Assembly (NCBI GenBank): GCA_016186645.1
Contig: JACPLF010000003.1
Coordinates: 4,112-68,111, forward strand
Length of the DNA: 64,000 nucleotides
Reading direction: 5' to 3'
From: Candidatus Levyibacteriota bacterium
GTDB taxonomy: Bacteria; Patescibacteriota; Microgenomatia; Levybacterales; UBA12049
The translations under genes and the position numbers were made by a program. Each line of letters starts with the position of its first letter. The stretch's first letter is position 1. The notes beneath the pieces were generated by a model. That model was given only the letters and a program-made list of their open reading frames with translations, was not told where the DNA came from and made no database searches. This document shows, piece after piece, positions 1 to 64,000 of the stretch.

Positions 1-27
1 GAAACATTTTTTACCACAATTGGCTGT

Positions 28-393
28 ATGGACGGCAGGGCGCAAGATGTTGTTGCGGAGTTTGGCCAGAAAAAATTTGGCGCAGAATTCCCGGATACAA
101 TAACAGAAGCAGGATTGGTTGGAAAATTGGTTCAAGAGAACATAGATCAAGGCTTGATTGATTCAATTAAAAATAAACTTGATATATCTCTTCAAAAGCA
201 TCATTCAAAAGGAATTATAGTTCACGGCCACCAAGAATGCGCAGGAAATCCAGTTAGCGATGAAAAGCATAAAGACGATATCCGAAAATCTGTTCGAGTG
301 ATTCAATCGCTTGTTAATTTTTCTCCAATTGTTGGGGTCTTTGTAAAACGCTTTTCAAAGAATCCTTCCAAATGGGAAATCGAAGAAGTATAA
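28..393 (+). CDS. hypothetical protein (121 aa) with an HGHQECAGNP motif; function unknown
   Basis: ORF track; lies upstream of folC; no family recognised. Confidence 0.35.
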   Translation: MDGRAQDVVAEFGQKKFGAEFPDTITEAGLVGKLVQENIDQGLIDSIKNKLDISLQKHHSKGIIVHGHQECAGNPVSDEKHKDDIRKSVRVIQSLVNFSPIVGVFVKRFSKNPSKWEIEEV

Positions 394-400
394 TACTCCC

Positions 401-1957
401 ATGAACATTACAAGCTATGAAGAGGCGATAAATTATCTGGAAGGATTTATTGGGAAAGTTGTTTTTAAAATCAACAAAGAGTTTTTGAAAAAGCGTGACC
501 CCTTGCAGAGGATGAGAATTCTGCTTTCACTTCTTGGAAATCCGCAGGAGAAGTTTAGATCAGTTTTGGTTGGGGGGACATCTGGAAAAGGGTCAACTGC
601 TTATTTAATTTCCCATATCCTAACAGTTGCTGGTTACAAAACAGGATTCACGGTTTCTCCGCATCTTCAGAAAGTTAATGAGAGGCTTCAGATAAATAAC
701 AAGTCAATTTCTAACGAGAACTTTTTAATATTGTTCAAAAGTATAATACTACCAAGTATTAGACAAATGTCAAAAATGGAAGTTGGCCCGCCGTCGTATT
801 TTGAAATTTTGGTTGCAATGGGGTTTAAACATTTTGCAGATCAAAAAGTGGATATTGCAGTTGCGGAGGTTGGGATGGGAGGAGAGTTTGACGCAACAAA
901 TACCTTAAATCCATTGATTGCAGTTCTTACAAATGTGGGATTGGATCACACCAATATTTTGGGAAAAACTGTTTCGAAAATCGCGCGAACCAAAGCTGGC
1001 ATAATTAAAACTGGCGCCACCCCTTTGGTAGTTGTGTCGGGGGTAAGGCAGCCGACGGTTATTAAGATTGTTGAAGATAGATGCAGAAAAGTGGGGGCAA
1101 AGCTCAATTTATTGTGGAGGAATTTTGGATATAAAATAAAAAAGATAAACCATGAAGGATCAGTTTTCGATTTAACAGTATCAAGCGGCCGCGGGCTACA
1201 GTTAAATGATTTGAGCTTGTCTTTTTTGGGAGATTATCAAGTTGAGAATGCGTCGCTGGCAATTAAAACAATTCTAGAACTTAGAGAATTAGGATTTTCC
1301 CACAACGCTCGCGCTTCGAGGGACAAGAAAATTTCAGACAGTGCAATTAGAAAAGCCTTAAAAACATCCTTTTTCCCGGGAAGATTCGAGGTGATTCATG
1401 TCGCTCAACAACCGCGCGTTTCAGATGACGCTCGGCAAACTGATTCAAATCCTTCTCCCAACTCGGCCTCGCTAAGTAAAAGTCGGCTCCAATCAAGAAC
1501 CCAGCCGACTTTTAGTTCATCTGAAAGCGGATTGTCTCGCTCCAACCATACGCTCATTTTAGATAGCGCGCATAATCCGACAAAAATGCGTGCGTTTTTG
1601 GCAACGCTTAAAAAACTTTATCCAAAAGAGAAAAAAGTTTTTCTTGTAGGATTTAAATTTGACAAAGACATACAAAAAATGCTCAAGCAAATTATAAAAG
1701 TTGCGGACGAAATTATCATCACAGAGTTTAATAGGGCAACAGATATGAATTTACACGCGTCTGCTGACGCAGAAAGTATTAAGTATCAAGTATTAAGTAT
1801 CAAGTATTCGGGAAAAATAATTGTTGAAAAGGATTCAAAAAAAGCACTGAAAATAGGAATTAAAACAATTCAACAATTTAACAATGAAACAATTTTAGTG
1901 GTTACGGGGTCTTTGTATTTGGTTGGTGAAATTAGAGGGTTATTGACAAAGTTTTAA
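401..1957 (+). CDS. folC: folylpolyglutamate synthase / dihydrofolate synthase (Mur ligase family)
   Basis: VGGTSGKGST P-loop and VGLDHTNILG motifs typical of FolC/Mur ligases. Carries GC-rich low-complexity inserts (1302-1322 and about 1420-1560). Confidence 0.85.
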   Translation: MNITSYEEAINYLEGFIGKVVFKINKEFLKKRDPLQRMRILLSLLGNPQEKFRSVLVGGTSGKGSTAYLISHILTVAGYKTGFTVSPHLQKVNERLQINNKSISNENFLILFKSIILPSIRQMSKMEVGPPSYFEILVAMGFKHFADQKVDIAVAEVGMGGEFDATNTLNPLIAVLTNVGLDHTNILGKTVSKIARTKAGIIKTGATPLVVVSGVRQPTVIKIVEDRCRKVGAKLNLLWRNFGYKIKKINHEGSVFDLTVSSGRGLQLNDLSLSFLGDYQVENASLAIKTILELRELGFSHNARASRDKKISDSAIRKALKTSFFPGRFEVIHVAQQPRVSDDARQTDSNPSPNSASLSKSRLQSRTQPTFSSSESGLSRSNHTLILDSAHNPTKMRAFLATLKKLYPKEKKVFLVGFKFDKDIQKMLKQIIKVADEIIITEFNRATDMNLHASADAESIKYQVLSIKYSGKIIVEKDSKKALKIGIKTIQQFNNETILVVTGSLYLVGEIRGLLTKF

Positions 1958-2691
1958 GAAGTTGGTTTTGGCGGGGAGATTTTAGTAAAGAGAACCTCTC
2001 CAGTTTCTGTAATTCTAAATTCGAATTCGGGAAGGTTAAAAGGAAGAATGATGTCGTCATCTGAATGAAGATTAATAAAAGGAGCAAGAGAGGAATCTGT
2101 TCTTTCTAATAAAGCTCCTTTTTTGATCTCTCCATTTACAGAAAAAGCCCTAATTTCTCGAACATACGCCTTTTCAGAACTCGTGGCAATAGTGGGACTA
2201 AATCGACTCCACTCTTCATTTTGTATTGGGCCGGGTCCTATTGGATCTAAAATCGCAATCCAGTGTGGCCATTTAAAATTTTTGAAATTCGTTCTTTCTT
2301 GTTCTGTAAAAAAACTTGGCAATGACTTATTATGATAAATTCCGCCGTTACCTGGCCGGTGAAAGTGTTGTGCGGTAACTAAGCCATGTCCATATATAAT
2401 TGGAGAGTATTCTTCTTGACACTCATAACAAATACCTTTTTCAGATATTAGTGGAGATATAAAAACAGGGGTTTCAGCCCAAATGCCAAGCCGTTCTGCT
2501 TGTTGTGGAGTTATTAATTTCAGTTGTTTCCAGAAAACAAATTCTCCTTTTTCCGCTTCCTGCTTTATTTGCAATTCTCTTTGTTCTAAATTCTGCTGCA
2601 ATAGTCTTTCCCTAAATGTTTCTCGTAAGCCTCGTTGTTTTTCTCTCCTCGCTAATTTTCTTTTTCTATCGATTCCGCGTTCTGGTGACAT
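1954..2691 (-). CDS. hypothetical protein (about 245 aa); the ORF is open to 2904, but the start is assigned to the ATG at 2691
   Basis: On the minus strand TGCTATAAT (2699-2707) lies 7 nt upstream of the ATG at 2689-2691. That is the same leaderless architecture seen at many genes here. The longer ORF would overlap dcd on the opposite strand. Confidence 0.45.
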   Translation of the reverse strand: MSPERGIDRKRKLARREKQRGLRETFRERLLQQNLEQRELQIKQEAEKGEFVFWKQLKLITPQQAERLGIWAETPVFISPLISEKGICYECQEEYSPIIYGHGLVTAQHFHRPGNGGIYHNKSLPSFFTEQERTNFKNFKWPHWIAILDPIGPGPIQNEEWSRFSPTIATSSEKAYVREIRAFSVNGEIKKGALLERTDSSLAPFINLHSDDDIILPFNLPEFEFRITETGEVLFTKISPPKPTS

Positions 2692-2755
2692 AGGGGGTAT
2701 TATAGCACAATATTGCCCTCTTTTAAAAAATTTTTCTTCGTGATAAACTTGCGAT

Positions 2756-3325
2756 ATGGTTCTTTCGGATCGGGATATTAAGAAGGCTTTAAAATCTAAA
2801 AAAATTGTCATTGCACCTTTTCCTGATCTTGAGACACAGCTTGGTTCCTGTTCCATAGATCTTCGGCTTGGAAATACTTTCAGAGTTTTTGAGTACAGCC
2901 GCAATGCCTACATAGATCCCTCCAAAAAAGATTATACAAAAGAAATCACACGAGAGGTGAGGGTCAAAAAGGGAGAACATTTTGTCATACAGCCCGGAGA
3001 TTTTGTCTTGGCTGTAACTTGGGAAAACGTAAAAATTTCAAGTGATCTCATGGGAAGATTGGAAGGCCGTTCGTCTTTGGGCAGACTTGGACTGGTTGTT
3101 CATTCAACAGCAAGCGTGTTTGAGCCGGGATGGGATGGTAAATGCGTTTTGGAATTGGGTAATTTGGGCAGAATGGCGATATCGCTTACGCCGGGCATGA
3201 GAATTTGCGCAATGACATTTGAGCAGATGTCAACCAAAGTTGAAGTCCCTTATGCTAAGAAAAAAGGAGCCAAATATATTGGGCAAAAAGGTCCGGATGA
3301 GAGCAAAATGCACAAGGAAAATTAG
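2756..3325 (+). CDS. dcd: dCTP deaminase
   Basis: N-terminus MVLSDRDIKKAL...IDLRLGN is the canonical dCTP deaminase/dUTPase-fold signature. Confidence 0.85.
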   Translation: MVLSDRDIKKALKSKKIVIAPFPDLETQLGSCSIDLRLGNTFRVFEYSRNAYIDPSKKDYTKEITREVRVKKGEHFVIQPGDFVLAVTWENVKISSDLMGRLEGRSSLGRLGLVVHSTASVFEPGWDGKCVLELGNLGRMAISLTPGMRICAMTFEQMSTKVEVPYAKKKGAKYIGQKGPDESKMHKEN

Positions 3326-3338
3326 TAATTAGAAATTT

Positions 3339-4010
3339 ATGCTTTATCATGTTGAGCTGGACATTGATTTGAAAAGAAATCCATACAAAGGTTTGTACAT
3401 CGTGTTGGAAGGTATTGATGGGTCTGGCAAGACAACGCAGGTCGAGCGGCTAGCAAAATATTTTGAGAAAAAAGGAAAGAAAGTTGTGAGCACGCGGGAA
3501 CCTCGAAAAGAAGGAATAATTGGCGATATTGTGCAGCAGGTCCTTACGAAGAAAATAAAAATGTCTTCTATTGCACTCCAATATTTATTTTCAACAGATA
3601 GAGTTTTGCATCACGAGGAAGTCATAATCCCAGCTCTTAAGGCTGGAAAAATTGTTATTTCCGATCGGTGTTTCTGGTCCGCAATTGTTTATGGAATTTT
3701 GGACAGGGTGAAGAGTTACGACTCAGAAATTGCAAACTTTTTGTATATCAGCCAATCCATTCTTTCAATGTATCACCAATTTATAGTTCCTGATTTTACT
3801 TTTGCCTTAAGGGTAAAGTTGGAAACAGCATTTGCCAGAATTTCAAAAAAAGATGACAAGATAGAAATTTACGAAGACCGCGAAAAACTAAAACGGGTAA
3901 TTAAAGGCTATGATTGGCTCGCCAAGCAGTTCCCCAAAGAAATTACAGTTGTGGATGGGGAGGGAGAAGTTGAGGAAGTAACTAAGAAAATAATTGAAAA
4001 ATTGACCTAA
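3339..4010 (+). CDS. tmk: thymidylate kinase
   Basis: EGIDGSGKTTQ P-loop characteristic of dTMP kinase. Confidence 0.9.
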   Translation: MLYHVELDIDLKRNPYKGLYIVLEGIDGSGKTTQVERLAKYFEKKGKKVVSTREPRKEGIIGDIVQQVLTKKIKMSSIALQYLFSTDRVLHHEEVIIPALKAGKIVISDRCFWSAIVYGILDRVKSYDSEIANFLYISQSILSMYHQFIVPDFTFALRVKLETAFARISKKDDKIEIYEDREKLKRVIKGYDWLAKQFPKEITVVDGEGEVEEVTKKIIEKLT

Positions 4011-4118
4011 TTAACCTAATTGCTCTAATTCCTAAGTTGGAGTTTGGCCCGTCTTGCCGGCGAGGCAGGGAATTGATTAGGTTAATTAGAGTAATTAGTA
4101 ATTAGTAATTAGAAATTT
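4003..4118. repeat. family 1 MITE-like element, copy 1, between tmk and the dcd paralog
   Basis: cctaattaacctaatt ... aattgattaggttaattag TIRs. GC-rich core ggcccgtcttgccggcgaggcaggg, then (gt)aattag x4. Confidence 0.65.
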
Positions 4119-4125
4119 TAAGAAT

Positions 4126-4701
4126 ATGATTTTGGGGCCGAAAGATTTATTAAAATTAGTCAAAACAAAAAAGCTCGTTGAGGGTTTGTCAGAAAGAGAA
4201 CTGACCAATCCTGAAGGAGCTGGGTTTGATTTGCGCTTGGGGGAAGTTTATTCAATTTCCGGCAACGCTTTTTTGGGCGAAACGCATCGGAAAACCGCGG
4301 ACATAAAATTAGTTGCACAATATAGACATATAAAAAAAATAAGCGATCGCATTAAAAAATCAGATATTAAGACCCAAAAAATTGAGATTAAGCCTGGAGA
4401 TTTTTTCCTGGTCAAGACAATCGAATCGGTAAATATGCCCCAAAATTTAACCGCGAGCATAACTCCAAGGTCTACAACTTACCGCTCGGGTTTGTTTCTT
4501 CGCACGGGAAATGTGCAGCCCGGTTACTGCGGGGGATTGATTTTTGGTTTGAAAAACGAAGGACCAATAACAGTCGAAATCGAAATGGGCGCGAGATTTG
4601 TCCACATCCAGTTTTCGCAAGTCAAAGGCGGGGGAAACATGTACCGCGGCCAATGGCAAGGCGGCCGAGTAACCGCGAGAAAAAAGGAAAAACAGGTTTA
4701 G
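4126..4701 (+). CDS. dCTP deaminase/dUTPase-family paralog
   Basis: MILGPKDL...GFDLRLGEVY N-terminus and C-terminal beta-jellyroll motifs (PGYCGGL). Contains an in-frame copy of the AGCGATCGCAT element at 4342-4352. Confidence 0.7.
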   Translation: MILGPKDLLKLVKTKKLVEGLSERELTNPEGAGFDLRLGEVYSISGNAFLGETHRKTADIKLVAQYRHIKKISDRIKKSDIKTQKIEIKPGDFFLVKTIESVNMPQNLTASITPRSTTYRSGLFLRTGNVQPGYCGGLIFGLKNEGPITVEIEMGARFVHIQFSQVKGGGNMYRGQWQGGRVTARKKEKQV

Positions 4702-4719
4702 TTTTTGCCATTTTGACCA

Positions 4720-4748
4720 TTGACAAAGTTGTAACGGTTGTGTATACT
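4720..4748 (+). promoter_or_regulatory. consensus sigma70 promoter TTGACA-N17-TATACT driving dinJ-yafQ
   Basis: -35 at 4720-4725 (a second TTGACC at 4713-4718). TG then TATACT at 4741-4748. Confidence 0.6.
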
Positions 4749-4827
4749 TCTGTTATCCCAGCAAAATTCTTACTTGCGCCCGAATACTACGTGTTCGCGT
4801 CGCAAGAGCGAACGTGCGGGACAAGCT

Positions 4828-5103
4828 ATGCAGACTGTAATTCATATTAGAGCGGACAAGGAAGTTAAGAAAAATGCGGTTGAGGCTGCCAAGGCACTTG
4901 GTTTGAGCTTGAGTGACGTTATTAATGCCGCGCTTCGCAATTTTATAAGGACCAGAGAGGTAATTTTTTCCAACACTCCGCAAATGACTCCGGAGCTCGA
5001 AAAGTATTTGGGTAAAATAGATAAGGATATTAAGCATAGGAGAAATCTGGTTGGTCCTTTCTATAGCGCCAAGGAAATGGACGAATACCTCGATTCCAAA
5101 TGA
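4828..5103 (+). CDS. dinJ: DinJ/RelB-family antitoxin
   Basis: MQTVIHIRADKEVKKNAVEAAKALGLSLSDVINAALRNFI matches the DinJ N-terminal RHH region. The stop overlaps the downstream toxin start (ATGA). Confidence 0.8.
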   Translation: MQTVIHIRADKEVKKNAVEAAKALGLSLSDVINAALRNFIRTREVIFSNTPQMTPELEKYLGKIDKDIKHRRNLVGPFYSAKEMDEYLDSK

Positions 5104-5357
5104 TAATTCAATTACACAAAACCTTCAAAAAACAATACGAAAAACTAACTAAAGCACAAAAAATAAAATTTAAAGAAAGAAGGAGTATTTTTCTTCAAGA
5201 TGAATTTAATCCTGTTCTTAATAACCACGCTTTGAAAGGCAGGTATCAGGGATACAGGAGTATAAATGTTACAGGAGATATAAGGGTGATTTATGAAAAC
5301 AGCTCAGAAGACGTAGTTTTTGTAAAAATAGGCTCCCACAGCAAGCTGTACGGATAA
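5100..5357 (+). CDS. yafQ: YafQ/RelE-family mRNA interferase toxin
   Basis: 85 aa with LKGRYQGYRSINVTGDIRVIYE...VVFVKIGSHSKLY, a RelE/YafQ fold signature. Translationally coupled to the antitoxin. Confidence 0.8.
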   Translation: MIIQLHKTFKKQYEKLTKAQKIKFKERRSIFLQDEFNPVLNNHALKGRYQGYRSINVTGDIRVIYENSSEDVVFVKIGSHSKLYG

Positions 5358-5457
5358 ATAGTCTTATTGCATCGGGGGAGAAAGTTTGTTACATTAGAAA
5401 AGCAAAATAAAAAACTTAAGCGGAGAATATCAATATCTTGATTTACTGAAAGACGTT

Positions 5458-6366
5458 TTGGAAAACGGAGTTAAGAACGTGGATCGGGGGACTGGTGCAG
5501 TTTCTTTCGGCGTTTTTGGAAGACAAACCCGTTATGATTTGTCAAAAGGTTTTCCTCTTTTGACTACGAAAAAAGTCTATTGGAAAGGAGTTTTGCACGA
5601 GCTTTACTGGTTCATAAAAGGGGATTCAAATATTAAATATCTGGTGGACAACAATGTTCATATTTGGGACGATTACCCATATAAAATTTATAATTCAAAA
5701 TCTAGAATTCAGAATTTACAACCATTAACCAAAGAAGAATTTGTTGAAAAGATTAGGACGGATGATAAATTTGCAAAAAAATGGGGAGAATTGCCAAGAA
5801 TTTATGGAGAAATGTGGCGACGCTGGCCCGCCCGCAATCGAACCATAGACCAATTAGGATGGGTTATTAAAGAGATCAAAGAGGACCAATATGCGCGAAA
5901 TCTGATTGTGACTTCATGGAATCCTGAATATTTATATACAATGGCAATCAACAAAGATGCCTCCCGTTTTCCGATTTGCCACAACATGTACCAAATATCA
6001 GTTAAAGGTGGGAAATTAAATTTGCAGTTATATCAGAGAAGCGCAGATTTGTTTCTCGGCGTGCCTTTTAATATTGCTTCTTATGCCCTTTTGACAATTA
6101 TTCTGGCCCGCGTCACAGGATATAAGCCCGGAGAATTTGTTCATACTTTCGGAGATGCACACATTTACAAAAACCATATAGAGCAGGTTAAAGAGCAGCT
6201 TTCTCGGAAGCCCTATCCTTTTCCAACAGTAAAAATTGATCCAAAAGTCAAAAAACTTTCGGATTTTCAGCCGTCGCTAGTTTATTTAGAGAATTATAGC
6301 TCTCGTCCTCCGATTAAAGGCGAATTAACTGTCGCAGGGGGGCTATATGAAGGAAAGAAAAAATGA
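5458..6366 (+). CDS. thyA: thymidylate synthase (the annotated TTG start is uncertain; see findings)
   Basis: The ThyA N-terminal helix EYQYLDLLKDVLENG lies in-frame upstream of the TTG and after a TAG at 5395-5397. The downstream protein has the ThyA signatures RRWPAR, SWNPE and the catalytic PICH. Confidence 0.85.
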   Translation: MENGVKNVDRGTGAVSFGVFGRQTRYDLSKGFPLLTTKKVYWKGVLHELYWFIKGDSNIKYLVDNNVHIWDDYPYKIYNSKSRIQNLQPLTKEEFVEKIRTDDKFAKKWGELPRIYGEMWRRWPARNRTIDQLGWVIKEIKEDQYARNLIVTSWNPEYLYTMAINKDASRFPICHNMYQISVKGGKLNLQLYQRSADLFLGVPFNIASYALLTIILARVTGYKPGEFVHTFGDAHIYKNHIEQVKEQLSRKPYPFPTVKIDPKVKKLSDFQPSLVYLENYSSRPPIKGELTVAGGLYEGKKK

Positions 6367-6896
6367 AGGTTAGTATCATAGCAGCCATAGGGCAAAATAG
6401 GGAATTGGGGAAAAATAATAAATTAATCTGGCATATTAAAGAGGATTTACAACGATTTAAAAGTCTCACCAAAGGTCACCCAATCATAATGGGGCGAAAA
6501 ACATGGGACTCTTTGCCTTTCAAACCCTTGCCGAGTAGAACAAATATTATTATTACTCGGGATGAAACCTTTGCCCCTCATGAAAATCATCACAAATTTA
6601 GCAATTGCAAAAGTTGTGAGGGTTTAGGATTAGCTGTTGTTTACTCCTTAGTCCAAGCAGTTGAACTTGCAAAAAATTCACCGGGAAGCGAGAATGTTTT
6701 TATTATTGGCGGAGGGCAAATTTATAAAGAAGCGATTGAAAAAGGATTGGCGGATAAACTTTATTTAACTCTTGTTGACAGGACTTTTGATGCAGATACT
6801 TTTTTCCCTGATTATTCGCAGTTTAAGAAAATAGTTTTTGAGGAAGAACACGACAGCGGAGGATGCAAATATAGATTTTTGGAATTGGAACGATAA
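6363..6896 (+). CDS. folA: dihydrofolate reductase
   Basis: MKVSIIAAIGQNRELGKNNKLIWHIKEDLQRFKSLTKGHPIIMGRKTW is the classic DHFR N-terminus. There is a 4-nt overlap with thyA. Confidence 0.85.
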   Translation: MKVSIIAAIGQNRELGKNNKLIWHIKEDLQRFKSLTKGHPIIMGRKTWDSLPFKPLPSRTNIIITRDETFAPHENHHKFSNCKSCEGLGLAVVYSLVQAVELAKNSPGSENVFIIGGGQIYKEAIEKGLADKLYLTLVDRTFDADTFFPDYSQFKKIVFEEEHDSGGCKYRFLELER

Positions 6897-6915
6897 ATAG
6901 TTTATAATTATACCC

Positions 6916-8259
6916 ATGACTGAACTGGGAATCGGGCGAAAAGAAATACTCTCTCAAAGAGAAAGACTATCGGATGAACAGTTGGGCAATTTAATTTCTG
7001 CAGTAGGAAACCTTGAAGGAAAAGCAATTACTCTTCTTTTGATGGAACAAGGAAGAATCTATTCAAAGGGGAACCTTTATCATAAATTTATGGGAGCGCA
7101 AGAAGAAAGAATCGGATGGAAACCTGATCGTGCTATTCCTTTTCAATATTGTCAATTTTCTCTTCTTCCAATTGGTCTTGTTGCACTCGGGGAAAAAGAT
7201 CATGATCTTAAAACCTGGGGATATGGAGTAACTCCCTATGGAGAAGAAGAAGGTATTCCATTGGCAGGACTTCTTCTTGATTTCTCAGAAAAACACCCTG
7301 AATTCTCTTTATCGCAGGTTTTTGGGTCAACGAATTCACCCTCTCAGCCTAAAAATATCCAAACACCTGAAGGTGAGACTGAATTTAAATCTAGATCCCC
7401 TATTCTAAGACTTAAAATCTTCCGGAAGCTTATCGCAGCTAAACTGCCTATAAGAGAATCAGATCTTGCCAGTACAATAGGAGAAAATGCTGGAATGATA
7501 GGTCGACATTTAGCTCTCCTTGCAGATTCGCATATTATTTCCTACGAATCGATAAGAAAAGACCAGCCACAATCCTTCTATGCGCTTTCTTCAGAAAAAC
7601 CAAATGAGAGGCTAACACAGCATAGCGCCTTTTCTTCCCTAACTGAAAAAGTATACAGCTTCTTTCTTAACTTAGGTCCATCAAAACAAATAACTCTTGA
7701 GGATATAACAGACTCTCTTATTGCTGCTAACTCTGAAATGGGAAAATTAAATAAACAGGCTTTAAAGCGCAGGATTAGCACGATCTGTAGTTATCTTGCA
7801 AAACAGCACTATCTTGTACAAGGAAAATTTAAAGAAGGTTTAGAATCAGAAATTACTCTTTCAGATACTCAAAAAGCAACTCTTCTTGAGCTCGTTGCTC
7901 TTATAAATAGATTTCAAGGACAAGAGCCAGAAATTCTTGAAGAGGGAAGAAGAAAAGCTATGAAAATCATTCATAATCCCCACAGGGTATCTCATCTTCT
8001 GAGAAAAGCTAAAGAAAGCTCAGGACGCGCCAATAAGCTATCCCAAGGAGAGGGTGCGGATTTTGTTCTGTCCCTAATAAAAGAGCATCCAGGAGCAAGC
8101 GTTGAAGATATTTTCAAATTCCAGGATAGGAAACCAAGACTTTCAATGGCAAATATAGGCGTTATCGTTCATCGTCTTAGAGGAAACGATAGAGTCTCTG
8201 TTTCAAGAAGAACAGTGAAAAACCGTTTTACAGCAGTGGATTCAGAAAGGGAGAATTGA
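6916..8259 (+). CDS. hypothetical 447-aa protein with several tandem winged-helix (ArsR/MarR-like) modules
   Basis: Repeated segments of the form xxDLASTIGENAGMIGRHLALLADSHIISYE. TATAAT at 6903-6908 lies 7 nt before the ATG. Confidence 0.5.
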   Translation: MTELGIGRKEILSQRERLSDEQLGNLISAVGNLEGKAITLLLMEQGRIYSKGNLYHKFMGAQEERIGWKPDRAIPFQYCQFSLLPIGLVALGEKDHDLKTWGYGVTPYGEEEGIPLAGLLLDFSEKHPEFSLSQVFGSTNSPSQPKNIQTPEGETEFKSRSPILRLKIFRKLIAAKLPIRESDLASTIGENAGMIGRHLALLADSHIISYESIRKDQPQSFYALSSEKPNERLTQHSAFSSLTEKVYSFFLNLGPSKQITLEDITDSLIAANSEMGKLNKQALKRRISTICSYLAKQHYLVQGKFKEGLESEITLSDTQKATLLELVALINRFQGQEPEILEEGRRKAMKIIHNPHRVSHLLRKAKESSGRANKLSQGEGADFVLSLIKEHPGASVEDIFKFQDRKPRLSMANIGVIVHRLRGNDRVSVSRRTVKNRFTAVDSEREN

Positions 8260-8274
8260 TTCTAATTTACATAT

Positions 8275-9591
8275 ATGAAGGCATTGGAAGACATTGATTC
8301 GCAGATTTTTGCACTTATAAAACAGGAAGAAAAACGCACGGCATCCACTTTGGAGATGATTCCTTCCAATAATTATCCAAGTAAAGCAGTTCTTGAGGCG
8401 CTTGGTTCAATATTAAACTACAAATATTCCGAGGGCTATCCGAAAAAACGTTATTATCAAGGGCAAAGAATTGCTGATCAAGTAGAGATTTTGGCTCAAG
8501 AGCGGGCAAAAAAACTTTTTGGTGTACCCCATGCAAATGTACAGCCATATTCAGGAAGTCCTGCAAATACAGCAGTATATTTTGCGCTTTTAGAACCTTT
8601 TAAGGACAAAATTATGGGTTTATCCCTGGCATATGGCGGACACTTAACTCACGGATCTCCTGTTAGTTTTTCCGGAAAATACTTTAAAGTTGTTCCTTAT
8701 CAATTGGGGAAGGATGGACGTTTTGATTATGAAGAGATAGAAAAATTGGCAATTGCGGAGAAACCAAAAATCATTGTTTGCGGGGCAACTGCATACCCAA
8801 GAATTATTGATTTTAAAAGATTTGGGCAAATCGCAGACAAAGTTGGGGCGTATTTGCTCGCGGATATTTCTCACATTGCAGGTTTAATTATTGCTGGAGT
8901 TCACCCATCGCCAGTTGATCACGCCCATATTATCATGACTACAACACACAAAACATTGCGAGGCCCGCGGGGGGCGATGATTATGGTTACAGAAAAAGGA
9001 CTTAAAAAAGACCCGGAATTGGGGAATAAAATTGATAAGGCGGTTTTTCCAGGTTTGCAGGGAGGACCTCATGACAATCAAACAGCGGCAATCGCAGTTG
9101 CCCTTCGGCTGGCTTCGGGTAAACAGTTTAAAGTTTACATTGAGCACGTAGTGCGAAATGCAAAAGTGCTGGCTCAAGAGCTTGTTAAATTCAATTTTAA
9201 ATTAGTAAGCGGTGGAACAGACAATCACTTATTGTTAATTGATTTGTCCAACAAAAAAGTAAATGGCGCAGTTGCGGCTTTGGCTTTGGAAGTTGCGGGC
9301 ATTGTAATTAATAAAAACGCAGTGCCGGGTGACTTAATGCCTCCTTTTTATCCTTCCGGAATTAGATTAGGAACGCCCGCAATCACAACTCGCGGCATGA
9401 AAGAGCGGGAAATGGTAAAAATTGCAAATTGGATAAATGAGACGATTAATGAAGTTTCAAATCGGGTTTTGCCTGCGAATAAAGAACAACGAAAGGAATT
9501 TTTCAAAAATTTCCGTGAAGAAGTTTTCAAAAACAAAAAACTATTACAAATCGCCAAAGAAGTGAGGGAGCTTTGCTCAAAGTTTCCTTAA
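8275..9591 (+). CDS. glyA: serine hydroxymethyltransferase
   Basis: Full-length SHMT; the PLP-lysine region is in THKTLRGPRG. Confidence 0.95.
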   Translation: MKALEDIDSQIFALIKQEEKRTASTLEMIPSNNYPSKAVLEALGSILNYKYSEGYPKKRYYQGQRIADQVEILAQERAKKLFGVPHANVQPYSGSPANTAVYFALLEPFKDKIMGLSLAYGGHLTHGSPVSFSGKYFKVVPYQLGKDGRFDYEEIEKLAIAEKPKIIVCGATAYPRIIDFKRFGQIADKVGAYLLADISHIAGLIIAGVHPSPVDHAHIIMTTTHKTLRGPRGAMIMVTEKGLKKDPELGNKIDKAVFPGLQGGPHDNQTAAIAVALRLASGKQFKVYIEHVVRNAKVLAQELVKFNFKLVSGGTDNHLLLIDLSNKKVNGAVAALALEVAGIVINKNAVPGDLMPPFYPSGIRLGTPAITTRGMKEREMVKIANWINETINEVSNRVLPANKEQRKEFFKNFREEVFKNKKLLQIAKEVRELCSKFP

Positions 9592-9673
9592 GACTTTTAA
9601 TCCGGGCATTTAATCACCAATTTTTAGAATTCAAACTGCTCTCAAAAACAAATTTAGACATCTGATTATTTAC

Positions 9674-9684
9674 AGCGATCGCAT
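9674..9684. repeat. AGCGATCGCAT (HIP1-like 11-mer) copy; five identical copies in the window
   Basis: Copies at 4342-4352, 9674-9684, 23653-23663, 34208-34218 and 40775-40785. Each continues into similar A-rich ATCA(G/T)A context. Confidence 0.7.
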
Positions 9685-9713
9685 AAAAAAATCAGATAAC
9701 TAAATGTAAATTT

Positions 9714-9867
9714 ACCCCGTTACCCAATGTCCCATCCGTTAGGATGCGGGTTTCTAGTGGCGTGAAGCGAAAATTCAATAATGCCCGGACCCGCTTCGCC
9801 CAAGCTCCCGCCTAGACTCGGCGAGGCTGGTCAGCGAGGCGAGCCGTAAGGTCGTGGGTAACGGGGT
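9714..9867. repeat. 154-bp MITE-like element with 13-bp perfect terminal inverted repeats; the interior carries a 57-mer that is also present inside dnaX
   Basis: ACCCCGTTACCCA at 9714-9726 and TGGGTAACGGGGT at 9855-9867. Interior 9788-9844 matches 25870-25926 at 55 of 57 positions. Confidence 0.7.
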
Positions 9868-9978
9868 TTACTGAATTCCTGTTATTGTAAGACTGAGGTG
9901 TCAAGCTAACACACCCCAGGGGTGTACGAGGGGAGTGTTCTGTCAGGAAAAAGTCGAGTTGAAAATGAAATCATCTTA

Positions 9979-9987
9979 TGCTATAAT
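9979..9987 (+). promoter_or_regulatory. extended -10 promoter TGCTATAAT, 8 nt upstream of the ATG at 9996 (leaderless start)
   Basis: Sequence tgctataat ccgatagt ATG. Confidence 0.5.
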
Positions 9988-9995
9988 CCGATAGT

Positions 9996-11522
9996 ATGAT
10001 AGGCACAAAGGAAGCAGTTTCTCGTACATTTCCAGAAACTCTAAGTGGAGAGCAAAACAGCTTCGTAGGTTTTATTGACCAAAATAGAGATCTTTTTGAG
10101 AGACATACTTCTTCGACTTATGAGTTAAGAGATGAACGAGATGGCTGGAGAAATTCTCCCACGATAAGTGAAGTGGCGCATAAGCACGCAGTTCTGTCAC
10201 TGCCTCTTAGGGGGGGGCATAATGCGTCTCCTCCAAACACCAGAGAATGGAAGCGGCATGAAGAGAGGATAAGAGATGCTATCGATAGGGAAATCTTTAG
10301 CAGCCCTGATGGAAAAAATACTTTGCCTGCAAAGCGACCGCCTCTTGATTCAATTTGGGCGAAAACAACTCCTTTACAAAGAGCTGAAATACAAGAATTA
10401 ATGGGCAGGACTGAAGAATTTCAAGCAGACTTCCTTGCGGCAATAGCGCCTTTAGCCGCAGAAGTTGAACAATTAAAAGAGGAATTATTTTCCAATTTCA
10501 AAAATTATCTGTTTTCAGATCCTGACGGCATTTTCGCCGTTAGAGATTTCCTAACAGATAAAAAATTCGCGTCTCAGAGAGAAACCATAAGACCTTTTCT
10601 TGCCAGTTTTGTTCAGAGTGAAGATAAGTTAGCAAAAGACGGCAAGAGAGGAATATTGGGCGAGACAGTTAAAAAGTGGGCAGATGAAATTTCGAAAAGA
10701 GTAACTCCAGTTCTTGTTGACGAATTTGTTGAGTCTATTAGAAATCCTAATGTTCTTGAATGGCTGGAATTTGCAGCAAATATGCCTATAAGCGTTCTGG
10801 GTACAACTGAGGAAAGGGATAAAGATTTGATAAGAGATAGCATTGTCAGTTTTCTTAAGAGCCGTCCGGATGTTTCTTTTTGGCCGCCAGAACTCAAAAA
10901 AGCATTATCCTCTTTTGCTTCATCTAAATATGCTACCGCGCGTTCTTCTGTAGAAAAGGGGTTAGAAGGGTTTAGAAGACCGTTGAGTTCAAAACCGGCA
11001 CCGCAGATCCATCTGGAACCAGAAAAGAAAATAGAAGGGGCGCCTGTTCAGGAAGATGCCAAAAAAGAACCAGATGATAAAAAAGGTGCATCAGAAAAGG
11101 CTGAAAAAAGAAAATATCCGATTGGGATATTGACAAAAGAAAGCGGATCGTCGCATGGGTTTGACATTAGGGTTTTAACAGAAGAGGAACTGAAAGATTT
11201 TTTACGAGAAAAGGCTGATTCTTTTGCTTCTTCGGATTTAAAAATGGCGGGAGATTTTAGAACTATAGTTGCCAGTCTGCGAGAGGATCCTTATGGGTTT
11301 GGCACAAAAAAACTCAACAACATGTCTGTTGGAATTGGTAAAACAAAAAGTTCTCCCATTCGAAGCATGGATCCTGGAAAAAGAATCGGCCTTCATCTTG
11401 AACATCCGGAATCGCAGAAAATTAGAATTGCTTATGTTATTTATGGAAGCGGAGACGATAAAGTAATTGTTATTGAAGGAATTTATAGTCATGATGATTA
11501 TGACAGTAAATTTGGAGCATAG
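9996..11522 (+). CDS. hypothetical 508-aa protein with a C-terminal RelE/ParE-like toxin fold
   Basis: C-terminal about 100 aa (LKDFLRE...DPYGFGTKKLNN...IRIAYVIYGSGDDKVIVIEGIYSHDDY) follows the RelE/ParE pattern. The N-terminal 400 aa are unrecognised. The gene is GC-richer than the flanking sequence. Confidence 0.5.
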   Translation: MIGTKEAVSRTFPETLSGEQNSFVGFIDQNRDLFERHTSSTYELRDERDGWRNSPTISEVAHKHAVLSLPLRGGHNASPPNTREWKRHEERIRDAIDREIFSSPDGKNTLPAKRPPLDSIWAKTTPLQRAEIQELMGRTEEFQADFLAAIAPLAAEVEQLKEELFSNFKNYLFSDPDGIFAVRDFLTDKKFASQRETIRPFLASFVQSEDKLAKDGKRGILGETVKKWADEISKRVTPVLVDEFVESIRNPNVLEWLEFAANMPISVLGTTEERDKDLIRDSIVSFLKSRPDVSFWPPELKKALSSFASSKYATARSSVEKGLEGFRRPLSSKPAPQIHLEPEKKIEGAPVQEDAKKEPDDKKGASEKAEKRKYPIGILTKESGSSHGFDIRVLTEEELKDFLREKADSFASSDLKMAGDFRTIVASLREDPYGFGTKKLNNMSVGIGKTKSSPIRSMDPGKRIGLHLEHPESQKIRIAYVIYGSGDDKVIVIEGIYSHDDYDSKFGA

Positions 11523-11609
11523 GACTCCGGATAGACTTTTAGGACTTCTTCCGCCAACTGGCGGATTTGACTTTCTCGGCTTTAATTGTTATTCTCCGAT
11601 TATAAATTT

Positions 11610-11960
11610 ATGTCAAAAATAGAACGCTTAAGAGAAGAAATAGCTGGCTCAGGCCTATTAAACCATCATACATTAGACGTTATCGGAGTAAAACATAGAC
11701 GTTTTTATGGCGACGAAGAAAGTAAGGGCCATAGAGCAGAACAGCGAAGAGCCCAATTTGCGCAAGGATTCCCAGGGATGCAATTTAATCGTGCATTAGG
11801 AAAAATGCTTGATGGAACCGCAACTCAAGAGGATGTAGAATACGTTTTTAGTAACGTTCATCGATATGAACAAGTGATTGAAAGATGTAAAACGGAAAAA
11901 CGGTCAGTTACAATTACAATTGTTGATTTTACTCCACCCAATTCTGAAAATTTATCCTGA
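11610..11960 (+). CDS. hypothetical protein (116 aa); possible partner of the upstream RelE-fusion gene
   Basis: ORF track (11586 TTG or 11610 ATG). GC-richer than the flanking sequence. Confidence 0.4.
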   Translation: MSKIERLREEIAGSGLLNHHTLDVIGVKHRRFYGDEESKGHRAEQRRAQFAQGFPGMQFNRALGKMLDGTATQEDVEYVFSNVHRYEQVIERCKTEKRSVTITIVDFTPPNSENLS

Positions 11961-11974
11961 CACACTATGTATAT

Positions 11975-12003
11975 TTGTATTATTCTTGGCAATCTATTAT
12001 AAT
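11975..12003 (+). promoter_or_regulatory. sigma70-like promoter TTGTAT-N17-TATAAT upstream of rpsB
   Basis: -35 at 11975-11980, -10 at 11998-12003. Followed by the structured leader 12072-12142. Confidence 0.5.
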
Positions 12004-12071
12004 GCTTATATTCTAACACTCTGATTTTTATCCCTGTCCCGACGAATCGGGAAATAATCAGAGGAGGATAA

Positions 12072-12142
12072 CCCGCCTAAGCTTGCTTTGCAGCTTTTCA
12101 GTATTATTCATACACGCTGCAAAGAGCGCTTTAGCGGCGGGT
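12072..12142. repeat. CCGCCTAAG...CTTTAGCGGCGG palindromic element (family 2), copy in the rpsB 5' leader
   Basis: Arms cccgcctaagc and gctttagcggcggg, with an inner gctttgcagc/gctgcaaagagc hairpin. Homologous copies at 23554-23614 and 23768-23910. Confidence 0.6.
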
Positions 12143-12154
12143 AAAGGGAGAAAT

Positions 12155-12973
12155 ATGAGAGAAATTACACTGGAAGAATTATTGGAGGCAGGCTGTCATT
12201 TTGGCCACCAGGTCACAAGAAGCAATCCCAAGGCTCGTGATTTTATATTTGAAGCCCGCGATAATATCCACATTATTGATTTAGCCAAAACAAAAGAAGG
12301 GCTCGTTGAGGCCGCCGCTTTTGTCAAAGATTTAGCATCCAAAAATGGAACTTTGGTAGTTGTCGGAACAAAAAGACAGGCAAAAGCGATTGTGGAAGAA
12401 GCCCTACGCCTTGCTCAGGATAAAGGAGCAGGGGAAGGACTTTATTATATAACTAACCGTTGGGTTGGAGGACTTTTGACAAATTTCTCCGAGGTTTCCA
12501 AAAACTTTAAAAAATATGCAGATTTCGTAACTGATTTGCAGGATGACGAAGTAAAAGCAAGATATACAAAAAAAGAAATAGGCGGGTGGGAGAAAGAAAG
12601 CCGCAAGTTGGAAAATCTTTACGGCGGAGTTGCGAAAATTACAAAAAAACCTGATGCATTATTTATTATCGACTCCCATTTGGAAGATTTGGCAGTTAGG
12701 GAAGCTTTAGCTACACATATTCCAACTGTCGGAATAGTTGATACAAATGCAGACCCGGCTGTTTTAGACTATCCAATTCCTGCCAACGACGATGCAGTCG
12801 GTTCGATAAAATTAATCGTAAGCTATATAATTGATGCGTGGATAGAAGGCCGCAAGGAAGCCGAACTAAGAATTAAGAATGAAGAATTAAAAGTTAAAAA
12901 AGAAGCTGAAAAGGCAGAAGCAAAAGCATCTAAGGTACAAGTTAAAACCGTTGCAAAAAAGAAAAAGAAATAA
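12155..12973 (+). CDS. rpsB: 30S ribosomal protein S2
   Basis: MREITLEELLEAGCHFGHQ N-terminus. SD AAGGGAG at 12144-12150. Confidence 0.95.
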   Translation: MREITLEELLEAGCHFGHQVTRSNPKARDFIFEARDNIHIIDLAKTKEGLVEAAAFVKDLASKNGTLVVVGTKRQAKAIVEEALRLAQDKGAGEGLYYITNRWVGGLLTNFSEVSKNFKKYADFVTDLQDDEVKARYTKKEIGGWEKESRKLENLYGGVAKITKKPDALFIIDSHLEDLAVREALATHIPTVGIVDTNADPAVLDYPIPANDDAVGSIKLIVSYIIDAWIEGRKEAELRIKNEELKVKKEAEKAEAKASKVQVKTVAKKKKK

Positions 12974-13002
12974 TTGTTAAATTGTTACATTGTTAAATTG
13001 TT
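12973..13002. repeat. tandem 8-bp AAATTGTT-type repeats (about 4 units) between rpsB and tsf
   Basis: taattgttaaattgttacattgttaaattgtt. Similar arrays at 23078-23150 and inside pepP at 62513-62545. Confidence 0.6.
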
Positions 13003-13458
13003 ATGATAGGCTTGGAACTTCTAAGAAAACTTCGAAACGAGACACAGGCGGGGATTGCCGATTGCAGGAGGGCTTTGGAAGAATCGAATAATGATTATAA
13101 AAAAGCACTCGTTTGGCTTAGAGCTCACGGATTGGAAAAAGCCGCCAAAAAGAAAGACCGCCAGACCTCTCAAGGATTAGTAGAATCATACATTCATCAA
13201 AATGGACGGGTTGGAGCGTTGGTGGAAGTTTTGTGCGAGACCGATTTTGTTGCCCGAACAGACGAATTCAAACATTTTGTACACGAAATTTGCATGCAGG
13301 TCGCAGCAATGAAACCAAAAGATGTACCAGCACTTTTGAAACAGGAATACATTAGAGACGGTTCAAAAACTATTGAAAGTTTGATAAAAGAAACAATCGC
13401 AAAGTTAGGTGAAAATATAGTTGTCAAAAGACTCCAAAGATTTGGAATAGGAGAATAA
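13003..13458 (+). CDS. tsf: elongation factor Ts (short form)
   Basis: UBA-like N-terminus (GIADCRRALEESNNDYKKALVWLR) and a dimerisation core. At 151 aa it is the truncated form seen in reduced genomes. Confidence 0.8.
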   Translation: MIGLELLRKLRNETQAGIADCRRALEESNNDYKKALVWLRAHGLEKAAKKKDRQTSQGLVESYIHQNGRVGALVEVLCETDFVARTDEFKHFVHEICMQVAAMKPKDVPALLKQEYIRDGSKTIESLIKETIAKLGENIVVKRLQRFGIGE

Positions 13459-13483
13459 ATTTCTGCCCAAAGGGGGTGAAAAT

Positions 13484-13963
13484 ATGTCTATTAAAGAAGC
13501 ATTACAAAGGAGAGAAACGGAAAGAGTAGGGAGAATCCCGCAAACGGACCTGACCGGGGAAGCTCGTCTATTAAGAGTTGCGGCAGATCGTAGACTTCTT
13601 GACAAGGCGAAAGTTCCCGCACTATTAGATGAATTAATGGAAGTTATTAAGTCAGAGTTTCCAGATGTGGAAAAGATGACAGTCATCAGCCCAGAAGACG
13701 CGTCCCTGTCTATCGTATGGAATCGTAGAGATGAAATACTATCTGGTGCCACACCAGAGATGGTTCCAATCTGTTGGGTAAACAAGATAACGATTATGCC
13801 GGATTCACAGGCTTCTGAACTAGCTATTGAGGGGTATGAGACAGAAATATTGACAAGAAAACAATGGGGCAATCATGGGGTTTTAGAAGGTGCTATTGTT
13901 CGGGCGTACAGGAACCCATCGCATGTTGTTGATATTCCGACTACAACCATGGTCCCACATTGA
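13484..13963 (+). CDS. hypothetical protein (159 aa), GC-richer than its surroundings; sits where pyrH usually lies
   Basis: Strong SD AAGGGGGTG; no family recognised. Confidence 0.5.
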   Translation: MSIKEALQRRETERVGRIPQTDLTGEARLLRVAADRRLLDKAKVPALLDELMEVIKSEFPDVEKMTVISPEDASLSIVWNRRDEILSGATPEMVPICWVNKITIMPDSQASELAIEGYETEILTRKQWGNHGVLEGAIVRAYRNPSHVVDIPTTTMVPH

Positions 13964-14223
13964 AAGTAGGAGGTCGATGTACATTGAGTTCCTACATGGA
14001 AAGTGGAAGCACGAAGGCGTCAACTAGATTGATTAAATAGTCCTTTTTTACTAAATCTAGCAAATCAATTAGTGTTTCGTTGTCTAGACAACGAAACAAC
14101 TGTGTTTGGGTAACCCAGTGTTCAGATACGAAACAACACCGGGTGTTGACTAGGTTTGAACATCGGGATTTCTAATACCCCAATTGCTAATAATTCTTTT
14201 ATTTGTTATTCTATGTAAGAATT

Positions 14224-14784
14224 ATGGATAACACGGTTTCGGAAATGCGGAGTAAGATGCAAAAAGCATTAATGATTTTGCAAGAAGATTTCTCAACAGT
14301 TCGCACAGGACGAGCCATGCCGTCTTTGGTTGAAAACGTTATAGTTAGTGTTTACGCTGGAGCGCAAAGACTTAGAATTAAAGAGCTTACTACAATTTCT
14401 GCGTCCGATCCTCAGACTTTGGTTCTTACGCCATTTGACCCATCAATTGCTTCGGAAATACAAAAAGGAATAATGACAGCCAATATCGGGCTTACTCCAT
14501 CATCGGATGGAAATATCATCAGGATTTCGATTCCGCCTTTGTCTGAGGAGCGAAGACGCGATTTGATAAAACTCATGAAGCAAAAACTTGAAAATGGAAA
14601 AGTCGCGATTCGCCAGATTAGGCAGGACGCAAGAAATATTGTCAGAAAAAAACATAATGACAGAGAAATTTCTGAGGAGCAAATGTATAGAACAGATCAG
14701 GATATACAAAAAATAACAGATGAAATTATTCTTGCAGTTGATGAGATGGGAAGGAAGAAAGAAGCGGAACTTCTTCAGATATAA
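14224..14784 (+). CDS. frr: ribosome recycling factor
   Basis: Full-length RRF signature throughout. Confidence 0.9.
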   Translation: MDNTVSEMRSKMQKALMILQEDFSTVRTGRAMPSLVENVIVSVYAGAQRLRIKELTTISASDPQTLVLTPFDPSIASEIQKGIMTANIGLTPSSDGNIIRISIPPLSEERRRDLIKLMKQKLENGKVAIRQIRQDARNIVRKKHNDREISEEQMYRTDQDIQKITDEIILAVDEMGRKKEAELLQI

Positions 14785-14856
14785 GATTTACGAATTATGA
14801 TTTACGATTCTTAATTCTTAAATCCTAAATCTTAAATCATCTAGAGTATTCCAATT

Positions 14857-16041
14857 ATGTTAATTACAATACTCGTTTTTCTACTTATTTTAAGCATTCT
14901 CGTGTTGATCCATGAAGCCGGGCATTTTTTTGTTGCGAAAAAATTCGGAATAAAAGTTGAGGAGTTTGGCTTTGGTTTTCCGCCAAGAGTGTTTAGTTTT
15001 AAAAAAGGAGAAACCATTTATTCTATAAACTGGCTGCCAATCGGGGGATTTGTAAAATTGTATGGGGAAGATGAAGCCCCCCTTCGCTCAGATTCTCCTC
15101 GTGGTCTACGTCCACGCAGTCGAAACTTCGCTTCGGAGGGGCAAGCATTTTTTGCGAAGAGCGCTTGGCAGAGAGCGACAGTAATTATTGCAGGAGTTGT
15201 AATGAATGCTGTTTTGGCTGCTGTTATTTTCTACATCTTTCTTGGCGTTTCAGGATTCAAAACAGAATTACCCCTTCTTTCTGATTATAAATTCGTAGGG
15301 GTAAATCAGACAAATCTACAGCAGGTAGTAATTTCAGCCATTGCTAAAAACTCACCCGCGGAAAAACAAGGGTTAAAGCCTCTCACTAAAGTTATTTCTG
15401 TAAATGGGCAAGAAATTAAAGATTCAAAAGAATTTATAAGTATTGTTGGTTTGAACAGAGGCAAAGAAATTGAGATTGCGTGGAGCAATTTGCAAACTAA
15501 CGAAACTCATAAGACCAAAGTGACTCCTCGAATAAATCCTCCGAAAAATGAAGGGGCATTGGGTGTCGGACTGTTTTCGCTTTCCACTGCGGTTTTGAAT
15601 TATGAAACTCCAATTCAAAAAACTTTTTCAGGCATAATTCACCCTATAAATTTAATGTCCTACAACCTAAACGTAATGGGGAATTTGGTAAAGTCATCTT
15701 TTGAAAAAAAGACCACAGAGCCAATCAGTCAGGGTATATCCGGACCTGTTGGAATCGCTTCTCTAACCGGAAGTATTTTGGAAATACAAAATTTAAAAGA
15801 AAAATTATTAGGCCTTCTTAACCTGGCAGGCATTTTGTCTATTTCTTTGGCATTTTTCAATGTGTTGCCGATACCGGCCCTTGATGGAGGAAGATTGTTT
15901 TTTATTTTGATTGAAGCTGTAATAGGAAGGAAAGTGAATCAGAGAATCGAATCTTTTACTCATTCAGTCGGAATGGCTCTTCTTCTTGGCCTAATGCTTC
16001 TTATTACGTTTAAAGATATAGGAAAACTATTTATCAAATGA
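14857..16041 (+). CDS. rseP: RseP-like site-2 zinc metalloprotease (M50) with a PDZ domain
   Basis: HEAGHFFVAKKFG motif and the C-terminal LDGG region. Carries a GC-rich in-frame insert at about 15071-15150. Confidence 0.85.
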   Translation: MLITILVFLLILSILVLIHEAGHFFVAKKFGIKVEEFGFGFPPRVFSFKKGETIYSINWLPIGGFVKLYGEDEAPLRSDSPRGLRPRSRNFASEGQAFFAKSAWQRATVIIAGVVMNAVLAAVIFYIFLGVSGFKTELPLLSDYKFVGVNQTNLQQVVISAIAKNSPAEKQGLKPLTKVISVNGQEIKDSKEFISIVGLNRGKEIEIAWSNLQTNETHKTKVTPRINPPKNEGALGVGLFSLSTAVLNYETPIQKTFSGIIHPINLMSYNLNVMGNLVKSSFEKKTTEPISQGISGPVGIASLTGSILEIQNLKEKLLGLLNLAGILSISLAFFNVLPIPALDGGRLFFILIEAVIGRKVNQRIESFTHSVGMALLLGLMLLITFKDIGKLFIK

Positions 16042-16709
16042 AAAAGGTTACCATAATTACAGTAGAAAATCAGCAAGAAGGCTTGGCTGCTGCAAAGTAT
16101 TTGCTATACAAAAAAGTTGACGATCAAACACTGCTTCTTCTCTCGGGGGGATCAACCCCAAAAGATTTGTACGAAACTATAGCGCAGGAAAAAAAGTTAA
16201 CGGCTAAAGCAGTTGGAATGGTTGATGAGAGGAAAGATAGAAGCAATTATAAAATGATAATGTCAACAGGATTATTGGATTATCTTAAGAATCTGAAAAT
16301 AAAATTTTACCCAATGATTTCTGCATCGTATTACGATAGGGACATACATAAACTTATAGGTTCATCTAAAAATAAAGCAGCTGTTATGGGTATTGGAGCA
16401 GATGGACACACAGCCGGCTTGCCAGCCGGAACTCAAATCTCAAATCTTAAATCTCAAAACTACGTAATAGATATAAATAATTTTCCTGGGGAGTTTAGAA
16501 AAAGAGTTACATTAACATTTAGAGCTCTTTTGAAAATGGATTTACTAATTGTCCTAGCTTTTGGCGAAAACAAAAAAGAGGCTTTGGAAAAAATGTTTGA
16601 CCCTTCGGCGGACTCAGGGCAAGAAGCGATTGAAGAAATTCCTGCAAGATTTTATCTTCGTCCCGATATTGCTCCTAAAACCCTTTTAATTACTGATCAG
16701 AAGATATAG
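16038..16709 (+). CDS. pgl: 6-phosphogluconolactonase
   Basis: GIGADGHTAGL motif of the NagB/DevB family. Confidence 0.7.
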   Translation: MKKVTIITVENQQEGLAAAKYLLYKKVDDQTLLLLSGGSTPKDLYETIAQEKKLTAKAVGMVDERKDRSNYKMIMSTGLLDYLKNLKIKFYPMISASYYDRDIHKLIGSSKNKAAVMGIGADGHTAGLPAGTQISNLKSQNYVIDINNFPGEFRKRVTLTFRALLKMDLLIVLAFGENKKEALEKMFDPSADSGQEAIEEIPARFYLRPDIAPKTLLITDQKI

Positions 16710-16718
16710 AATAATATT

Positions 16719-18146
16719 ATGAATTCTCCTTTTGTAATGATAATCTTCGGCGCGACAGGAGATTTGATGCAAAACAAGCTTCTTCCGGCGCTTTTTTCTC
16801 TTTTTTCTCAAAAAAAACTACCAGAAGAATTTCACATAATCGGTTTTTCAAGAAGAGAATTATCGGATAATGAATTCACTAATTTATTTATAGGCCTATC
16901 TTCAAAAGAGGGCTGGGGAGATTTTGCAAAGCACTTACAATATCAACGAGGCTCATTTGAGGATGTGAATGGCTACAGCGAGCTTATAGAAAAATTAAAC
17001 ACATTTGATAAAAAACTTGGTGCATGCATCACTCGCTTTTTCTATCTTGCCACACCTCCACAGCATTATGAATCAATATTAAATTTTCTACAAAAGACTA
17101 AGCTTTCCGAGGGATGCGGGCAAAGAAGCAGTAAGTGGACAAGAATAATTGTTGAAAAACCTTTTGGAAAAGATTTGGAAACTGCAATTGCATTGGATAA
17201 AAAACTATCGGAAATTTTTGAAGAAAAACAGATTTTTAGAGTCGATCATTATTTGGGAAAAGAAACAGTCCAAAATATTCTGGCATTTCGTTTTGCAAAT
17301 GGAATTTTTGATCCGGTCTGGAACAAGCAATATTTGGATCATGTTCAGATAACATTTGCCGAGAAAAAAGGAATTGAAGGACGGGGAAATTTTTTTGACG
17401 GGGTTGGAATTCTTCGGGATGTTGGGCAAAATCATTTAATGCAGTTAGTGGCTAGCGTTGCCATGGAACAGCCAAAGAGCTTCACAAAAGAAGATCTTAG
17501 AGATGAAAGGGCAAAGGTTATAAAAGCCCTTAAGTACATAGAGGAAAAAGATGTAAATAATCAGGTTGTCCGCGGTCAGTACAAGGGTTATTTGTCGGAA
17601 AAAAATATTCCTCCAAATTCAAATACAGAAACATTTGCTGCAATTAAATTTTTTGTAAATACACCTCGCTTTCAAAATGTTCCTTTTTATGTTAGGGCAG
17701 GAAAGAAGATGCCAAGAAATACAGTTGAAATTTCGCTTATCTTTTTACAGACATGTCACATTTTATTTAAAGAATATGGATGTCCGGAAATTGGAAACGT
17801 TCTGACTATAAAAATCCAGCCGGATGAAGGAATTTCTATAAGAATGATTGCGAAAAAGCCCGGAATAAAATTAGCTCTTGAGCCGGTAACTATGGATTTC
17901 ACTTATCAAGAAGCATTTATGACAAAAGGAGTAGAAGCTTATGAGAAAGTTTTGTTGGATATTTTTGCCGGCGATCAAATGCTATTTAACCGGTCGGACG
18001 AATTATCCAGCTCCTGGGAATTTATCACAAAAATTCTCAACGGGTGGAAGGATAATGAATCAGGAATCATGAATTATGAGCAGGGAACTTGGGGACCGCA
18101 AGAAGCAAATGCGCTTATCGAAAAAGACGGCCGCAAATGGCTATGA
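16719..18146 (+). CDS. zwf: glucose-6-phosphate 1-dehydrogenase
   Basis: GATGDL NADP site, RIIVEKPFG and DHYLGKE motifs. Confidence 0.9.
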   Translation: MNSPFVMIIFGATGDLMQNKLLPALFSLFSQKKLPEEFHIIGFSRRELSDNEFTNLFIGLSSKEGWGDFAKHLQYQRGSFEDVNGYSELIEKLNTFDKKLGACITRFFYLATPPQHYESILNFLQKTKLSEGCGQRSSKWTRIIVEKPFGKDLETAIALDKKLSEIFEEKQIFRVDHYLGKETVQNILAFRFANGIFDPVWNKQYLDHVQITFAEKKGIEGRGNFFDGVGILRDVGQNHLMQLVASVAMEQPKSFTKEDLRDERAKVIKALKYIEEKDVNNQVVRGQYKGYLSEKNIPPNSNTETFAAIKFFVNTPRFQNVPFYVRAGKKMPRNTVEISLIFLQTCHILFKEYGCPEIGNVLTIKIQPDEGISIRMIAKKPGIKLALEPVTMDFTYQEAFMTKGVEAYEKVLLDIFAGDQMLFNRSDELSSSWEFITKILNGWKDNESGIMNYEQGTWGPQEANALIEKDGRKWL

Positions 18147-18155
18147 AATAGGATT

Positions 18156-19043
18156 ATGAAATTAGGATTTATAGGGCTTGGCAAGATGGGTGGGCGAATG
18201 GTGCAAAAACTTTTAAGCGAAGACCATGAAGTTGTGGCGTGGAATCGTTCGGAGCACGAATTAAAAAATGTAGAGACCGTTAAGCAATTAATAAAAAGTT
18301 TAAAGGCTCCTAGGATAGTTTGGTCCATGGTGCCCTCAGGGGAAGCGACAGAGGAGATTTTGAAAGAGGTTTCAAAGTTTGTAAGTGAGGGAGACATTGT
18401 GATTGATGGGGGGAATTCTAATTTCAAAGATACGCAAAGGAGATTTGAAGATTTTCAAAAAAGAGGAATTAGGTTTTTGGGGATTGGAGTAAGCGGAGGA
18501 GTAATTGCTGCAACTAAGGGTTATCCGATGATGGTTGGCGGGGACAAAAGCGCTTATGAGCACATTTCTCCAATCCTGGATTCATTATCAAAGCCTCATG
18601 GTGGGCATGAATATTTTGGTATTGGCGGAGCAGGACATTTTGTAAAAATGATTCACAACGGTATGGAATATGGAATTATGCAAAGTCTTGGAGAAGGATT
18701 TGGAGTCTTGGAGAAGTCTTCCTATAATTTGGATTTATTAAAAGTTGCAAAACTTTACCAGAAAGGAACTCTTGTGTCCGGATTTATGCTGGACCGCGCA
18801 GTTGAGGTTTTATCCAATCCCTCAATACTATCTAGTATTGAGGGTAAGATTGCAGAGTCAGGAGAAGCAAAATGGACTATTGAAGAAGCAAAAAAAGAAG
18901 GAGTGGATGTTGAAATTATTGAAAAATCTTTGGAATTTAGACGAAAATCTCAGACAGACAAAAAGATTCAAAACTCATTTTCCGCAAGAATGGTAGCAGC
19001 TCTGCGTAATGCCTTCGGAGGACATGAGGTGAAGAAAAAATAG
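18156..19043 (+). CDS. gnd: 6-phosphogluconate dehydrogenase, short (YqeC-like) form
   Basis: GLGKMGG Rossmann motif and the GGNSNFKDT region. Confidence 0.75.
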   Translation: MKLGFIGLGKMGGRMVQKLLSEDHEVVAWNRSEHELKNVETVKQLIKSLKAPRIVWSMVPSGEATEEILKEVSKFVSEGDIVIDGGNSNFKDTQRRFEDFQKRGIRFLGIGVSGGVIAATKGYPMMVGGDKSAYEHISPILDSLSKPHGGHEYFGIGGAGHFVKMIHNGMEYGIMQSLGEGFGVLEKSSYNLDLLKVAKLYQKGTLVSGFMLDRAVEVLSNPSILSSIEGKIAESGEAKWTIEEAKKEGVDVEIIEKSLEFRRKSQTDKKIQNSFSARMVAALRNAFGGHEVKKK

Positions 19044-19703
19044 TTAAAATTCTGCCTTCATCTCTCCTTCTATAAAATCTCTAAAGACAGAAGCTTGTTC
19101 TTTTGGTGATTCATGAACAGTAATTGTACCAAGCAGTTGCGTAAACGGATCTAAATTTCCTAATTGCTTTAGAACTTGATCTGTTGTTTTTCCATGACCT
19201 ATTATCTCATGTAATGTAGCTCTATTTCTACGCCTTTCAGTAATACAAGTTATTGATATTTCTGGATTTATCTTTTGTATCTCTAGCAGTCTTACTAAGT
19301 CTAGCACAGTAGGCTTTTTAATAGTTACCTGTGCTTTCAAATGCGGCTCTTGTTCAAATATGGGTATATATTTTTCCTCATCCGCTTCTATCAGCAATAC
19401 TTGTTTTGCTTGCTTGATTTGTTCGATAATTCCAGACAAAAAATTATCACGCTCCTCCTCTGACAAACCTTGTACTTGCCTTCGTAAGTTCTCAAACGTT
19501 TTTATTTCACCTCTTCTACCATCAGGACGCCCATCTATGAGAATAAGTGTGCGTTCTCCATCGCTATCTATTTGCCATTGCAAAAGTTCTCTCCAGTAAG
19601 ATTCACCGAACCTATCTGGTTTAGTATGATTAATGCCCATTACTGCATCCCTGTTGTTATTTGCTAATGTAAAAAGAGATTCTGGTGATGGCATAATTTG
19701 CAA
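19044..19703 (-). CDS. hypothetical protein (219 aa)
   Basis: ORF track. A minus-strand TATAAT lies about 5 nt before the ATG (leaderless-type). Confidence 0.45.
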   Translation of the reverse strand: MQIMPSPESLFTLANNNRDAVMGINHTKPDRFGESYWRELLQWQIDSDGERTLILIDGRPDGRRGEIKTFENLRRQVQGLSEEERDNFLSGIIEQIKQAKQVLLIEADEEKYIPIFEQEPHLKAQVTIKKPTVLDLVRLLEIQKINPEISITCITERRRNRATLHEIIGHGKTTDQVLKQLGNLDPFTQLLGTITVHESPKEQASVFRDFIEGEMKAEF

Positions 19704-19743
19704 TTATATAACAACTTTTGAAAATATGCTATACTTTTGTTGA

Positions 19744-20996
19744 ATATGCGTTACTCTAAGCTATTTGGGAAAACCATAAAAAATGCGCCGAATGATGAGG
19801 TCAGTCTAAATTCCAAGCTCTTAACCCGCGCCGGATTCATACGTCGTGAAGTTTCCGGAGTGTACAATTATCTGCCCTTAGGCTTAAGAGTAATTGAAAA
19901 AATTTCCAATATAGTCCGGGAGGAAATGCATGCAATCGGCGGACAGGAATTGTTGTTAAGCGCTCTTCAAAATAAACAGTCTTGGGAGAAAACAGGCAGA
20001 TGGAAAAGTTTTGATGTGCTTTTCAAACTCACAAGTGTTTTGGATCGGGAGTATCCTTTGGGGCCTACACATGAAGAAGTAATTATTCCTTTAGCAAAAC
20101 AATTTATAAGCTCGTACAAAGATTTGCCTTTTAGTGTTTATCAAATTCAGACAAAATTTAGAGATGAAAAAAGAGCCAAAAGCGGAATTTTAAGAGGCCG
20201 TGAGTTCCTGATGAAAGATTTATATTCATTTCATGCAGATGAAAAAGATTTCAAAAAATATTACGAAACTGTAAAAAAAGCATACAAAAAAATTTTTAAA
20301 CGTTTGGGACTTATCGCTATTGAAACAGAAGCAAGCGGAGGATCATTTAGTAAAGTTTCTCATGAATATCAAGTTATTGCCGCGGCGGGAGAGGATGAGA
20401 TTATTTATTGCCCGGGCGGAGATTTTTCTGCAAACAGTGAAATAAGTCCTGTTAAGGAAGGAAAACAGTGTGACTTGGGCCATGGAGCCTTAAAAAAGGT
20501 AAAAGCAATTGAAGTTGGGAATATTTTCCCTCTTGGCACAAAGTTTTCCGATGCTTTTGGATTGACTTATAAAAATAAAGAAGGCAAAGATATTCCTGTT
20601 GTCATGGGATGTTATGGGATTGGCATCTCAAGACTGATGGGTACAATTGCCGAAGTTCATAATGATGAAAAAGGAATTGTCTGGTCAAAAGAGGTTGCGC
20701 CGTATGACGTTCACTTGGTCCACCTCGGAGGAGTCGAGGCCGCTGCCTCGCCACCGTCCGAGGTGATACGTTTTGCGGATGAAGTTTATGAAACACTGAA
20801 GAAGAATGGAGTTGAAGTTTTGTGGGATGATCGGGAAGAGTCTCCAGGAACTAAATTCGCAGACGCAGACCTCATCGGAATTCCAGTTCGGTTGGTTGTT
20901 AGTAAAAGAAATGGCGACAAGGTCGAGTTTAAAAATAGAAATTCAGAAAAATCAGAGCTTTTAAGTTTGGGAGAGACTGCTAAAAAATTAAGGTAA
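19744..20996 (+). CDS. proS: prolyl-tRNA synthetase, minimal form with no editing insertion
   Basis: Class II motifs and MRYSKLFGKTIKNAP N-terminus. ATG at 19744 (the ORF track begins at the TTG at 19737). TGCTATACT at 19725-19733. Carries an in-frame hairpin insert at 20721-20765. Confidence 0.9.
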
Positions 20997-21599
20997 AAAG
21001 GGAACTTTGAAGTTGAAGATTTTTGTCCAGAAAAGCGTGTAGATCACAATGAAAATCAATCCCGCAATTCCAAATAAAATAGGTATCATTATCCCGCTTT
21101 TCTTTTTGATAGCAATAGTTTGAGCTTGAGGCTGGGGCTGGGGAGCTGAAAAATTTGCTGAAGAAGGAGAAGCTGTAACTTCTGAGTTCATTTGAACAAA
21201 GTTAGAAGCTTGCGGCTGCGTGGGGATAGCTAGGTCGGGTGTTGGAATAGGTTCAGGCTGAGGATGAATTGCAGGCTGAGGCTCGGGTATTGAAGGTTGT
21301 GGCTCGGAAATAGGCTCAGGTTCATTCGTAGGGGCTGGAGGCGGCTGAATAGGCTGAGTTGGTATTGGTTCTGGTTGAGGCATTGGTGTTGGAGCAGGAG
21401 TTGGATTGGGCATAGGAGGTGTAGTTCCGCCGGCTGGCGGAGTAAGAGTTTGAGTCTGAATTGGCTCGCCTCGGGGCGAAGCCACGCCAAAGGCGGGCGA
21501 AGGAGGCTGAGTTTGCGGTTGGGGCACAGGTGTTCCCATTACGCGCTGATAGGCTTCTCTTAATTTCGGATCGAGCTGGGACAGTTTTTGCGGATCCAT
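20988..21599 (-). CDS. proline-rich tail-anchored membrane protein
   Basis: PQPEPIPT repeats and a C-terminal TM helix. Contains the 18-mer CTCGCCTCGGGGCGAAGC (21465-21482) on its antisense. Confidence 0.5.
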   Translation of the reverse strand: MDPQKLSQLDPKLREAYQRVMGTPVPQPQTQPPSPAFGVASPRGEPIQTQTLTPPAGGTTPPMPNPTPAPTPMPQPEPIPTQPIQPPPAPTNEPEPISEPQPSIPEPQPAIHPQPEPIPTPDLAIPTQPQASNFVQMNSEVTASPSSANFSAPQPQPQAQTIAIKKKSGIMIPILFGIAGLIFIVIYTLFWTKIFNFKVPFLP

Positions 21600-21639
21600 A
21601 TTTTTATATTTTTATTAGAATCTTTGAAGTTAGATATTA

Positions 21640-21762
21640 TTGATGTCTTTGATTCTGAATCTTTGAATTTTTGATTTTCTTGAATTCAAGATATCAATAA
21701 CTCAAGGTCAAAAACATCTCACTTCTAATTTCAAGAATTCCTTACATAAATATAGTCTTTTA
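21640..21762. repeat. family 3 palindromic intergenic element, copy C
   Basis: Homologous to 27505-27628 and 52480-52596 (tcttgaattc...atcaaa...gtcaagg...atcta...ttcaa). Confidence 0.55.
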
Positions 21763-21809
21763 TTTTGATTAATTTGTCAAGGGGTGCAGTCTGCTGTATA
21801 CTTAAAAGC

Positions 21810-22091
21810 ATGAATCCCGTTAAAGATCGCTTTTATTATGTTTACATTTTACAAAGTTTGAAGAGCAACAAATGGTATACTGGCTACACAAATGAATTAC
21901 GCAAGCGTTTTAATCAACATCAAGAAAATAAATCTACATATACAAAAGGACGAGGACCTTTTAATCTTATATATTATGAAACATCGTTGAGAGAGGAGGA
22001 CGCTATAGCGAGAGAAAGATATCTTAAAAGCGGGATGGGCAAACGATATCTTAAAAATAGATTAAAACGCTCGCTATCTTTAACGGGATGA
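21810..22091 (+). CDS. GIY-YIG family nuclease (small, UPF0213-like)
   Basis: YYVYILQS...WYTGYTNELRKRFNQH. The TATACT -10 lies 7 nt before the ATG. Confidence 0.75.
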   Translation: MNPVKDRFYYVYILQSLKSNKWYTGYTNELRKRFNQHQENKSTYTKGRGPFNLIYYETSLREEDAIARERYLKSGMGKRYLKNRLKRSLSLTG

Positions 22092-23077
22092 AAATCGTTG
22101 TAACTCACAGTTCGCCGGACATGGATGCCATAACTTCTGTCTGGCTTATCAGAAAATTTTTACCAAATTGGAGCGATGCCCTAGTTAGGTTTGTACCAGC
22201 GGGAGAAAGGTTTACTTTTCGGAAAACTCAGAATGCTCAGAGCTCCAGCGTTTCTGACGGTCAGACTATCAGACAATCTGACTCTCCGAGTTCTTCAGAG
22301 TTTTCTGAAGTTGTCGAAAATATTGGCGAGGATGAAGTTATCCATGTTGATACTGGATTGGGACCTCTGGATCATCATCAGACTGCATCGGATGAAGTAT
22401 GCGGAGCAAGCCTGACGTTTGACTTCGTCAAACGAGTTCAAAATTCAAAATTCTCGCCTCGGGGCGAAGCGGGCAAAATTCAAAATTTGGAAAGCAAAAA
22501 GTGGAACGACAGAATGAAGGCAGTAGGGAGGATGGTGAAAGTTGTTGTTGATATAGATCATTTTAAGGAAGTTTTCCGCAAGGACCCTTTGGCTGACTAT
22601 CATGAATTTGACCTTGCAGGTATTTTGGATGGGCTCAAGCTCGAGCTTCCGGGTCAAGATGAATTATATGTTGCAGAAGTTAGCAAATCTTTGGATGCAA
22701 TTTTGCATGGGTTTGAAAATAGGATTTGGGCGGAAAAAGAAATCAGGGAAAAAGGGAAAAAATTTAAAACGCGCTTTGGCCGCGGAATTGGTTTAGAGAC
22801 AATAAATGATTCGGTTGTAAAATTGGCTCAAAAAATGGGATATGTAATTGCTGTGAGAAAAGATCCAAGAAAAGGGTACGTCCGAATAAAAGTGAGGCCG
22901 GATAGTAAAATTGATTTGACTTTAGTCTACGAGAAGTTTAGAAAAATCGACCCGGATGCCACGTGGTTTCTTCATGTTTCCAAAAAAATGCTTCTCAACG
23001 GTTCGGTAAAAAATCCCAAGATGAGGTCTACCAAGCTTTCTTTGAATGACATAATTAGAGTTCTAGAAAAGATATAA
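22088..23077 (+). CDS. DHH-family phosphoesterase (nanoRNase/NrnA-like)
   Basis: HSSPDMDAITS, DTGLGPLDHHQ. Overlaps the GIY-YIG stop. Carries in-frame repeat inserts at 22261-22300 and 22452-22469. Confidence 0.75.
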   Translation: MKIVVTHSSPDMDAITSVWLIRKFLPNWSDALVRFVPAGERFTFRKTQNAQSSSVSDGQTIRQSDSPSSSEFSEVVENIGEDEVIHVDTGLGPLDHHQTASDEVCGASLTFDFVKRVQNSKFSPRGEAGKIQNLESKKWNDRMKAVGRMVKVVVDIDHFKEVFRKDPLADYHEFDLAGILDGLKLELPGQDELYVAEVSKSLDAILHGFENRIWAEKEIREKGKKFKTRFGRGIGLETINDSVVKLAQKMGYVIAVRKDPRKGYVRIKVRPDSKIDLTLVYEKFRKIDPDATWFLHVSKKMLLNGSVKNPKMRSTKLSLNDIIRVLEKI

Positions 23078-23150
23078 TTGTTATATTGCTAAATTGTTAT
23101 ATTGTTAAATTGTTTTTGGTTCCTAGCAATATAGCAATTTAACAATAAGC
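23078..23150. repeat. tandem 8-bp AAATTGTT/ATATTGCT repeats with an inverted partner
   Basis: attgttatattgctaaattgttatattgttaaattg ... caatatagcaatttaacaat. Confidence 0.6.
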
Positions 23151-23171
23151 GAAGCGATAGCGAGCGAAACA

Positions 23172-23537
23172 ATGGAAAACTGTGTTTTTTGCAAAATCAG
23201 AGATAGAATTATCCCGAAAGAATTCACTTACGAAGATGAATCGGTGATGGTTTTTCCGGATATAAATCCAATTAAGCCTGTTCATCTTTTGATTGTTCCC
23301 AAAAAACATATAGAAGACTTTTTAATGATAAATGATCCCTACAACGCTCGCGCTTCGAGGGGCGAGGCAGGTAAATTATTAATTATGAAGTTAATAAAGA
23401 TAACTCAAAAAATGATAAAGAAGTTCGGATTAGAAAATAAGGGATACAGGGTTGGAATAAACGGCGGAGGAGCCCAAATCATAAACCATCTTCACTTCCA
23501 TCTCCTAGGCCCCATGGGTAAAGCTGCTGCGATGTAA
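23172..23537 (+). CDS. HIT-family (histidine triad) nucleotide hydrolase
   Basis: NHLHFHLLG histidine triad. Contains the 21-mer ACAACGCTCGCGCTTCGAGGG (23341-23361), identical to a stretch in folC. Confidence 0.85.
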   Translation: MENCVFCKIRDRIIPKEFTYEDESVMVFPDINPIKPVHLLIVPKKHIEDFLMINDPYNARASRGEAGKLLIMKLIKITQKMIKKFGLENKGYRVGINGGGAQIINHLHFHLLGPMGKAAAM

Positions 23538-23553
23538 GAAGTTCCCGCCTAAG

Positions 23554-23614
23554 CTTACCGTTCGAACACGTCAGACGTGTTTCATGGAGCGCTTTAGCGG
23601 CGGGCAAGTAGTTT
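23554..23614. repeat. family 2 palindromic element, copy b
   Basis: cccgcctaagctt...gcgctttagcggcggg with an inner aacacgtcagacgtgtt hairpin. Confidence 0.6.
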
Positions 23615-23767
23615 TTATTTGATTTCCGATCAAAAGATATATGACTACAATCAGCGATCGCATAGTAATATCATACATTATCTATGATCATAGCTGTAAC
23701 GCTTGAGTGGATTAAATGGGTATTTACTCTATTTTGGGTTTGGAGTAGAATAGAAAGTGGTAACGTG

Positions 23768-23910
23768 TCCGCCTAAGTTCAGTATTCGCCTTTCCCGCCT
23801 GCAACGCTTTGCGAAGCAATGCGGGCAGGTCAATTCTATTCGCGTAAAGCGACGTGGTCGCCACGCGACTTTACGTCGAATACGGCTCATACTTCACTTT
23901 AGCGGCGGAC
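23768..23910. repeat. family 2 palindromic element, copy c (longer, with extra internal hairpins)
   Basis: tccgcctaag...cactttagcggcggac. Internal cgtaaagcgacgtgg/ccacgcgactttacg pair. Confidence 0.55.
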
Positions 23911-23970
23911 GTAAGAAACTGTAATTCCAAATTAAAATTTGGAAACAGTTTCTAACGGAGGTGATTATTT

Positions 23971-24153
23971 ATGGTGGTAGTTAGAAGAATGCCGGGAGAC
24001 AGCGATGATACGCTGATTCGGAAATTTCAAAGAAAAGTCTTAAACGAAGGAATTATTTCCGAGGCAAAAAGACGTGCTTTTTACCTGAAACCTTCTTTGG
24101 CCCGAAAGCAAAAGGTGCAGGATAACCGAAGAGCAAAAAAGATGTGGGCGTAA
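23971..24153 (+). CDS. rpsU: 30S ribosomal protein S21
   Basis: Basic 60-aa protein whose C-terminal ARKQKVQDNRRAKK resembles S21. Confidence 0.85.
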   Translation: MVVVRRMPGDSDDTLIRKFQRKVLNEGIISEAKRRAFYLKPSLARKQKVQDNRRAKKMWA

Positions 24154-24155
24154 TT

Positions 24156-24542
24156 ATGGAGCAGGTTAATATCCCCATTTTTGTAGAAAGCAGATATAGA
24201 GTCAATAGGAAACGCATTAAACAAGCTGTTTCCAAAGTGCTAATGAAGCACGAAATCAAAGGCCCTGTGGAGGTTTCTGTTGCTATTGTTGGAGATCGGA
24301 AAATGCGCGCTTTAAGCAAAAAATATAAAGGTGAGGACAAGACAAGAAATGTTTTATCATTTTCACTGTCCGAAGGTGAATCAGCACATTTGGATAACGA
24401 AGTTTTAAGACTCGGAGACATTGTCCTGTCCTACCCGCAAGTTATAAAAGAAGCATCGGAAGAAGAAATGCTTGTGGATGATAAAATTGATGAACTCATT
24501 GAACACGGAATGCTCCACCTTTTGGGAATCAATCATGAGTGA
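24156..24542 (+). CDS. ybeY: rRNA maturation endoribonuclease YbeY
   Basis: NVLSFSL, LGDIVLSYP and HGMLHLLGINHE motifs. Confidence 0.8.
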   Translation: MEQVNIPIFVESRYRVNRKRIKQAVSKVLMKHEIKGPVEVSVAIVGDRKMRALSKKYKGEDKTRNVLSFSLSEGESAHLDNEVLRLGDIVLSYPQVIKEASEEEMLVDDKIDELIEHGMLHLLGINHE

Positions 24543-24544
24543 AA

Positions 24545-24697
24545 TTGACCTAATTGCCCTAATTAACCACGTCAAACGTGGCAGGCCTAATTTCTAAGCT
24601 GGAACTTGGCCCGCCTTGCCCGTTTCGACTCAACGAGGCGAGCCGGGCGAGGCAGGGATTTGATTAGGTCAATTAGAAATTAGAATAATTAGAAATT
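24545..24697. repeat. family 1 MITE-like element (TTGACCTAAT/ATTAGGTCAA TIRs) followed by AATTAG tandem repeats
   Basis: Homologous to 4003-4118. Confidence 0.65.
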
Positions 24698-24704
24698 TAG
24701 GTGT

Positions 24705-26291
24705 ATGGTTTTTTATCGAAAATATCGTCCGCAAAAAATAGAAGAGCTGGATAGTAAAGAAGTTAGGGACAAACTTCATAGTGTTTTGGGAAGCTCCTCT
24801 GTTTCTCATGCTTTTCTTTTTACAGGCCCCAAAGGTTTGGGAAAAACCTCAGCTGCAAGAATTGTCGCAAAAGTCCTAAACTGTGAAAAGGTGAGAAATG
24901 AGAAAGGAGAAATGAAAAATAAAGATAAAACTTCCCATCTCTCATCTCTCACTTCTCATTTCCGTGCGGTTGAGCCGTGCAATAAATGTGAACAATGCAT
25001 CTCGATTACACGCGGAACAAATCTAGACGTTTTGGAAATAGATGGTGCTTCAAATAGGGGAATAGATGAAATAAGAGATCTTAGGGAAAAAGTAAAACTT
25101 TCTCCAGCCGGGAGCCGCAAAAAAGTTTATATTATCGATGAAGTTCACATGTTAACCGCAGAAGCGTTTAATGCGCTTCTTAAAACTTTGGAAGAACCGC
25201 CAAGTCATGTTGTTTTTATTCTCTGCACAACAGAACCTCACAAAGTGCCAAGCACAATTCTGTCCCGTTGTTTACATATTCAATTTAGAAAAGCAACAGA
25301 GGCAGAACTGGTCAGATCGTTTGAAAGAATAATTAAAGCGGAAAAAATAAAAGCCGACAAAGAAGCCTTAGATTTAATCGCTAGTCTTTCAGACGGTAGC
25401 TTTAGAGACGGATCAAAACTTTTGGAAGAAATAGCTCTTTTGGCAGGACGTAAAAAAATTGCAAAAGAATTGATAGAAGAAAAATATTATGTATCAAGTA
25501 TTAAGTATCATATTAGAGCGATGGTGAAATGTTTGGATGCGAAAGACACAAAAGGAGGACTTGAACTTGTTTCAAAGCTGACAGAACAGGGCATTGACAT
25601 GAAGTTTTTTATTGAAGAATTAATACAGACTCTCCATAGTTTGTTACTTCAAAAAGTAGGGATTAAGAATGATCAAGAATTGGAAGTTCAAATTCTAGAC
25701 TTTGATATCAATGGAATCAAAAGACTGGTAGAATTATTTGCAAAAGCGCACAGCGAATTAAAATATGCGGTTTTGCCCCAGATTCCTTTGGAGCTGGTGA
25801 TTGTGGAATGGGGAATCCAGAAAACTCAGAATACTCAGCAATCCGGCAATTCTGATAATCAGACGATCAGACCCGCTTCACCGAAGCTCCCGCCTAGACT
25901 CGGCGAGGCTGGTCAGCGAGGCGAGCAATCTGATTCTCCGAGTATTCAGAAAATGGTGAAAGCACAAAAAAATGAAATACCGCTTAATGTTGCTCAGCAG
26001 AATATGATGGGGTACAGTGAGAATAATGCGTTGTGGGTCTCTTTGATAGATAGAGTGAAGGCTTACAATCATTCTATTGCCGGGGTATTGCGCGGATGCA
26101 GGATAAAAAGTTATGATGGTAAGAGTTTAATAATAGAAGCAAATTTCAAATTCCATAAAGATAAATTAGGGGAAATAAAAACACAACAGGTTTTGGAAGA
26201 AGCATGCAAAGAAATTACGAAGAAAAATGTTAAAGTAGAAGTGATGATGAAACCCGCCGTCGCTAAAGCTTTGGCGGGCGATGGGAGGTGA
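24705..26291 (+). CDS. dnaX: DNA polymerase III subunits gamma/tau
   Basis: MVFYRKYRPQKIEEL, GPKGLGKTS P-loop, a zinc module with CNKCEQC, and a box VII LSRC sensor. Carries nested GC-rich repeat inserts at 24930-24965 and 25857-25943. Confidence 0.9.
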   Translation: MVFYRKYRPQKIEELDSKEVRDKLHSVLGSSSVSHAFLFTGPKGLGKTSAARIVAKVLNCEKVRNEKGEMKNKDKTSHLSSLTSHFRAVEPCNKCEQCISITRGTNLDVLEIDGASNRGIDEIRDLREKVKLSPAGSRKKVYIIDEVHMLTAEAFNALLKTLEEPPSHVVFILCTTEPHKVPSTILSRCLHIQFRKATEAELVRSFERIIKAEKIKADKEALDLIASLSDGSFRDGSKLLEEIALLAGRKKIAKELIEEKYYVSSIKYHIRAMVKCLDAKDTKGGLELVSKLTEQGIDMKFFIEELIQTLHSLLLQKVGIKNDQELEVQILDFDINGIKRLVELFAKAHSELKYAVLPQIPLELVIVEWGIQKTQNTQQSGNSDNQTIRPASPKLPPRLGEAGQRGEQSDSPSIQKMVKAQKNEIPLNVAQQNMMGYSENNALWVSLIDRVKAYNHSIAGVLRGCRIKSYDGKSLIIEANFKFHKDKLGEIKTQQVLEEACKEITKKNVKVEVMMKPAVAKALAGDGR

Positions 26292-26298
26292 GCGATTT

Positions 26299-26583
26299 AT
26301 GATAAATCCATTCAAACAAATCGGTGAAATTAAAAAAATGCGCGATCAGGCCATGCAAATTCAAAGAGAACTTCAAGGAGAAGAAGTTGATATTGAAAAA
26401 AACGGCGTTCATATTGTTATATCCGGAGACCAAAAAATAAAAGTTTTGGAATCGAATGGCCGTTCCGATGACGATGTAAAAGAAGCGGTTAATGAAGCAA
26501 TCAAAAAATCTCAGGAAGTAGCGGCGCGAAAACTCCAGCAAATGGGCGGAGGTCTTGGTGGACTTTTGGGCGGGGGACAATAA
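26299..26583 (+). CDS. ybaB: YbaB/EbfC nucleoid-associated protein
   Basis: Strong SD GGGAGGTG. MINPFKQIGEIKKMRDQAMQIQ. Confidence 0.8.
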   Translation: MINPFKQIGEIKKMRDQAMQIQRELQGEEVDIEKNGVHIVISGDQKIKVLESNGRSDDDVKEAVNEAIKKSQEVAARKLQQMGGGLGGLLGGGQ

Positions 26584-26599
26584 GTGGTACAATAAGTGG

Positions 26600-27502
26600 A
26601 TGAAGATTTTTTCTGGTACTTCAAATAAGCCGCTTGCGGAAAATTTGGCAAAAGATTTAGGTATTGAGCTTTCTCCTCTTGAGGTTTTTATATTTCCTGA
26701 TGGGGAGAAAAGGATTAGAATTCTTGATAAAGTTTTGGATGAAGATGTTTTCGTCGTGCAATCTACCTCAAAGCCTGCGGATGAAAATTACATGGAATTA
26801 TTTTTTATTATTGATGCTCTCAAAAGATCGGGCGCAAAATCCATAACCGCGATTGTCCCGTATTTTGGCTACCAAAGGCAAGACCATCAATTCCGCGATG
26901 GGGAAGCTGTTTCTGTGAAAGTTGTTGCGGAAATTTTGGAAAAAGTCGGAATCAATAAATTAATTGCCTTGGATCTTCATTCGATCAAAATAGAGCAGGC
27001 TTTTGATATTTCTGTTATTCATCTGTCTGCGCTTTCTATTTTCGCAAAATTCATAAAAGAAAAAGTATGGGATAAAAATTCAACTCTTGTATCGCCTGAC
27101 ATGGGGGGTATAAGAAGAATTAAGATTTTGTCGAAAATGCTTGGTGATATGCCTTATTCTATTATTGAGAAAAACAGAGATTTGGCAACTGGTTTTGTGT
27201 TTGCGAACAAAATTGAGGGGAAAATTGGCAAAAGAGCAATTATAGTTGACGATATGATTTCGACAGGTGAAACTATTGATAAAGCAGCTTCTCTTTTGAA
27301 GAAAAATGAAGCAGAAGATATAGTTGTATTCGCAACTCATCCTGTTTTTTCCGAAATTGCCCCAAAAATTCTTCAGGAATCTGGGGTTAGTTCTGTTTAT
27401 GTAACAGATACAATTTTTGTACCAAAAGAAAAAAGATTCCCAAAACTAAAAATATTGTCAGTAAGCGAACTGATATCAACAGAATTAAAGAAGAATTCTT
27501 GA
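26600..27502 (+). CDS. prs: ribose-phosphate pyrophosphokinase
   Basis: MKIFSGTSNKPLAE N-terminus and the IVDDMISTGET PRPP-binding loop. Confidence 0.9.
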   Translation: MKIFSGTSNKPLAENLAKDLGIELSPLEVFIFPDGEKRIRILDKVLDEDVFVVQSTSKPADENYMELFFIIDALKRSGAKSITAIVPYFGYQRQDHQFRDGEAVSVKVVAEILEKVGINKLIALDLHSIKIEQAFDISVIHLSALSIFAKFIKEKVWDKNSTLVSPDMGGIRRIKILSKMLGDMPYSIIEKNRDLATGFVFANKIEGKIGKRAIIVDDMISTGETIDKAASLLKKNEAEDIVVFATHPVFSEIAPKILQESGVSSVYVTDTIFVPKEKRFPKLKILSVSELISTELKKNS

Positions 27503-27504
27503 AG

Positions 27505-27628
27505 ATGGAAGTGAGAATTTCTTGACTTTGATTTCTTGAATCGTTGATGTTCTTGAAGTCAAGAATTCTAAACATCAAATGTTCAAAATCAAAAATGTCA
27601 AGGACATCTAATTTCAAAAGTTCAGATT
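27505..27628. repeat. family 3 palindromic intergenic element, copy A, directly upstream of recR
   Basis: ttcttgaagtcaagaattc palindrome. Homologous to 52480-52596. Confidence 0.6.
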
Positions 27629-28237
27629 ATGAAAATACCTAAAGCCATACAAAGCCTAATTGAGTCTTTTGAGAAACTGCCGGGCATTGGGCAGAAAACT
27701 GCCCAGCGCCTCACTTTTTATCTATTGCATATTCCGCAAGGCGAGTTAGATAACTTTGCCAATTCAATCCAGAATCTTAAAAAAGGAACAATTATTTGTT
27801 CTATTTGTTTTTCAGTTGATGAGGCCGACCCATGCAGTATTTGTGAGAATCGAGAGCGTGATAAGTCTATTATTTGTGTTGTTGAAGAGCCGTTGGATGT
27901 TTTGGCGCTTGAGAAAAACGGTAAATACCATGGTGTATACCATGTTCTGCATGGGAAAATAGATCCGCTAAACAATATAGGTCCGGACGAAATTTATATA
28001 AAGCAATTATTGGATAGAATTATGAATCAAGAATCAGGAATTAAGGAGGTAATATTAGCTACAAACCCGACAATGGAAGGAGAGGCGACGGCAATGTACA
28101 TAGCAAAACAACTCAAATCTCAAATCTCAAATCTCAAAATTACGAGGATTGGGAGAGGGCTGCCAACAGGCGCGGATATTGAATACGCGGATGAGTTAAC
28201 TCTTCAACGAGCCATGGAAGGCAGGCAAAATTACTGA
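27629..28237 (+). CDS. recR: recombination protein RecR
   Basis: LPGIGQKTAQRL HhH, C4 zinc finger and Toprim. Confidence 0.9.
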   Translation: MKIPKAIQSLIESFEKLPGIGQKTAQRLTFYLLHIPQGELDNFANSIQNLKKGTIICSICFSVDEADPCSICENRERDKSIICVVEEPLDVLALEKNGKYHGVYHVLHGKIDPLNNIGPDEIYIKQLLDRIMNQESGIKEVILATNPTMEGEATAMYIAKQLKSQISNLKITRIGRGLPTGADIEYADELTLQRAMEGRQNY

Positions 28238-28249
28238 TAATATTAAACT

Positions 28250-28580
28250 ATGAATGATGATACGATTTTGGGCGGAGTTTTAAATCAACTGGGACAAACT
28301 GCAAAAAAAAGCTGGACAGCAGATTGTAAAAATACCTGAAGAAATGGCAAATGATGCGGGCGGTCAGATTGGTTCTGCAAAGCATCAGTGGCAGTCAGAT
28401 GAGGAAAGAATAAAATTCTTAAGATACCTTTACGGTTCGGATAAAGACGCAAATCCTTCGGATGGAAAACCTACGGAGTTTGAAGAGAAATTAAAGGAGA
28501 AGGATTTGGCGATTCCTAAGTCGGAACAGGAATTGGATGAGTTTTTGGCAAAGCCTTTGCCCCGAAAAACAGCGGGTTAA
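28250..28580 (+). pseudogene. frameshifted paralog of the 29519-30016 gene; an A8 homopolymer at 28303-28310 breaks the frame
   Basis: The frame from the ATG at 28250 stops at 28337-28339. Removing one A gives a read-through product collinear with the paralog (…KIPEEMA…QWQSDEERIKFLRYLYG…). Confidence 0.55.
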
Positions 28581-29002
28581 GAAAACAAATCTAGTGTCGT
28601 AGCCGCATTTGGATCGTTTACTTTCTGCACCAGCTTCTCGTCCGCCGAAATTAAAATAATCCTATTTTCCGCTGCCAAAGTAACATATGCGCTGTCATAA
28701 GCGGAAATTTTATATTTATGGCAATTTTTCAAAGATTTTAAGAGCAGGTCATGCGTCGCAATCGTTTGCGGACTTGCTTTTAAAACCATTCTCAAAAGCT
28801 TTCTTGATTGAACGTAAGATAATTTATTCTTTAACATTGCTGAAGCAAAACCATTAACGATTTCATATTCCCAAATTTCCGGAGCAAGAAGCAAAATATC
28901 ACCCTTTTCCGATAGGGTGAGCAAATTTCTTGCTTTCTCTGAATCTTTTTCCTCAAAGACCCACTTGAGGCAAACCGAAGCATCAACAACAACCTTTCTC
29001 AT
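28577..29002 (-). CDS. vapC: PIN-domain toxin VapC
   Basis: VVDASV...SAYDSAYVTLA...ILISADEKL PIN acidic residues. Confidence 0.8.
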   Translation of the reverse strand: MRKVVVDASVCLKWVFEEKDSEKARNLLTLSEKGDILLLAPEIWEYEIVNGFASAMLKNKLSYVQSRKLLRMVLKASPQTIATHDLLLKSLKNCHKYKISAYDSAYVTLAAENRIILISADEKLVQKVNDPNAATTLDLFS

Positions 29003-29238
29003 TCAAACTTTCTTCCGCTTTTAATCAAATCCAGAGCGGAAATGTTAATTTTAACCGCAGATTTTTTAAATTTTTCAGCCATATTAATCTGAATAGAACT
29101 AGTTAACTGTTTGTTTTTATATAAGGATACGGCATGTCTAATTAATGCTGCTGTACTTTTTCCTTCAGAGAAAGCCAAGAGTTTAATCTTGTTGTATTCA
29201 TCGGCAGGAAATCTTAAATTGGTTGCAATTGTGTCCAT
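28999..29238 (-). CDS. vapB: RHH (CopG/VapB-like) antitoxin
   Basis: MDTIATNLRFPADEYNKIKLLAFSEGKSTAALIRHAV. The start region contains CCATGGTA direct repeats at 29236-29255. Confidence 0.65.
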   Translation of the reverse strand: MDTIATNLRFPADEYNKIKLLAFSEGKSTAALIRHAVSLYKNKQLTSSIQINMAEKFKKSAVKINISALDLIKSGRKFE

Positions 29239-29518
29239 AGCACCATGGTACCATGGTACCATTTCCCTGTCAAGAGCTAATTTCACTTTGAATTCACTTT
29301 AAGGATTTAGAGTTATTATTCTAAACTTTTTGGAGGGAGGCGGGGATGGAAACTTGTCAAGACATATTATTTGGTTTTTCGGCGTATCTATTGTAAAGCC
29401 AACCATTATCAAGTTACTAGTTTCAAAAAAAATAGAAGGAGATGATATGATTGGGGAGTGAAAAAAGCGCTGAAAAATAATAGTTGGAATTTGACCTAAT
29501 TTTAAGTAAACTTATGTT

Positions 29519-30016
29519 ATGGAGGATACGACGATTTTGGGATCCACACTTGGACAGTTGGGGCAGACGGTTAAGAAGGCGGCAAAGCAGGTTGTAAAAA
29601 TACCTGAGGAGATGGCAAGGGATGTGAGTGAGCAGGTTGGGGCAGTAAAAGAACCTGCAGAAAACAAGGCGCAAGAAAATAAGCCTCAACAGCAATGGTC
29701 TTCGGATGACGAAAGGATAAAATATTTAAGAGGCCTCTATGGCAAATCAGATATGCCTCAAGATAAATCCCCGGAGGAGCAGAAAAAATTATTAGAGCTT
29801 CGTCAGCAACTGCACAAAGAAAATTATTATGATCCGACGTTTAATCGGCCGCAAAATCCGCCAGCTGGCGGAGAAGAGCGTGCTGCGGAGAAAGTAGAAA
29901 ACGAGAAAAAGGAAGAAATACAGGATTTGCAGCAAAAAAAAGCGGAAAAACCGCCTCCTCTGGCTGTTGTCCGAGAGCGAAATAAAGCAGAAATGTTCCG
30001 CGGCGCATCAGGATAA
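29519..30016 (+). CDS. hypothetical charged protein (165 aa), intact paralog of 28250-28580
   Basis: Shared motif QWSSDDERIKYLRGLYG. Confidence 0.5.
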   Translation: MEDTTILGSTLGQLGQTVKKAAKQVVKIPEEMARDVSEQVGAVKEPAENKAQENKPQQQWSSDDERIKYLRGLYGKSDMPQDKSPEEQKKLLELRQQLHKENYYDPTFNRPQNPPAGGEERAAEKVENEKKEEIQDLQQKKAEKPPPLAVVRERNKAEMFRGASG

Positions 30017-30017
30017 A

Positions 30018-30075
30018 TCCTTAGGTGTCTAGCTTGTACATACCTGGTGTGTGCACTGTGTGTGTGCACTCTTGA
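30018..30075. repeat. family 4 element (AGGTGTCTAGC...GTGTGCAC hairpins)
   Basis: Homologous to 41257-41300 and about 9893-9945. Confidence 0.55.
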
Positions 30076-30092
30076 GAAATTAGCCTCAAAAC

Positions 30093-30121
30093 TTGACATA
30101 CAACCAAGGGAATGTTAAACT
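30093..30121 (+). promoter_or_regulatory. TTGACA-N17-TAAACT promoter, 7 nt upstream of the ATG at 30129 (leaderless)
   Basis: -35 at 30093-30098, -10 at 30116-30121. Confidence 0.55.
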
Positions 30122-30128
30122 ATAAGAT

Positions 30129-30506
30129 ATGAGAAGTTTGGAAGTTGGAAGACAAGCTGCAAAATATACATTTAATACCGCAAAAGAAATCTCTGGAATT
30201 GGTAGAGCTCAAAGAGCATATAAGCAAGAATTATCTACAGGCCATGTTGAGTCAGTTCTTTATGGAGCAGTTAACGGTTTAGTTAGTGTTGCTGCGCCTT
30301 TAGCCATGAAATCAGTGGAGAATGGAAAAGGCATTTTTCCAGGATTTTTAATTGACATTCCAGTTAACGCTTTAGCTTTAAGTTTCTTGCGTGCAGGGGA
30401 TATTCAAGCTGCATTTATTACGAAGATTGGTTATAATGTCCTAGTCCAGTTAGCCCCTGACGTAGCTAAATTGGCTAAAGGAAGATTTTTTCAGCGGGCA
30501 AAATAA
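30129..30506 (+). CDS. hypothetical protein (125 aa)
   Basis: ORF track with a leaderless promoter. Confidence 0.45.
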   Translation: MRSLEVGRQAAKYTFNTAKEISGIGRAQRAYKQELSTGHVESVLYGAVNGLVSVAAPLAMKSVENGKGIFPGFLIDIPVNALALSFLRAGDIQAAFITKIGYNVLVQLAPDVAKLAKGRFFQRAK

Positions 30507-30561
30507 TATTTTCCTCAGCTTTCTTCTGGCGAGACCTCTTGTTTAATAGTATAATTACCTC

Positions 30562-31950
30562 ATGTTAAAGATTTACAATACATTAACCCGGAAAGTGGAG
30601 GATTTTAAGCCTCTGAATCCGCCGGTTGTAAATATGTACACTTGCGGGCCCACAGTTTATGATTATCAGCATATTGGCCATATGCGGCGTTATGTTGGCG
30701 ATGACATTCTTGTCCGCACTTTGGACTTTAATAATTTCAAAGTAAAGCAGGTCATGAATATTACGGATGTCGGCCATTTGACATCGGATTCAGATACAGG
30801 AGAAGACAAAATGGAAAAGGGAGCGCGCAAATTTGGGATGAGTGTTTGGGATATCGCCAAAAAATTTGAAAAGCAATTTTTTGATTCCGCCCGCGCATTA
30901 AATATTAGGAAACCAGATATTTTGATGCATGCTACAGATTATATAAAGGAACAAATTGTTTTTATCCAGACTTTGGAAAAGAAGGGCTTCACTTACAAAA
31001 TTGATGATGGAGTATATTTTGACGCATCTAAGTTTCCGGATTACGGAATTCTGACAGGTCAGAGGTCGGAAGAGTTAAAAAAAGGAGCACGAGTAGAATT
31101 TGTTAAGGGTAAGAGAAATGTTACAGATTTTGCTCTTTGGAAGTTTTCTCCAAAAGGCGAAAAAAGACAAATGGAATGGGAGAGTCCGTTTGGCTTAGGT
31201 TTTCCGGGATGGCATATTGAATGTTCTACAATGGCAATAAAAGGCTTGGATACAGAGACTTTGGATATTCACACAGGCGGAATTGACCATATTGCAATTC
31301 ATCACACCAATGAAATTGCGCAATCAGAGGGAGCAACCGGCAGGCAATTCGTAAAATATTGGGTGCATCATAATTTTCTGCATGTTGATGGAGCGAAAAT
31401 GAGCAAGAGTATTGGTAATATTTTTACAGTTGAGGAAGTTGTCAGAAGGGGATTTGATCCATTGGCTTTAAGATATTTGTATTTGCAGACTCATTACAGG
31501 CAGGAAATGAATTTTACCTGGGATGCTTTGGAGGGAGCGCAAATTGCGTACAAAAGGTTGATTGATGAAGTTTCTAAGTTTAAAAATCCAAAAATCGGCT
31601 GCGCAGAATTTGAAGGGAAATTCTTGGACGCGATAAATGATGATTTGAATATGGCCAAAGCCTTATCTGTTGTTTGGGATTTGATCAAATCCGATTATCC
31701 GGATAGCGCCAAAGCAGAAAGCATTTTGAAAATGAATCAGGTTTTGGGTCTTGATTTGGAAAAAGCGAAAGAAAAGAAAAAGAAAATAAAAATCGTTGTT
31801 CCGCAAGAAGTGCAAATACTTATTGAAGAACGTAACAAGTTGAGAAAACAGGGGAGTTATACTCAGGCAGATCACATCCGCAACAAGATTAAAAAATTAG
31901 GTTTCAATATAAAGGATACAAAAAAGGGAGTGATAGTTGAGAAGATTTAG
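30562..31950 (+). CDS. cysS: cysteinyl-tRNA synthetase
   Basis: CGPTVYDYQHIGH HIGH motif and KMSKS. Confidence 0.95.
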   Translation: MLKIYNTLTRKVEDFKPLNPPVVNMYTCGPTVYDYQHIGHMRRYVGDDILVRTLDFNNFKVKQVMNITDVGHLTSDSDTGEDKMEKGARKFGMSVWDIAKKFEKQFFDSARALNIRKPDILMHATDYIKEQIVFIQTLEKKGFTYKIDDGVYFDASKFPDYGILTGQRSEELKKGARVEFVKGKRNVTDFALWKFSPKGEKRQMEWESPFGLGFPGWHIECSTMAIKGLDTETLDIHTGGIDHIAIHHTNEIAQSEGATGRQFVKYWVHHNFLHVDGAKMSKSIGNIFTVEEVVRRGFDPLALRYLYLQTHYRQEMNFTWDALEGAQIAYKRLIDEVSKFKNPKIGCAEFEGKFLDAINDDLNMAKALSVVWDLIKSDYPDSAKAESILKMNQVLGLDLEKAKEKKKKIKIVVPQEVQILIEERNKLRKQGSYTQADHIRNKIKKLGFNIKDTKKGVIVEKI

Positions 31951-32930
31951 TTTTTTGTTTTTAGAAATTCTAATGTTTCCTTCGCATTTTGAAACTTCAT
32001 AAGTTCTGTTCTCACATTACTTGCGTTTGGCATGCTCGCCTCGCTGAAGCTTTGGCGAAGCGGGCCGGAGATGTAGATTTTGTAGAACTTTTTCATAATG
32101 GAGAAGTTTTTAGTTTTGCCCCAAGTTTTGTCAAAAAGCGTAATGTGCGTAATTAATAATTTTAATTTTTCTTGATAAGAAATGCTTGCTGGGTTTATGG
32201 ATTTATTATAAATCCAAAGGTTGTCAAAAATTCCCCGTCCTATCATAATTCCATCAACTTTATATCTCTTGTATTTTTCCATTGCATCGTCAAGACTTTT
32301 TACATCGCCATTTCCGATAATTAGGGTTTTGACTTTCATAGCATCTCTCAATTTAACAACTTTTCCGATTTCATCCCAGTGGGCCGGAACATCTGACATT
32401 TCCGCAGCTGTCCGGCCATGAATTATAAGGCAATCAAGATTTAATCCCAGCAAAAATCTTGCCCATTTTTCTGTTTGAATATTTTTAATTCCGATTCTGG
32501 TTTTAACGCTTACAGGGAGACCACTGGCGCCCTCCCGTGTTGCCAAAATAATTTCTTTGGCAAGTGCATGGTTGTTTATTAAAGCAGCACATGAGCCTTT
32601 TTTTACAACTGATTTTTCCGGACACCCCATGTTGATGTCAATCCCATCAAAACCTCTGAGTCTTATTAATTTTGCAGTTTCAAAATAATTTTTGGGATTG
32701 TTTCCCCAAATCTGCGCAACAATCGGGTGTTCAATATCTGTAAATTTTAATCTTTTCCCAACTTTGTCCCGGCCTTTTGAACACATGCCTTCGACATTTG
32801 TGAACTCTGTAAAAAAGACATCGGGTTTTCCACATCTTGCAATTATTTGTCGGAAAACCGTATCAGTCACATCTTCCATTGGGGCCTGAATCAAAATCGG
32901 TTTTTTAAGACTAGTCCAAAAGTTCTTCAT
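31947..32930 (-). CDS. dus: tRNA-dihydrouridine synthase
   Basis: APMEDVTD..., INMGCPEKSVVKKGSCAAL motif. Confidence 0.85.
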   Translation of the reverse strand: MKNFWTSLKKPILIQAPMEDVTDTVFRQIIARCGKPDVFFTEFTNVEGMCSKGRDKVGKRLKFTDIEHPIVAQIWGNNPKNYFETAKLIRLRGFDGIDINMGCPEKSVVKKGSCAALINNHALAKEIILATREGASGLPVSVKTRIGIKNIQTEKWARFLLGLNLDCLIIHGRTAAEMSDVPAHWDEIGKVVKLRDAMKVKTLIIGNGDVKSLDDAMEKYKRYKVDGIMIGRGIFDNLWIYNKSINPASISYQEKLKLLITHITLFDKTWGKTKNFSIMKKFYKIYISGPLRQSFSEASMPNASNVRTELMKFQNAKETLEFLKTKN

Positions 32931-32948
32931 AAAATTTAGGAGTACAAA

Positions 32949-34046
32949 TTAGAGCTTGGCAGGATTTATGCGAATTATTTTGTCATCCGCCCCATCGGGA
33001 ATTCCGCGGCCGTCCCGATTGGAAGTTGTAATATAAAGTAAATTGTCAAGACCAGCAACAACCTCCCTAATTCTTCCAATTTCGCCTTTGAGATAAGGGG
33101 TAAGGGTTTTACTTTCAATATTATATTCATACAGCGCTTGCCCTCTTAATCCCGCAAAAAATATCGAACCATCATAGTAAGCTGCGCCGCTTGGAGCCCA
33201 AGTATCTGGGCCGCTGTTAATTACTGGAGTTTTCATTCCGTTTTTTGTTTGATCTCCGGCAATTTCCGGCCATCCATAATTTTTGCCATTCTCAATTATG
33301 TTTAATTCATCGGTTGCACTGGCGCCGTGTTCTGTTTCCCACAATCTGCCAGTTTCATCCCAAGTAATTCCCTGCGGATTTCTGTGCCCGTAACTAAAAA
33401 CTTCAGTACCCTCATCTGTTACTCTTAGAATTTTTCCGGCTAAAGAATTTTTATTTTGCGCCAAAGATGGGTTTTGGGAATCCCCGGTTGTGATGTACAA
33501 AAATCCATCAGGACCAAATTTTATCCGTCCTCCATTATGAAAAACGTTGCCTGGAATTTTGTCTACTATTATAGTTTTGTCCGAAAAAGAATTATTGTCA
33601 AACTTAAATCTTACAACTCGGTTAAGAGTTTGATTCCCATTTGCTCCATAAGTATAATATAAATAAACAAAATGATTGTTGGAAAAATTGGGATGAATTG
33701 TTATTCCCAAAAGTCCGCCTTCACCAAACTGTTTGACGTCATCAATAGTCGCTATCGGGTCGGGGAGTAACTCTCCCATTTTGTCGATCAATCTTACCCG
33801 TCCAGGCCTTTCTGTAAGAATAATACTTCTGTCTGGGAGGAAAGTTAAAGCCCATGGAACTTCAAGATTATCTGCGACTGTTGAAAGGCGAGGCGCTTTG
33901 GTTGCATCAACTACTGATATTGTCTGCATCTCGCCAGTTTTTATAAAAGGAATTTTAGCATGTTTCTGAAGGTACTGAGAATAAAAGACAGCACCAATAA
34001 GACCTAGAGCCAAAACAATCAATAAAATCAATTTAGCTTTTGACAT
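32949..34046 (-). CDS. PQQ-dependent soluble glucose/sorbosone dehydrogenase-family beta-propeller (secreted or membrane-anchored)
   Basis: N-terminal TM/signal, GGLLGI, HNGGRIKFGPDGFLYITTGD and YGHRNPQGITWD motifs. Confidence 0.7.
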   Translation of the reverse strand: MSKAKLILLIVLALGLIGAVFYSQYLQKHAKIPFIKTGEMQTISVVDATKAPRLSTVADNLEVPWALTFLPDRSIILTERPGRVRLIDKMGELLPDPIATIDDVKQFGEGGLLGITIHPNFSNNHFVYLYYTYGANGNQTLNRVVRFKFDNNSFSDKTIIVDKIPGNVFHNGGRIKFGPDGFLYITTGDSQNPSLAQNKNSLAGKILRVTDEGTEVFSYGHRNPQGITWDETGRLWETEHGASATDELNIIENGKNYGWPEIAGDQTKNGMKTPVINSGPDTWAPSGAAYYDGSIFFAGLRGQALYEYNIESKTLTPYLKGEIGRIREVVAGLDNLLYITTSNRDGRGIPDGADDKIIRINPAKL

Positions 34047-34244
34047 ATTAAATATTATATTTATTCTAAGTTTAAACTGCAATCATAAGAAAAAATAAAA
34101 ATTGCACATAAAAAAATAAGAGTTTTATACTTTTTCAGCGCGCAAGTAATACCTGCAAAGTGTTTATTAAAAGCACCAAAGACAAAATTAGGTATATAAC
34201 TACTTAAAGCGATCGCATCAAATTATTATATACGTAAATGTTAG

Positions 34245-37200
34245 ATGGTCTGTAGGATTTTCCCCATTGCAGACTATACCTTCTTGCACTACAGTTTAAT
34301 AGTGAGATTATTTGCTCGTAATCTTTTATTCATCATTTCTTTCATTTTCCTTTTGTTATTTCCCTCAAATGTAAGCGCGGCAGAATTGCAGCCGGGAAGC
34401 GTTTGGCAGTGGAATGATGCATCCGCCTCTGCAGTTACTCAAAAACAAGGTTTAAGCAATGTAGCTTCTGTTAGTATAGGTCGTGATCATAGTCTTGCTT
34501 TGGAAAGTGACGGTACTGTGTGGGCATGGGGAAATAACCAATACGGGCAGTTGGGTAATGGAGAGAGCGGAGGAAGCCTTGTTGATCCGGTTCAAGTAAA
34601 ACTTTTGGGAGGTGGTTATCTGACGGATGTTAAAGGTATTTCCGCAGGATACAAATGGAGCATTGCCATTAGAAATGATGGGACAGTTTGGGTGTGGGGC
34701 TACGATGGATATGGAGCAAGAGGAGCAGGAGTAGGAAATAATGACAGTGACAGCAAGCTTCTCGTAGCAACGCAGGTTAAAGGTCCAAGCAACTTTCTGC
34801 AAATTGTTGCAATAGCCGCAGGAGATAATCACAGCATTGCGCTAAAAGCCGACGGAAGTGTCTTTGCATGGGGATTAAATAATAATGGGCAAGTGGGTAT
34901 CGGCTGTTATTTATATAATTGTAGTCGAATCGATAGTCCAGTTAAAGTTCTCGACAATGCTATTGCAATTGCCGCAGGCGGACATCATACCCTTGCGGTG
35001 AAAGCAGATCAAACGGTTTGGGGATGGGGAAGAACAAGTGAAGGACAGTTGGGATCTATCACCGGTAGTTTTGGAGTTCAGGGGTCTCCTATCCAAATTC
35101 CAGGAATTTCCGGAATAAAAAATGTTTGGGCAAAAACAAACTGGAATGTCGCTTTGTCTAATAATGGAAGCCTATTCGGTTGGGGACATGGGAGTTATAC
35201 ATATTCTGGCGATAGAAATCCGAAACAAGTATCTGGTTTAGGCGAGGTAACGTTGGCGGCTGTTGGACAAACGATTTTTGCTCCAGTTGGTATTGCTGTA
35301 AAAGGCGATGGGACGTTATGGTGGTGGAATGCCGAAAATAATAGTAATCCAACACAGATTTCAACCCTTTCAAACATCGGCTCTGTTGCAGTCGGTTTGT
35401 TTACTCCTAGTCTTGCTTCGGTTTTCCTTCCAGCTCCAACCCCAACTCCGACACCAACACCTACTCCCAAAACTCCTTTAATCTTAATTCCCGGCATCGG
35501 AGGGTCAGAGTTGAAAGTTGTCGAGGAAACATATTGGTTAGAAAAAGATGATGGGCATGGAGGAAATTTTAATTATATTTATCCTACGGACGAAACAGTT
35601 TGGCTAAATGAAGACAAAGCAAAGGATTTTGGTGAAGATGACTATTTTGATGTTTTGAGAATGAAAAATGATGGTATAACTTCCGAAGCAAATATAGGGA
35701 TTACTGAAAACTTGCTAGGTAGAGCTTACCAGGGGACAATAGATTTTTTTATTTCCAACGGTTACGAATTAAATAAAAATTTTTTTGTTTTTCCTTATTA
35801 TTGGAGAAAAGATATTGCATTAACAGCATTACTTCTTAATGAAAAAATAAATGAAATAAAAACACAAACGGGGAGTCAAAAAGTGGATATTGTTGCTCAT
35901 AGTATGGGAGGACTGGTGGCTAGAAATTATATATCCGATGTGACAAAAGCTCAAAATGTCAGAAAATTATTTACTTTAGGAACCCCGCATCTGGGGTCAG
36001 TGGATTCGTTAAAGAATTTGAGATACGGCGCTTGCCTAACTCCTTTGCCTATATCATTAGGCCCATTGTGCCTAGGAATAGCAGATACAGAAACAAATGA
36101 TGTTGTTCAGAATATGGTTAGTGTATTTCAATTAGTACCAAGTCAAGCTTATTTTAATTTTTATTCCGGAGAAGATAATCAGCACCCATTTCCCTATAGA
36201 ACAGAATCAGGAACTTTGAACTATATGCAAATTAAAAATTTATTAACCGGTCTTAATTTTAACACGCCTCTTTTTAATCCCTCTGAAGCTTTTCATACTC
36301 TGGATAATTCGTTATTCAGTACGAATGGCGTTGATGTAACGTTAATTGCAGGTTCCGGCCAAAAAACTTTGGGGCAAATTGTTGAAGAAAAAAGGACTTC
36401 CTTGTTGGGAATTCCATATATTCATAAAGACACAATTAATATCAATGGCGATGGGACAGTTTCGCTTTTTAGCGCTTCTCTTAACGACTCCGATAATGGT
36501 ATTTCTTTTTTGGGTAATGCAAAAGTTTTTTATACGAAGCAGGATCATGGTAATCTGGTTTCTTCGGGGTCAGCATTAAATCTCATAAAAAATATTTTAA
36601 ACGATGATAATCAGTTGCCTGTTGGAGTTTCTGCCCAACCCTATTTTTTCAGTGGAAGTCAAATTTCCGTGCATTCTCCTGTTAACATTCATGTTTATGA
36701 TTCATTGGGAAACCATACTGGCCCAACAAGCAATGGAGATTTTGAAGCGAATATTCCAGGAAGTTCTTACGATACTTTGGATGATGCTAAATTTATTTGG
36801 CTTCCGGATAACGGACAGTATGATATTAAATTTGAAGCAACTGATCAGGGTAGTTTTGATTTCAAAATCAGAAAATATGAAGATGATGAAAATACGGAAA
36901 CTATACTCTATAAAGAAATTCCATTAGCCAATAATACAAAAGCGGAAACTTCATTTGATACTCAATCTTCAGAAGTTCCCATTATTAGAATTGATGAGGA
37001 TGGAAATGGCAATTTTGACTTTAATATAGAGCACTTCAGTATTTTGGAAGGAGATGCAAATTATGATTATACTCCTCCAACTATCTCCTCAGCTGTTAAT
37101 CCAAAATCTATCTGGCCGCCAAACAATAAGATGGTTAATGTAAATATTACAGGCGCTATAACTGATGAGAATCCATATTTAGTAACAATCTTGGTTGATG

Positions 37201-37400
37201 ATGAATATGACTTAATTGAACCTTCAATAACTATCCAGAATCAGACAAATATTAATGAAACTATAAAGTTGGAAGCTTCAAGAAAAGGTGGCGATAAAGA
37301 TGGGAGGAAATATACAATAAAAATATTGGCTACGGATCTGGCTGGAAATACTTCGCTTTCTATTGCAGAAGTAATTGTTCCGCATGACCAGAGGAAATAA
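34245..37400 (+). CDS. 1051-aa secreted multidomain protein: RCC1-like repeats, PT linker, alpha/beta-hydrolase lipase domain (GHSMGG), C-terminal Ig-like region
   Basis: Signal peptide. GRDHSLALESDGTVWAWGNNQYGQLG repeats x6-7. PTPTPTPTPTP at about 35437-35470. VAHSMGGLVARNY. C-terminal KYTIKILATDLAGNTS. Confidence 0.75.
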   Translation: MVCRIFPIADYTFLHYSLIVRLFARNLLFIISFIFLLLFPSNVSAAELQPGSVWQWNDASASAVTQKQGLSNVASVSIGRDHSLALESDGTVWAWGNNQYGQLGNGESGGSLVDPVQVKLLGGGYLTDVKGISAGYKWSIAIRNDGTVWVWGYDGYGARGAGVGNNDSDSKLLVATQVKGPSNFLQIVAIAAGDNHSIALKADGSVFAWGLNNNGQVGIGCYLYNCSRIDSPVKVLDNAIAIAAGGHHTLAVKADQTVWGWGRTSEGQLGSITGSFGVQGSPIQIPGISGIKNVWAKTNWNVALSNNGSLFGWGHGSYTYSGDRNPKQVSGLGEVTLAAVGQTIFAPVGIAVKGDGTLWWWNAENNSNPTQISTLSNIGSVAVGLFTPSLASVFLPAPTPTPTPTPTPKTPLILIPGIGGSELKVVEETYWLEKDDGHGGNFNYIYPTDETVWLNEDKAKDFGEDDYFDVLRMKNDGITSEANIGITENLLGRAYQGTIDFFISNGYELNKNFFVFPYYWRKDIALTALLLNEKINEIKTQTGSQKVDIVAHSMGGLVARNYISDVTKAQNVRKLFTLGTPHLGSVDSLKNLRYGACLTPLPISLGPLCLGIADTETNDVVQNMVSVFQLVPSQAYFNFYSGEDNQHPFPYRTESGTLNYMQIKNLLTGLNFNTPLFNPSEAFHTLDNSLFSTNGVDVTLIAGSGQKTLGQIVEEKRTSLLGIPYIHKDTININGDGTVSLFSASLNDSDNGISFLGNAKVFYTKQDHGNLVSSGSALNLIKNILNDDNQLPVGVSAQPYFFSGSQISVHSPVNIHVYDSLGNHTGPTSNGDFEANIPGSSYDTLDDAKFIWLPDNGQYDIKFEATDQGSFDFKIRKYEDDENTETILYKEIPLANNTKAETSFDTQSSEVPIIRIDEDGNGNFDFNIEHFSILEGDANYDYTPPTISSAVNPKSIWPPNNKMVNVNITGAITDENPYLVTILVDDEYDLIEPSITIQNQTNINETIKLEASRKGGDKDGRKYTIKILATDLAGNTSLSIAEVIVPHDQRK

Positions 37401-37405
37401 AGCAA

Positions 37406-37654
37406 TTATTTTTTCGACTTTGATTTATTGAGGAATATTTTCCAAATTCCCCAAATAACAACAAACCAGAAAGCGATATCTAGAACCAAAACTGAATAGT
37501 TTGTGCTTGCAGTGCCGAATAAAGCATAGGAACCAAATTTAAATGGTAATCCGGATTGATTTGCGGAAGGATTAGCTAAAGCATCTATAATGGCAAATCC
37601 ATAAGTCGCAACTATACTTAATATCGAAATAACCACGAGTGATTTTTTGGTCAT
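37406..37654 (-). CDS. small membrane protein (82 aa)
   Basis: Two predicted TM helices; convergent with the large gene. Confidence 0.4.
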   Translation of the reverse strand: MTKKSLVVISILSIVATYGFAIIDALANPSANQSGLPFKFGSYALFGTASTNYSVLVLDIAFWFVVIWGIWKIFLNKSKSKK

Positions 37655-37840
37655 AACTTTTCTTGATAATTTACTCTACACATTTACCATATCACAAAAT
37701 CCATTTGTCAACAACTGGTCGTTGCTCATTTAACTAAATACAGCGGCCGCTGTCTATATTTAAATGCCTAATTTTGCAAGAAAAATCTCTGTTGACATAT
37801 GAAGTTGGAGAGACTACTATAATTAATATGGAGAATTCAG

Positions 37841-38533
37841 ATGGCTGCTGCTAAAAAAACTGCAAGTACCACGTCAAACGCGGCTCATGCAGAAGCACAG
37901 AAAAAAACTGAAGCACAGAGCGAGAAAAAGGAACCAGTGGTTGTTGCAGATACTGTGATAGAAACCACAGAAAGAGTTGAAGTAATCGAAGAGACAACCC
38001 CAGAGCCCAAATCAGATCCTTTAACTGATTTTAAAGCAAAAATGAGCGAGGAAGAAAAGCAGCCGGCCGGGAGCAGCCCGCCTCAAAAAAATTTCATGTG
38101 GCCGATACTTTTTGTTTTTGCAGTCGCTCTTCTAATGTTAGGGGGAATTTTTCTTTATAAAAATAATATAAAAGTCGAGAAGATTAATGTTGTCACACTA
38201 ACTCCTACTCCAACAGTCATGCCCGAACCAACCAAGGCGGTCGATCTGACAAAATATGAAATTGAAATTCAAAATGGAAGCGGAATCAGCGGAGAAGCAT
38301 CAAGACAGCAGGAGAATCTGGAATCAGAAGGATTTACGGTATCTTCTATAGGTAATGCGGATAATTCAGATTATACAGAGACAATTATTCAGGCAAAGGA
38401 AACAGTAGAGGCAGCTTTTCTTGATAAATTAAAAAGCGTTCTTGAGGAGTCGTTTGTTGTTGGTGAGACGGAAGAATTGCCGCAGGACGCAGACTCTGAT
38501 GTAATTGTAATCTTGGGCAGTGAAACAAATTAA
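37841..38533 (+). CDS. membrane protein with a LytR_C-like C-terminal domain
   Basis: Single TM. EIEIQNGSGISGEASRQQENLESEGFTV...VIVILGSE. Confidence 0.6.
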   Translation: MAAAKKTASTTSNAAHAEAQKKTEAQSEKKEPVVVADTVIETTERVEVIEETTPEPKSDPLTDFKAKMSEEEKQPAGSSPPQKNFMWPILFVFAVALLMLGGIFLYKNNIKVEKINVVTLTPTPTVMPEPTKAVDLTKYEIEIQNGSGISGEASRQQENLESEGFTVSSIGNADNSDYTETIIQAKETVEAAFLDKLKSVLEESFVVGETEELPQDADSDVIVILGSETN

Positions 38534-38542
38534 TACCCCTCC

Positions 38543-39559
38543 ATGAAGAAATTGGGAATCGGTCTTCTTATAATTTTAATAATCTTGGGATTATTTTTTA
38601 TTTTAAAAGATGTTGATCGCCAAAAAGAAAGAGTAAAAGAAAAACCCCTTGCCAAATATACTTTTGAAAACCTAAAGAAGAAACAGTTTCTGTCACTTCC
38701 TGTTGCTCTTGGACATGTTTTAGACGAAGATGAAAATATTATTTCTCAAATGTTTTATTTCAATATTCGCGAAACGATAGATGGAAAAAGCATGCATAGA
38801 AAAGTGAGCGGGCTTATAAATGTTCCAAAGCTTGAAGGCACGTATCCTGTTATTGTCATGATGCGGGGATTTGTCCCAAAGGAAATTTATACAACAGGAA
38901 TTGGTACGCAAAGAGCAGGAGAATTTTTCGCGCAAAATGGTTTTATAACTATAGCGCAGGATTTTTTAGGTTACGGACAGTCAGAGAATCCGTCAGGGAA
39001 TTCAATAGAGGAAAGATTTCAAACACATACAACAACTCTTACCCTTCTGTCTTCTCTGGTTAATTTAAATAATGGGCTTGATGCAAGTTATTCGGGAAAA
39101 ATTAAAGCAGATACTTCAAAAGTTGGGATTTGGGGACATAGCAACGGAGGACAGATTGCATTATCAGTCCTTGAGATAACCGGGAAAAATTATCCAACAG
39201 TTCTTTGGGCGCCTGTTTCAAAACCTTTTCCATATTCTATATTTTTCTTTATGGATGACTTTGATGATCATGGAAAGGCGTTAAGAAAGGTAGTTGCAAA
39301 TTTTGAAAATGATTACGATATTGAGCTGTATTCACCAAGTAATTTTTATTCTTGGATTAATGCCCCAATCCAAATTCACCAAGGGACAGCAGATGATTCA
39401 GTGCCTCCTAAATGGTCGGATCAGCTGAATAAAGATTTGGAAAAATTGGGAAAATATATAGAATATTTTGTTTATCCGGGAGCAGATCATAATTTATTGC
39501 CTGGTTGGGAAACAGCAGTGCAGAGGAGTTTGGATTTTTACAAACAGAAACTGCTATAA
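38543..39559 (+). CDS. secreted alpha/beta hydrolase (S9/dienelactone-hydrolase-like)
   Basis: GHSNGG nucleophile elbow and a GADHNL histidine motif. Confidence 0.65.
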   Translation: MKKLGIGLLIILIILGLFFILKDVDRQKERVKEKPLAKYTFENLKKKQFLSLPVALGHVLDEDENIISQMFYFNIRETIDGKSMHRKVSGLINVPKLEGTYPVIVMMRGFVPKEIYTTGIGTQRAGEFFAQNGFITIAQDFLGYGQSENPSGNSIEERFQTHTTTLTLLSSLVNLNNGLDASYSGKIKADTSKVGIWGHSNGGQIALSVLEITGKNYPTVLWAPVSKPFPYSIFFFMDDFDDHGKALRKVVANFENDYDIELYSPSNFYSWINAPIQIHQGTADDSVPPKWSDQLNKDLEKLGKYIEYFVYPGADHNLLPGWETAVQRSLDFYKQKLL

Positions 39560-39567
39560 TCCACAAT

Positions 39568-40221
39568 ATGTTTAAGATACAAAAATTCGATCTTTTGGTT
39601 TCTGTTTACATATTCTGCATATGCGTTGCAGAGCTGATGGGTGGAAAAACATTTCCTCTTTTGACAATTGGAACATTCAAGCTAAATGCCAGTGTAGCAA
39701 TTTTTGTCTTGCCTCTTATTTTTACGATTAATGATGTGATTACGGAAGTTTATGGAAAAGAAAGAACAAGAAGCGTTATTAGATCAGGATTATTTATTAT
39801 TTTTTTAATTTTTGCATTTTCTATATTTGCCACAAGTCTTCCTCCATCAATGAGATTTGTTGCTTCCGAAAAAGCATACGATACAATCTTTGGTTTGTCT
39901 GCCAGAATTGCAGCCGCATCCTTAACAGCTTTTACATTGGCTGAATTTATGGATGTTTTTATATTCGCAAAAATAAGAGAGATATTGGGAAAAAAAGCGT
40001 TGTGGCTTAGAAACAATGCATCTAATTTTGTTTCGCAATTTGTAGACACGTCTGTTTTTATGTTCTTGGCATTTTATGCATTTGACAAAGGTTTTGGCGA
40101 TAATTTTGCTTTTTTAGTTAGTTTAATTCTTCCATATTGGTTATTAAAATGTTTCATGTCAATTATAGAAACACCTCTTGTTTATCTGGGAGTTAATTGG
40201 CTTAAGAAAGAGAAAAAATGA
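39568..40221 (+). CDS. yhhQ: queuosine-precursor transporter YhhQ (VUT/DUF165 family)
   Basis: FTINDVITEVYG motif. TGCTATAAT at 39552-39560, 7 nt before the ATG. Confidence 0.75.
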   Translation: MFKIQKFDLLVSVYIFCICVAELMGGKTFPLLTIGTFKLNASVAIFVLPLIFTINDVITEVYGKERTRSVIRSGLFIIFLIFAFSIFATSLPPSMRFVASEKAYDTIFGLSARIAAASLTAFTLAEFMDVFIFAKIREILGKKALWLRNNASNFVSQFVDTSVFMFLAFYAFDKGFGDNFAFLVSLILPYWLLKCFMSIIETPLVYLGVNWLKKEKK

Positions 40222-40766
40222 AAGTCATAATGGTTGCGGTCTCCTCAATAAATGGCAAAATTACAAGAGGTTTGGATCCCAATATTTACTCCTGGACTTC
40301 CAAGGAAGACACGAAGTTCTTCTTCTCTTTAATAAAAAAACACAGTCTTATCGTAATGGGCTCAAAGACTTACGAAACAGTAAGAAAAGTTATTAAACAC
40401 GAAAAGGATAAATTAAGAATAGTTCTAACAAGAGAACCTAAAAAATATTCAGAAGAGGCAAAAAAGGGAATGTTGGAATTTACCAATGAAAATCCCTCAA
40501 AACTTATAAAAAAAATGGAAAGCAGGGGATATAAAAAATTGTTAATTGTTGGCGGTGGAACGATTAATACTTTATTTTTAAAATCAAAACTTGTGAATGA
40601 AATATATTTAACCTTCGAACCAAAAATCTTCGGCTCAGGAAAAAATTTAATAAAAGAAGAAAACCTTGATATTACATTAAAATTAATTAGCGCCAAAAAA
40701 CTCAATCGCCAGGGCACTACGCTTTTGAAATACAGAGTGAGTAAAATGAAAGGCTATGACATATGA
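40218..40766 (+). CDS. dihydrofolate-reductase-like (RibD C-terminal domain) protein
   Basis: MKVIMVAVSSINGKI...LIVMGSKTYE...LLIVGGGTINT. 4-nt overlap with yhhQ. Confidence 0.7.
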   Translation: MKVIMVAVSSINGKITRGLDPNIYSWTSKEDTKFFFSLIKKHSLIVMGSKTYETVRKVIKHEKDKLRIVLTREPKKYSEEAKKGMLEFTNENPSKLIKKMESRGYKKLLIVGGGTINTLFLKSKLVNEIYLTFEPKIFGSGKNLIKEENLDITLKLISAKKLNRQGTTLLKYRVSKMKGYDI

Positions 40767-40839
40767 TTATTTTAAGCGATCGCATGATAAAATCATACAT
40801 CAGAAATGTTAGATGTGACATAATTAGCTTTATTAATTT

Positions 40840-41247
40840 ATGAAAGATAATAAAGATTTGAAAAACGTAACGGAAGGGGAATGGAAGAAAAGGTTAACGC
40901 CGGAGCAATTTAATATTTTAAGAGAGAAGGGAACAGAAGCGCCATTCTCAGGCCGATTTTATAAAAATTTTGAAAAAGGAATGTATGAATGCGCTGCCTG
41001 TGGGCAGGAACTTTTTGCGTCAAGTACCAAATTTGATTCTGATTGCGGGTGGCCGAGTTTTGACAGAAGTTTGGAAGGAAATATAGAGCTTAAAAATGAC
41101 AATAGTCTTGGGATTCAAAGAACGGAAGCCTTATGCAGTAATTGCGGGTCGCATTTGGGCCATGTATTTGACGATGGGCCCAAAGAAACCACGGGTAAAC
41201 GCTTCTGTATAAACTCAATCTCTCTTAACTTCACGTCTTATAAATAA
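40840..41247 (+). CDS. msrB: peptide-methionine (R)-S-oxide reductase
   Basis: Two CxxC pairs and GHVFDDGP. Confidence 0.9.
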   Translation: MKDNKDLKNVTEGEWKKRLTPEQFNILREKGTEAPFSGRFYKNFEKGMYECAACGQELFASSTKFDSDCGWPSFDRSLEGNIELKNDNSLGIQRTEALCSNCGSHLGHVFDDGPKETTGKRFCINSISLNFTSYK

Positions 41248-41256
41248 TCAACAATG

Positions 41257-41300
41257 AGTCGTTTTCCTAGGTGTCTAGCCTGTACAAACCTGGTGTGTAC
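41257..41300. repeat. family 4 element, copy 2
   Basis: cctaggtgtctagcctgtacaaacctggtgtgtacagg. Confidence 0.55.
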
Positions 41301-41400
41301 AGGAGTGTACAATAAAACCGACATTTGCCGTTTTTCCTACTTCTGTCCTGACCATAGCATTGCATTATAACACGGTCAATTTTTTGGTACAATACAGCTT

Positions 41401-42336
41401 ATGGATTTAGGAGCAATTATTTTAACAATCCTCGGGCTTTCACTTTTTGAAATCATCACGAGTGTTGATAATGCGATTATCAATGCGGAAGTGCTAAGGG
41501 GCATGTCTCAAAAGGCCAGGCGCTGGTTTCTCCTGTGGGGTTTTCTTTTTGCCGTTTTTGTGGTTAGGGGACTTCTGCCTCTTCTTATTGTATGGATAGC
41601 AAATCCAGGGCTTGGTCTAATTGGTATTTTCTTTGCGGCATTTTCTCAAGATCCTAAAATTGCAGAGGCAATTGAAGCAACTTCACCCCTTCTCCTTTTG
41701 GGAGGAGGAGTATTCATGGTTTTTCTATTTTTCAATTGGCTATTCTTAGAGCCTAAAAATTATGGTTTGAGAGGGGAAAGGTTTTTCCATTCTCAAGGAG
41801 CTTGGTTTTTCGCTATTGTTTCTATTCTTCTTATGATCATAGTTTGGTTTGCTCTCAAAATTGACCCTATGCTTGCTTTTGCGGCAGTTGGCGGATCAAC
41901 AGCATTTTTTATTATTCATGGGTTTAGGCAATATGCAGAGGAACAGGAAAGAAAACTTATCGCGGGCAACATGTCAGACGTAAGTAAAATTGCTTATCTT
42001 GAAGTATTGGATTCGACATTTTCTATAGACGGAGTAATAGGAGCTTTTGCTTTTACTTTTTCAATACCGTTGATTCTTTTGGGAAACGGTCTTGGAGCAT
42101 TGGTTCTTAGAAAGCTCACAATCAGCAATATCGAAAGAATAAAAAAATATAAATACTTGAAAAATGGAGCGATGTATTCGATATTGTTTTTGGGTGCAAT
42201 TATGATATTGGATAGTTTTGGATTCTATATTCCTCACTACATTTCACCAGCGATAACTTTTGGGACAGTCGGATATTTCTTCTTCAAATCCAAAGCCGAG
42301 TATCAGACGGTACCCGGCAAAACAGAAATTAGTTAA
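41401..42336 (+). CDS. TerC/DUF475-family integral membrane protein
   Basis: EIITSVDNAII motif. TGGTACAAT at 41385-41393, 7 nt before the ATG. Confidence 0.7.
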   Translation: MDLGAIILTILGLSLFEIITSVDNAIINAEVLRGMSQKARRWFLLWGFLFAVFVVRGLLPLLIVWIANPGLGLIGIFFAAFSQDPKIAEAIEATSPLLLLGGGVFMVFLFFNWLFLEPKNYGLRGERFFHSQGAWFFAIVSILLMIIVWFALKIDPMLAFAAVGGSTAFFIIHGFRQYAEEQERKLIAGNMSDVSKIAYLEVLDSTFSIDGVIGAFAFTFSIPLILLGNGLGALVLRKLTISNIERIKKYKYLKNGAMYSILFLGAIMILDSFGFYIPHYISPAITFGTVGYFFFKSKAEYQTVPGKTEIS

Positions 42337-42401
42337 TATAATTTCGGGATTGACATTTGTAAATCTTTAAATGTAATATAAATTTAGGAGGTGAAATAAA
42401 A

Positions 42402-42521
42402 ATGGCAAAGGCAAAAAATGATTCGGTCATTCTTTCAAAGAATGCATTTATCGGATTAATACTTTTCGTCGTAGCATGCACAATTTTCGCGGTCTACGCT
42501 TATACAGGATACGTTAGGTGA
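42402..42521 (+). CDS. small membrane protein (39 aa), not in the ORF track
   Basis: Strong SD AGGAGGTG at 42386-42393. MAKAKNDSVILSKNAFIGLILFVVACTIFAVYAYTGYVR. Confidence 0.5.
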   Translation: MAKAKNDSVILSKNAFIGLILFVVACTIFAVYAYTGYVR

Positions 42522-42626
42522 AATGACCAAATCGTCATGATTTTGTCCAACACGTGTCAAGCCCCTCAATGAATTCTCCATTACTATGAGCGTTATTAAT
42601 ATTACTGTGATATAATCAATAAATAG

Positions 42627-45278
42627 ATGACACCTGAAGCACAACCTGCAATTTTAAATGGTGAGGCAATACATCAAGAGTTTCCTCTGACTGTTTTCCT
42701 GGAAGACAAAAGAGCAAAAAGCGTAGATATTGTAGGCGGAAAAGCAGCAAGCCTTGCAGAGCTTGGTACGATCCCCGGTATAAAAGTCCCCGAAGCTTTT
42801 GTCATAACGACTTCTCTGTCAGCTGAGATTCTAGTACAAAACCCCGACATAAAAGCAGGAATTGAGGGTTTGGATGAAATGTCTGCTAGGTGGTTAAAAG
42901 CCACATTAACTGAAGATAACGAAGGAGCAGAAGCTTTGGAAAAGCAGATAACAGCTGCGGGCGACGCGTTGAAAAAAAAGATGGGAATTGCAAAAATCCC
43001 GGATTCAGCCCAACGCCAAATTGAAGAAGAATACGATCAATTATGCAAAAGGGTTGGGAAAGAAAATGTAGCTGTTGCAGTCCGCAGTTCAGGCATATCT
43101 GAAGATAGTAGAGATAATAGCTTTGCCGGACAATATGATTCTTTTCTTCATCAACAGGGGAAAGAAGAAGTTTTAGATGCTATTAAAAAATGCTTAGCTT
43201 CTCAATTTACAGATAGAGCAATCGAATATAGAAATGGAGGAAGACTTAAAATCTCCCAGGAGGAATTGGCGGACAATAAAGATATTGATACTGCAATTAA
43301 AGCAAGCGAAAGACTTTCTCACGCGGAGTCAAAATTAGCAGTTATTGTTCAAGAAATGGTAAATGCATCTAGCGCAGGAGTAGGTTTTTCAGTTGACTCA
43401 AAAAGCGGCGCTCCATTTATACATATTGATATAAATTATGGTTTGGGCGAATCGGTCGTAAGCGGGAGTGTAAGTCCGGATTCTTACGACATTGATCCCG
43501 AGACAGGTGCAATAGTTGGCCGTAATCTAGGAGGTAAAGAAGTAAGAACATCATATGTGCGGAGAGGAACAGAAGAGGTTAAAGTTGCGGAGCAAGACAG
43601 AAATAGATTTGTTCTTACAGACGAACAAGCTAAAAAATTAGCGGGCAAAATTGCAGCCATAAGAGAGGTTTATGGCAGAGAAGTTGATACTGAATTCGCA
43701 ATAGATTCCCAAGGAGAAATTTATTTTCTTCAAGCAAGACCCGAAACTATTGCATCAAACAAAGACGATAGGATAGTGGAAATGCGAAGAAAAATCGTTC
43801 CCGAAGAAGTCGCTGAAAAGGAAGAACCGATTTTTAAAGGAGGTATAACTGGATGTCCGGGAGTTGCAACGGGAATTGTTGTTGTTGCTAATACCATGGA
43901 TGAGGCAAAAATGGTAATTGAAGCACGTGAAAATAGAAATAGGAAGATTATTTTGGTGACTGAAAGAACAGATCCTGATTGGGTTTCTCTGATGAGAGAC
44001 CTTGGAGGTATTGTTACTAGAGTTGGAGGAGCAACATGTCATGCGGCAATTGTAAGCCGAGAACTTGAACTTCCATGCATCGTAGGTGCAGGCGACACAA
44101 CTGAACTTGCTAAACATAAAGGTCAGTTAATTACGTTAGACGCGAACGAACGGAGAATTTATAAAGGTGAGCTTTCTCTTAAGGAAGTAGGGGAAGATAT
44201 TGACGTTGCCGAGCTTTTAGGAAGTCCAACTAAAACTCCGATAGGACTTATTATTTCCAATCCGGACATGGCAAGAAAAATGCACGCGTTATCAGAACTT
44301 GGGCCAAATTTTATGATTTCACTTTTGCGCATAGAATTTCTGTTGGAGGATATTGGCGTACATGTCAACGCATTGGTTGATTTTGACAAAGGAAAAATTT
44401 CACCAGATTCTGATCTATTTAAAAGAATTGCAGAAAAGATTGCCGGATATGGCAGCGGAGAAGAATATTTCAAAACAAAACTTACAGAAGGCATAGCAGC
44501 TTTTGCCGCGTTGTTTCCCAATAGTCCTATAACTTTAAGAACTACTGATTTTAAGACCAATGAATATGGGAGTTTAATTGGCGGAAATGAATATGAGTCT
44601 GAAGAAGCCAATCCTATGATGGGATGGAGAGGTTTGGTCCGATCCTTGTCTCCTGAAAATAGAGAAGCATTTAAATGGGAATTGAAGGCAATTAAGAAAG
44701 CTCGTGAAATGGGGTATAAAAATATTAAATTAATGTTCCCGGTAGTCCGCGATCCCAAAGAATTAACAGGAGATCCGGAACTTGATGCAATAGGTTTTAA
44801 GGGAGCTTTTGAAATTATGCAAGAGGTTGGGATGGGCAAAGGCGTAGATGGCTTGAAAGTTGGAATAATGGTAGAAGTTCCAACTAACGCCGTAAGAATA
44901 CGTGACTTTATTGATGCAGGTATTGATTTTGTTTCTTTTGGAACAAATGACCTTACTCAGTTTACTTTGGCAGCAGACAGAGATAATGAGAAAATTCAAA
45001 GTCTTTCTTGGTACGGAGAAACAAATCCCGCTGTAGTTAGTTTGGTCAAGGAAGTAATAAGGGTATGTAAAGAGCGCGGGATAGAAACAGGAATTTGCGG
45101 CCAAGCTCCATCCAACAAACCTGAATTTGCCAAAATGCTAATTGAAGAGGGCATAGGATCAATCGGAGTAATGCCCGATATGTTCCTGCCAACACATAGA
45201 CTTACAGGGGAAGTGGAGCAGAGTCGGAAAGTTCAGGCCACCTCAACCCCCACGAGAGTTGAGTTTATGAACCGCTGA
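42627..45278 (+). CDS. ppsA: PEP-utilising enzyme: phosphoenolpyruvate synthase / pyruvate phosphate dikinase-like
   Basis: ATP-grasp N-terminus (VGGKAASLAEL), phospho-His GGATCHAAIVSRELELPCIVG, C-terminal GTNDLTQFTLAADRDN. Confidence 0.6.
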   Translation: MTPEAQPAILNGEAIHQEFPLTVFLEDKRAKSVDIVGGKAASLAELGTIPGIKVPEAFVITTSLSAEILVQNPDIKAGIEGLDEMSARWLKATLTEDNEGAEALEKQITAAGDALKKKMGIAKIPDSAQRQIEEEYDQLCKRVGKENVAVAVRSSGISEDSRDNSFAGQYDSFLHQQGKEEVLDAIKKCLASQFTDRAIEYRNGGRLKISQEELADNKDIDTAIKASERLSHAESKLAVIVQEMVNASSAGVGFSVDSKSGAPFIHIDINYGLGESVVSGSVSPDSYDIDPETGAIVGRNLGGKEVRTSYVRRGTEEVKVAEQDRNRFVLTDEQAKKLAGKIAAIREVYGREVDTEFAIDSQGEIYFLQARPETIASNKDDRIVEMRRKIVPEEVAEKEEPIFKGGITGCPGVATGIVVVANTMDEAKMVIEARENRNRKIILVTERTDPDWVSLMRDLGGIVTRVGGATCHAAIVSRELELPCIVGAGDTTELAKHKGQLITLDANERRIYKGELSLKEVGEDIDVAELLGSPTKTPIGLIISNPDMARKMHALSELGPNFMISLLRIEFLLEDIGVHVNALVDFDKGKISPDSDLFKRIAEKIAGYGSGEEYFKTKLTEGIAAFAALFPNSPITLRTTDFKTNEYGSLIGGNEYESEEANPMMGWRGLVRSLSPENREAFKWELKAIKKAREMGYKNIKLMFPVVRDPKELTGDPELDAIGFKGAFEIMQEVGMGKGVDGLKVGIMVEVPTNAVRIRDFIDAGIDFVSFGTNDLTQFTLAADRDNEKIQSLSWYGETNPAVVSLVKEVIRVCKERGIETGICGQAPSNKPEFAKMLIEEGIGSIGVMPDMFLPTHRLTGEVEQSRKVQATSTPTRVEFMNR

Positions 45279-45557
45279 TTTTTGGCAAAACCTTTAGACT
45301 TTTTGAAGCAGGGAGTTTTGGAGGAGTTGGTCTGTTTTTGTTTGCACCTGAGTTAGAATCTCAACCATCTTTTCAAAAATCTCAAAACTCGGTCTCATCT
45401 TTGCTGTTGACCTTAAATATTTTCTGTCTTCTTCGCTCATATTAAAAACATTTTATATTATATTTTCTCGTCCGGCTTGACACGATTCGGACATTTCCAA
45501 GACAGCTTTTATTTTTTAATTATTTTTGGTATACTTTCTCTAGAAGTAGGTGAGAAA

Positions 45558-45941
45558 ATGAAAAAACAGCGGACAATAGAATGGATTTTACGGCTTGCTG
45601 TTGCCGGCGAATTTATTGGACATGGAGTTTTTGCTATTCAAGGAAAAAAGCAATGGATCGGCTGGTTTTCAAATTTTGGAATTTCTGACGTAGGAATCGC
45701 GACACAACTTTTGTTTTTGATTGGCGTAATGGATGTATTTCTTGCAATTCTTATTTTGATAAAGCCAATTCGCGGCGCACTCCTCTGGATGACATTTTGG
45801 GGGTTTTGGACCGCTCTCATAAGACCACTGGTGGGTGAGCCAATATGGGATTTTATTGAGAGATGGGCAAACTGGGGAGCGCCATTGGCACTGCTCTATA
45901 TTGTAGGATTTCCAAAGTCTATAAAGGACTTGATAAGCTAA
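45558..45941 (+). CDS. small integral membrane protein (DoxX-like)
   Basis: SD AGGTGAG; three or four TM helices. Confidence 0.5.
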   Translation: MKKQRTIEWILRLAVAGEFIGHGVFAIQGKKQWIGWFSNFGISDVGIATQLLFLIGVMDVFLAILILIKPIRGALLWMTFWGFWTALIRPLVGEPIWDFIERWANWGAPLALLYIVGFPKSIKDLIS

Positions 45942-46038
45942 GATGAAAATTTACACTTGCCCGATACTCCCATAAATCCAAATTGCTTTTGAGATAAAAT
46001 TCCCCAACTCCACATTTGAATTTGATAGAATAAGGTAA

Positions 46039-46761
46039 ATGGGGATTTTATTTTTTGCATCAGCTTTTATTTCAGAAATAATAGGGACAGTAGCGGGATT
46101 TGGATCTTCAACTGTTTTTTTACCTTTAGCGCTTTTGTTTTTTGATTTCAAAACCGCATTGATTCTGGTTGCTTTATTTCATGTTTTTGGAAATTTTGGA
46201 AGAATCAGTTTTTTTAGACATGGATTAGGTAAACGCACGCTCCTAATTTTTGGAATTCCCAGTGTGGTTCTTACTTTTCTAGGCGCATTATTAGTTAACT
46301 ATACCCCTCAAGATTTCTTAAAAGGCATTCTTGGAGTTTTTCTTGCAATTTATTCGATATTGTTTTTGTACAAAGATGATTTGAAAATAAAACAATCTCT
46401 TTCAAGCTCCATAATTGGAGGGGGACTATCGGGTTTTTTGGCTGGTCTTATAGGAACAGGGGGAGCCTTAAGAGGAGCATTTTTAACAGCTTTTGGATTA
46501 TCTAAAGAAAAATATATTGCAACAGCCGCGGCAATAGCGCTGGCAGTGGATTTTACAAGAATTCCTGTATATTTTGCACAGGGATTTTTGAACAGGGAAT
46601 TTTATGCGTACATTCCATTCTTGTTTGCAGTTGCGCTTGCAGGATCATTTACGGGGAAACAGATAATTAAAAAAGTTCCTCAAAAAAAGTTCAAGAAGAT
46701 AGTTCTAGTCGCAATTTTAATAGTCGGAATTAAATTCGTATACGATTTTCTGTCCCACTGA
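46039..46761 (+). CDS. TauE/SafE (DUF81) family anion exporter
   Basis: Duplicated 4-TM repeats with GAGGGxL motifs. Preceded by AAATTCCCCAAC and a TGATAGAAT -10. Confidence 0.75.
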   Translation: MGILFFASAFISEIIGTVAGFGSSTVFLPLALLFFDFKTALILVALFHVFGNFGRISFFRHGLGKRTLLIFGIPSVVLTFLGALLVNYTPQDFLKGILGVFLAIYSILFLYKDDLKIKQSLSSSIIGGGLSGFLAGLIGTGGALRGAFLTAFGLSKEKYIATAAAIALAVDFTRIPVYFAQGFLNREFYAYIPFLFAVALAGSFTGKQIIKKVPQKKFKKIVLVAILIVGIKFVYDFLSH

Positions 46762-46793
46762 AGGCGGTGAAATTCCCCAACCCATCCAGATTT

Positions 46794-46802
46794 TGCTATA
46801 AT
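46794..46802 (+). promoter_or_regulatory. extended -10 TGCTATAAT, 6 nt upstream of the ATG at 46809 (leaderless NYN transcript)
   Basis: The same architecture occurs at 2699-2707(-), 9979-9987, 39552-39560, 47452-47460, 48927-48935 and 41385-41393. Confidence 0.55.
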
Positions 46803-46808
46803 TTTATT

Positions 46809-47309
46809 ATGAGTTTTAAAACTTACGCTTTTATTGATGCTTCAAATATAATTTACGGAACCCGTGATGAAGGATGGAAAGTAGATTTTAAAAAAATGAT
46901 AAAGTACCTTAAGGAACGTTTCAAATGCCGAAAAGTTTACTATTTTGCAGGTTTTGAGAAAAATAATATTAAACAAAGGAATTTTTATAAAATTTTGGAA
47001 AAGTTAGGATACGAATTGATACTCAAAAAAGTTAAAATTTATCGTCAGCCGGATGGGGGAACAACTAGAAAAGCGAATTGTGATGTTGACTTGACTTTTT
47101 ACGCCATGAGAGACATTGACCTGTTTGATAGAGCGATATTCTTTTCCGGGGATGGGGATTTTGAAATACTTCTTAAGCACTTCATTAAAATGAAGAAAGA
47201 TGTACGCGTATTTGCCAATGCAAAAAGAACAGCACGGGGAATAAAAAAGCTAAAAGGAATTCAGTTTAATGACCTTGGCGTTTTAAAGGAGACAATCAAA
47301 AGGAAATAA
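46809..47309 (+). CDS. NYN-domain (LabA-like) protein
   Basis: YAFIDASNI...CDVDLTFYAMRD...FFSGDGDFEIL. AAATTCCCCAAC at 46770-46781 and TGCTATAAT at 46794-46802. Confidence 0.7.
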   Translation: MSFKTYAFIDASNIIYGTRDEGWKVDFKKMIKYLKERFKCRKVYYFAGFEKNNIKQRNFYKILEKLGYELILKKVKIYRQPDGGTTRKANCDVDLTFYAMRDIDLFDRAIFFSGDGDFEILLKHFIKMKKDVRVFANAKRTARGIKKLKGIQFNDLGVLKETIKRK

Positions 47310-47316
47310 AAAAAGG

Positions 47317-47346
47317 CGGAGATTACGAACATCGCCGCCTTACGTT
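47317..47346 (+). terminator. probable intrinsic terminator after the NYN gene
   Basis: aaggcgg...ccgcctt stem followed by ACGTTTT. Confidence 0.4.
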
Positions 47347-47466
47347 TTATAAACCTATATTAACATAGTAGTACTTAAAAATCAATAGGTGAAAACTTCC
47401 AGGTGAGAGATAAAATTCCCAACCCAATCCCATCTCTTAAATCCAAAATTCTGCTATAATCTTTTT

Positions 47467-48195
47467 ATGAATTTGTCTGTGAGTTGGAAAAGTAATTACA
47501 AGCTACCCCTGAGTTTTATAGTATTTTTTGTGCTGATGTTTTTCTTCATAGGAGAGCAGCTTGTGGCATTACCAATTTATTTAATTGGTCCGGGAATTGG
47601 TGGGGAAGGTCCCGATAAGCTTCATATACTGGATTTGGCTCTACGTGACGGGTTGCTGCATCGTCCGTTTGCCTACCTTATTATTGGCACAGTAATTTGG
47701 ATTCTGTATAGAATATTTACGTGGCCACTGGCTTGGTTTATAGGTGCGGCTCTTTGGATATTGGAACAACAGACATTAACCCCGCTTGATCAGCGCCCGA
47801 CACTTATTAATGCAATAGTCTTTACATCTACTTTCTGGGTTCTCCTTACATTAGCTCCATATTTTGTTTTTAGGTGGGTGGATAAAAAATGGGAAAGAGT
47901 AGGCAGGAAAAATATCATCTTAATTATGTTTTTAATAAATCTTTTGCTTTTTGGATTTTTTGCATATCAAATTTATGTTCTGCATAACTCATATCGTGGT
48001 TTCCATAAAGATAAAGGCCAGCAAGGCTCATCAGATTCTGTGCGAGTGCTGCCTCCAAATACCTGTCCTGACCGTTTGATTACAAAAAAAGGCAAACAAA
48101 CAGTTATCTATTGGGATGAAAGGACTCTTCCGGTATCTGCCGATGAACAAAAATGGGTGGAGCAAAATTGCCCGGGAGCGATAGAAAGTAATTAA
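47467..48195 (+). CDS. hypothetical polytopic membrane protein with a Cys-containing C-terminal domain
   Basis: AAAATTCCCAACCC at 47412-47425. TGCTATAAT at 47452-47460, 6 nt before the ATG. Confidence 0.5.
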   Translation: MNLSVSWKSNYKLPLSFIVFFVLMFFFIGEQLVALPIYLIGPGIGGEGPDKLHILDLALRDGLLHRPFAYLIIGTVIWILYRIFTWPLAWFIGAALWILEQQTLTPLDQRPTLINAIVFTSTFWVLLTLAPYFVFRWVDKKWERVGRKNIILIMFLINLLLFGFFAYQIYVLHNSYRGFHKDKGQQGSSDSVRVLPPNTCPDRLITKKGKQTVIYWDERTLPVSADEQKWVEQNCPGAIESN

Positions 48196-48198
48196 TTC

Positions 48199-48207
48199 TG
48201 CTATAAT
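48199..48207 (+). promoter_or_regulatory. orphan TGCTATAAT promoter copy with no + strand ORF downstream; would read antisense into the PIN toxin gene
   Basis: ctgctataatcttct is identical to the ychF promoter core at 48927-48941. Confidence 0.35.
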
Positions 48208-48211
48208 CTTC

Positions 48212-48607
48212 TCACAACAGTTTCAAAAAGTTTTTTGGGGAGATGATTTTTGTTTTTTTATAATTTCCAAGTTTCAATACCAGTTTGTCTCCGCTTATTA
48301 AATAATCTGCTGTGGATTCCTCTGCCAGCTCCAAAAGAAAATTGTCCTGGGGATCTTTGCATATGGAAATCTTCTTTTTGGGAATAAATTTTTCGGTATT
48401 GATATCTAATGCTTCTTCAATGATTTTCAACGATTGATTTGATAAGAAAAATTTATTTTTTAGTTTGCTGATAATCTCTGTTTTCAACTCCGGTGATAGG
48501 CAGAATATGTATTTTTTATTTATCCATGCTTCAATTATTTTCCGGGGATTTCCGCCAAATAAAAAACCCGAAATAAATACATTCGTATCTACGACAACTT
48601 TATGCAT
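48212..48607 (-). CDS. PIN-domain protein (toxin of a Phd/PIN pair)
   Basis: VVVDTNVFISG...LISGDKLVL. Confidence 0.75.
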   Translation of the reverse strand: MHKVVVDTNVFISGFLFGGNPRKIIEAWINKKYIFCLSPELKTEIISKLKNKFFLSNQSLKIIEEALDINTEKFIPKKKISICKDPQDNFLLELAEESTADYLISGDKLVLKLGNYKKTKIISPKNFLKLL

Positions 48608-48863
48608 TTTTTATGATCGAGTAGGCATCCTTTTCAAAGCGGGGAGTACGTAGTGATTTTTTTCTAAGATATTGTTTAAATTTTTTCTCTCCTTCACGGA
48701 AAATTTCTTTGAATTTGAGTTGAAAAAGCTGGTCGTAGGGATAGACAACTACAGAAGGATTGCTGTCTTGTACTATAACAACAGGTTCTTTTGTAGCTTT
48801 TATTTGCTCAATAAGCTTTGCCAGGCTATTCCTCGCATCGGTAATACTTATGATCTGTAACAT
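48600..48863 (-). CDS. Phd/YefM-family antitoxin
   Basis: ISITDARNSLAKLIEQIKATKEPVVIV. Minus-strand TTGACA-N17-TATAAT promoter (48896-48901 and 48873-48878) 9 nt before this ATG. Confidence 0.7.
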   Translation of the reverse strand: MLQIISITDARNSLAKLIEQIKATKEPVVIVQDSNPSVVVYPYDQLFQLKFKEIFREGEKKFKQYLRKKSLRTPRFEKDAYSIIKNA

Positions 48864-48943
48864 ACATAGTACATTATATGGTACATTATGCGTTTTGTCA
48901 AGCGGCATTTTTAAATTCCAAAATTTTGCTATAATCTTCTGAT

Positions 48944-50059
48944 ATGAATTTGAGCGTTGGAATTATAGGGTTACCTAACGTTGGGAAAAGTACTTTGTTT
49001 AATGCGCTGCTGAAAAAACAGCAAGCATTTGTTGCGAATTATCCTTTTGCAACAATTGAGCCAAATGTTGGGATAGTGCCGGTGCCGGATGAACGTCTAA
49101 ATAAATTAGCGGAAATTACAAAAATTGAGGCAAAAATGTCAGAACTTCCGCCCATTAAACCCGCGACAGTGAATTTTGTAGATATTGCAGGTTTGGTAAA
49201 AGGCGCTAGTGAAGGCGCGGGGTTGGGAAATAAATTTTTGTCCCACATCAGGGAGGTTTCGATAATCGCTCATGTAGTCCGTGCGTTTGAGGATCCTAAT
49301 ATTATTCGGGAAGGAAGTGTTGGTCCAAAGGAAGATTATGAAGCGATCGAAACGGAGCTCATTCTGGCGGATCTACAAACTATCGAAGCCGCGCAAAGCC
49401 GCGTTAAAAGATTTGCAAGAGAAACGGAAAAATCAGCAATTGAAAAATTGTTTAAAGGTCTTAATGAAGGAAAACCGGCAAGAGAAATTATTTTAACACC
49501 GGAGGAGCAAGAATTTGCCAAAACATTTTTTCTTCTTTCTGGTAAACTCGAATTAATTGTATTAAACGTCGAGGAAAAAGATTATAACGAAAAATCAATC
49601 GAAGCGATTACTCAAAAATATAAGGAGATGCTGAAACAAGTTCAGCATGACAACGAAGAAAATATAGTTGTAATTTGCGCAAAGATCGAGTCGGACCTAT
49701 CGGAATTGTCAGAGGCAGAGCAGAAAGAATATCTGCAAGGATTGGGATTAAAAACTTCGGGGCTTGAAAGACTTATTCAAAAAGCATATCAGACATTGGG
49801 ATTAATTTCGTTTTTAACAGCAGGTGAAAAAGAAGTGCGTGCTTGGACCATTGAAAAAGGCATTAAAGCAGTTGATGCGGCCGGCGTAATTCACACGGAT
49901 TTTACAAAAAACTTTATAAAAGCAGAAGTTGTTGCATGCGAAGACTTTATAGGTTTAGGGGGTTGGAAAAAATCAAGAGAGTTAGGAAAAGCGTGCCTTG
50001 AAGGCCGGGATTACATCATGCAAGACGGAGATGTGGTTGAATTTAAAATTGGATCTTAA
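48944..50059 (+). CDS. ychF: ribosome-binding ATPase YchF
   Basis: GLPNVGKSTLFNAL..., TGS domain at the C-terminus. TGCTATAAT at 48927-48935. Confidence 0.9.
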   Translation: MNLSVGIIGLPNVGKSTLFNALLKKQQAFVANYPFATIEPNVGIVPVPDERLNKLAEITKIEAKMSELPPIKPATVNFVDIAGLVKGASEGAGLGNKFLSHIREVSIIAHVVRAFEDPNIIREGSVGPKEDYEAIETELILADLQTIEAAQSRVKRFARETEKSAIEKLFKGLNEGKPAREIILTPEEQEFAKTFFLLSGKLELIVLNVEEKDYNEKSIEAITQKYKEMLKQVQHDNEENIVVICAKIESDLSELSEAEQKEYLQGLGLKTSGLERLIQKAYQTLGLISFLTAGEKEVRAWTIEKGIKAVDAAGVIHTDFTKNFIKAEVVACEDFIGLGGWKKSRELGKACLEGRDYIMQDGDVVEFKIGS

Positions 50060-50071
50060 GCTTTACTGCAG

Positions 50072-50530
50072 TTAGCTTTCGCGAGGAATTTCTCGAACAG
50101 CTCTTCCTTGTAGCGAAGAGGGTGAGGGATTAAGTTTTGCACCAACTGGTGCAAATTCTTGTGGAGGCGCATCATCATTTTCAACTCTGAAAGTTACTTC
50201 TCTTTTTCCATTTTTAGCTTTGAACGTAACTGAATTATCTCCATTTGGGAATATCGGAAAGCTACGCATCTGGTTGGGAACAACTTGTATCTTTTCACCG
50301 GATGCGTTGTATATTTCTATTGGCTTTTTTCCTATCCATACTACTACAACTGCTGAGTGGCCGACTTCTTCGACTTGGACGTCTGCGACTTGTATCTCGC
50401 CGAACATAGGGTCATTGATGATTACTCTGCTTTTGTCAAACACTACGTTTCCCCTTTTAATAATAATGGGTTCTTTCGTCTTTTGCCAAAAGTGTCCTGT
50501 TGGTCTTTCAATTGTTTCAGATACCACCAT
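50072..50530 (-). CDS. hypothetical protein (152 aa) inside a small insertion at the ychF 3' end
   Basis: ORF track. Flanked by ychF terminus copies at 50015-50059 and 50565-50608. Confidence 0.45.
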   Translation of the reverse strand: MVVSETIERPTGHFWQKTKEPIIIKRGNVVFDKSRVIINDPMFGEIQVADVQVEEVGHSAVVVVWIGKKPIEIYNASGEKIQVVPNQMRSFPIFPNGDNSVTFKAKNGKREVTFRVENDDAPPQEFAPVGAKLNPSPSSLQGRAVREIPRES

Positions 50531-50564
50531 ATCCCATACTTGGATTGTAGATCAAAAAAATTCT

Positions 50565-50608
50565 TAATGCAAGATGGGGAAGTAGTTGAGTTTAAAATCG
50601 GGCGCTAA
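50565..50608 (+). other. diverged duplicate of the ychF 3' terminus (encodes LMQDGEVVEFKIGR-stop)
   Basis: About 70% nucleotide and 11/13 aa identity to the ychF end at 50015-50059. Confidence 0.6.
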
Positions 50609-50673
50609 TTATCTATAAATTTCTACCTTTGGACTATTGACAAAATTACCCGATCGGAGGAAAATGTCTGTAG

Positions 50674-51306
50674 ATGGACAATGACAAAATAGACCAATTA
50701 GCAAAAATATTAGTTCGTAAAATAGATAAAGAAGTTTTTGAGAGAAAATATGCGCCCGTTAAAACAATCCTGAAGCTCGTTGGCGCCGGAGCGTTTTTAA
50801 TGGCTGCTATGATTATGCCAGGTTTGCCTTTGGCGCTCAAGCCATTTATGGATGAAAAAAGAAAAGAAGAGTATGAAGTCTGGAAGAGATTTAATATACC
50901 TTATCTAAAAAGAACGCTATTGAGATTGGAAAAGCAAAAGTTAGTTGAAATAGCAGATGAAGACAGTAGGCAAGTTGTTAAGATTACCAATCAAGGAAAA
51001 CAAAAAATTATTAAGATGGCACTGGATGAACTTACTGTTGAAAAACCGAAAATATGGGACGGAAAATGGAGACTTGTTAGTTTTGATTTACCTGAAACTA
51101 AGGCTCAACAAAGAAAAAGATTCGTAGAGTATTTGAGCGTGTGGGGGTTTTACCCCCTACATAAAAGTGTTTATTTACATGCTTATCCTTGTTTTAAGCA
51201 AGTAGAGTTTCTGAGAGAATATATGAATGTTGGAGAGTACGTCAGGAATTTTACCGTATCTAAAATAGAAAACGATAAATTATTCAAAGATTTTTTTGGA
51301 GTCTAG
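50674..51306 (+). CDS. hypothetical 210-aa protein with a Cas2/VapD-like (PaaX-like) segment; flanked by about 30-bp direct repeats
   Basis: WRLVSFDLPETKAQQRKRFVEYLSVWGFYPLHKSVY follows the Cas2 beta-alpha-beta pattern. Repeats at 50637-50668 and 51310-51342 share AATTACCCGATCGG. Confidence 0.4.
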   Translation: MDNDKIDQLAKILVRKIDKEVFERKYAPVKTILKLVGAGAFLMAAMIMPGLPLALKPFMDEKRKEEYEVWKRFNIPYLKRTLLRLEKQKLVEIADEDSRQVVKITNQGKQKIIKMALDELTVEKPKIWDGKWRLVSFDLPETKAQQRKRFVEYLSVWGFYPLHKSVYLHAYPCFKQVEFLREYMNVGEYVRNFTVSKIENDKLFKDFFGV

Positions 51307-51444
51307 CTCTGGACAGAATTACCCGATCGGCGAAATTTGTCCAGATTGAAGATATTTAATTTAATTAAAGATATTTGTAAAATATAAATATAGCTGTATG
51401 AATATAAGCGTAAGTGTAAAATGTGATTTGGGAAAATATAAACT

Positions 51445-52149
51445 GTGAATATGATAGATAAACTTAGAAAAGAGATTAAGAAAGCGGCAGATCCTAAGAA
51501 GGCGGAAGTTTCGCAGAGGTTTTTCAAGACAGGGAGGGGAGAATATGCGGAAGGGGATGTATTTTTAGGAATCACAGTTCCGGAGTCTCGCAAAATTGCA
51601 ATTAAGTTTAAAGATATTTCTTTTACCGAAATTGTTAAGCTTCTCAGATCAAAAATTCATGAAGAAAGATTAATTGCGCTTCTGGTCCTCGTTAATAATT
51701 TTAATATGGGTGATGAAAAGATGCAGGAAAAGATTTATAAATTTTATCTGAAAAATATAAAATATATAAATAACTGGGATTTTGTTGATTTGTCCGCGGA
51801 TAAAATAGTAGGCGGCTATTTGATTAGAAAACAAAAGGATATATTATTTAGACTAGCAAAATCGAAAAATATTTGGAAAAGAAGAATTTCAATAATTGCA
51901 ACTTATTATTTCATTAAAAACAATAAGTTTGAGGAAACCTTAAAAATTTCAGAGATTTTACTTTTTGATAACCATGATTTAATCCAAAAAGCAGTTGGAT
52001 GGATGCTTAGAGAAGTCGGCAATAGGGATTTGAAAATGGAAATTGGGTTTTTGAATAAACATTACAAAAAAATGCCCCGCACCATGCTTCGCTACGCCAT
52101 CGAAAAATTCCCTAAGAAGCATAGAATGTTATATTTGAAGAGAAATTGA
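51445..52149 (+). CDS. alkD: DNA alkylation repair enzyme (AlkD/HEAT-repeat family)
   Basis: Tandem HEAT-like helical repeats consistent with the AlkD family fold. Confidence 0.7.
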   Translation: MNMIDKLRKEIKKAADPKKAEVSQRFFKTGRGEYAEGDVFLGITVPESRKIAIKFKDISFTEIVKLLRSKIHEERLIALLVLVNNFNMGDEKMQEKIYKFYLKNIKYINNWDFVDLSADKIVGGYLIRKQKDILFRLAKSKNIWKRRISIIATYYFIKNNKFEETLKISEILLFDNHDLIQKAVGWMLREVGNRDLKMEIGFLNKHYKKMPRTMLRYAIEKFPKKHRMLYLKRN

Positions 52150-52197
52150 GCTTTTAAGCCTTGCTTTTTGGGCTGAAAATGTGCTAGGATTGTTTCG

Positions 52198-52473
52198 ATG
52201 AGATCATACGAATTGATTTTGGTCACAAAAACGTCTTTAACTGATACTTTGAGGAAAAAACTAATTGCAGGAGTAAAAATCTTGTTAAAAGACTTAAAAA
52301 TTGTAAAAGAGAATGAAATAGGGCAAAAAACCTTGGCTTACAAGATAAAAAGAGAAGCGAACGGATTTTATTGGGATTTTGCAATGGAGGGGGAAAAAAT
52401 CCCAGCGGATTTTGAGAAAAAACTTTTGGAAAACGACAATATTTTAAGACACTTATTGCTGAGAACTAAATAA
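52198..52473 (+). CDS. rpsF: 30S ribosomal protein S6
   Basis: MRSYELILV...; conserved gene order with ssb and rpsR. Confidence 0.8.
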   Translation: MRSYELILVTKTSLTDTLRKKLIAGVKILLKDLKIVKENEIGQKTLAYKIKREANGFYWDFAMEGEKIPADFEKKLLENDNILRHLLLRTK

Positions 52474-52479
52474 GATATA

Positions 52480-52596
52480 TTGAAGTTGGATAGTCGGATA
52501 TTCTTGATCTTGAACTCTTGAATTCTTGAGATCAAGACATCAAAGATTCAAAATCAAAGACGTCAGGAATATCTAGCATCAAAAATTCTAAATTTT
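52480..52596. repeat. family 3 palindromic intergenic element, copy B, directly upstream of ssb
   Basis: tcttgaattcttgagatcaaga...ttcaaaatcaaagacgtcaggaatatcta. Confidence 0.6.
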
Positions 52597-53121
52597 ATGG
52601 CGCGAAGTCTGAATAAGGTACAATTGATTGGAAATTTGACACGAGATCCGGAACTCCGATATACACCAAACGGCACAGCTGTTTGTAGCTTTGGTTTGGC
52701 TACCAACAGAAGCTGGAAGACAGACAGCGGAGAGAAGCACGATGAAGCAGAGTTTCACAATATTGTTTCATGGAACAAATTAGCCGAGTTGTGCAGTCAA
52801 TTTTTGGTTAAGGGCAGAAAAATATATGTTGAAGGAAGGCTTGCAACAAGAACTTGGACGGGGCAGGATGGAGCACAAAGAAACAAAACCGAAATTGTGA
52901 TCTCAGACATGATACTTTTGGATTCAAGAAGACCGGAAGGGGAAATTGAGAGTCAGCCGGCTGTTCCGGTCAAAAGTGAGGAGACAAAGGAGACAAAAGT
53001 GACAGAGGAGCCAGAGAAAGAAACGAAAAAAGTTTTAGCGGGAGAAGAAAAGAAACCAAAAGTAGAAAAAGTTGCGGAGGCGCCTGCGGAAGAGGTTGTT
53101 CCGGATGATATACCTTTCTAA
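52597..53121 (+). CDS. ssb: single-stranded DNA-binding protein
   Basis: OB fold and the C-terminal DDIPF tail. Confidence 0.9.
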   Translation: MARSLNKVQLIGNLTRDPELRYTPNGTAVCSFGLATNRSWKTDSGEKHDEAEFHNIVSWNKLAELCSQFLVKGRKIYVEGRLATRTWTGQDGAQRNKTEIVISDMILLDSRRPEGEIESQPAVPVKSEETKETKVTEEPEKETKKVLAGEEKKPKVEKVAEAPAEEVVPDDIPF

Positions 53122-53139
53122 CAATTAACAATTGACAAT

Positions 53140-53364
53140 ATGAAGAAAACAATTAGAAAGCCAAGAAGAAAATTTTCAGTTCCAAAGGTCTGTTATTTCT
53201 GTGAGTCGAAAAAAGAGCCCTCTTTCTGGGAAATGGGAACCCTTCAGAAATTTTTAACAGAAAGAGGAAAGATTATTCCAGGATCACGAAATGGACTTTG
53301 TATCAAGCACCAAAAAAGAATGGGCTCCAGCATAAAACACTCAAGGCACTTAGCGCTGATGTGA
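53140..53364 (+). CDS. rpsR: 30S ribosomal protein S18
   Basis: CYFCESKKEPSFWEMGTLQKFLTERGKIIP. Confidence 0.85.
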   Translation: MKKTIRKPRRKFSVPKVCYFCESKKEPSFWEMGTLQKFLTERGKIIPGSRNGLCIKHQKRMGSSIKHSRHLALM

Positions 53365-53384
53365 TAAGATAAAAGGGTCCTCTT

Positions 53385-54665
53385 ATGAAGATTAAATCCT
53401 TACAGCTTATTGTAATAATTTTAATTGCAGGTTTGATAGGCTACTATGTCGGCACCAACAATGTAAAAGTCTCCTGGAAAAATTTCAAACCGTCAGCTTC
53501 TGTAATAAATAAAGAAGCACCAGCGTCTCTCTCAAATGCTGACTTTTCTATTTTTTGGAACGTTTGGGGAAAATTAGAGACGAATTACTATGATAAAACA
53601 AAACTTGATCCTCAAAAAATGTTAAATGGCGCGATCGAAGGGTTGACGGCAAGCCTTGGTGATCCTTACACAATGTATCTTCCTCCAGTGCAAAATACCA
53701 ATTTTAAAGACGGTTTGGCTGGACAATTCTCTGGGATTGGCGCAGAATTGGGAACTAAGGAAAAACAAATTATTGTAATAGCTCCCCTAGCTAGTTCTCC
53801 TGCTGAGAGAGCAGGATTAAAAGCAGGAGATTTCATACTCAAAGTCGATGGGGAATCAACCCTTGATTGGACCTTGCCCTTTACAGTTAGCAAAATTAGG
53901 GGCCCTAAAGGAACAAGCGTTACTTTGTCAATCCTGCACAAAGATTCAAGCAAGCCCTTAGATGTAAAAATCATAAGAGATACGATCACTGTAAAAAGTG
54001 TTACTGGATGGATAAAACAAATAAAGGAAATCGAAAGTATCTCAAATAAAAGTCTTAAGGATCATGAAAATGACAAAGTTGCGTATATCAAGCTTTCTCA
54101 GTTTGGTGATTCGACAAATAATGATTGGACAGCCATCGTAAATGATATTAGCCTCAAGATGCAGACAGACAAAGCAATAAAAGGTTTAATAATTGATCTT
54201 AGAAATAACCCCGGGGGATATCTTGCCGACGCAGTTTATATTTCATCTGAGTTCCTAAAACAGGGGACACCTGTTGCACTGGAGGAGAACTCTCAAGGAC
54301 AAAGACATACGCTTCCCGTAAAACGAAAAGGCCTCATGTATGATGCTCAAATTGTTGTTCTGATAAACAAAGGAAGTGCTTCCGCCAGCGAAATTGTATC
54401 AGGCGCATTGAGAGATAATAAAGTCAACGGTAAAAGCAGAGCAATTCTTGTTGGAGAAACAACATTTGGAAAAGGTACAATACAACAGGCAGATGATTTG
54501 GGAAATGGAGCAGGTCTTCATACGACTATTGCTAAATGGCTGACTCCAAATGGCATCTGGGTTAACGGCGCAGGACTTAAGCCGGATATGGAAGTTAAAT
54601 TGGATGAAAAAGACCTAAGCCGCGATTCACAGCTTGAAAAAGCAGTTCTAGAGTTGCTAGAATGA
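53385..54665 (+). CDS. ctpA: carboxyl-terminal processing protease (S41)
   Basis: PDZ domain, then DLRNNPGGYL and the S41 catalytic region. Confidence 0.85.
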   Translation: MKIKSLQLIVIILIAGLIGYYVGTNNVKVSWKNFKPSASVINKEAPASLSNADFSIFWNVWGKLETNYYDKTKLDPQKMLNGAIEGLTASLGDPYTMYLPPVQNTNFKDGLAGQFSGIGAELGTKEKQIIVIAPLASSPAERAGLKAGDFILKVDGESTLDWTLPFTVSKIRGPKGTSVTLSILHKDSSKPLDVKIIRDTITVKSVTGWIKQIKEIESISNKSLKDHENDKVAYIKLSQFGDSTNNDWTAIVNDISLKMQTDKAIKGLIIDLRNNPGGYLADAVYISSEFLKQGTPVALEENSQGQRHTLPVKRKGLMYDAQIVVLINKGSASASEIVSGALRDNKVNGKSRAILVGETTFGKGTIQQADDLGNGAGLHTTIAKWLTPNGIWVNGAGLKPDMEVKLDEKDLSRDSQLEKAVLELLE

Positions 54666-54671
54666 TAATCT

Positions 54672-55781
54672 ATGAGGAAGTTAATTTTAATTGTCGTTGT
54701 TCTGATTGCAGCATTAGCATTTTCCAATGGACTTTCTGCCTCGCTTCCTACTCTTTCTAAAATTTTCCTAAATAAAGAGATAGTTTTGCCTCCGGAGAAA
54801 GTTAAAATAGTTTCGGAAGAATCGGTGGTAATTGATATAGTTGAAAAAATCTCCCCGTCGGTTGTAACAGTTGGCGTAGAGCAGAGAATTATTAACTTCG
54901 ATCCGTTCGATCTTTTTGCGCGTCCCCAAAGTAGGCAGGAAGAACAAGATATAGGGTCTGGGTTTATTGTTTCTTCAGATGGATTGATTGTTACTAATAA
55001 GCACGTGGTTAGTGTTCCGGGAAAGTATAAAGTAATCACGCATGATGGTCAAAAATACGACGTTGAAAGCATTTATAGAGATCCTATAAATGATATAGCT
55101 ATTGTAAAAATTAATGCAACAGGATTAAAGCCGGTTGAGATGGGAGACTCGTCAAAAATAAAAGTGGGGCAGCTAGTGGTTGCGGTGGGTACTCCTTTGG
55201 GAGAATTTAGAGGCAGTGTTACACAAGGAATAGTAAGCGGAATCGGACGAGGCATAACAACAGGATCTCCCTACGGCTCCTTTGCAGAAAAACTTGACGA
55301 TGTAATACAAACAGATGCTGCTATAAATCCCGGCAACAGCGGAGGTCCGCTGGTTAACTCATCAGCTCAGGTAATTGGGGTTAATACCGCAGTTGCAAGT
55401 GGGGCGGAAAATATCGGATTTGCTCTCCCAATAAATATCATAAAGGAGAGCATTGAAAACTTCAATAAAAATGGACAGTTCAATAGGCCTTATCTTGGAA
55501 TAGCATACAAAATTTTGACTCGCGATGTGGCCGTGCTCAACGATGTCCCTCAAGGCGCATATGTTCAGGATGTTGTTAGCGATTCTCCGGCAGAAAAAGC
55601 AGGAATACAAGAAGGGGATATTATAATTGATATTGACGGAAAGAAGATAACTGAAGGTGTCAATGAAGTTGCGACTGTAATTGCAGGACACAAAATAGGT
55701 GATGTCATAAATATCAATATTTGGAGAAATGGCAAAACATCCAAAGTCAAGGCCACTTTAGTTGCAGCTCCCAATCAATAA
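54672..55781 (+). CDS. htrA: HtrA/DegP-family serine protease with a PDZ domain
   Basis: TNKHVV, NPGNSGGPL catalytic triad context, C-terminal PDZ. Confidence 0.9.
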   Translation: MRKLILIVVVLIAALAFSNGLSASLPTLSKIFLNKEIVLPPEKVKIVSEESVVIDIVEKISPSVVTVGVEQRIINFDPFDLFARPQSRQEEQDIGSGFIVSSDGLIVTNKHVVSVPGKYKVITHDGQKYDVESIYRDPINDIAIVKINATGLKPVEMGDSSKIKVGQLVVAVGTPLGEFRGSVTQGIVSGIGRGITTGSPYGSFAEKLDDVIQTDAAINPGNSGGPLVNSSAQVIGVNTAVASGAENIGFALPINIIKESIENFNKNGQFNRPYLGIAYKILTRDVAVLNDVPQGAYVQDVVSDSPAEKAGIQEGDIIIDIDGKKITEGVNEVATVIAGHKIGDVININIWRNGKTSKVKATLVAAPNQ

Positions 55782-56710
55782 TGAATTTTCAAAAGAATGT
55801 TTCACTTTCGGATTTCAGCAATTACAAAATAGGCGGACCTGCTAAGTTATTTGTTGAAGTTGGAGCCACGGAAGAATTAAAAGAAGTCCTAAAACAAATT
55901 GAGGGCAATGAGAAAATTTTTATTTTAGGCGGGGGAACAAATATTCTGATAGGAGATAAAGGTTTTGATGGGTTAGTGATTCACAATAAAGTTGAAGGCA
56001 TAAATTTATTGGAGAATGGTTTGGAAGTAGGAAGCGGAGTGGTGGTTAAAGACCTTATGAATTTTTGTATAGAAAATTCTTTGTCCGGTCTTGAATGGGC
56101 GGGAGGACTTCCGGGAACAATTGGAGGAGCTATTCGAGGTAATGCCGGGGCTTTTAAAGGCGAAACAAAAGATAGTGTCGTGCAAGTTAAGAGCTTGGAT
56201 CTAAAAACTTTAAACGAAAAAGAAAGAAACAACGAGGAGTGTAGTTTTGGCTATCGGGATAGCATATTTAAGTCAGGAATAGCAGCTGCGGAATTTATTA
56301 CATCCGTAGTTTTAGAATTAACGCAGGGAAACAAAGAGGAAATAAAACAAAGTATTCAGCAAAAAATAGATTATAGAATTAATCGTCACCCCATAGACCT
56401 TCCCAATATTGGAAGTACTTTTAAAAATATTCCTTTAGACCTATTGTCTTCGGAGCTGCAAAAAGAATTTGCGCCATTTGTAAAAACAGATCCTTTTCCT
56501 GTAGTTCCTACTACAAAGCTCTTAGCCTTAGCTGGTTTAAAAGGAAAAAGAATAGGGGATGCAATGATATCCGACAAACACCCGAATTTTATTGTCAATC
56601 TGGGTAATGCAAAATCAGAGGATGTAAAAATCCTTATTGAAATTGCAAAAGAAGCGTTAAAAGAAAAATACGGAATACTTCTTGAGGAGGAAATTCAATA
56701 TCTGGATTAG
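55781..56710 (+). CDS. murB: UDP-N-acetylenolpyruvoylglucosamine reductase
   Basis: FAD-binding GGGTNIL. ATG at 55781 overlaps the htrA stop. Confidence 0.8.
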   Translation: MNFQKNVSLSDFSNYKIGGPAKLFVEVGATEELKEVLKQIEGNEKIFILGGGTNILIGDKGFDGLVIHNKVEGINLLENGLEVGSGVVVKDLMNFCIENSLSGLEWAGGLPGTIGGAIRGNAGAFKGETKDSVVQVKSLDLKTLNEKERNNEECSFGYRDSIFKSGIAAAEFITSVVLELTQGNKEEIKQSIQQKIDYRINRHPIDLPNIGSTFKNIPLDLLSSELQKEFAPFVKTDPFPVVPTTKLLALAGLKGKRIGDAMISDKHPNFIVNLGNAKSEDVKILIEIAKEALKEKYGILLEEEIQYLD

Positions 56711-56721
56711 GCGTTCTGCTT

Positions 56722-57660
56722 TTATCGCGTCAGTTCAATAATCACGAAGATAACGTAAAATCCCAATAACACAAGCCCATTTGTTCTTGAGATATAATTT
56801 TTGGTACGGAAGAAAAAATAGAATGATCCAAGAGCGGTAAGAATAAATAGAAAAGTAATAATAAAGTTGTCTACTGTCAATATTTCTCCGCCATGTAAAA
56901 GCGTAAAAATACCAAACAAAAGGGTATTTGCTGCCGCAGATCCCATATAATCTCCCATTGCTATCTCTCTTTTTCTGGAAATAACGCTTCTTACAGCTAG
57001 GGATAATTCCGGCAAGTTCGTTCCAAGAGCTATTACAAAAAGGCTGATGTAAAATGCAGAAATATTAAAAATGCCTGCAAAATAAGTTGTCTTATCTACA
57101 ATTATACTGCTTGATGCAAAAACAATGCCTATACCTAAAAGTATTTTGAGAATGTCTTTGTAGGAATAAGCTTTTACATTAAAAAGTTGCCCATTACTCC
57201 TGTCAAAAATTCCATTTTTTCTTTCCACAAAAAAAAGCAAAACAACATACAAGAAGACAAGCATGAAGCCTTCTAAGGTACTCACTTTTTTATCCAATAT
57301 AAATAATGAGGGCGTTAGAATGACTACCAGGCTTATCAAGAGAGTTTTGTTGTCAAGCTCATTTTTTAGGCTTATTCCATTTCCCAAGACTGCCAGTAAA
57401 GGAATAATAACTAGAAATATCACAACAATTCCGCCAAGTAAATTTCCGACAAAGATTTCAGGGCGATTGCCCGCTACTGCCTGAAGGCCAACTGAGAATT
57501 CAGGTATTGAAGTCAATATTCCCAAAAAAACAAAAGAAAAAGCAAAAGGAGACAATCTTAATTTGCTGGAAAATTTACTAGTCGAGGAAACAACCAGGCC
57601 TGCGCCAAGCCAAATGAAAATGAAAGCAAGAAAATAGAGAATTAGATTTAAACCAAACAC
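56722..57660 (-). CDS. CaCA-family cation/Ca2+ antiporter (YrbG-like)
   Basis: GTNLPEL alpha-repeat motif. Confidence 0.75.
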   Translation of the reverse strand: MFGLNLILYFLAFIFIWLGAGLVVSSTSKFSSKLRLSPFAFSFVFLGILTSIPEFSVGLQAVAGNRPEIFVGNLLGGIVVIFLVIIPLLAVLGNGISLKNELDNKTLLISLVVILTPSLFILDKKVSTLEGFMLVFLYVVLLFFVERKNGIFDRSNGQLFNVKAYSYKDILKILLGIGIVFASSSIIVDKTTYFAGIFNISAFYISLFVIALGTNLPELSLAVRSVISRKREIAMGDYMGSAAANTLLFGIFTLLHGGEILTVDNFIITFLFILTALGSFYFFFRTKNYISRTNGLVLLGFYVIFVIIELTR

Positions 57661-57667
57661 AAATCTA

Positions 57668-58558
57668 TTATATAAAGGAGTTGATTACTTCGTCAATCTT
57701 TCCCCCCATAAGAACGGGAAGGTTGTGCCAAGATTTATTAATTCTGTGATCTGTTAATCTGTCTTGGGGGAAATTGTAGGTTCTGATTTTCTCAGCTCTC
57801 ATGCCGCGTCCCACTTGTGTAGATTTCAAAGAAGAAATTTCTTTGTTTTGTTTTTCAACTTCTGCCTCCCAAAGTTTGGAGCGAAGAAGTTCCATTGCAA
57901 TTTCTCTATTTTGCGCCTGAAATCTTTCTGTTTGGGCAGTAACAATAATTCCGGATGGTTTATGTTTCAATCTTACCGCAGTTGAGACTTTGTTAACATT
58001 TTGCCCTCCATGTCCTCCGCTTCTATATGCTTCAAATTCTATATCGTCAGGATTTATATGCAGGTCAATATCGTGAAATTCGGGCAAAACATACACAGTT
58101 GCGGTAGATGTATGAATTCGGCCGCGTTTCTCAGTTAACGGAGTTCTTTGTACTCTATGAACTCCTGCCTCAAATTTGAAAGTTTTAAAAGGCCGGGAAG
58201 TTGAATGTCCGCCAGATGGCGGAGCGGAAATTTTAATAACTCCTTCATCAATTTGCTCTGCTCTAAATCCTTTAAGTTGCGCAAATCGCAAATACATCCG
58301 GAGCAATTCTTCTTTCCACAATTTTGCTTCCTCGCCGCCGGCAGCGCCTTTTACTTCCATGATGACATTTCGGCTGTCCAAAGATTCTCCTGAATCAGCG
58401 TCTTTATTAACTGCTTCAACAAGCGCTTTTTTTTGAGATTCCAACTCTACAATTTCTTTTTCTGCCATTTCTTGCAAAGCGGGATCAGAGAGAAGGCTGC
58501 GTGTTTCTTCAATTTTTTTTCCGAGCATCTCTATTTGGACAATTCTGTAATCGTACAT
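57668..58558 (-). CDS. prfA: peptide chain release factor 1 (N-terminally shortened)
   Basis: PLT (PxT) anticodon motif and GGQ. Confidence 0.85.
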   Translation of the reverse strand: MYDYRIVQIEMLGKKIEETRSLLSDPALQEMAEKEIVELESQKKALVEAVNKDADSGESLDSRNVIMEVKGAAGGEEAKLWKEELLRMYLRFAQLKGFRAEQIDEGVIKISAPPSGGHSTSRPFKTFKFEAGVHRVQRTPLTEKRGRIHTSTATVYVLPEFHDIDLHINPDDIEFEAYRSGGHGGQNVNKVSTAVRLKHKPSGIIVTAQTERFQAQNREIAMELLRSKLWEAEVEKQNKEISSLKSTQVGRGMRAEKIRTYNFPQDRLTDHRINKSWHNLPVLMGGKIDEVINSFI

Positions 58559-58567
58559 GGGGTTTAT

Positions 58568-58867
58568 CTATTTTATTGCCATGAGCATTTCGCGCAAGGT
58601 TTTAGGCTCGGTATCTTTTTGTTTTTGTTCGGCCTCTTTTTTGACTTTTTTTGTAAGATATTGTTTGGCAATATTTTGTTTGTTTTGGAATTTCTGAATT
58701 CGGGACGCGCTGTCTACAAATTTTTGCTCACCCGTATAAAAAGGATGGCATTTGTTGCACAATTCAACCTTGATAATCTCAAGCGTTGAGCCTGTTGTAA
58801 ATCTGTTGCCGCAGGCACAAATAACCTGCGCATTGTCAAAATATTGCGGATGAATATTTGCTTGCAT
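58568..58867 (-). CDS. rpmE: 50S ribosomal protein L31 with a C-terminal extension
   Basis: IHPQYF...CxC...CNKCHPFYTG zinc ribbon. The start is taken at MQANIHP. Confidence 0.75.
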   Translation of the reverse strand: MQANIHPQYFDNAQVICACGNRFTTGSTLEIIKVELCNKCHPFYTGEQKFVDSASRIQKFQNKQNIAKQYLTKKVKKEAEQKQKDTEPKTLREMLMAIK

Positions 58868-58915
58868 AGTGCTATAATTATACCCTGTTTTTGCCAAATT
58901 GGCAAGATCAAAATT

Positions 58916-60256
58916 ATGGTTAACTTAGAGATGCAACCTAGATCGGGAGAATTCTATATAGTTCGCTTGGCTGCAATAAAAAAATTTGCCAACATGGGAC
59001 TAAGCGGAAGGGAAATATCCTTTGCTGTAGAGATTGAAACAGGAATAAGGGTTGATCCGCACGACGTAGCAAGGCTAGTCTTTGCAGCAAGAAAAAGGGG
59101 AACATTGCGTTGGTTAACAAAGGAGGAAAAGAAAGATATAGCCAAAACTACGGCTAACCCCTGGTATCATATAGATGAGGTAATACGTAAAGATGTGGAA
59201 GCAATCATTAGTAACATAACCGCTTTGCAAAGAGAAGGCAAGCCCCTTCCCAATGATAGGTTGGCATTAGTAGAATTTAGACCTTCAAAAAAGAATCCAC
59301 TACTTAGGGAAGAAGAGGAAGGGGTTCTTGTAGGCAATAAAAGAGTTTTTTCAGACGGTAGACATCTTCCTACATTTAAGGGTCTGCATGTGACAGAGAG
59401 GCAAAGACAGGGTCTTATAGAAAGAAATAAGTTACCAAGACCCAGGGAGCAGGTCATCAAACAAAGTACTGTATGGCCTAAAGTTAAACCCCTACGCGAG
59501 AGATTGGGTTTGCCTGGCGAAATAGCAGAAATAACGGGATTCACAAAACAACAAGTGAGAACGGCAATTAGCTGGAATAGATTTAGGCCTGAGTGGAATA
59601 GGATACCCCCATTGACATCCGAGCAGGTGGCAGAATTGATGAGCAAATCAGGAAAAACTAAGAAGCCAAGAAATCCAGAAGACAGAGAATTACCGACCCA
59701 GGATGAGAAAAACAGCCTAGAATTCGCACGGATAGTTTTTGACTCTGGATGGATCACGGAAGATCTCAAAGATTGGCGCAAATTAAATTTTTTATATAAT
59801 GAAAGCAAAAGAGATTTGCCGGAGAGTTTCGCAAAACGTCTCAGGCTTGAAGTTTTTTTAAGAGCTCAATTAAATGCAGATAATGGAAATAAGGAGTTAA
59901 TGAATAAGTATGTCGAATACGGATTGGAAATAGATGAGAATTGGTTTAATGAATTGGCTGCCGAAGAGGAATTTATTACAAGAATAGTTAGAGGAAAAGA
60001 AGATAGAGACAGATTATTTTTAGATTTATTTGCTAGGGTTAGAAGAGAATTTGCAAGAACAGGAGATATACGATCTCTTAATAATAGTGAGTTGACATCA
60101 ATCATGAAGCAGGATCCGACCATTAAAACCAGATTAGCCCCAGAAATGGCTAAAATTGTTCAAGCTACACCAGGAATTAAGAAAGAGACTTCTGCAATTT
60201 GTCCTCCTAATGGAGAGATGAGTATGGCTGATATCATGGGGTGGGATTCTAGATAG
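58916..60256 (+). CDS. hypothetical 447-aa protein with two HTH-like segments; GC-richer than neighbours
   Basis: EIAEITGFTKQQVRTAISWNRF. A palindrome TTGCCAAATTGGCAA (58893-58907) lies in the leader. The upstream TATAATTATACCC 13-mer is shared with 6903-6915. Confidence 0.45.
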   Translation: MVNLEMQPRSGEFYIVRLAAIKKFANMGLSGREISFAVEIETGIRVDPHDVARLVFAARKRGTLRWLTKEEKKDIAKTTANPWYHIDEVIRKDVEAIISNITALQREGKPLPNDRLALVEFRPSKKNPLLREEEEGVLVGNKRVFSDGRHLPTFKGLHVTERQRQGLIERNKLPRPREQVIKQSTVWPKVKPLRERLGLPGEIAEITGFTKQQVRTAISWNRFRPEWNRIPPLTSEQVAELMSKSGKTKKPRNPEDRELPTQDEKNSLEFARIVFDSGWITEDLKDWRKLNFLYNESKRDLPESFAKRLRLEVFLRAQLNADNGNKELMNKYVEYGLEIDENWFNELAAEEEFITRIVRGKEDRDRLFLDLFARVRREFARTGDIRSLNNSELTSIMKQDPTIKTRLAPEMAKIVQATPGIKKETSAICPPNGEMSMADIMGWDSR

Positions 60257-61466
60257 TAATTTCATTAAAAATGTTTTTTTCAGCTATAGTTTTTTGTGAG
60301 CGGGTTTTCATGTTTTTTAAAGTTACCATATTTTTTGCCGCTTCGTCCGGGCCAATGATTACAACAAACGGAATTCCTTTTTGATCAGCATATTTTAATT
60401 GTTTTTCCATTTTAGAATTTGGGTCGAGCCAAAGTTCGCAGGGAATTTTATTTTCATCCAAAAAATTAATAATTTCTAAAGATTTTTGAATTAAGTTTTC
60501 ACTAAAGACAGTAACCAAAACTTTTACAGGAGCTTTTAAATCGGGCAGTAGTCCATTTTCTTCCAGCAGTTCGATAGTTCGGTCAAATCCCAATCCAAAT
60601 CCAATGGCAGGCTGATTATTTCCAAACATGCCAATCAAATTATCATAACGTCCACCGCTGCAAATGGATCCGGCTGAATTTTTTACAACTGTTTCAAAAA
60701 TTATTCCCGTGTAATAATCCAAGCCCCGTGCCAACGTTGGCTCGTATTTTACTTTTGAAACATCTTGACCCATCATTTTCAAATACTTAAGGATTGGTTT
60801 TATATTTTCTGTTATTGGTTTTTCCTGTAATGTTGTTAATGCAAGTTTTGCATCATCTGATGTCATTCCTTTTTCTACCATTTCAGAAAGCACAGTGCTT
60901 TCGCCAACTTTTTCTAATTTATCTATTGCAGCGATTATTTTCTTATTCAAATTTTCAAAATTTGTTCTATCATTAATTTTAATAGTGACATCGAGTTTCA
61001 AATTTTTGTAAATTTCCAAAACCAAACTTAATATTTCTGCATCTGCAAGGGAAGTGGACATACCCACAATATCCGCATCACATTGTAAAAATTCTCTATA
61101 TCTTCCTTTTTGTGTATTTTCCGCTCGCCAGACATTTTGGATTTGATATCTTTTGAAAGGCATCGGCAGGACTTGTGGTGAGCTTGCCGAACCATATTGG
61201 GCTACAACACGGGCTAAAGGAACAGTCTGATCGTATCTCAAAGCTACTTTTCGCTTGCCATTATCAACAAAACGATACATTAATTTATCGCCCTCATCTC
61301 CGTATTTGCCCAGCAAAATCTCCTCGTATTCAAGGCTTGGCGTTTCCAAAGGCTCAAAACCATAGGACTCAAATACCTTTTTCAAGGTATTTATTACAAA
61401 TTGCCGTTTTCTCGCCTCTTGAGGCAAGAAATCCCGAAAGCCTTTTAGTGTTTGCGGTTTAATCAT
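60249..61466 (-). CDS. hisS: histidyl-tRNA synthetase
   Basis: Class II HisRS motifs (…RYDQTVPLAR…; GGRYDNL). Confidence 0.9.
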   Translation of the reverse strand: MIKPQTLKGFRDFLPQEARKRQFVINTLKKVFESYGFEPLETPSLEYEEILLGKYGDEGDKLMYRFVDNGKRKVALRYDQTVPLARVVAQYGSASSPQVLPMPFKRYQIQNVWRAENTQKGRYREFLQCDADIVGMSTSLADAEILSLVLEIYKNLKLDVTIKINDRTNFENLNKKIIAAIDKLEKVGESTVLSEMVEKGMTSDDAKLALTTLQEKPITENIKPILKYLKMMGQDVSKVKYEPTLARGLDYYTGIIFETVVKNSAGSICSGGRYDNLIGMFGNNQPAIGFGLGFDRTIELLEENGLLPDLKAPVKVLVTVFSENLIQKSLEIINFLDENKIPCELWLDPNSKMEKQLKYADQKGIPFVVIIGPDEAAKNMVTLKNMKTRSQKTIAEKNIFNEITI

Positions 61467-61519
61467 AGTTTTATCTTATCATTTTTGTCTTTTGAAGTAA
61501 AAGCCTAAAAAACGGGAAA

Positions 61520-61945
61520 TTAATTGTGGTTTTGGAGAAACGGGTTAATAAGTTTAATTTCTTTGAATTTTTTAAAGTCGCGGATGTTATCTGTGGCAAT
61601 TACGGCAATTCCATTGGAAAGAGCGGTTGCGGCAAGGTAAGCATCAAATATCTGGTCAGAAACAAGCGCATTTTTCTTAATTAAAAATAATGTTATTGAA
61701 TAGGTTTTCTCATCAGGGAATATGACACGGCAAGTTTTTGTAATATTATTAATTGCATTTAGCGCATCTTGAATTTTCATAGAAGAGGGAAATTTAGGAT
61801 GGGTAAGTACACGTAGGGTTTCGAAGATATTCTGATGAGCAACTTCTAAATCGCCTATATTATTTTGCAGAAAATTTTGAGCAGTTACATGTTTGGAGGA
61901 ACGGCGATTGATTGCGTAAATCAAGATATTTGAGTCAACAAGCAT
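61520..61945 (-). CDS. vapC: PIN-domain toxin VapC
   Basis: MLVDSNILIYA...ATDNIRDF. Confidence 0.8.
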   Translation of the reverse strand: MLVDSNILIYAINRRSSKHVTAQNFLQNNIGDLEVAHQNIFETLRVLTHPKFPSSMKIQDALNAINNITKTCRVIFPDEKTYSITLFLIKKNALVSDQIFDAYLAATALSNGIAVIATDNIRDFKKFKEIKLINPFLQNHN

Positions 61946-61950
61946 ACAAT

Positions 61951-62178
61951 TTAAGGCTCGGGGTAAAAATCTTCTCTTCTCAAATTATCAAGATTGACGC
62001 CCAAATCATGAGTTTTAAATACTATCCTTTTTGCTTGTTTTTTAGCATCCTTTTCAAGATATTGCTCCAAAGCACTGTTAAAAATAGCTTGCAAGCTTGT
62101 ATTTTCATCAAACGCTTTTTTTTCTGCGCGTTTTTTTAAATTCTCTTTTAATCTTAGTGTGGTTCTAATAAGCTGCAT
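61951..62178 (-). CDS. vapB: RHH antitoxin VapB
   Basis: TTLRLKENLKKRAEKKAFDENTSLQAIFNSALEQYL. Confidence 0.7.
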   Translation of the reverse strand: MQLIRTTLRLKENLKKRAEKKAFDENTSLQAIFNSALEQYLEKDAKKQAKRIVFKTHDLGVNLDNLRREDFYPEP

Positions 62179-62222
62179 ATCTAATTAGTATAGCATAAAT
62201 ATGACAATATGTCAAGAGCTTT

Positions 62223-63341
62223 CTAAAGTTCGATAAGATTCTTTGGGGAATGGGTGAGAAGACGAGGGCCTTTCTTTTCTAAGACTACCAAATCCTCAAT
62301 CCTAACACCGCCAAGGTTTGGAATGTAAATTCCCGGTTCAATTGAAAAAACCATCCCAACTTTTAAAATATCTTTGGATTTTGGAGAGAGACGGGGCGCT
62401 TCATGAACATCGATCCCGATTCCATGACCGAGAGAATGGGGAATAGTTTTGTATCCTTTGGATATGATGTGTTCTCGGGCAATTTTATCAATTTTAGATG
62501 CCTTAATGCCTTTATCCAATTGCTTTATTGTTAAATTGCTAAATTGTTGAATTGCTTTTTTTTGCGATTCCAAAACTGTTTGGTACATCCTTTTTTGTTC
62601 GGCTGTTGGTTTTCCGAAGAAAATTGTGCGGGTCATGTCAGAACAATAATTATTTAATTTAACCCCGAAATCCAACAAAACAAACTGACCACTAGACGCT
62701 AGACGCTGATTGCTGGTTTGGTGGTGGGGGATGGCGGAGTTTTTTCCAAACGCAACAATGGGCTTAAAAGAAATATCGCCGCCTTGTTTTTTTATGAAAA
62801 ATTCTATTTCATTCGCTATTTCTTTTTCCGAGACTCCTAGTTTAATCTTCTTTAAGATATAATCAAAAGTTTTGTCGGAAAGCACGCACGCTTTTTCTAT
62901 TTTTGAAACTTCTTCTTTATTCTTTATTGCACGTAAGTTATTTAAACTAAAATGATTTAAATCATTAAAGCGAGAAGATAATTTTTTATGTTCCAAAAAG
63001 GTAAGATTATTTCCCTCAAAGCCCATGCGTTTGACGCGATATTTTTTGATAAGCTGTTTAAGCGCTTTTTCAAAAGATAGTTTTGAAGAAATCTCAATCG
63101 ATTTAAAATTATGTACCAATTTTTTTATGGCTTGAGAATATCTCCCGTCAGTCAAAATATATTGTTGATTTTTGGCCCGCTTCGCCGCGAGGCGAGTAAT
63201 AAATAAATATGCTTCGCGTTCTTCTTTGGAAAACCCTGAATAATTTGTCAGATATACTATATTGGAAAAAGATGAAATTAAAACTGCATCCAATTTCTTT
63301 TTTGCAAATTCCTGTTTAAGTTTTGCAAGAGGAGTACTCAT
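62223..63341 (-). CDS. pepP: Xaa-Pro aminopeptidase (M24B)
   Basis: Pita-bread HSLGHGIGIDVHE and metal ligands. Contains in-frame AAATTGTT repeats (62513-62545) and a GC-rich CGCTTCGCCGCGAGGCGAG insert (about 63176-63200). Confidence 0.85.
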   Translation of the reverse strand: MSTPLAKLKQEFAKKKLDAVLISSFSNIVYLTNYSGFSKEEREAYLFITRLAAKRAKNQQYILTDGRYSQAIKKLVHNFKSIEISSKLSFEKALKQLIKKYRVKRMGFEGNNLTFLEHKKLSSRFNDLNHFSLNNLRAIKNKEEVSKIEKACVLSDKTFDYILKKIKLGVSEKEIANEIEFFIKKQGGDISFKPIVAFGKNSAIPHHQTSNQRLASSGQFVLLDFGVKLNNYCSDMTRTIFFGKPTAEQKRMYQTVLESQKKAIQQFSNLTIKQLDKGIKASKIDKIAREHIISKGYKTIPHSLGHGIGIDVHEAPRLSPKSKDILKVGMVFSIEPGIYIPNLGGVRIEDLVVLEKKGPRLLTHSPKNLIEL

Positions 63342-63342
63342 T

Positions 63343-63984
63343 TTATTGCTTTGAACGTTCTAAAGAAGAATTTACTTTTGGACTCACTGGAATTTCAGGG
63401 AAAAATATAACACGAGTTGCTGTCATACGATTTTCATCTTCCAAGTCTTTCACTCCCGAAACAACAATATTATAGTTTTCTTTGATCTTTGAAAATCCAG
63501 AGCGAATATAGCCTTCTTCTAGAGTATAGGAAGATGTTCTTGTTATATTTTCTATGTCAACAGTCATTTGTGCACCAGTCTCAGTTGTAATGCTTAAGGA
63601 AAAATTCTCACTGTCAATTGCTGCAACTCCTCCGTGGATTATGAAAGGAGTAGTTACTACGTTGACGAACCTTGCCAAGATTCTGCGGGACTCTTTGTTG
63701 TAGAGCCCGAGTACTCCGATGATTGAGTCTTTTGTAATATCTGAAATACCAAAAGTTCCTTTAAAAGCAGGATTTGAGAATTTGGTTAGCTCGTCAACAT
63801 CTACGAATCGAGTATTGTTTTGTAAATCAGTAACAGAGATTTGGGTATTTGTAACATCGCTAACTGTGCCGATTATTCCGCGTTTTTCAACCAGTTTTAA
63901 TTGCGCAACGCGGGATGCAATATTGGTGATTAGTTGATCTCTTATTTCCTGAAGCTTATCAGCGGATGTAGGGTTTGGAGTCAC
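63343..63984 (-). CDS. hypothetical protein (213 aa)
   Basis: ORF track; near the window edge. Confidence 0.4.
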   Translation of the reverse strand: MTPNPTSADKLQEIRDQLITNIASRVAQLKLVEKRGIIGTVSDVTNTQISVTDLQNNTRFVDVDELTKFSNPAFKGTFGISDITKDSIIGVLGLYNKESRRILARFVNVVTTPFIIHGGVAAIDSENFSLSITTETGAQMTVDIENITRTSSYTLEEGYIRSGFSKIKENYNIVVSGVKDLEDENRMTATRVIFFPEIPVSPKVNSSLERSKQ

Positions 63985-64000
63985 AGCATGCGCCGAAGGC

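Follow-up and report, generated by a model that had tools for sequence, protein, structure and literature searches.

A hairpin-forming DNA cassette of 30 nucleotides, present in folC and in a HIT-family gene of a Candidatus Levyibacteriota bacterium, recurs across CPR bacteria

In this work we show that an identical 21-mer carried by two unrelated genes of a Candidatus Levyibacteriota bacterium, folC and a HIT-family hydrolase gene, is the core of two copies of one hairpin-forming DNA cassette of 30 nt. The window, that is, the whole 64,000-nt stretch of DNA that was analysed, contains ACAACGCTCGCGCTTCGAGGG exactly twice, at positions 1302–1322 (folC) and 23341–23361 (HIT), both on the plus strand; no further match with up to three mismatches was found in these 64 kb, and none of 100 dinucleotide-preserving shuffles matched the 21-mer. 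As noted in the preliminary description, both copies are in frame. The two genes also translate the repeat in one and the same phase, as H-N-A-R-A-S-R in folC and Y-N-A-R-A-S-R in HIT. The flanks, described there as unrelated, are so only beyond the few 5' bases that are still similar (TCCCAC in folC, CCCTAC in HIT), and 24 of the 26 hairpin positions are identical in the two genes. The features of the two loci are as follows.

401–1957, plus strand: folC, folylpolyglutamate/dihydrofolate synthase, 518 amino acids (Pfam Mur_ligase_M and Mur_ligase_C)
1298–1327, plus strand: 30-nt unit in folC, with left arm TCCCAC (1298–1303), loop AACGCTCGCGCTTC (1304–1317), right arm GAGGGA (1318–1323) and tail CAAG (1324–1327)
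23172–23537, plus strand: HIT-family hydrolase gene, 121 amino acids (Pfam HIT)
23337–23362, plus strand: hairpin part of the unit in the HIT gene, CCCTAC / AACGCTCGCGCTTC / GAGGGG, spanning codons P56 to R63 plus the first two positions of codon G64
23361–23372, plus strand: second GC-rich module, GGCGAGGCAGGT, fused to the HIT hairpin in place of the usual CAAG tail

Both segments are insertions relative to the corresponding protein families. The folC unit encodes residues 300–309 of FolC, SHNARASRDK, past the Mur_ligase_M domain, which ends at residue 288; this 10-residue segment is missing in 117 of 120 FolC relatives, and a gap is also seen against the solved structure 1o5z. Similarly, 97 of 120 HIT relatives are without any insert at the codon boundary of the HIT insert, and the insert faces a gap in PDB entries 5uvm and 6d6j. 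The shared segment is therefore not a motif conserved in the orthologues of both proteins, the finding that would have spoken against the proposed insertion. The proteins themselves are 100% identical to a Candidatus Levybacteria MAG protein (FolC) and to a Levybacteria MAG protein (HIT). Covariance model R1 scores the HIT hairpin at 31.3 bits and the folC unit at 36.5 bits, the latter sequence being itself part of the R1 training set. As regards a possible single ancestral insertion in FolC, a crude, star-like neighbour-joining tree places the window protein and P0122 as sisters and P0140 elsewhere.

The HIT insert is composite. The hairpin and GGCGAGGCAGGT together form a 36-nt, 12-residue insert at 23337–23372 (PYNARASRGEAG), and the second module does resemble, as had been remarked, an insert in a DHH-family gene of the window (22454–22474). 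In one relative (L129), the 3' end of the HIT insert is the same GGCGAGGCAGGT module followed by the same 3' flank (GGCGAGGCAAGT AAATTATTAAT), two other relatives (L130 and L131) carry related modules at the same HIT site, and at least six different inserts occupy it among close relatives. These occupants suggest that the site is a hot spot at which GC-rich modules may have merged with or replaced one another. A low-confidence AF2 model of the HIT protein (pLDDT 60) places the insert in a coil ahead of a long helix.

The canonical unit reads CCCCAC-TTCGCTAAAGCTTC-GAGGGG-CAAG, i.e. a 6-bp stem, a 14-nt loop and a 4-nt tail. In the main family the stem is GC-rich with one conserved A.A mismatch and the loop sequence is nearly fixed. 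Among the matches listed, the consensus ends are C-CCCAC at the 5' side and GAGGG-G-CAAG at the 3' side, with a tail consensus Y-A-R-R; information content drops to zero directly outside the 30 nt, and no target-site motif was found in the flanks of the 118 listed copies, where it is about zero. The closing base pair, which lay outside the search pattern, is Watson-Crick in 104 of the 112 unique copies listed against 51 expected, with all four pair types present. In alignment A3, 82% of cells are paired, compared with 36–48% when the partner is slid, and the covariation score of this alignment, which tallies sequences rather than independent events, was reached by none of 500 shuffles. Copies recovered via the loop alone have complementary stems where these were free to vary (CCCTCC/GGAGGG, CCCGCC/GGCGGG, TCCTCC/GGAGGA). 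The minimum free energy of the hairpin, about -3 kcal/mol, is no better than that of shuffles, so that the structure is argued from covariation alone. A larger flanking palindrome was considered as a general part of the unit and discarded, as it is present only in subsets, for example the Uhrbacteria-type CCCTCTCCCG...CCGGAGAGGG, often followed by a T-run. In Rfam 15 the whole window has no match at gathering thresholds, and no match at E<=1 overlaps the units.

A search of related genomes, as the preliminary description had proposed, found the module in unrelated genes and in intergenic DNA. A degenerate pattern with 19 fixed bases matched at least 119 stretches of genome contigs in at least about 92 species-level assemblies, where about 4 matches were expected by chance, and nearly all of these stretches are from CPR/Patescibacteria, the hosts including Levybacteria, Uhrbacteria, Peribacteria, Berkelbacteria and Saccharibacteria. 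Among the matches listed, the five free positions are exactly canonical in 59 of 122 copies; in the four matches that come from non-CPR genomes of high GC content they deviate from the canonical sequence, as chance matches would be expected to do. Strict copies number 1–8 per assembly among the matches listed, per-genome numbers being unreliable, and they are solitary: the closest pairs within one listed locus are 828 nt to 6 kb apart, and no dimer was found among the listed matches except one adjacent inverted pair (L057). Of the 122 listed copies, 56 lie in ORFs of at least 150 codons, the others including intergenic sites. In long ORFs the unit is read as PTSLKLRG (20 copies), HFAKASR (21), PRSFSEVG (9) or LEALAKW (2), which are four stop-free frames, and in-frame copies are known in FolC, HIT, DnaX, a 6-phosphogluconolactonase-like gene and class I aminoacyl-tRNA synthetases. 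The hairpin nature of the module, its exact length of 30 nt, its CPR-wide occurrence and the fact that the window version is a lineage-specific loop variant all go beyond what had been described for this DNA.

Several further sites in the window are related to this family.

26253–26282, plus strand: sister-family unit at the C-terminus of dnaX, CCCGCC / GTCGCTAAAGCTTT / GGCGGG / CGAT, encoding ...PAVAKALAGD...
32034–32066, minus strand: degenerate sister copy inside the minus-strand ORF 31947–32930, with translation ...PLRQSFSEAS..., the unit being read on the other strand
22454–22474, plus strand: GC-rich 21-nt insert (SPRGEAG) in the DHH-family gene, with CAAAATT repeats on both sides
16433–16434, plus strand: empty site in a 6-phosphogluconolactonase-like gene, where the orthologue of a relative has a 30-nt unit (L002:1500–1529)

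The dnaX unit, in which all 6 bp of the stem are perfectly paired and the loop is close to the canonical one, scores 30.9 bits with R1 and is a 10-residue insertion relative to the DnaX protein of relative L002. The degenerate copy at 32034–32066 has borderline R1 scores, 14–16 bits on both strands, and the DHH insert (GC 0.81) is a 7-residue insertion relative to the L002 orthologue. In the 6-phosphogluconolactonase-like gene, the 10-residue gap detected by tblastn corresponds, in alignment A2, to a clean 30-nt DNA gap at which the flank is not duplicated. The window holds two strict copies, or three to four at the level of the superfamily, in 64 kb, while 41 kb of a relative hold five superfamily copies. 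The addition of residues in frame to unrelated enzymes is thus supported; the mobility that had been attributed to the GC-rich module is what we infer from its distribution and from its presence or absence at given sites.

The window copies carry a loop variant, AACGCTCGCGCTTC, that differs from the canonical TTCGCTAAAGCTTC by five changes clustered within 13 nt between identical arms. This variant occurs in folC, in HIT and on four further contigs of metagenome Ga0213870, one of these sites (L126) being orthologous to a canonical copy in L010, and in a relative (JGI1358J11329_10000063) folC and HIT both contain the loop in its canonical form. The presence of the variant at sites that are canonical in relatives suggests that copies were overwritten from one another or replaced; counting against conversion between copies, this would need identity arms of only 6 nt and about 10–14 nt.

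The cassette is an insertion with sharp boundaries and co-varying base pairs, read in four frames, with a filled and an empty version of one site and a CPR-wide distribution. We consider that it is probably a new type of interspersed hairpin element, very small and similar to REPs. According to this proposal, the cassette would insert as an exact unit and without target-site duplication into intergenic DNA, AT-rich heptamer tracts and protein genes, and genic copies would persist where a stop-free frame adds about ten tolerated residues to a loop or linker. The most likely mechanism would be recognition of the folded single-stranded hairpin by a trans-acting enzyme via the conserved loop and tail, with a candidate reaction resembling that of REP/RAYT or the 'peel and paste' of IS200/IS605, or else a cassette exchange. 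In keeping with exact insertion, units interrupt heptamer arrays precisely: direct 8-mers are common to both flanks in 14 of the 118 copies listed, against 1.1 expected. The biased orientation of the units, given below, also speaks for this proposal. Several observations weigh against this interpretation, namely the low copy number, the weak thermodynamics of the hairpin, the lack of terminal inverted repeats, of a GTAG/CGTC tag and, among the listed matches, of dimers, and the lack of a recurrent transposase at 115 loci. Indeed, none of the 1,362 clustered ORFs from these loci revealed a recurrent mobility gene or transposase near the units, a clustering that covered the loci only and that a single-copy RAYT elsewhere in the genomes would escape; the recurrent neighbour families were housekeeping only (class I aminoacyl-tRNA synthetases, GroEL, a translational GTPase). 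A small GIY-YIG nuclease gene beside the DHH gene was examined as a possible partner and dropped, such a gene being present at only 5 of the 119 loci listed. Carriage by phages or plasmids was likewise rejected, as IMG/VR gave no match and phage and plasmid collections only chance-level partial matches. More tentatively, we put forward that the units may form an undescribed class of cassettes kept CPR-wide by a conserved candidate trans-acting machinery, which might both insert them precisely and overwrite them with the current loop of the lineage, amounting to a sequence-specific cassette-exchange or homing process at dozens of sites, including essential genes.

Purely selfish DNA does not usually show such strong conservation of a loop in different phyla, which could point to a host function. 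The unit would then be a host-selected cis-element, either a site in DNA or a hairpin in RNA, recognised through its conserved loop by a conserved CPR protein, genic copies being tolerated or co-opted, with roles such as organising the chromosome, processing or stabilising RNA, or initiating translation. This reading, which we regard as rather unlikely, accounts for the strong conservation of free loop positions over at least about 92 species-level assemblies together with a co-varying stem, and for the low copy number. It also fits the orientation bias, as among the matches listed the CCCCAC strand is the G-rich strand at 76 of 102 loci and the sense strand in 44 of 56 long ORFs. Moreover, several intergenic copies end 6–25 nt upstream of a start codon (e.g. 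L126, L010 and L035), where GAGGGG could act as a Shine-Dalgarno sequence. However, positions differ between relatives, as seen from the filled/empty site and from the patchy distribution on the FolC tree, crude and star-like as it is; the unit arrives as a 30-nt insertion instead of having evolved in place, its copies use four reading frames and both strands, and it matches no Rfam family. We know of no cognate protein for the loop.

A second possibility, which appears distinctly unlikely to us, is that no dedicated machinery exists and that the units are side products of replication or of repair (switching of templates, or the short-patch double illegitimate recombination known as SPDIR), GC-rich patches from the same genome or from taken-up DNA being copied into AT-rich, slippage-prone sites. 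Five clustered loop changes between identical arms are the signature of a templated patch, inserts do lie in heptamer tracts, and different modules merge at the HIT site. SPDIR is reported to integrate ectopic single strands at microhomologies during replication (10.1101/2023.11.22.568220); writing such a short ectopic patch could explain the 5-change loop replacement. Its products vary in size and sequence, which leaves fixed boundaries unexplained, whereas the 118 listed copies of the cassette all have equally sharp limits at 30 nt and a closing pair that co-varies, which argues for a defined unit rather than for random patch ends.

It is very improbable that the unit is a DNA uptake sequence biasing natural transformation towards like DNA, as DUS/USS do in Neisseria and Haemophilus. 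Competence genes are present in CPR bacteria, and biased uptake together with recombination could account for the lineage-specific 'dialects' of orthologous sites; however, DUS/USS occur at a density of roughly one per kb, far above that of the unit in the window, and the unit enters as an insertion, not by point mutation. If selection had acted on the two proteins to favour one short peptide, H/Y-N-A-R-A-S-R-G/D, this would account for the same frame being used in both window copies and in all six variant copies seen elsewhere, but the several frames in use effectively refute this idea: four of them serve to translate the canonical unit, which is also intergenic. In addition, most orthologues lack the segment, and the two window copies are identical at every synonymous position. 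Finally, nothing was found in favour of a match by chance or of an artefact of assembly or contamination, an explanation that is refuted by the shuffles, by the occurrence of the unit in independent assemblies from many studies and platforms, by its diverged in-frame variants and lineage restriction, and by its absence from phage, plasmid and viral collections.

In-frame repeats in housekeeping genes were already known from Rickettsia and from some REP families; what distinguishes the cassette is that it is far smaller (exactly ten codons), that a conserved loop, not a conserved stem, defines it, that it is common to distant candidate phyla, and that its loop is switched lineage-wide at orthologous sites. 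If an enzyme reads the loop, minimal-genome bacteria would possess a DNA (or RNA) transaction that is both new and broadly conserved, and that could also serve as a compact tool for precise insertion. The cassettes inflate and diversify CPR protein sequences, and the recurrent peptides that they create, such as PHFAKASRGK, PTSLKLRGAS and PRSFSEVG, can mislead homology searches and gene calling; the cassettes also offer a marker with which recombination between uncultured lineages can be traced. Our literature searches (sequence, peptides, CPR and repeats) returned no description of the unit and none linking RAYT with CPR.

Among known systems, MITEs have terminal inverted repeats, a target-site duplication and a size of roughly 100–400 bp, whereas the unit has 30 nt, no terminal inverted repeats and no duplication at the filled/empty site. 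CRISPR repeats form regular direct-repeat arrays with spacers; copies of the unit, in contrast, are solitary, and no significant Rfam CRISPR-DR match overlaps it. The Rickettsia RPEs (Ogata et al. 2000) are the classic precedent of 'selfish DNA in protein-coding genes', found both as in-frame inserts in conserved protein genes and in intergenic DNA, as the unit is. According to a review (PMC2229807) they are long stem-loops of 105–146 bp with 12-bp terminal inverted repeats and occur in Rickettsia only; the unit differs from them by its 30 nt, its single 6-bp stem and its spread over a whole radiation of phyla. The palindromic GC clusters of yeast mitochondria (e.g. GC42), for which 'merger and shuffling' and exchange by homologous recombination were described (Wu and Hao 2015, PMC4478555), resemble the unit in several respects: they too are short GC-rich hairpins scattered sporadically in an AT-rich genome, and their merging and exchange have a counterpart in the composite HIT insert and in the unit's patchy distribution. 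However, the target site of GC42 is AG, and GC42 varies chiefly in its loops, its stems being constrained (PMC4478555), whereas in the unit the loop is constrained, the stem co-varies and no target motif was found in the flanks of the listed copies; in addition, the two come from separate domains of life and are not similar in sequence. REPs are imperfect palindromes that reach high copy numbers, are mostly extragenic, often form dimers or clusters and are associated with a RAYT, an HUH tyrosine transposase of the IS200/IS605 type. They are stem-loops of 20–40 bp, most with stems of 6–9 bp, with short tails and a conserved terminal tetranucleotide GTAG/CGTC (PMC3733652). The unit differs from them in having no GTAG/CGTC tag on either strand, its end being CAAG (CTTG on the other strand), in its loop, which is long and the most conserved part, and in the A.A mismatch of its stem. 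It also differs by its low copy number without dimers or clusters among the listed matches, apart from the inverted pair in L057, by the location of about half of its copies in long ORFs, in that no recurrent transposase-like gene such as a RAYT was found near the 115 loci, and by its CPR hosts, a group not listed in that survey. Nevertheless, with a 26-nt hairpin and a 4-nt tail it is a short stem-loop within the REP size range, and some REP families have loops of 9–15 nt, occur in evolutionarily distant organisms or lie inside genes (Di Nocera et al. 2013, PMC3733652). In two Xanthomonas species, recB carries different REPs at about the same site (PMC3733652), a situation that parallels the HIT hot spot of the unit.

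The 21-mer ACAACGCTCGCGCTTCGAGGG occurs exactly twice in the window, and the whole window holds no further site at up to three mismatches; none of 100 dinucleotide-preserving shuffles of the window contained a match. The two copies lie as follows.

1302-1322, + strand: copy 1, in ORF 401-1957, FolC with Mur-ligase M and C domains
23341-23361, + strand: copy 2, in ORF 23172-23537, HIT-family hydrolase

The frame is the same in both genes (HNARASR in FolC, YNARASR in HIT), so that the identical in-frame 21-mer of the preliminary description is borne out. The window FolC and HIT proteins are each 100% identical to a protein of a Candidatus Levybacteria MAG, and the host, whose GC content is about 38%, is therefore a CPR/Patescibacteria bacterium.

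When the 120 best FolC relatives are aligned with MAFFT, SHNARASRDK is absent from 117, the segment being found solely in the window protein and in two relatives, P0122 (SHFAKASRDK) and P0140 (SHFAEASRDK). It lies beyond the end of the Mur_ligase_M domain (residue 288), at a position where the solved FolC structure 1o5z has a gap when aligned. For HIT, 97 of 120 relatives run from ...MMND straight into LMMKL... with no insert, the remaining 22 and the window protein have 7-16 additional residues exactly at this boundary, and structures 5uvm and 6d6j have a gap there when aligned; a low-confidence AF2 model (pLDDT 60) would place the insert in the coil preceding a long helix. By the relatives and solved structures, the 21-mer therefore does not encode a motif conserved in the orthologues of both proteins, in support of the earlier proposal that a GC-rich module added residues in frame to unrelated enzymes. 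This proposal can be extended. The syntenic relative JGI1358J11329_10000063 (loci L001 and L002), with FolC and HIT 65% and 74% identical to those of the window, has inserts at the same two positions, whose core, CCCACTTCGCTAAAGCTTCGAGGG, is identical in its folC and HIT genes. Across 20 orthologous gene pairs, window and relative differ by 22 internal indels of at least four residues, mostly GC-rich, and in-frame modules are therefore a general trait of the window genome. FolC has a second, low-complexity insertion of 42 residues at 1406-1531 (QQPRVSDDARQTDSNPSPNSASLSKSRLQSRTQPTFSSSESG; GC 0.50), which the relative's FolC lacks; in other FolC relatives a different module, of 7 residues (ACLPAGR or ACLPTGM), is found a few residues upstream of where the unit sits.

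The pattern CCCACNNCGCTNNNGCTTCGAGGG, which has 19 fixed bases, was run against a single genome for each GTDB species; at least 119 stretches were found where about 4 chance matches are expected, and the listed ones come from at least 96 assemblies, counted by accession prefix. Four assemblies among the matches listed (Actinomyces, Streptomyces, Afipia and one 68%-GC MAG) have high GC and are not CPR; their free positions are non-canonical, which fits chance matches. The other listed matches bear the names Levy-, Curtiss-, Roizman-, Woese-, Gottesman-, Blackburn-, Uhr-, Kaiser-, Zambryski-, Vogel-, Lipton-, Berkel-, Peri- and Saccharibacteria or 'Patescibacteria group', and they include TPA bins with the label Gammaproteobacteria. 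This label looks wrong for at least one bin (contig L070), because its FolC, P0140 (57% identical to the window's), surfaced among Levybacteria-dominated FolC matches. Two contigs that are not CPR-like, L057 (CADEFU010000008.1, 65% GC, labelled Alphaproteobacteria) and L024 (labelled Deltaproteobacteria), carry exact canonical units, adjoined in L057 by an inverted sister copy (CCGCC..TACGCTAAAGCTACG..GCGG); they may reflect a superfamily reaching beyond CPR, or mis-binned contigs. The unit was not found in 2.9 million viral contigs, phage and plasmid collections gave only partial matches at chance level, and Rfam has no family matching it.

The unit has fixed boundaries and a selected hairpin. 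It reads C-CCCAC-TTCGCTAAAGCTTC-GAGGG-G-CAAG, 30 nt or ten codons, and information content is high from one base 5' of CCCAC through the CAAG after GAGGG and zero outside this span. Among the matches listed, the five free pattern positions are exactly TT and AAA in 59 of 122 copies, and the closing pair (the bases just 5' of CCCAC and just 3' of GAGGG, both outside the search pattern) is Watson-Crick in 104 of 112 unique copies against 51 expected (C-G 67, T-A 21, A-T 12, G-C 4); the next pair outward shows no complementarity. A loop-only search, with stems left free, recovered sister families whose stems are perfectly complementary yet different (CCCTCC/GGAGGG, CCCGCC/GGCGGG, TCCTCC/GGAGGA, TCCCCC/GGGGGA). 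In an alignment of 131 sequences, 82% of the 6-bp stem cells are paired versus 36-48% with the partner slid, and no shuffle of 500 reached the covariation score, which counts sequences and not independent events; at the fifth stem pair the main family has a conserved A.A mismatch, the sister families C-G. As main-family stem positions are mostly fixed by the search pattern, the non-circular evidence for the hairpin is the closing pair and the free loop positions of the stem-anchored search, together with the free stems of the loop-anchored one. At about -3 kcal/mol, the predicted free energy is no better than that of shuffles. A subfamily of Uhrbacteria-type MAGs (L007, L025, L027, L039, L065, L079, L088, L113, L115, L119), with the loop TTCGCTCGGGCTTC and at least 6 to 9 copies per assembly, lies within a larger palindrome, CCCTCTCCCG ... 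CCGGAGAGGGAG, often followed by a T-run; the whole resembles an intrinsic terminator whose loop is the unit.

Insertion is precise, without detectable target duplication. The relative's 6-phosphogluconolactonase-like gene contains CCCCACTTCGCCAAGGCTTCGCGGGGCGAG (IPHFAKASRG), the window orthologue has an empty site at 16433/16434, and the two differ by exactly 30 nt, with no duplicated flank. In three loci of other CPR genomes (L032, L102, L112) the unit splits an AT-rich heptamer array, which is restored on removal of 30 nt. Neither terminal inverted repeats nor a target motif of the unit was found; an 8-mer is common to both flanks in direct orientation in 14 of 118 copies (1.1 expected) and in inverted orientation in 12 (1.7 expected), among the matches listed. 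The peptides predicted in ORFs of at least 150 codons (PTSLKLRG 20, HFAKASR 21, PRSFSEVG 9, LEALAKW 2, among the matches listed) are stop-free frames of both strands, and of the 122 listed copies 38 are intergenic or in short ORFs; a peptide motif selected at the protein level is therefore excluded. Among the matches listed, 44 of 56 long ORFs hold the unit in the sense orientation, and at 76 of 102 loci the strand reading CCCCAC is the G-rich one (p = 7e-7); as sources of this bias, transcription, replication and peptide tolerance are not separable in these data.

Units also turn over at occupied sites. The window loop is AACGCTCGCGCTTC versus the canonical TTCGCTAAAGCTTC, with the same five changes in folC and HIT, and stem, tail and insertion junctions match those of the relative's canonical copies. 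Four contigs of metagenome Ga0213870 have the exact 21-mer as well, in other genes; for one of these sites, at a gene junction (L126), the orthologous site in Levybacteria (L010) holds a canonical copy. Among HIT relatives, the closest (79-85% identity) show variant or near-variant forms (PHNARASRGK, PHNAFASRGR), and more distant ones PHFAKASRGK. About 85 kb of variant-lineage DNA holds six variant and no strict canonical copies; the relative's 41 kb holds no variant, two strict canonical and one near-canonical copies. Parallel point mutation cannot have produced the same five changes at three or more separate sites, and copies must therefore have been overwritten from one another or replaced by re-insertion. 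A crude, star-like FolC NJ tree places the window and P0122 as sisters and P0140 elsewhere, which would need loss, re-gain or recombination. Directly downstream of the HIT stop codon, GC-rich 23537-23600, without an Rfam match, is 85% identical over 61 nt to L123:3936-3996, on a Ga0213870 contig that also carries a variant unit.

The HIT site is an insertion hot spot, as close relatives have several different inserts at the same codon boundary.

PHFAKASRGKE, PHNARASRGKE, PHNAFASRGRE: canonical, variant and near-variant forms
PPGGEASK: CCGCCTGGCGGCGAGGCAAGT
EGPASPQGG: includes the reverse complement of GGCGAGGCAGG
EGLPAGEAG: GGCCTGCCTGCCGGCGAGGCAGG
Longer inserts: also present

The window insert (23337-23372, 36 nt) is composite, the variant hairpin being fused to GGCGAGGCAGGT, and this 3' module and its flank are common to locus L129, in agreement with the suggestion that the HIT copy runs on into a module resembling the DHH insert. 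The DHH insert itself (22454-22474) is absent from the orthologue and located between CAAAATT repeats. Other repeats in the window are the following.

1773-1816 and 25481-25510; 16430-16464 and 28110-28144; 22437-22453 and 22475-22489: heptamer-type AT-rich tandem tracts
4324-4369, 9656-9701, 23635-23680, 34190-34235, 40757-40802: AT-rich repeat, about 46 nt, palindromic around GCGATCGC
9788-9844 and 25870-25926: GC-rich 57-nt repeat, two copies, 96% identical
22222-22274 and 25820-25872: 53-nt repeat, 79% identity, DHH-family gene and dnaX

The heptamer-type tracts (AAGTATT, AAATCTC, CAAAATT) are found within coding sequences, and unrelated genes have them in common. Part of one 46-nt copy (4324-4359) is a 12-residue in-frame insert (RHIKKISDRIKK) in ORF 4126-4698, absent from the L001 orthologue. 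One 57-nt copy is in DNA where no ORF reaches 50 aa; the second lies in frame within dnaX (…RPASPKLPPRLGEAGQRGEQ…) and overlaps an insertion of 15 residues (25857-25901) that the DnaX of the relative lacks. The 53-nt copies, in frame in both genes (KTQNAQSS..DGQTIRQ and KTQNTQQS..DNQTIRP), lie just upstream of further GC-rich modules.

These properties suggest a model in which a trans-acting factor would recognise the folded single strand via loop and tail and would insert or exchange the cassette, intragenic copies surviving presumably only at places that tolerate about ten, mostly hydrophilic, residues; the nearest known chemistry would be REP/RAYT or IS200/IS605 single-strand transposition. 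No candidate mobilising enzyme was found among 1,362 clustered ORFs from 115 loci, where recurrent families are housekeeping alone (e.g. class I aminoacyl-tRNA synthetases, GroEL). GIY-YIG nuclease genes are not generally associated with the unit; in the window a small, stand-alone ORF resembling a GIY-YIG nuclease (21765-22091) lies directly upstream of the DHH gene, and the relative has two such ORFs near folC. A host-selected cis-element would agree with the conservation of the loop and with GAGGGG ahead of some start codons, but the unit behaves as an insertion and its positions are not conserved. A repair by-product such as SPDIR accounts for patch-like conversion but leaves the fixed boundaries unexplained. 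A DNA uptake sequence would need a far higher density, and an artefact is excluded.

In conclusion, the unit is a real variant of the REP-like or RPE-like kind, previously undescribed in the literature searched (including by literal sequence and peptides), and unusual for its exact ten-codon size, its loop conserved across phyla and its concerted loop switching. Its architecture is closest to REPs, which have stems mostly of 6-9 bp, a terminal tetranucleotide and short tails, in some families 9-15-nt loops, and of which intragenic copies exist, the same recB site being occupied by different REPs (PMC3733652); it is not filed as a REP because the defining GTAG/CGTC tag, dimers and high copy number are absent. 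Rickettsia RPEs likewise insert in frame into conserved enzymes (PMC2229807), but the unit is three to five times shorter, has no terminal inverted repeats and is not limited to one genus. Yeast mitochondrial GC clusters are also GC-rich hairpins that merge and shuffle in an AT-rich genome; however, their loops vary and their stems are constrained, the opposite of the unit (PMC4478555).

Follow-up and report, generated by a model that had tools for sequence, protein, structure and literature searches.

The window analysed in this study, a 64,000-nt stretch of contig JACPLF010000003.1, comes from the Candidatus Levyibacteriota MAG GCA_016186645.1 and has a GC content of 38%. At the site of the finding, the gene for a 245-aa hypothetical protein and dcd diverge from a 64-bp intergenic region, and on both sides a -10-type box lies directly before the ATG (Table 1). 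A longer ORF of the hypothetical gene, reaching to position 2904, would overlap dcd. A similar situation is found further downstream, where the putative promoters of the 19694 gene and of proS (19746) stand back-to-back in a 51-bp intergenic region.

Candidate promoters at start codons

A curated table of 74 genes in the window was compiled, and 28 of them are candidates for leaderless expression. Only ATG or GTG was eligible as the start of a candidate, otherwise the first ATG was used. The candidate start codons (27 ATG and one GTG) therefore partly reflect this rule. The weakest cases are 401, 16719, 57660 and 6916, none of which has a TGn. At three packed junctions (401, 16719 and 57660) the hexamer is partly formed by the stop codon of the upstream gene.

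Table 1. Candidate start-adjacent promoters, related boxes and Shine-Dalgarno (SD) contrasts in the window. Leaderless status is predicted from sequence for all candidates. The last column gives the position in the family profile and the protein residue aligned to it, or the corresponding NCBI protein.
Position	Strand	Element, gap and start codon	Gene or feature	Profile or protein
386..403	+	TATAAT + 6 nt + ATG 401	folC-like; lower confidence, no TGn, upstream TAA inside hexamer
2689..2707	-	TGCTATAAT + 7 nt + ATG 2691	245-aa hypothetical protein; site of the finding	NCBI MBI2613223.1 is exactly the 245-aa version
2741..2758	+	TGATAAACT + 6 nt + ATG 2756	dcd, dCTP deaminase; weaker -10, has TGn	TIGR02274 position 1 = residue 2
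6900..6918	+	TATAAT + 7 nt + ATG 6916	447-aa protein; no TGn
9979..9998	+	TGCTATAAT + 8 nt + ATG 9996	508-aa protein; preceded by a 404-nt gap
16704..16721	+	TAGAAT + 6 nt + ATG 16719	zwf; lower confidence, upstream TAG begins hexamer	TIGR00871 position 2 = residue 4
19692..19711	-	TATAAT + 8 nt + ATG 19694	216-aa protein	NCBI MBI2613243.1 is the 216-aa version
19727..19748	+	TGCTATACT + 10 nt + ATG 19746	proS; predicted leader about 3 nt, or start at ATG	ProRS profiles align 1 to 1; NCBI protein 416 aa
21794..21812	+	TATACT + 7 nt + ATG 21810	GIY-YIG nuclease; TTGTCA 17 bp 5' of hexamer	PF01541 position 2 = residue 9; NCBI protein 93 aa
26585..26602	+	TGGTACAAT + 6 nt + ATG 26600	prs; promoter spans ybaB 3' end and stop	TIGR01251 aligns 1 to 1
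29236..29273	-	TTGACA-17-TACCAT + 6 nt + ATG 29238	79-aa antitoxin-like gene upstream of PIN toxin; spacer carries ACCATGGT tandem repeat	PIN domain found in the partner gene 28577-29002
30093..30131	+	TTGACA-17-TAAACT + 7 nt + ATG 30129	125-aa protein
30547..30564	+	TATAAT + 6 nt + ATG 30562	cysS	TIGR00435 position 1 = residue 2
34044..34062	-	TATAAT + 7 nt + ATG 34046	365-aa dehydrogenase-like protein
39552..39570	+	TGCTATAAT + 7 nt + ATG 39568	queuosine-precursor transporter yhhQ; promoter inside 3' end of upstream gene	TIGR00697 position 14 = residue 18; NCBI protein 217 aa
41385..41403	+	TGGTACAAT + 7 nt + ATG 41401	TerC/DUF475 membrane protein
42608..42629	+	TGATATAAT + 10 nt + ATG 42627	883-aa protein; predicted leader very short or absent
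46023..46041	+	TGATAGAAT + 7 nt + ATG 46039	TauE/SafE exporter	PF01925 position 2 = residue 6
46794..46811	+	TGCTATAAT + 6 nt + ATG 46809	NYN-domain protein
47452..47469	+	TGCTATAAT + 6 nt + ATG 47467	242-aa membrane protein
48861..48901	-	TTGACA-17-TATAAT + 9 nt + ATG 48863	Phd/YefM antitoxin, then PIN toxin	PF02604 position 2 = residue 3
48927..48946	+	TGCTATAAT + 8 nt + ATG 48944	ychF	TIGR00092 aligns 1 to 1
52182..52200	+	TGCTAGGAT + 7 nt + ATG 52198	ribosomal protein S6	PF01250 position 2 = residue 4
54634..54674	+	TTGAAA-18-TGCTAGAAT + 8 nt + ATG 54672	HtrA protease; promoter inside 3' end of upstream gene
57658..57675	-	TATAAT + 6 nt + GTG 57660	Ca/Na antiporter; sole non-ATG start; lower confidence, upstream TAA inside hexamer	TIGR00367 position 5 = residue 7
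58865..58885	-	TATAAT + 9 nt + ATG 58867	ribosomal protein L31	PF01197 aligns 1 to 1
61464..61481	-	TGATAAGAT + 6 nt + ATG 61466	405-aa protein; weak hexamer, has TGn
62176..62215	-	TTGACA-17-TGCTATACT + 8 nt + ATG 62178	75-aa gene upstream of PIN toxin
48199..48207	+	TGCTATAAT, no start codon behind	orphan box; third copy of ychF promoter core
58870..58918	+	TGCTATAAT, 37 nt to ATG 58916	box with leader, which contains palindrome TTGCCAAATTGGCAA
12146..12157	+	GGGAG before ATG 12155	rpsB; SD contrast
13472..13486	+	GGGGGTGA before ATG 13484	SD contrast; duplex energy -12.0 kcal/mol
26283..26301	+	GGGAGGTGA + 7 nt + ATG 26299	ybaB; SD contrast
42386..42404	+	AGGAGGTGA + 7 nt + ATG 42402	39-aa ORF; SD contrast

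A first-pass annotation of the window had listed twelve genes with such a box placed 6-8 nt before the ATG. Ten of these sites were recovered exactly, namely 2691(-), 9996, 39568, 46809, 47467 and 48944 with TGCTATAAT, and 41401, 6916, 21810 and 30129 with other boxes. The remaining two were off: the gap at 48863(-) is 9 nt, and the TTG start assumed at 19703 has no properly placed -10, the predicted start being ATG 19694. In addition, about 16 cases had been missed (401, 2756, 16719, 19746, 26600, 29238(-), 30562, 34046(-), 42627, 46039, 52198, 54672, 57660(-), 58867(-), 61466(-) and 62178(-)).

Not all of these boxes are independent of each other. The promoter and the first five codons (MNLSV) of the 47467 gene are a copy of the promoter and start of ychF, and the promoters at 46809, 47467 and 48944 are, together with the orphan box at 48199, recognisable as related copies. 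The orphan sits across an inserted toxin-antitoxin cassette from ychF. As to RNA genes behind orphan TGCTATAAT boxes, tRNA and Rfam scans gave nothing there. The 58916 gene has a leader; thus, strong -10 boxes do not all abut an ATG.

Spacing and anatomy of the boxes

A PWM derived from the strong sites scored boxes without TGn too low (e.g., 48863). Therefore, a motif-independent statistic was made the main test, in which every ORF with 150 or more codons (n = 52) was represented by its first ATG, a choice of start that ignores the motif. A -10-like hexamer ends 6-8 nt 5' of this first ATG in 15 of the 52 cases, while all other offsets have 0-2 cases each (binomial P = 8e-12, and 8e-10 with the paralogous promoter copies collapsed). 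When -10-like hexamers were paired with ATGs that begin a reading frame of at least 100 codons, gaps of 6, 7 and 8 nt had 8, 8 and 5 cases, compared to about 1.8 per bin elsewhere, and TGNTATAAT occurs 10 times in the window versus 3.1 ± 1.7 times in shuffles. The occurrence of TGnTATAAT-type boxes just before the ATG of many genes, as first proposed, is therefore real, and the comparison with random TATAAT occurrences that had been named as a possible refutation showed it to be far above chance, whether judged by shuffles, offset bins or other phyla.

Across the 28 candidates, gaps of 6 nt (10), 7 nt (9), 8 nt (5), 9 nt (2) and 10 nt (2) were observed, such that 24 fall at 6-8 nt. Transcription starts are centred 7 bp past the -10 box (PMC12641261), and the observed distribution of gaps fits this position. 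About 30-38% of the window genes have a box next to the start (28/74 in the curated table). No residual positional TANNNT peak at 6-8 nt was detected in the remaining window genes, and thus the leaderless share would be about one third and not more.

Placement and statistics are read directly from the window, and the same is true for the anatomy of the boxes. Within the hexamer, A2 and T6 are invariant. TG is present at -15/-14 in 60% of the start-adjacent hexamers versus 6% of all -10-like hexamers of the window (P = 1e-7), and in related loci in 42% versus 7% (P = 4e-23). In the -35 register of a 17-bp spacer, T occurs in 15/19 (P = 2e-5) and 11/19 sites at two positions, and four sites carry a perfect TTGACA with a 17-bp spacer. 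Matches of at least 4/6 to the -35 element are only weakly enriched in relatives (27% versus 15%, P = 0.003) but not significantly in the window, and a generic -35/-10 scan of the window yielded 61 sites, barely above the 46 ± 7 found in shuffles. A pyrimidine occupies -1 in 24 of the 28 candidates versus 28 of 46 other genes (P = 0.035). The conserved start element is Y-R-Y, with a purine start preceded by a pyrimidine (PMC12641261), and a pyrimidine before the ATG (Y-A-T) matches this element. Neither TGn nor the -35 T-T nor the pyrimidine at -1 was used in selecting the sites.

Two promoter styles are found among the candidates. Housekeeping genes mostly have an extended -10 (TGnTAnAAT) with a weak -35, and three toxin-antitoxin operons, as well as a further small gene, have a full TTGACA-17-TAnnnT.

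Start codons, SD sequences and conservation

The predicted N-termini agree with protein families as direct observation. Family profiles begin at residues 1-4 of YchF, ProS, Prs, CysS, Zwf, Dcd, L31 and S6, and they reach residues 3-9 in the TauE exporter, the Ca/Na antiporter, Phd/YefM and the GIY-YIG nuclease. For five genes (2691, 19694, 19746, 21810 and 39568) the start in the NCBI annotation is identical to ours. The NCBI start of ychF is a TTG two codons inside the 371-aa YchF and looks two codons short. It had also been suggested that the pattern corrects the starts of the 1954-2904 ORF (2691), proS, the GIY-YIG gene and yhhQ. All four corrections are right; however, they improve only a naive longest-ORF track, as NCBI already uses them. 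In general, longest-ORF or SD-based calling misplaces N-termini in these genomes, as seen in the window for these four genes and for ybaB, whose true start is 26299 and not the first ATG at 26281.

SD sequences were assessed by the energy of the anti-SD duplex with a cut-off of -6 kcal/mol and an assumed canonical 16S tail; an intact anti-SD is to be expected here, given that the window contains sites of the AGGAGGTGA type. A duplex of at least this strength was found at 0 of the 28 candidates (the share was 13% among other genes and 7% at random sites), which extends to every candidate the earlier observation that most of the listed genes have no SD. Strong SDs are present at about 6-7 of the 74 genes (~9%), and low SD use is also seen in related loci. 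The SD as a second major mode of initiation was rejected, since beyond these few cases the duplex energies equal those of internal control codons. The previously proposed coexistence of two initiation modes thus holds with respect to a strong-SD minority, but is incomplete, because about half of the window genes have neither a leaderless box nor a strong SD.

To compare the window with other genomes, 30 related Patescibacteria loci and 50 loci of other phyla with similar AT content were subjected to the same analysis. The box pattern was observed at 31% of the genes in the former and 3% in the latter. At orthologues of ychF, L31, proS and htrA the distance between box and ATG is kept while the sequence of the spacer changes, again a direct observation. 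For ychF, a -10 box lies 6-9 nt before the ATG in 18 of 30 Patescibacteria, with variable spacer sequence, and all nine L31 orthologues found have a -10-like hexamer 5' of the ATG, eight of them at 6-9 nt. The proS orthologues have TGATACAAT+9 (L012) and TGGTATACT+6 (L006), those of htrA TGATAAAAT+6 (L009) and TGGTAAAAT+9 (L007), and the orthologue of the 61466 gene in L023 has TATAAT+8. Among the five cysS hits, L019 has TATAAT+5+ATG; in the other four a -10-like hexamer lies no more than about 11 nt from the aligned start, without forming a clean hexamer+ATG. In some lineages an SD replaces the box at orthologous genes, as at htrA in L002. The box-at-start arrangement is common in related Microgenomates/Patescibacteria genomes.

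Probable leaderless expression and alternative readings

We consider it probable that about one third of the window genes are expressed as leaderless mRNAs from sigma-70-type promoters that abut their start codons. These promoters would fire at the A of the start codon or about 0-3 nt from it, and the resulting mRNAs would have neither a 5' leader nor an SD. Here we infer both the position of the transcription start and the mechanism of translation, in which a ribosome carrying initiator tRNA would bind the 5'-terminal AUG. The genes expressed in this way would include proS, cysS, ychF, prs, zwf, dcd and the genes for S6 and L31.

Extended -10 (TGn) sigma-70 promoters are common in Firmicutes. 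They carry TG two bases 5' of TATAAT, have a weak or dispensable -35 and start about 7 bp further on (PMC12641261). In contrast, the start element in the window would be the start codon itself (Y-A-T-G), and promoter and coding sequence would abut. GeneMarkS-2, which takes leaderless starts into account in gene finding, distinguishes a group C (Actinobacteria such as Mycobacterium tuberculosis, and Deinococcus-Thermus such as D. deserti), in which 25-50% of the transcription units have a Pribnow box 6-8 nt before the start codon (PMC6028130). Common to group C and the window are this placement of the box, the lack of an SD at these genes, AUG/GUG starts, other genes that start differently, and a signal that helps to locate gene starts. 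The arrangement is most readily read as this known bacterial leaderless architecture of the group C type, here in a Levybacteria MAG. High-GC actinobacteria have a degenerate -10 motif, whereas a full TATAAT, usually extended by TGn, is found here. Further differences to group C are the host, which belongs to the CPR/Patescibacteria and has 38% GC, the remaining genes, which mostly have no SD either, and the box, whose frequency drops only slightly from first genes to tightly packed downstream ones.

The promoters might be real but mostly secondary, with the main expression of many of these genes, above all the packed ones, being polycistronic and the leaderless transcript a minor isoform. In ten candidates the distance to the preceding same-strand gene is indeed below 50 nt, and intrinsic terminators are not enriched in the window (12 found, 12.0 expected), so that read-through is plausible. 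However, read-through mRNAs would still need an internal start signal at genes that have no SD. Moreover, 18 candidates are first genes, and several divergent pairs are only 48-80 bp apart, which leaves no room for a leader. We regard this possibility as unlikely.

Somewhat more doubtful still is a function of the box at the mRNA level, as a non-SD ribosome binding site (RBS) or AU-rich enhancer on transcripts that have leaders and start further upstream. In the Bacteroidetes-type group B, one non-SD motif precedes all genes and the mRNAs have leaders (PMC6028130). The window resembles group B in its A/T-rich sequence before starts and its very low SD use, due to which another signal is needed. 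In addition, the box is present at 18 of 43 first genes of units and at 10 of 29 closely following same-strand genes, and similar rates at first and internal genes are the GeneMarkS-2 criterion for an RBS rather than a promoter (PMC6028130). As a stronger first-gene bias is expected of promoters, this counts against a pure promoter signal; moreover, seven of the candidate promoters at packed genes would have to overlap or touch the final codons of the preceding gene. On the other hand, the box has the exact anatomy of a sigma-70 -10 promoter (A2, T6, TG, T-T-G at 17 bp and four TTGACA), which has no role in RNA. Unlike a general RBS or the group B motif, it is confined to about 30-38% of the genes, and the rest have no positional TANNNT signal. 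Furthermore, three of the seven promoters at the 3' end of an upstream gene carry TGn, versus an expectation of 6%.

A compositional or chance artefact, in which AT-rich words (894 loose -10-like hexamers in this 38%-GC window), stop codons supplying TA (inside the hexamer at three junctions) and the related copies at 46809, 47467, 48944 and 48199 would inflate the count, may account for 401, 16719 and 57660 but is rejected for the pattern overall as highly improbable, given the offset peak that persists with copies collapsed, the excess of TGNTATAAT over shuffles, the 3% in AT-rich control phyla and the pattern kept at orthologues.

The CPR is a huge uncultured lineage with reduced ribosomes. 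Its bS1 proteins are reported to be short, with 3-4 domains (PMC9297842). In the literature on CPR, Patescibacteria, Saccharibacteria and Microgenomates, we found no description of leaderless genes, although a CPR genome may already be listed in group C. If the leaderless reading is right, the candidate phyla radiation would join the lineages in which leaderless translation is prevalent, which bears on the evolution of initiation. It is tempting to speculate, although we lean slightly against it, that leaderless initiation is the main recognisable start signal lineage-wide, across Levybacteria and related Microgenomates, with SDs at less than about 10% of the genes and half of them using an undescribed SD-independent route. 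The latter would perhaps be linked to A/T-rich tandem-repeat spacers.

The arrangement would also contribute to genome compaction, as the divergent pairs share 48-80 bp that hold two putative back-to-back promoters and no leaders. From a practical point of view, such sites could provide short, strong and portable promoter-plus-start modules for the genetics of cultivated Patescibacteria.

Spacing between the -10 box and the start codon

According to the first-pass annotation, a TGnTATAAT-type -10 box lies 6-8 nt before the ATG at many genes of the window (38% GC). Each of the 12 sites listed for it was inspected, and 10 are exact as claimed; 48863(-) has a 9-nt gap, and the gene placed at 19703 has a TTG there without a well-placed box, the real case being TATAAT, 8 nt and the ATG at 19694. 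A perfect TGCTATAAT occurs eight times in the window and is followed in six by 6-8 nt and an ATG whose ORF is 166 aa or longer, and TGNTATAAT was counted 10 times vs 3.1 +/- 1.7 in dinucleotide shuffles. A loose -10-like hexamer (A2, T6 and at least 5/6 matches to TATAAT) occurs 894 times; starting from the motif, downstream ATGs opening at least 100 codons number 8, 8 and 5 at distances of 6, 7 and 8 nt, whereas other distances average ~1.8. Starting from genes, the first ATG of each ORF of at least 150 codons (n = 52) was chosen without regard to the motif; the hexamer ends 6-8 nt upstream in 15 of the 52, and each remaining offset from 0 to 40 holds 0-2. The binomial P for this gene-based peak is 8e-12 (8e-10 with related promoter copies collapsed). 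A -10 box abutting the ATG is confirmed as a real observation in the window, and the earlier reading of these boxes as leaderless promoters is supported.

Leaderless candidates make up 28 of the 74 genes, 24 by the strict definition and four with a weaker hexamer backed by TGn or a perfect -35. Their gaps are 6 nt (10 genes), 7 nt (9), 8 nt (5), 9 nt (2) and 10 nt (2), and they start with ATG in 27 cases and GTG in one. The proposed lack of a Shine-Dalgarno (SD) at such genes holds, as anti-SD duplexes reach -6 kcal/mol in none of the 28 candidates. Candidates account for 18/43 first genes of a unit and for 10/29 genes less than 50 nt behind a same-strand neighbour; in seven of these 10 packed cases the box lies within or against the upstream gene's 3' end. 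At 401, 16719 and 57660 the hexamer is partly formed by the upstream stop codon and has no TGn, and these three, together with 6916, are leaderless cases of lower confidence. The divergent pairs 2691/2756, 19694/19746, 48863/48944 and 58867/58916 are separated by just 48-80 bp.

Promoter anatomy and start codons

The selection used the hexamer alone, therefore any other surrounding feature is independent evidence. TG at -15/-14 accompanies 60% of start-associated hexamers in the window, where its frequency over the full set of -10-like hexamers is 6% (P = 1e-7); in related loci the two values are 42% and 7% (P = 4e-23). An alignment of 19 sites has T in 15/19 and 11/19 at two -35 hexamer positions (17-bp spacer), with an A-rich stretch immediately upstream. 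Perfect TTGACA with a 17-bp spacer is present at 29238(-), 30129, 48863(-) and 62178(-), three of which head antitoxin-plus-PIN-toxin operons; housekeeping genes have extended -10 boxes and weak -35 regions. A pyrimidine directly precedes the start codon in 24/28 candidates vs 28/46 other genes (P = 0.035). A Y-R-Y start element and a transcription start centred 7 bp past the -10 box were reported for 49 bacteria (PMC12641261). Y-A-T at the candidate starts is such an element, and the 6-8 nt gaps fit the transcription start predicted from that centre. None of these features (TGn, the -35 T's, TTGACA, the pyrimidine at -1, gap length) has a role on RNA.

Alignments to family profiles start at the N-termini predicted for these candidates. 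Profile position 1 aligns with residue 1 in ychF, proS, prs and L31 and with residue 2 in cysS and dcd; position 2 aligns with residue 3 in Phd/YefM, 4 in zwf and S6, 6 in TauE and 9 in GIY-YIG, position 5 with residue 7 in the Ca/Na antiporter, and position 14 with residue 18 in yhhQ. In its longer form, the 1954-2904 ORF would overlap dcd, and its first non-overlapping start codon is ATG 2691. The start corrections proposed from the pattern are right but affect the longest-ORF track only, because the NCBI annotation already has those starts: its 245-, 217-, 93-, 416- and 216-aa proteins are exactly as the rule predicts (HYW62_ locus tags, n = 5). The exception is ychF, which NCBI starts at TTG 48950 (369 aa) vs ATG 48944, 8 nt after TGCTATAAT. 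Its orthologues keep M-N-L-S-V from the ATG, and the annotated gene probably lacks its first two codons. Bacterial ProRS profiles (~560-570 positions) match proS in two stretches, the first aligning residues 1-233 with positions 1-235, which suggests a protein without the insertion (editing) domain.

The strong SDs claimed for rpsB at 12155, the 13484 gene, ybaB and the 39-aa ORF at 42402 exist, and further ones were found at 50674 and 37841. They total just ~6-7 genes, past which duplex energies equal those of internal control codons. In ybaB, GGGAGGTGA lies upstream of ATG 26299 with a 7-nt gap, and the first in-frame ATG, 26281, would give an 11-nt overlap with the upstream gene; the start is most likely ATG 26299. 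Strong SD sites reach as far as GGTGA, which makes a canonical anti-SD probable. Both signals are absent from about 39 genes; 9 or 10 of these overlap or adjoin the gene before them, and no positional -10 signal was found in the A/T-rich upstream regions of the others. Two initiation modes do exist side by side, as had been proposed, but this description is therefore incomplete.

Relatives and known systems

YchF from the window is 100% identical to a protein encoded on a 79.5-kb contig of a Candidatus Levybacteria MAG (Microgenomates, CPR/Patescibacteria). A single YchF scan provided 80 loci, 30 from Patescibacteria (438 kb) and 50 from Clostridia, Selenomonadales, Acidobacteria and others (763 kb). 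With genes defined as above (first ATG of ORFs of at least 150 codons), the pattern was found at 101/328 (31%; P = 8e-40) in the former and at 16/597 (3%) in the latter. An SD core precedes 39% of genes in the other phyla; for the window and the related loci the share is 6-10%. Of the 30 patescibacterial orthologues of ychF, 18 have a TGnTAnAAT-like box 6-9 nt ahead of the ATG, with differing spacer sequence, and five have a GGAGG-type SD in its place. A -10-like hexamer is upstream of the ATG in 9/9 rpmE orthologues (6-9 nt away in 8/9), in 2/2 of proS and in two of four htrA orthologues, the third having a box at 16 nt and the fourth an SD.

The arrangement shares its Pribnow-box-to-start placement with GeneMarkS-2 group C, in which leaderless first genes have the box 6-8 nt from their start codon, and which is frequent in Actinobacteria and Deinococcus-Thermus (25-50% of operons; PMC6028130). 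Unlike in group C, the box here is a full, TGn-extended TATAAT, its frequency is nearly equal at packed downstream genes, SDs are scarce among the remaining genes, and the host lineage differs. In CPR, bS1 proteins are reported to be short (3-4 domains) and anti-SD loss to affect only part of Parcubacteria (PMC9297842). A literature search, whose reach did not include the GeneMarkS-2 genome lists, turned up no account of leaderless CPR genes. This is a known mechanism in a new lineage, with leaderless status predicted.

Promoter copies, repeats and further elements

Several of these promoters are related copies and do not count as independent cases. Over 38 nt, the 47467 promoter shares 82% identity with that of ychF, and the two proteins both start with MNLSV. 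The ychF promoter core is present in three copies, the middle and right ones separated by an opposite-strand Phd/YefM-PIN toxin-antitoxin cassette; the layout looks like insertion of a gene cassette at the promoter/ATG junction with target duplication. The promoters of the consecutive leaderless genes 46039, 46809 and 47467 have an upstream element in common (AAATTCCCCAAC; (G)ATAAAATTCCCCAAC), which may be either a shared site for a regulator or a remnant of serial duplication. In the 29238 promoter, the ACCATGGT tandem repeat forming the spacer is likely an operator.

Coordinates of elements, operons and repeats in the window
Feature	Position	Strand	Remarks
proS	19746-20996		416 aa; NCBI label hypothetical
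ychF promoter core (AATTYTGCTATAATCTT), left	47431-47480		with ychF's first five codons; drives unrelated 242-aa membrane protein
same, middle	48194-48223		orphan TGCTATAAT beyond toxin-antitoxin cassette
same, right	48906-48951
(G)ATAAAATTCCCCAAC before 46039	45990-46010 (approx.)
(G)ATAAAATTCCCCAAC before 46809	46765-46785 (approx.)
(G)ATAAAATTCCCCAAC before 47467	47415-47435 (approx.)
Small-gene-plus-PIN-toxin operons (3)	28577-29273, 48212-48901, 61520-62215	-	each with perfect TTGACA-17-TAnnnT promoter adjoining first gene's ATG
TGCTATAAT box and leader	58870-58918	+	second orphan TGCTATAAT; 37-nt leader before ATG 58916, containing palindrome TTGCCAAATTGGCAA
TATAAT of rpmE	58865-58885	-	9 nt from rpmE ATG
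26-aa ORF element	41278-41372	-	TGTTATAAT + 8 nt + ATG 41355
Tandem repeats (examples)	1774-1808, 4090-4117, 12972-13003, 14809-14838, 16432-16458, 23076-23114, 24671-24697, 28112-28138, 62527-62554

The two boxes near rpmE overlap back to back (TGCTATAATTATACCC). The ATG at 41355(-) opens a 26-aa ORF only, in the 153-bp gap ahead of a TerC-family gene, and an inverted repeat CCTGTACA...TGTACAGG follows; the element, which has no Rfam match, may encode a small protein or small RNA. No tRNA genes (tRNA scan) or Rfam matches (Rfam scan) were found across the window, and terminator-like intrinsic hairpins in 39000-55000 are not enriched (12 vs 12.0 +/- 3.9 in shuffles).

Short tandem repeats, with a period of 6-9 (7-8 in most) and 3-5 copies, are strongly over-represented, forming 22 arrays window-wide vs 0.55 expected from dinucleotide shuffles. 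Ten lie in non-coding DNA (10% of the window), several filling the spacer up to the next ATG, and 12 are in-frame insertions within conserved genes. CTCAAAT x3.9 (27 nt, encoding LKSQISNLK) occurs in both a 6-phosphogluconolactonase-like gene and recR, and AATTGTTA arrays are present at three loci.

Follow-up and report, generated by a model that had tools for sequence, protein, structure and literature searches.

A 45-bp quasi-palindromic element of Candidatus Levybacteria is a predicted binding site of a PaaX-family regulator

A 45-bp element occurs five times in the window, that is, the whole 64-kb stretch of DNA that was analysed. It is most likely the binding site of a PaaX-family regulator, predicted from comparison with relatives, and copied to extra places, including the inside of genes. 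This is the most likely reading because, in relatives, the element always lies in the promoter of that regulator's gene and again inside the gene. The relatives are related metagenomic loci (Levybacteria, which are very small, uncultured bacteria of the CPR), labelled L008, L009, L013, etc. The window itself belongs to a Candidatus Levybacteria (CPR) MAG; it is neither phage nor cyanobacterium.

The five copies in the window

The 11-mer AGCGATCGCAT was found at 4342, 9674, 23653, 34208, and 40775, all on the plus strand, exactly where the initial annotation had placed it; 100 dinucleotide shuffles of the window gave an expectation of 0. The octamer GCGATCGC was observed five times against 0.48 expected, only at the five AGCGATCGCAT sites, a density of one per 12.8 kb (~13 kb). 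The similar extended context reported for the copies is real and longer than described. In an ungapped alignment of the five copies anchored on the 11-mer, the conserved block ran from about -19 to +25, with approximately 23 invariant positions, and every GCGATCGC was embedded in one quasi-palindrome of ~45 bp, TAGACATATGAyTA-N5-AGCGATCGCAT-N-AAAAATCAkAyA, starting with TTAG or ATAG. A 42-nt degenerate pattern matched all five copies with 0 mismatches; a sixth copy was not detected in the window, even with three mismatches tolerated. The element consists of an 8-bp GC-rich palindromic core (GCGATCGC in the window) and AT-rich symmetric arms, ATATGAyT ... ArTCATAT. An ATCA tail had been attributed to every copy; it follows four of the five, and the copy at 34208 has ATTA. 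The identical continuation of two copies, AAATGTTAGATG, does occur twice, at 40804-40815 and at 34236-34247 rather than 34232-34244. The five copies are located as follows.

4323..4367, + strand: copy 1, GCGATCGC family; in frame within the dcd2 coding sequence, encoding ...RHIKKISDRIKKSDI...
9655..9699, + strand: copy 2; 66 nt past the glyA stop codon, with a GC-rich structured segment from +32
23634..23678, + strand: copy 3; between a HIT-family gene and rpsU-ybeY-dnaX
34189..34233, + strand: copy 4, 'promoter type', TATATAACTA..core..ATTATTATATA; intergenic, between divergent genes
40756..40800, + strand: copy 5; overlaps the final codons of a RibD_C/DHFR-like gene (40218-40766), 65 nt 5' of msrB (40840)

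For copy 1, the initial annotation is confirmed: the copy is part of the second dCTP-deaminase paralog (4126-4701), where it reads KISDRIKKSD in frame. Copy 2 has no counterpart after glyA in the syntenic relative L030. Copy 4 is followed by ATG at +30 (34238) and +37 (34245), the latter being the start of a 1051-aa RCC1/lipase gene, and is very similar to the copies in the promoters of the L009, L013, and L017 PaaX-like genes.

The octamer is identical to HIP1 and includes GATC and CGATCG. HIP1 is the bare octamer GCGATCGC, hyper-abundant across cyanobacterial genomes at roughly one per kilobase. The copies had accordingly been read as HIP1-like or as a restriction/methylation-related oligonucleotide bias (AsiSI/PvuI/Dam sites), a reading that we find hardly credible. 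HIP1 and the window share the octamer, here in five exact copies, but not its hyper-abundance: all five octamers of the 64-kb window lie inside the 42-nt pattern, and the bare octamer never occurs outside the 45-bp context. The host is a CPR bacterium and not a cyanobacterium; its DnaX and DCD are 100% identical to Candidatus Levybacteria MAG proteins. Neither CGATCG nor GATC is enriched in the window. CGATCG was counted 10 times against 6.8 expected (16 of 100 shuffles reach 10), with seven of the 10 within two element families, and GATC, with 162 against 210 expected, is if anything under-represented. The HIP1/Dam/PvuI reading fails because the two motifs are not enriched outside the elements. 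Relatives also carry GATC-free cores (GCGGCCGC, ACGGCCGT) in the same architecture; therefore, GATC methylation cannot be the common denominator. A strict 35-nt pattern searched against 185,579 species genomes gave chance matches only. Two parts of the initial annotation held, namely that the 11-mer belongs, as its core, to a longer recurring element and that a CG-rich palindrome is a recurrent building block common to these copies and the repeats of gene 50674; its HIP1/Dam/PvuI framing did not. A cyanobacterial-type HIP1 or methylation signal was judged very unlikely; the element is tied to a PaaX-family gene in relatives. The comparison with related genomes that had been proposed found the context conserved beyond these five copies, in related loci.

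The dyad symmetry of the element is real, with 65% of mirrored positions complementary against 29-41% when the partner was slid. Such symmetry is also expected of a nucleic-acid structure, namely a hairpin or cruciform of RNA or ssDNA that would work as a terminator or attenuator, stabilise mRNA, or serve as a recombination hairpin. Concordant changes on both sides of the dyad at four mirrored positions (covariation score 0.212 vs 0.153 in shuffles) and the good folding of the 9674 and L008 copies (-7.6 kcal/mol) point the same way. We nevertheless consider a structural role very unlikely. Hairpin z-scores of the five window copies were +0.9, -4.7, +1.0, -0.7, and +0.2, and three copies folded no better than shuffles (dG 0, -0.7, -3.1; z +0.9, +1.0, +0.2). 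The inner 7 + 7 nt are mostly non-complementary, no T-tract follows the element, and upstream of the 34208 copy there is no gene in the same direction that it could terminate; a promoter copy would sit upstream of its own transcription start. Given real dyad symmetry together with weak, inconsistent single-strand hairpins, symmetric protein contacts fit better than nucleic-acid structure.

PaaX-like genes and their two sites

Motif relatives from metagenomes (L008, L009) pointed to a 264-aa PaaX-family gene that has the element 30 nt ahead of its ATG and again within the gene. This two-site architecture was present in all eight PaaX-like genes whose surroundings were examined in related loci, with a spacing of 660 bp in five genes and of 674, 652, and 654 bp in the other three. 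Gene 50674 of the window is a ninth case (673 bp).

The PaaX-like protein matches Pfam PaaX_M and PaaX_C, and the E. coli PaaX structure (PDB 8a39) gave a profile match with E = 4e-10. The match to NCBIfam TIGR02277, 72 bits, is far below the PaaX equivalog cut-off (265 bits). The predicted layout is a winged helix at the N-terminus, a Cas2-like domain in the middle, and then PaaX_C; the AlphaFold model (pLDDT 52) is too poor for confirming the winged helix. The Cas2 signature, WRIVMFDVEE...GFGMLQKSVF, scored 33.7 bits against the NCBIfam Cas2 cut-off of 24.5, and PADLOC Cas2 matches too. By these profile matches, the protein is a member of the PaaX family. Its gene is conserved in Levybacteria beside the rplJL/rplKA ribosomal cluster. 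In the five loci examined, it is in conserved synteny, convergent with rplA and adjoining rplJ/rplL or a glycosyltransferase gene, and has apparently been inherited vertically. The predicted cognate PaaX-family protein is encoded beside the site in relatives L009, L013-L020, L021, L024, L027, and L029, and in the window for the CCGATCGG family; a GCGATCGC-type regulator gene is not within the 64-kb window. The window locus is composed as follows.

50634..50668, + strand: CCGATCGG-family element, GACA-N7-CCGATCGG-N7-TGTC; overlaps the promoter TTGACA-17-GAAAAT (at 50637), 8 nt before ATG 50674
50674..51306, + strand: PaaX-family paralog, 210 aa; PaaX_M Cas2-like domain present, PaaX_C domain absent
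51307..51341, + strand: second CCGATCGG-family element; begins 1 nt past the stop of gene 50674, 673 bp from the first copy

The direct repeats with CCGATCGG that were said to flank gene 50674 are these two elements, 35 nt each. The paralog is truncated, yet the second copy is kept at equal distance, now beyond the stop codon.

In the promoter copies of relatives, the -35 TTGACA abuts the core, TTATATA follows 17-18 nt on (TTGACA-N18-TATATA), and the ATG comes ~6 nt after. A leaderless transcript is probable because this last distance is so short. In all nine genes, TTGACA either adjoins the core or is at most 7 nt away, and a -10-like TTATATA or GAAAAT and then ATG follow (sequence only). The element could itself be a promoter module (-35, spacer, -10, start) defining a family of strong or co-regulated promoters, possibly of an alternative sigma factor, with the palindrome as spacer or discriminator. 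Besides the arrangement of the PaaX-like promoter copies, all five window copies are oriented with transcription, several have an ATG or a structured-RNA 5' end at +30 to +32, and TATATA stands at the corresponding position of the 34208 copy. Even so, we judge a promoter module to be improbable. Sigma-70 features (-35 TTGACA, -10 TATAAT at 16-18 nt) are clear in the PaaX-like promoter copies, but the -35 equivalents of the five window copies are weak and poorly conserved (AAATAA, TTTACA, CAATCA, CTTAAA, TTTTAA). A consensus promoter scan called none of these five, only the gene 50674 promoter. Intragenic copies have nothing to drive, the one in L009 lying ~50 codons before a convergent gene, and a spacer needs no perfect palindrome that co-varies between two sites per paralog.

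The 8-bp core varies from paralog to paralog, in concert at the two sites. Across paralogs, the cores were GCGATCGC, ACGATCGT, GCGRCCGC, ACGGCCGT, and CCGATCGG, distributed as follows.

GCGATCGC: L009, L013, L017, and L020, both sites
GCGATCGC: L029, I site; the contig ends before the promoter core
GCGATCGC/GCGACCGC: L024
ACGATCGT: L027
GCGACCGC/GCGGCCGC: L021
ACGGCCGT: L021, second paralog
CCGATCGG: window gene 50674

As judged from these paired sites, it is shown that different PaaX-like paralogs use different cores, the window paralog 50674 using CCGATCGG. The arms differ by type, with ATAACT/AGTTAT in promoter copies and ATGATT/AATCAT in intragenic copies. The intragenic copy, 652-674 bp downstream of the promoter copy, encodes a conserved peptide of the SDRIKKSD type. 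In five of five lineages, the S-D-R codons are AGC-GAT-CGC, with an expected probability of 0.011 per lineage, and the peptide becomes SGR, NDR, or DGR exactly in step with the core change. By this codon pattern, and by the second copy retained past the stop of gene 50674, selection at the intragenic site acts on DNA.

Proposed operator model and known regulators

We consider it reasonably probable that the elements are cognate operators of autoregulated PaaX-like repressors, which, in the form of discrete units of ~45 bp, have reached other promoters and, in frame, permissive loops (dcd2, FolC-like). A dimer or tetramer of the PaaX-like protein would bind the promoter copy and block RNA polymerase, giving autorepression as at E. 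coli Px, and the intragenic copy would serve as an auxiliary operator, via looping or as a roadblock. The same protein would have additional sites in the five window copies. That at 34208 overlaps a promoter-like -10 just 5' of the RCC1/lipase gene; the 40775, 23653, and 9674 copies would be sites 5' of msrB, rpsU, and a structured RNA, respectively, and the 4342 copy an intragenic site in dcd2. Several findings speak against an operator role. In L020, a copy with 47/48 identity to the promoter element is directed into a convergent gene at its 3' end, and two copies in the window are insertions that lie in frame within coding sequence. The absence of a GCGATCGC-type regulator gene from the 64-kb window, the excess of conserved information, the difference of the whole dcd2 element from that of an ortholog, the arm differences between promoter-type and intragenic-type copies, a half-site spacing unlike that of E. 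coli PaaX, and the low pLDDT of the AlphaFold model count against it as well.

E. coli PaaX binds TGATTC-N27-GAATCA, an inverted repeat with long spacing, and its autorepression of Px works through occlusion of RNA polymerase (PMC9493321). The elements resemble this box in part: they are inverted repeats with long spacing too, and the half-sites are TGATT/AATCA-like in intragenic-type copies. As at Px (PMC9493321), one copy lies over the regulator's own promoter, here from sequence alone. However, the arms are TGATT-N22-AATCA in intragenic-type copies and TAACT/AGTTA in promoter-type copies, and the spacing between TGATT and AATCA is 22 nt instead of 29 nt. Distinct from the E. coli box, the elements have at their centre an additional, invariant GC-rich palindrome of 8 bp, which would carry the paralog specificity, and an obligatory second copy ~660 bp inside the regulator CDS. 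They also occur scattered as discrete units, some of them in frame within unrelated CDS. PaaX/operator pairs are characterised by binding that an aryl-CoA effector relieves and by control of paa genes; no paa genes were found among the genes examined.

Auxiliary intragenic operators include lac O2 in lacZ and gal OI in galE, which likewise lie inside a CDS a few hundred bp downstream of the promoter operator. Here, in contrast, the putative second operator is in the regulator's own gene and dictates a conserved peptide, and the ~660 bp spacing is kept across paralogs of different specificities.

Copying of the elements

A third family, with GCGGCCGC cores at 1185 and 37743, is also present in the window.

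1166..1211, + strand: GCGGCCGC-family element, arms ATTTAAC..GTTAAAT; in frame in a FolC/Mur-ligase-like CDS (401-1957)
37724..37769, + strand: GCGGCCGC-family element, CATTTAACTAAATACA-GCGGCCGC-TGTCTATATTTAAATG; intergenic, ~90 nt upstream of a LytR_C gene at 37841

The L030 ortholog has no counterpart of the 21-aa insertion on which the first of these lies. Of the seven dispersed window elements, two fall within coding sequences. In L020, the copy at 610 matches that at 2903 with 47/48 identity; the boundaries are sharp and the flanks unrelated. The L020 pair and the species-specific FolC-like insertion support within-genome copying of discrete units. The dcd2 copy is at a position where the DCD2 family has an indel hot spot; 38 of 120 orthologs are empty there, and others have different element families or unrelated repeats; L030 has a GCGGCCGC-type element of equal length at the orthologous position. 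Compared with an 84%-identical ortholog, the whole element (arms and core) differs, and the flanks are ~90% identical. These alignments show that the elements are copied as discrete units of ~45 bp and that permissive protein loops tolerate them in frame. Their conserved information is far above the need of a transcription-factor site in a ~1-Mb genome, and this excess suggests descent by copying rather than convergent selection.

The main rival of the operator reading draws on the same observations. The elements may be selfish miniature repeats like REPIN/RAYT or Rickettsia palindromic elements, i.e., non-autonomous 45-bp palindromes copied around the genome, with the single-copy PaaX-like gene between its two cognate copies as 'home' locus, whose Cas2-domain protein recognises and perhaps nicks or mobilises them, regulation being secondary. 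We regard this as possible but rather unlikely. Discrete units with sharp boundaries, the FolC-like insertion in one species and not in its close relative, the DCD2 hot spot, the excessive information content, and the Cas2 signature above its cut-off all favour it. So does a gene bracketed by cognate repeats, one repeat family per paralog, as is described for RAYT-REP pairs (PMC3337134; bioRxiv 10.1101/2022.05.22.493013). REP/REPIN-RAYT systems likewise have short, imperfect palindromes scattered through the genome and a vertically inherited single-copy gene with its repeats on either side, and distinct families are paired with distinct paralogs. However, the partner gene here is PaaX-like/Cas2-like, of a known repressor family, and neither a Y1 transposase nor a recombinase, and its conserved synteny in the five loci examined comes with apparently vertical inheritance. 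The flanking copies are direct, not inverted, and one is intragenic. REP elements are stable imperfect hairpins of 20-40 nt with such a tag as GTAG or CGTC, usually extragenic and in inverted doublets. The elements here are singletons, with weak, unstable hairpins and no GTAG or CGTC tag; copy number is low (~1 per 9-25 kb), some copies are not extragenic, and no target-site duplications were seen. In L030, a Y1_Tnp gene is present, but a GC-core palindrome scoring 13 or more is absent beside it. The upstream copy is integrated with the -35 and -10 in every paralog, which is what autoregulation predicts.

Rickettsia palindromic elements (RPE) are said to have been described by Ogata et al. in 2000 as selfish repeats inserted in frame in protein genes. 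In both systems, unrelated housekeeping proteins tolerate in-frame palindromes at the surface or in variable regions; the proteins here are those of dcd2 and the FolC-like gene. RPE measure 100-150 bp against ~45 bp here, whereas most of the present copies are intergenic, beside gene starts, and, as far as gene neighbourhoods indicate, are clearly associated with the gene of a predicted cognate DNA-binding protein.

Palindromic elements in the window

The window carries bacterial housekeeping genes (FolC/Mur-ligase-like, two dcd paralogs, tmk, thyA, folA, glyA, dnaX, rpsU, ybeY, and msrB) of a CPR/Patescibacteria genome with approximately 38% GC. Its DnaX and DCD2 (the second dCTP-deaminase paralog) are 100% identical to the Candidatus Levybacteria proteins MBI2613251.1 and MBI2613226.1, respectively. 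A phage origin was rejected: megablast found no phage match for 33-42 kb, and a motif scan of viral contigs gave 0.

The 11-mer AGCGATCGCAT was found at 4342, 9674, 23653, 34208, and 40775, always on the plus strand, and none was expected by chance. Its octamer core, GCGATCGC, was restricted to these five element sites within the window. The initial annotation had reported the five copies and their extended context, and both were confirmed with only small offsets in details. In an ungapped anchored alignment (n = 5), the conserved block spanned approximately -19 to +25 and read tAGAyATaTrAyTA-N5-AGCGATCGCAT-N-A-N-AA-N-ATyAkAyA. A 42-nt degenerate pattern matched 5/5 copies with 0 mismatches; no further copy was found in the window, even with three mismatches allowed. 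The view that CGATCG is over-represented beyond the elements did not hold, since the hexamer occurred 10 times (6.8 expected) and was not enriched outside them, and GATC was slightly rarer than expected (162 vs 210). A HIP1 or methylation signal is a minor alternative for the element.

The window contains 37 GC-rich 8-bp palindromes, and a dyad score of at least 15 of 23 (background 99.9th percentile, 13; maximum, 23) was reached only by members of three element families. The second and third families have the cores CCGATCGG (around gene 50674) and GCGGCCGC.

Elements of the GCGATCGC and GCGGCCGC families in the window
1185: GCGGCCGC family, arms ATTTAAC..GTTAAAT; carried by a 21-aa insertion within the FolC-like coding sequence
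4342, plus strand: GCGATCGC element; in frame within dcd2
9674, plus strand: GCGATCGC element; precedes a GC-rich, strongly structured segment
23653, plus strand: GCGATCGC element; precedes a GC-rich, strongly structured segment
34208, plus strand: GCGATCGC element of promoter type; immediately before the RCC1/lipase gene
37743: GCGGCCGC family, arms ATTTAAC..GTTAAAT; intergenic
40775, plus strand: GCGATCGC element; upstream of msrB

It was noticed post hoc that elements cluster in or near folate/thymidylate genes: the FolC-like gene (1185), tmk (a bare CCGATCGG, 3661), dcd2 (4342), after glyA (9674), and the end of a RibD_C/DHFR-like gene (40775). This could reflect a regulon theme or a sampling effect of this window.

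Symmetry was analyzed in an ungapped alignment of twenty element copies. Mirrored cells were complementary in 65%, compared with 29-41% for slid partners, and two-sided concordant changes were seen at four positions. The inner 7 + 7 nt were non-complementary, and single-strand folding of 3/5 window copies was no better than that of shuffles. The real dyad symmetry, together with the non-complementary inner part and the weak folding, makes a symmetric protein site likelier than a hairpin; the hairpin/terminator reading was rejected on folding z-scores, and a hairpin of any kind is a minor alternative. The consensuses of ECF, sigma-54, and sigma-28 promoters and of LexA, NrdR, and DnaA boxes do not match the element.

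Two sites per PaaX-like gene

Across 185,579 species genomes, a strict 35-nt degenerate pattern matched only twice, by chance, in Bacillus and Nostoc; hence, the exact form of the element is very narrowly distributed. A JGI metagenome scan with the same pattern yielded two true relatives, the metagenomic loci L008 and L009. At L009, the first copy lies 30 nt 5' of the ATG of a 264-aa gene, and the second lies in frame within that gene, where it encodes SDRIKKSD, the peptide of window dcd2. The common reading frame of the two in-CDS copies, in L009 and in dcd2, was considered as a sign of a functional peptide and rejected: with TAG at -19 and TGA/TAA at -11, the two alternative frames contain stop codons, and the shared frame is forced.

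The 264-aa protein belongs to the PaaX family. It matches Pfam PaaX_M (Cas2-like) and PaaX_C, scores 72 bits against NCBIfam PaaX (under the equivalog cut-off), and its profile matches the E. coli PaaX structure 8a39 (E = 4e-10). Its Cas2 signature exceeds the NCBIfam Cas2 cut-off. The AlphaFold model (mean pLDDT 52) was too low in confidence for use. A total of 481 homologues were found at E <= 0.001, and those with a source name are Levybacteria and Roizmanbacteria. At five fetched loci, the PaaX-like gene is convergent with rplA and adjoins rplJ/rplL or a glycosyltransferase gene; rplA is followed by rplK-nusG-secE wherever the fetched contig reaches that far. In the literature searched, no paper mentions PaaX together with Patescibacteria, and no publication was found that describes PaaX-like proteins as regulators of transcription in CPR/Patescibacteria.

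Comparison with related genomes, which the initial annotation had proposed, revealed a two-site plan around the PaaX-like genes of the relatives. At every fetched locus, each PaaX-like gene bears an 8-bp GC-rich palindrome twice. The core of the P site (promoter element) is directly 3' of a perfect TTGACA and is followed 17-18 nt on by TTATATA, with the ATG approximately 6 nt further. The I site (intragenic element) lies in the coding sequence, 652-674 bp 3' of the P site and exactly 660 bp at five loci. An element acting as a promoter only is a minor alternative. The core is the same at the P and I sites of one gene and differs among paralogs and species.

Cores at the P and I sites of PaaX-like genes in related metagenomic loci
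GCGATCGC: L009, L013-16, L017-19, and L020; P and I sites
GCGATCGC: L029; I site (the contig begins 12 nt before the ATG, with the P core beyond its end)
ACGATCGT: L027; P and I sites
GCGACCGC/GCGGCCGC: L021-23
ACGGCCGT: second paralog on L021; P and I sites
GCGATCGC/GCGACCGC: L024

The window's own PaaX_M gene (50674-51306) follows the same plan, with CCGATCGG in place of CCGATCGC, which bears out the related palindrome noted earlier around this gene. The first CCGATCGG copy overlaps TTGACA-17-GAAAAT at 50637-50665, 8 nt 5' of the ATG; the second lies 673 bp downstream, just beyond the stop codon of this shorter paralog. The 652-674-bp spacings were near-integral at 10.5 bp/turn and not at 10.4, and helical phasing was dropped as not robust. 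A third, armless GCGATCGC is present at the very end of the L017 PaaX-like gene (3557-3564; also in L018 and L019), 158 bp past the I site in the context GGA TTA GCG ATC GCC TAA.

The I-site peptide follows the DNA core (SDR, NDR, SGR, or DGR), and S-D-R is always encoded by AGC-GAT-CGC, a codon triple with a probability of 0.011 under window codon usage. The invariant codons and the peptide tracking the core show that selection acts on DNA. Each paralog also has a site of its own, which is most economically read as PaaX-like proteins recognizing their own sites; this would amount to autoregulation.

Regulatory sites or selfish repeats

In E. coli, PaaX binds the box TGATTC-N27-GAATCA and occludes RNA polymerase at its own promoter, which is thereby repressed (review PMC9493321). 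The arms of the intragenic-type copies, TGATT ... AATCA, recall this box, but the element has a shorter spacing and an invariant centre that is without parallel in E. coli. Repressors whose own promoters contain their operator are already familiar. What is new is the lineage; the tripartite 45-bp site with its paralog-specific GC-rich core; an obligatory second site in the regulator's coding sequence, which dictates a conserved peptide; and the spread of sites as units into the coding sequences of other genes. In the proposed mechanism, the PaaX-like protein would bind the element and repress transcription, possibly with looping between the P and I sites. The five window copies are probably bound by a PaaX-like repressor specific for GCGATCGC, whose gene would lie elsewhere in the genome; no GCGATCGC-type regulator gene was seen within the 64-kb window. 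They may form one regulon, in which the in-frame dcd2 copy (4342) would be either a passenger or an auxiliary site. This would provide a concrete candidate regulator-operator pair with a natural specificity series (five cores, one per paralog) and an unusual fixed two-site plan in which the operator shapes the regulator's own coding sequence.

The element is also copied as a unit. L020 has a third copy whose flanks are unrelated; it agrees with the L020 P site at 47/48 positions and is directed into a convergent gene at its 3' end. The 21-aa FolC-like insertion with the 1185 element is missing from the syntenic relative L030. The L030 DCD2 (84% identical protein) has a same-length GCGGCCGC-type element at the position of the 4342 copy, and this region is far more diverged from the window than its flanks. 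The element is missing after glyA in L030; thus, the 9674 copy is not conserved. The DCD2 loop (window 4320-4370; orthologs P0241-P0360) holds inserts of 0 to 28 aa among species: of 120 orthologs, 38 are empty where the 4342 copy lies, 66 have a (D/G)R-containing insert, and others have unrelated low-complexity inserts. Some of the inserts, with (D/G)R peptides, are encoded by palindromes. The loop is thus a landing site that tolerates insertion. By spreading as discrete units, the sites give rise to peptide insertions that are in frame in enzymes, here dcd2 and the FolC-like gene. For annotation, this is a caution that some lineage-specific protein insertions in CPR genomes are translated DNA elements.

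The non-palindrome inserts ASTKASAR, LRLRSGQEVK, and SGKRSASRI of the DCD2 loop resemble translated GC-rich repeats. The FolC-like protein (window 401-1957 vs L030 1-1138) has an extra 43-aa Ser/Pro-rich insert in the window and a different 27-aa insert at another position in L030. Inserts of low complexity that are confined to one lineage seem to be frequent among these proteins.

The main rival is a selfish system like REPIN/RAYT, with the Cas2-domain PaaX-like protein as the partner of the repeat; it was compared on REP/REPIN features described in PMC3337134 and bioRxiv 10.1101/2022.05.22.493013. The Cas2 signature above its cut-off, the excess information content of the element, the insertions within coding sequences, and the odd placement of the third L020 copy favor it. 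However, the partner belongs to a repressor family and its gene lies in conserved synteny, copy number is low, the upstream copy is integrated with the promoter, the flanking copies are in direct orientation, and the hairpins are weak; we consider this rival unlikely. If true, it would extend the REPIN/RAYT paradigm to a further class of partner protein. A bolder and quite improbable version is that Levybacteria, and perhaps other Microgenomates, harbor undescribed "repeat plus guardian gene" systems, in which families of ~45-bp palindromes (8-bp NCGRYCGN core) would be propagated, also in frame into housekeeping proteins. These families would rely on a cognate PaaX-like protein that is inherited vertically and keeps the catalytic-Asp motif in its Cas2-type nuclease fold. 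Such systems would be a functional parallel of REPIN-RAYT with an unrelated protein, and a case of a Cas2-like domain acting on palindromic genomic DNA outside CRISPR.

Structured segments and other features nearby

Rfam gave nothing at the gathering threshold across the whole window, no Rfam family overlaps the motifs, and no tRNAs were found in the window. A GC-rich island in this AT-rich genome (9706-9872) forms a long closed fold (RNA MFE -70.9 kcal/mol, z -3.8), the closing stem of which begins 32 nt past the 9674 core; Rfam at E <= 1 returned nothing for 9600-10000. This island may represent a structured RNA that lacks annotation and is driven from the element. Between the 23653 element and rpsU (23971) is another GC-rich structured segment (23767-23910; MFE -64.8 kcal/mol, z -4.9), which might form a structured leader for the rpsU-ybeY-dnaX operon. 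Rfam gave no credible match for it; two weak, implausible ones (mir-240 and CRISPR-DR50) fall at 23911-23958, approximately 230 nt 3' of the 23653 copy. A hairpin family closed by CCCGCCTAAGC ... GCGCTTTAGCGGCGGG, distinct from the ~45-bp element, occurs at 12072-12160, 23544-23607, and 23768-23912.

A 57-nt GC-rich direct repeat (GACCCGCTTCRCC.AAGCTCCCGCCTAGACTCGGCGAGGCTGGTCAGCGAGGCGAGC) is present at 9788-9845 and 25870-25927, the second copy in frame inside the coding sequence of the housekeeping gene dnaX (24705-26291). Four independent Logan contigs of the window's organism (L001, L002, L003, and L005) all stop at 9831, within the first copy. An extended -10, TGCTATAAT, lies at 9978-9986, 9 nt 5' of ATG 9996. 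Because there is no room for a Shine-Dalgarno sequence before ATG 9996 and ATG 50674, the sequence suggests frequent use of leaderless mRNAs by this organism. In L030, a Y1 transposase gene (PF01797; 18942-19625) lies between tsf and frr, with no GC-core palindrome beside it. A ParE/YafQ-type toxin-antitoxin pair is located between dcd2 and thyA in both the window (4738-5357) and L030 (12314-12843).
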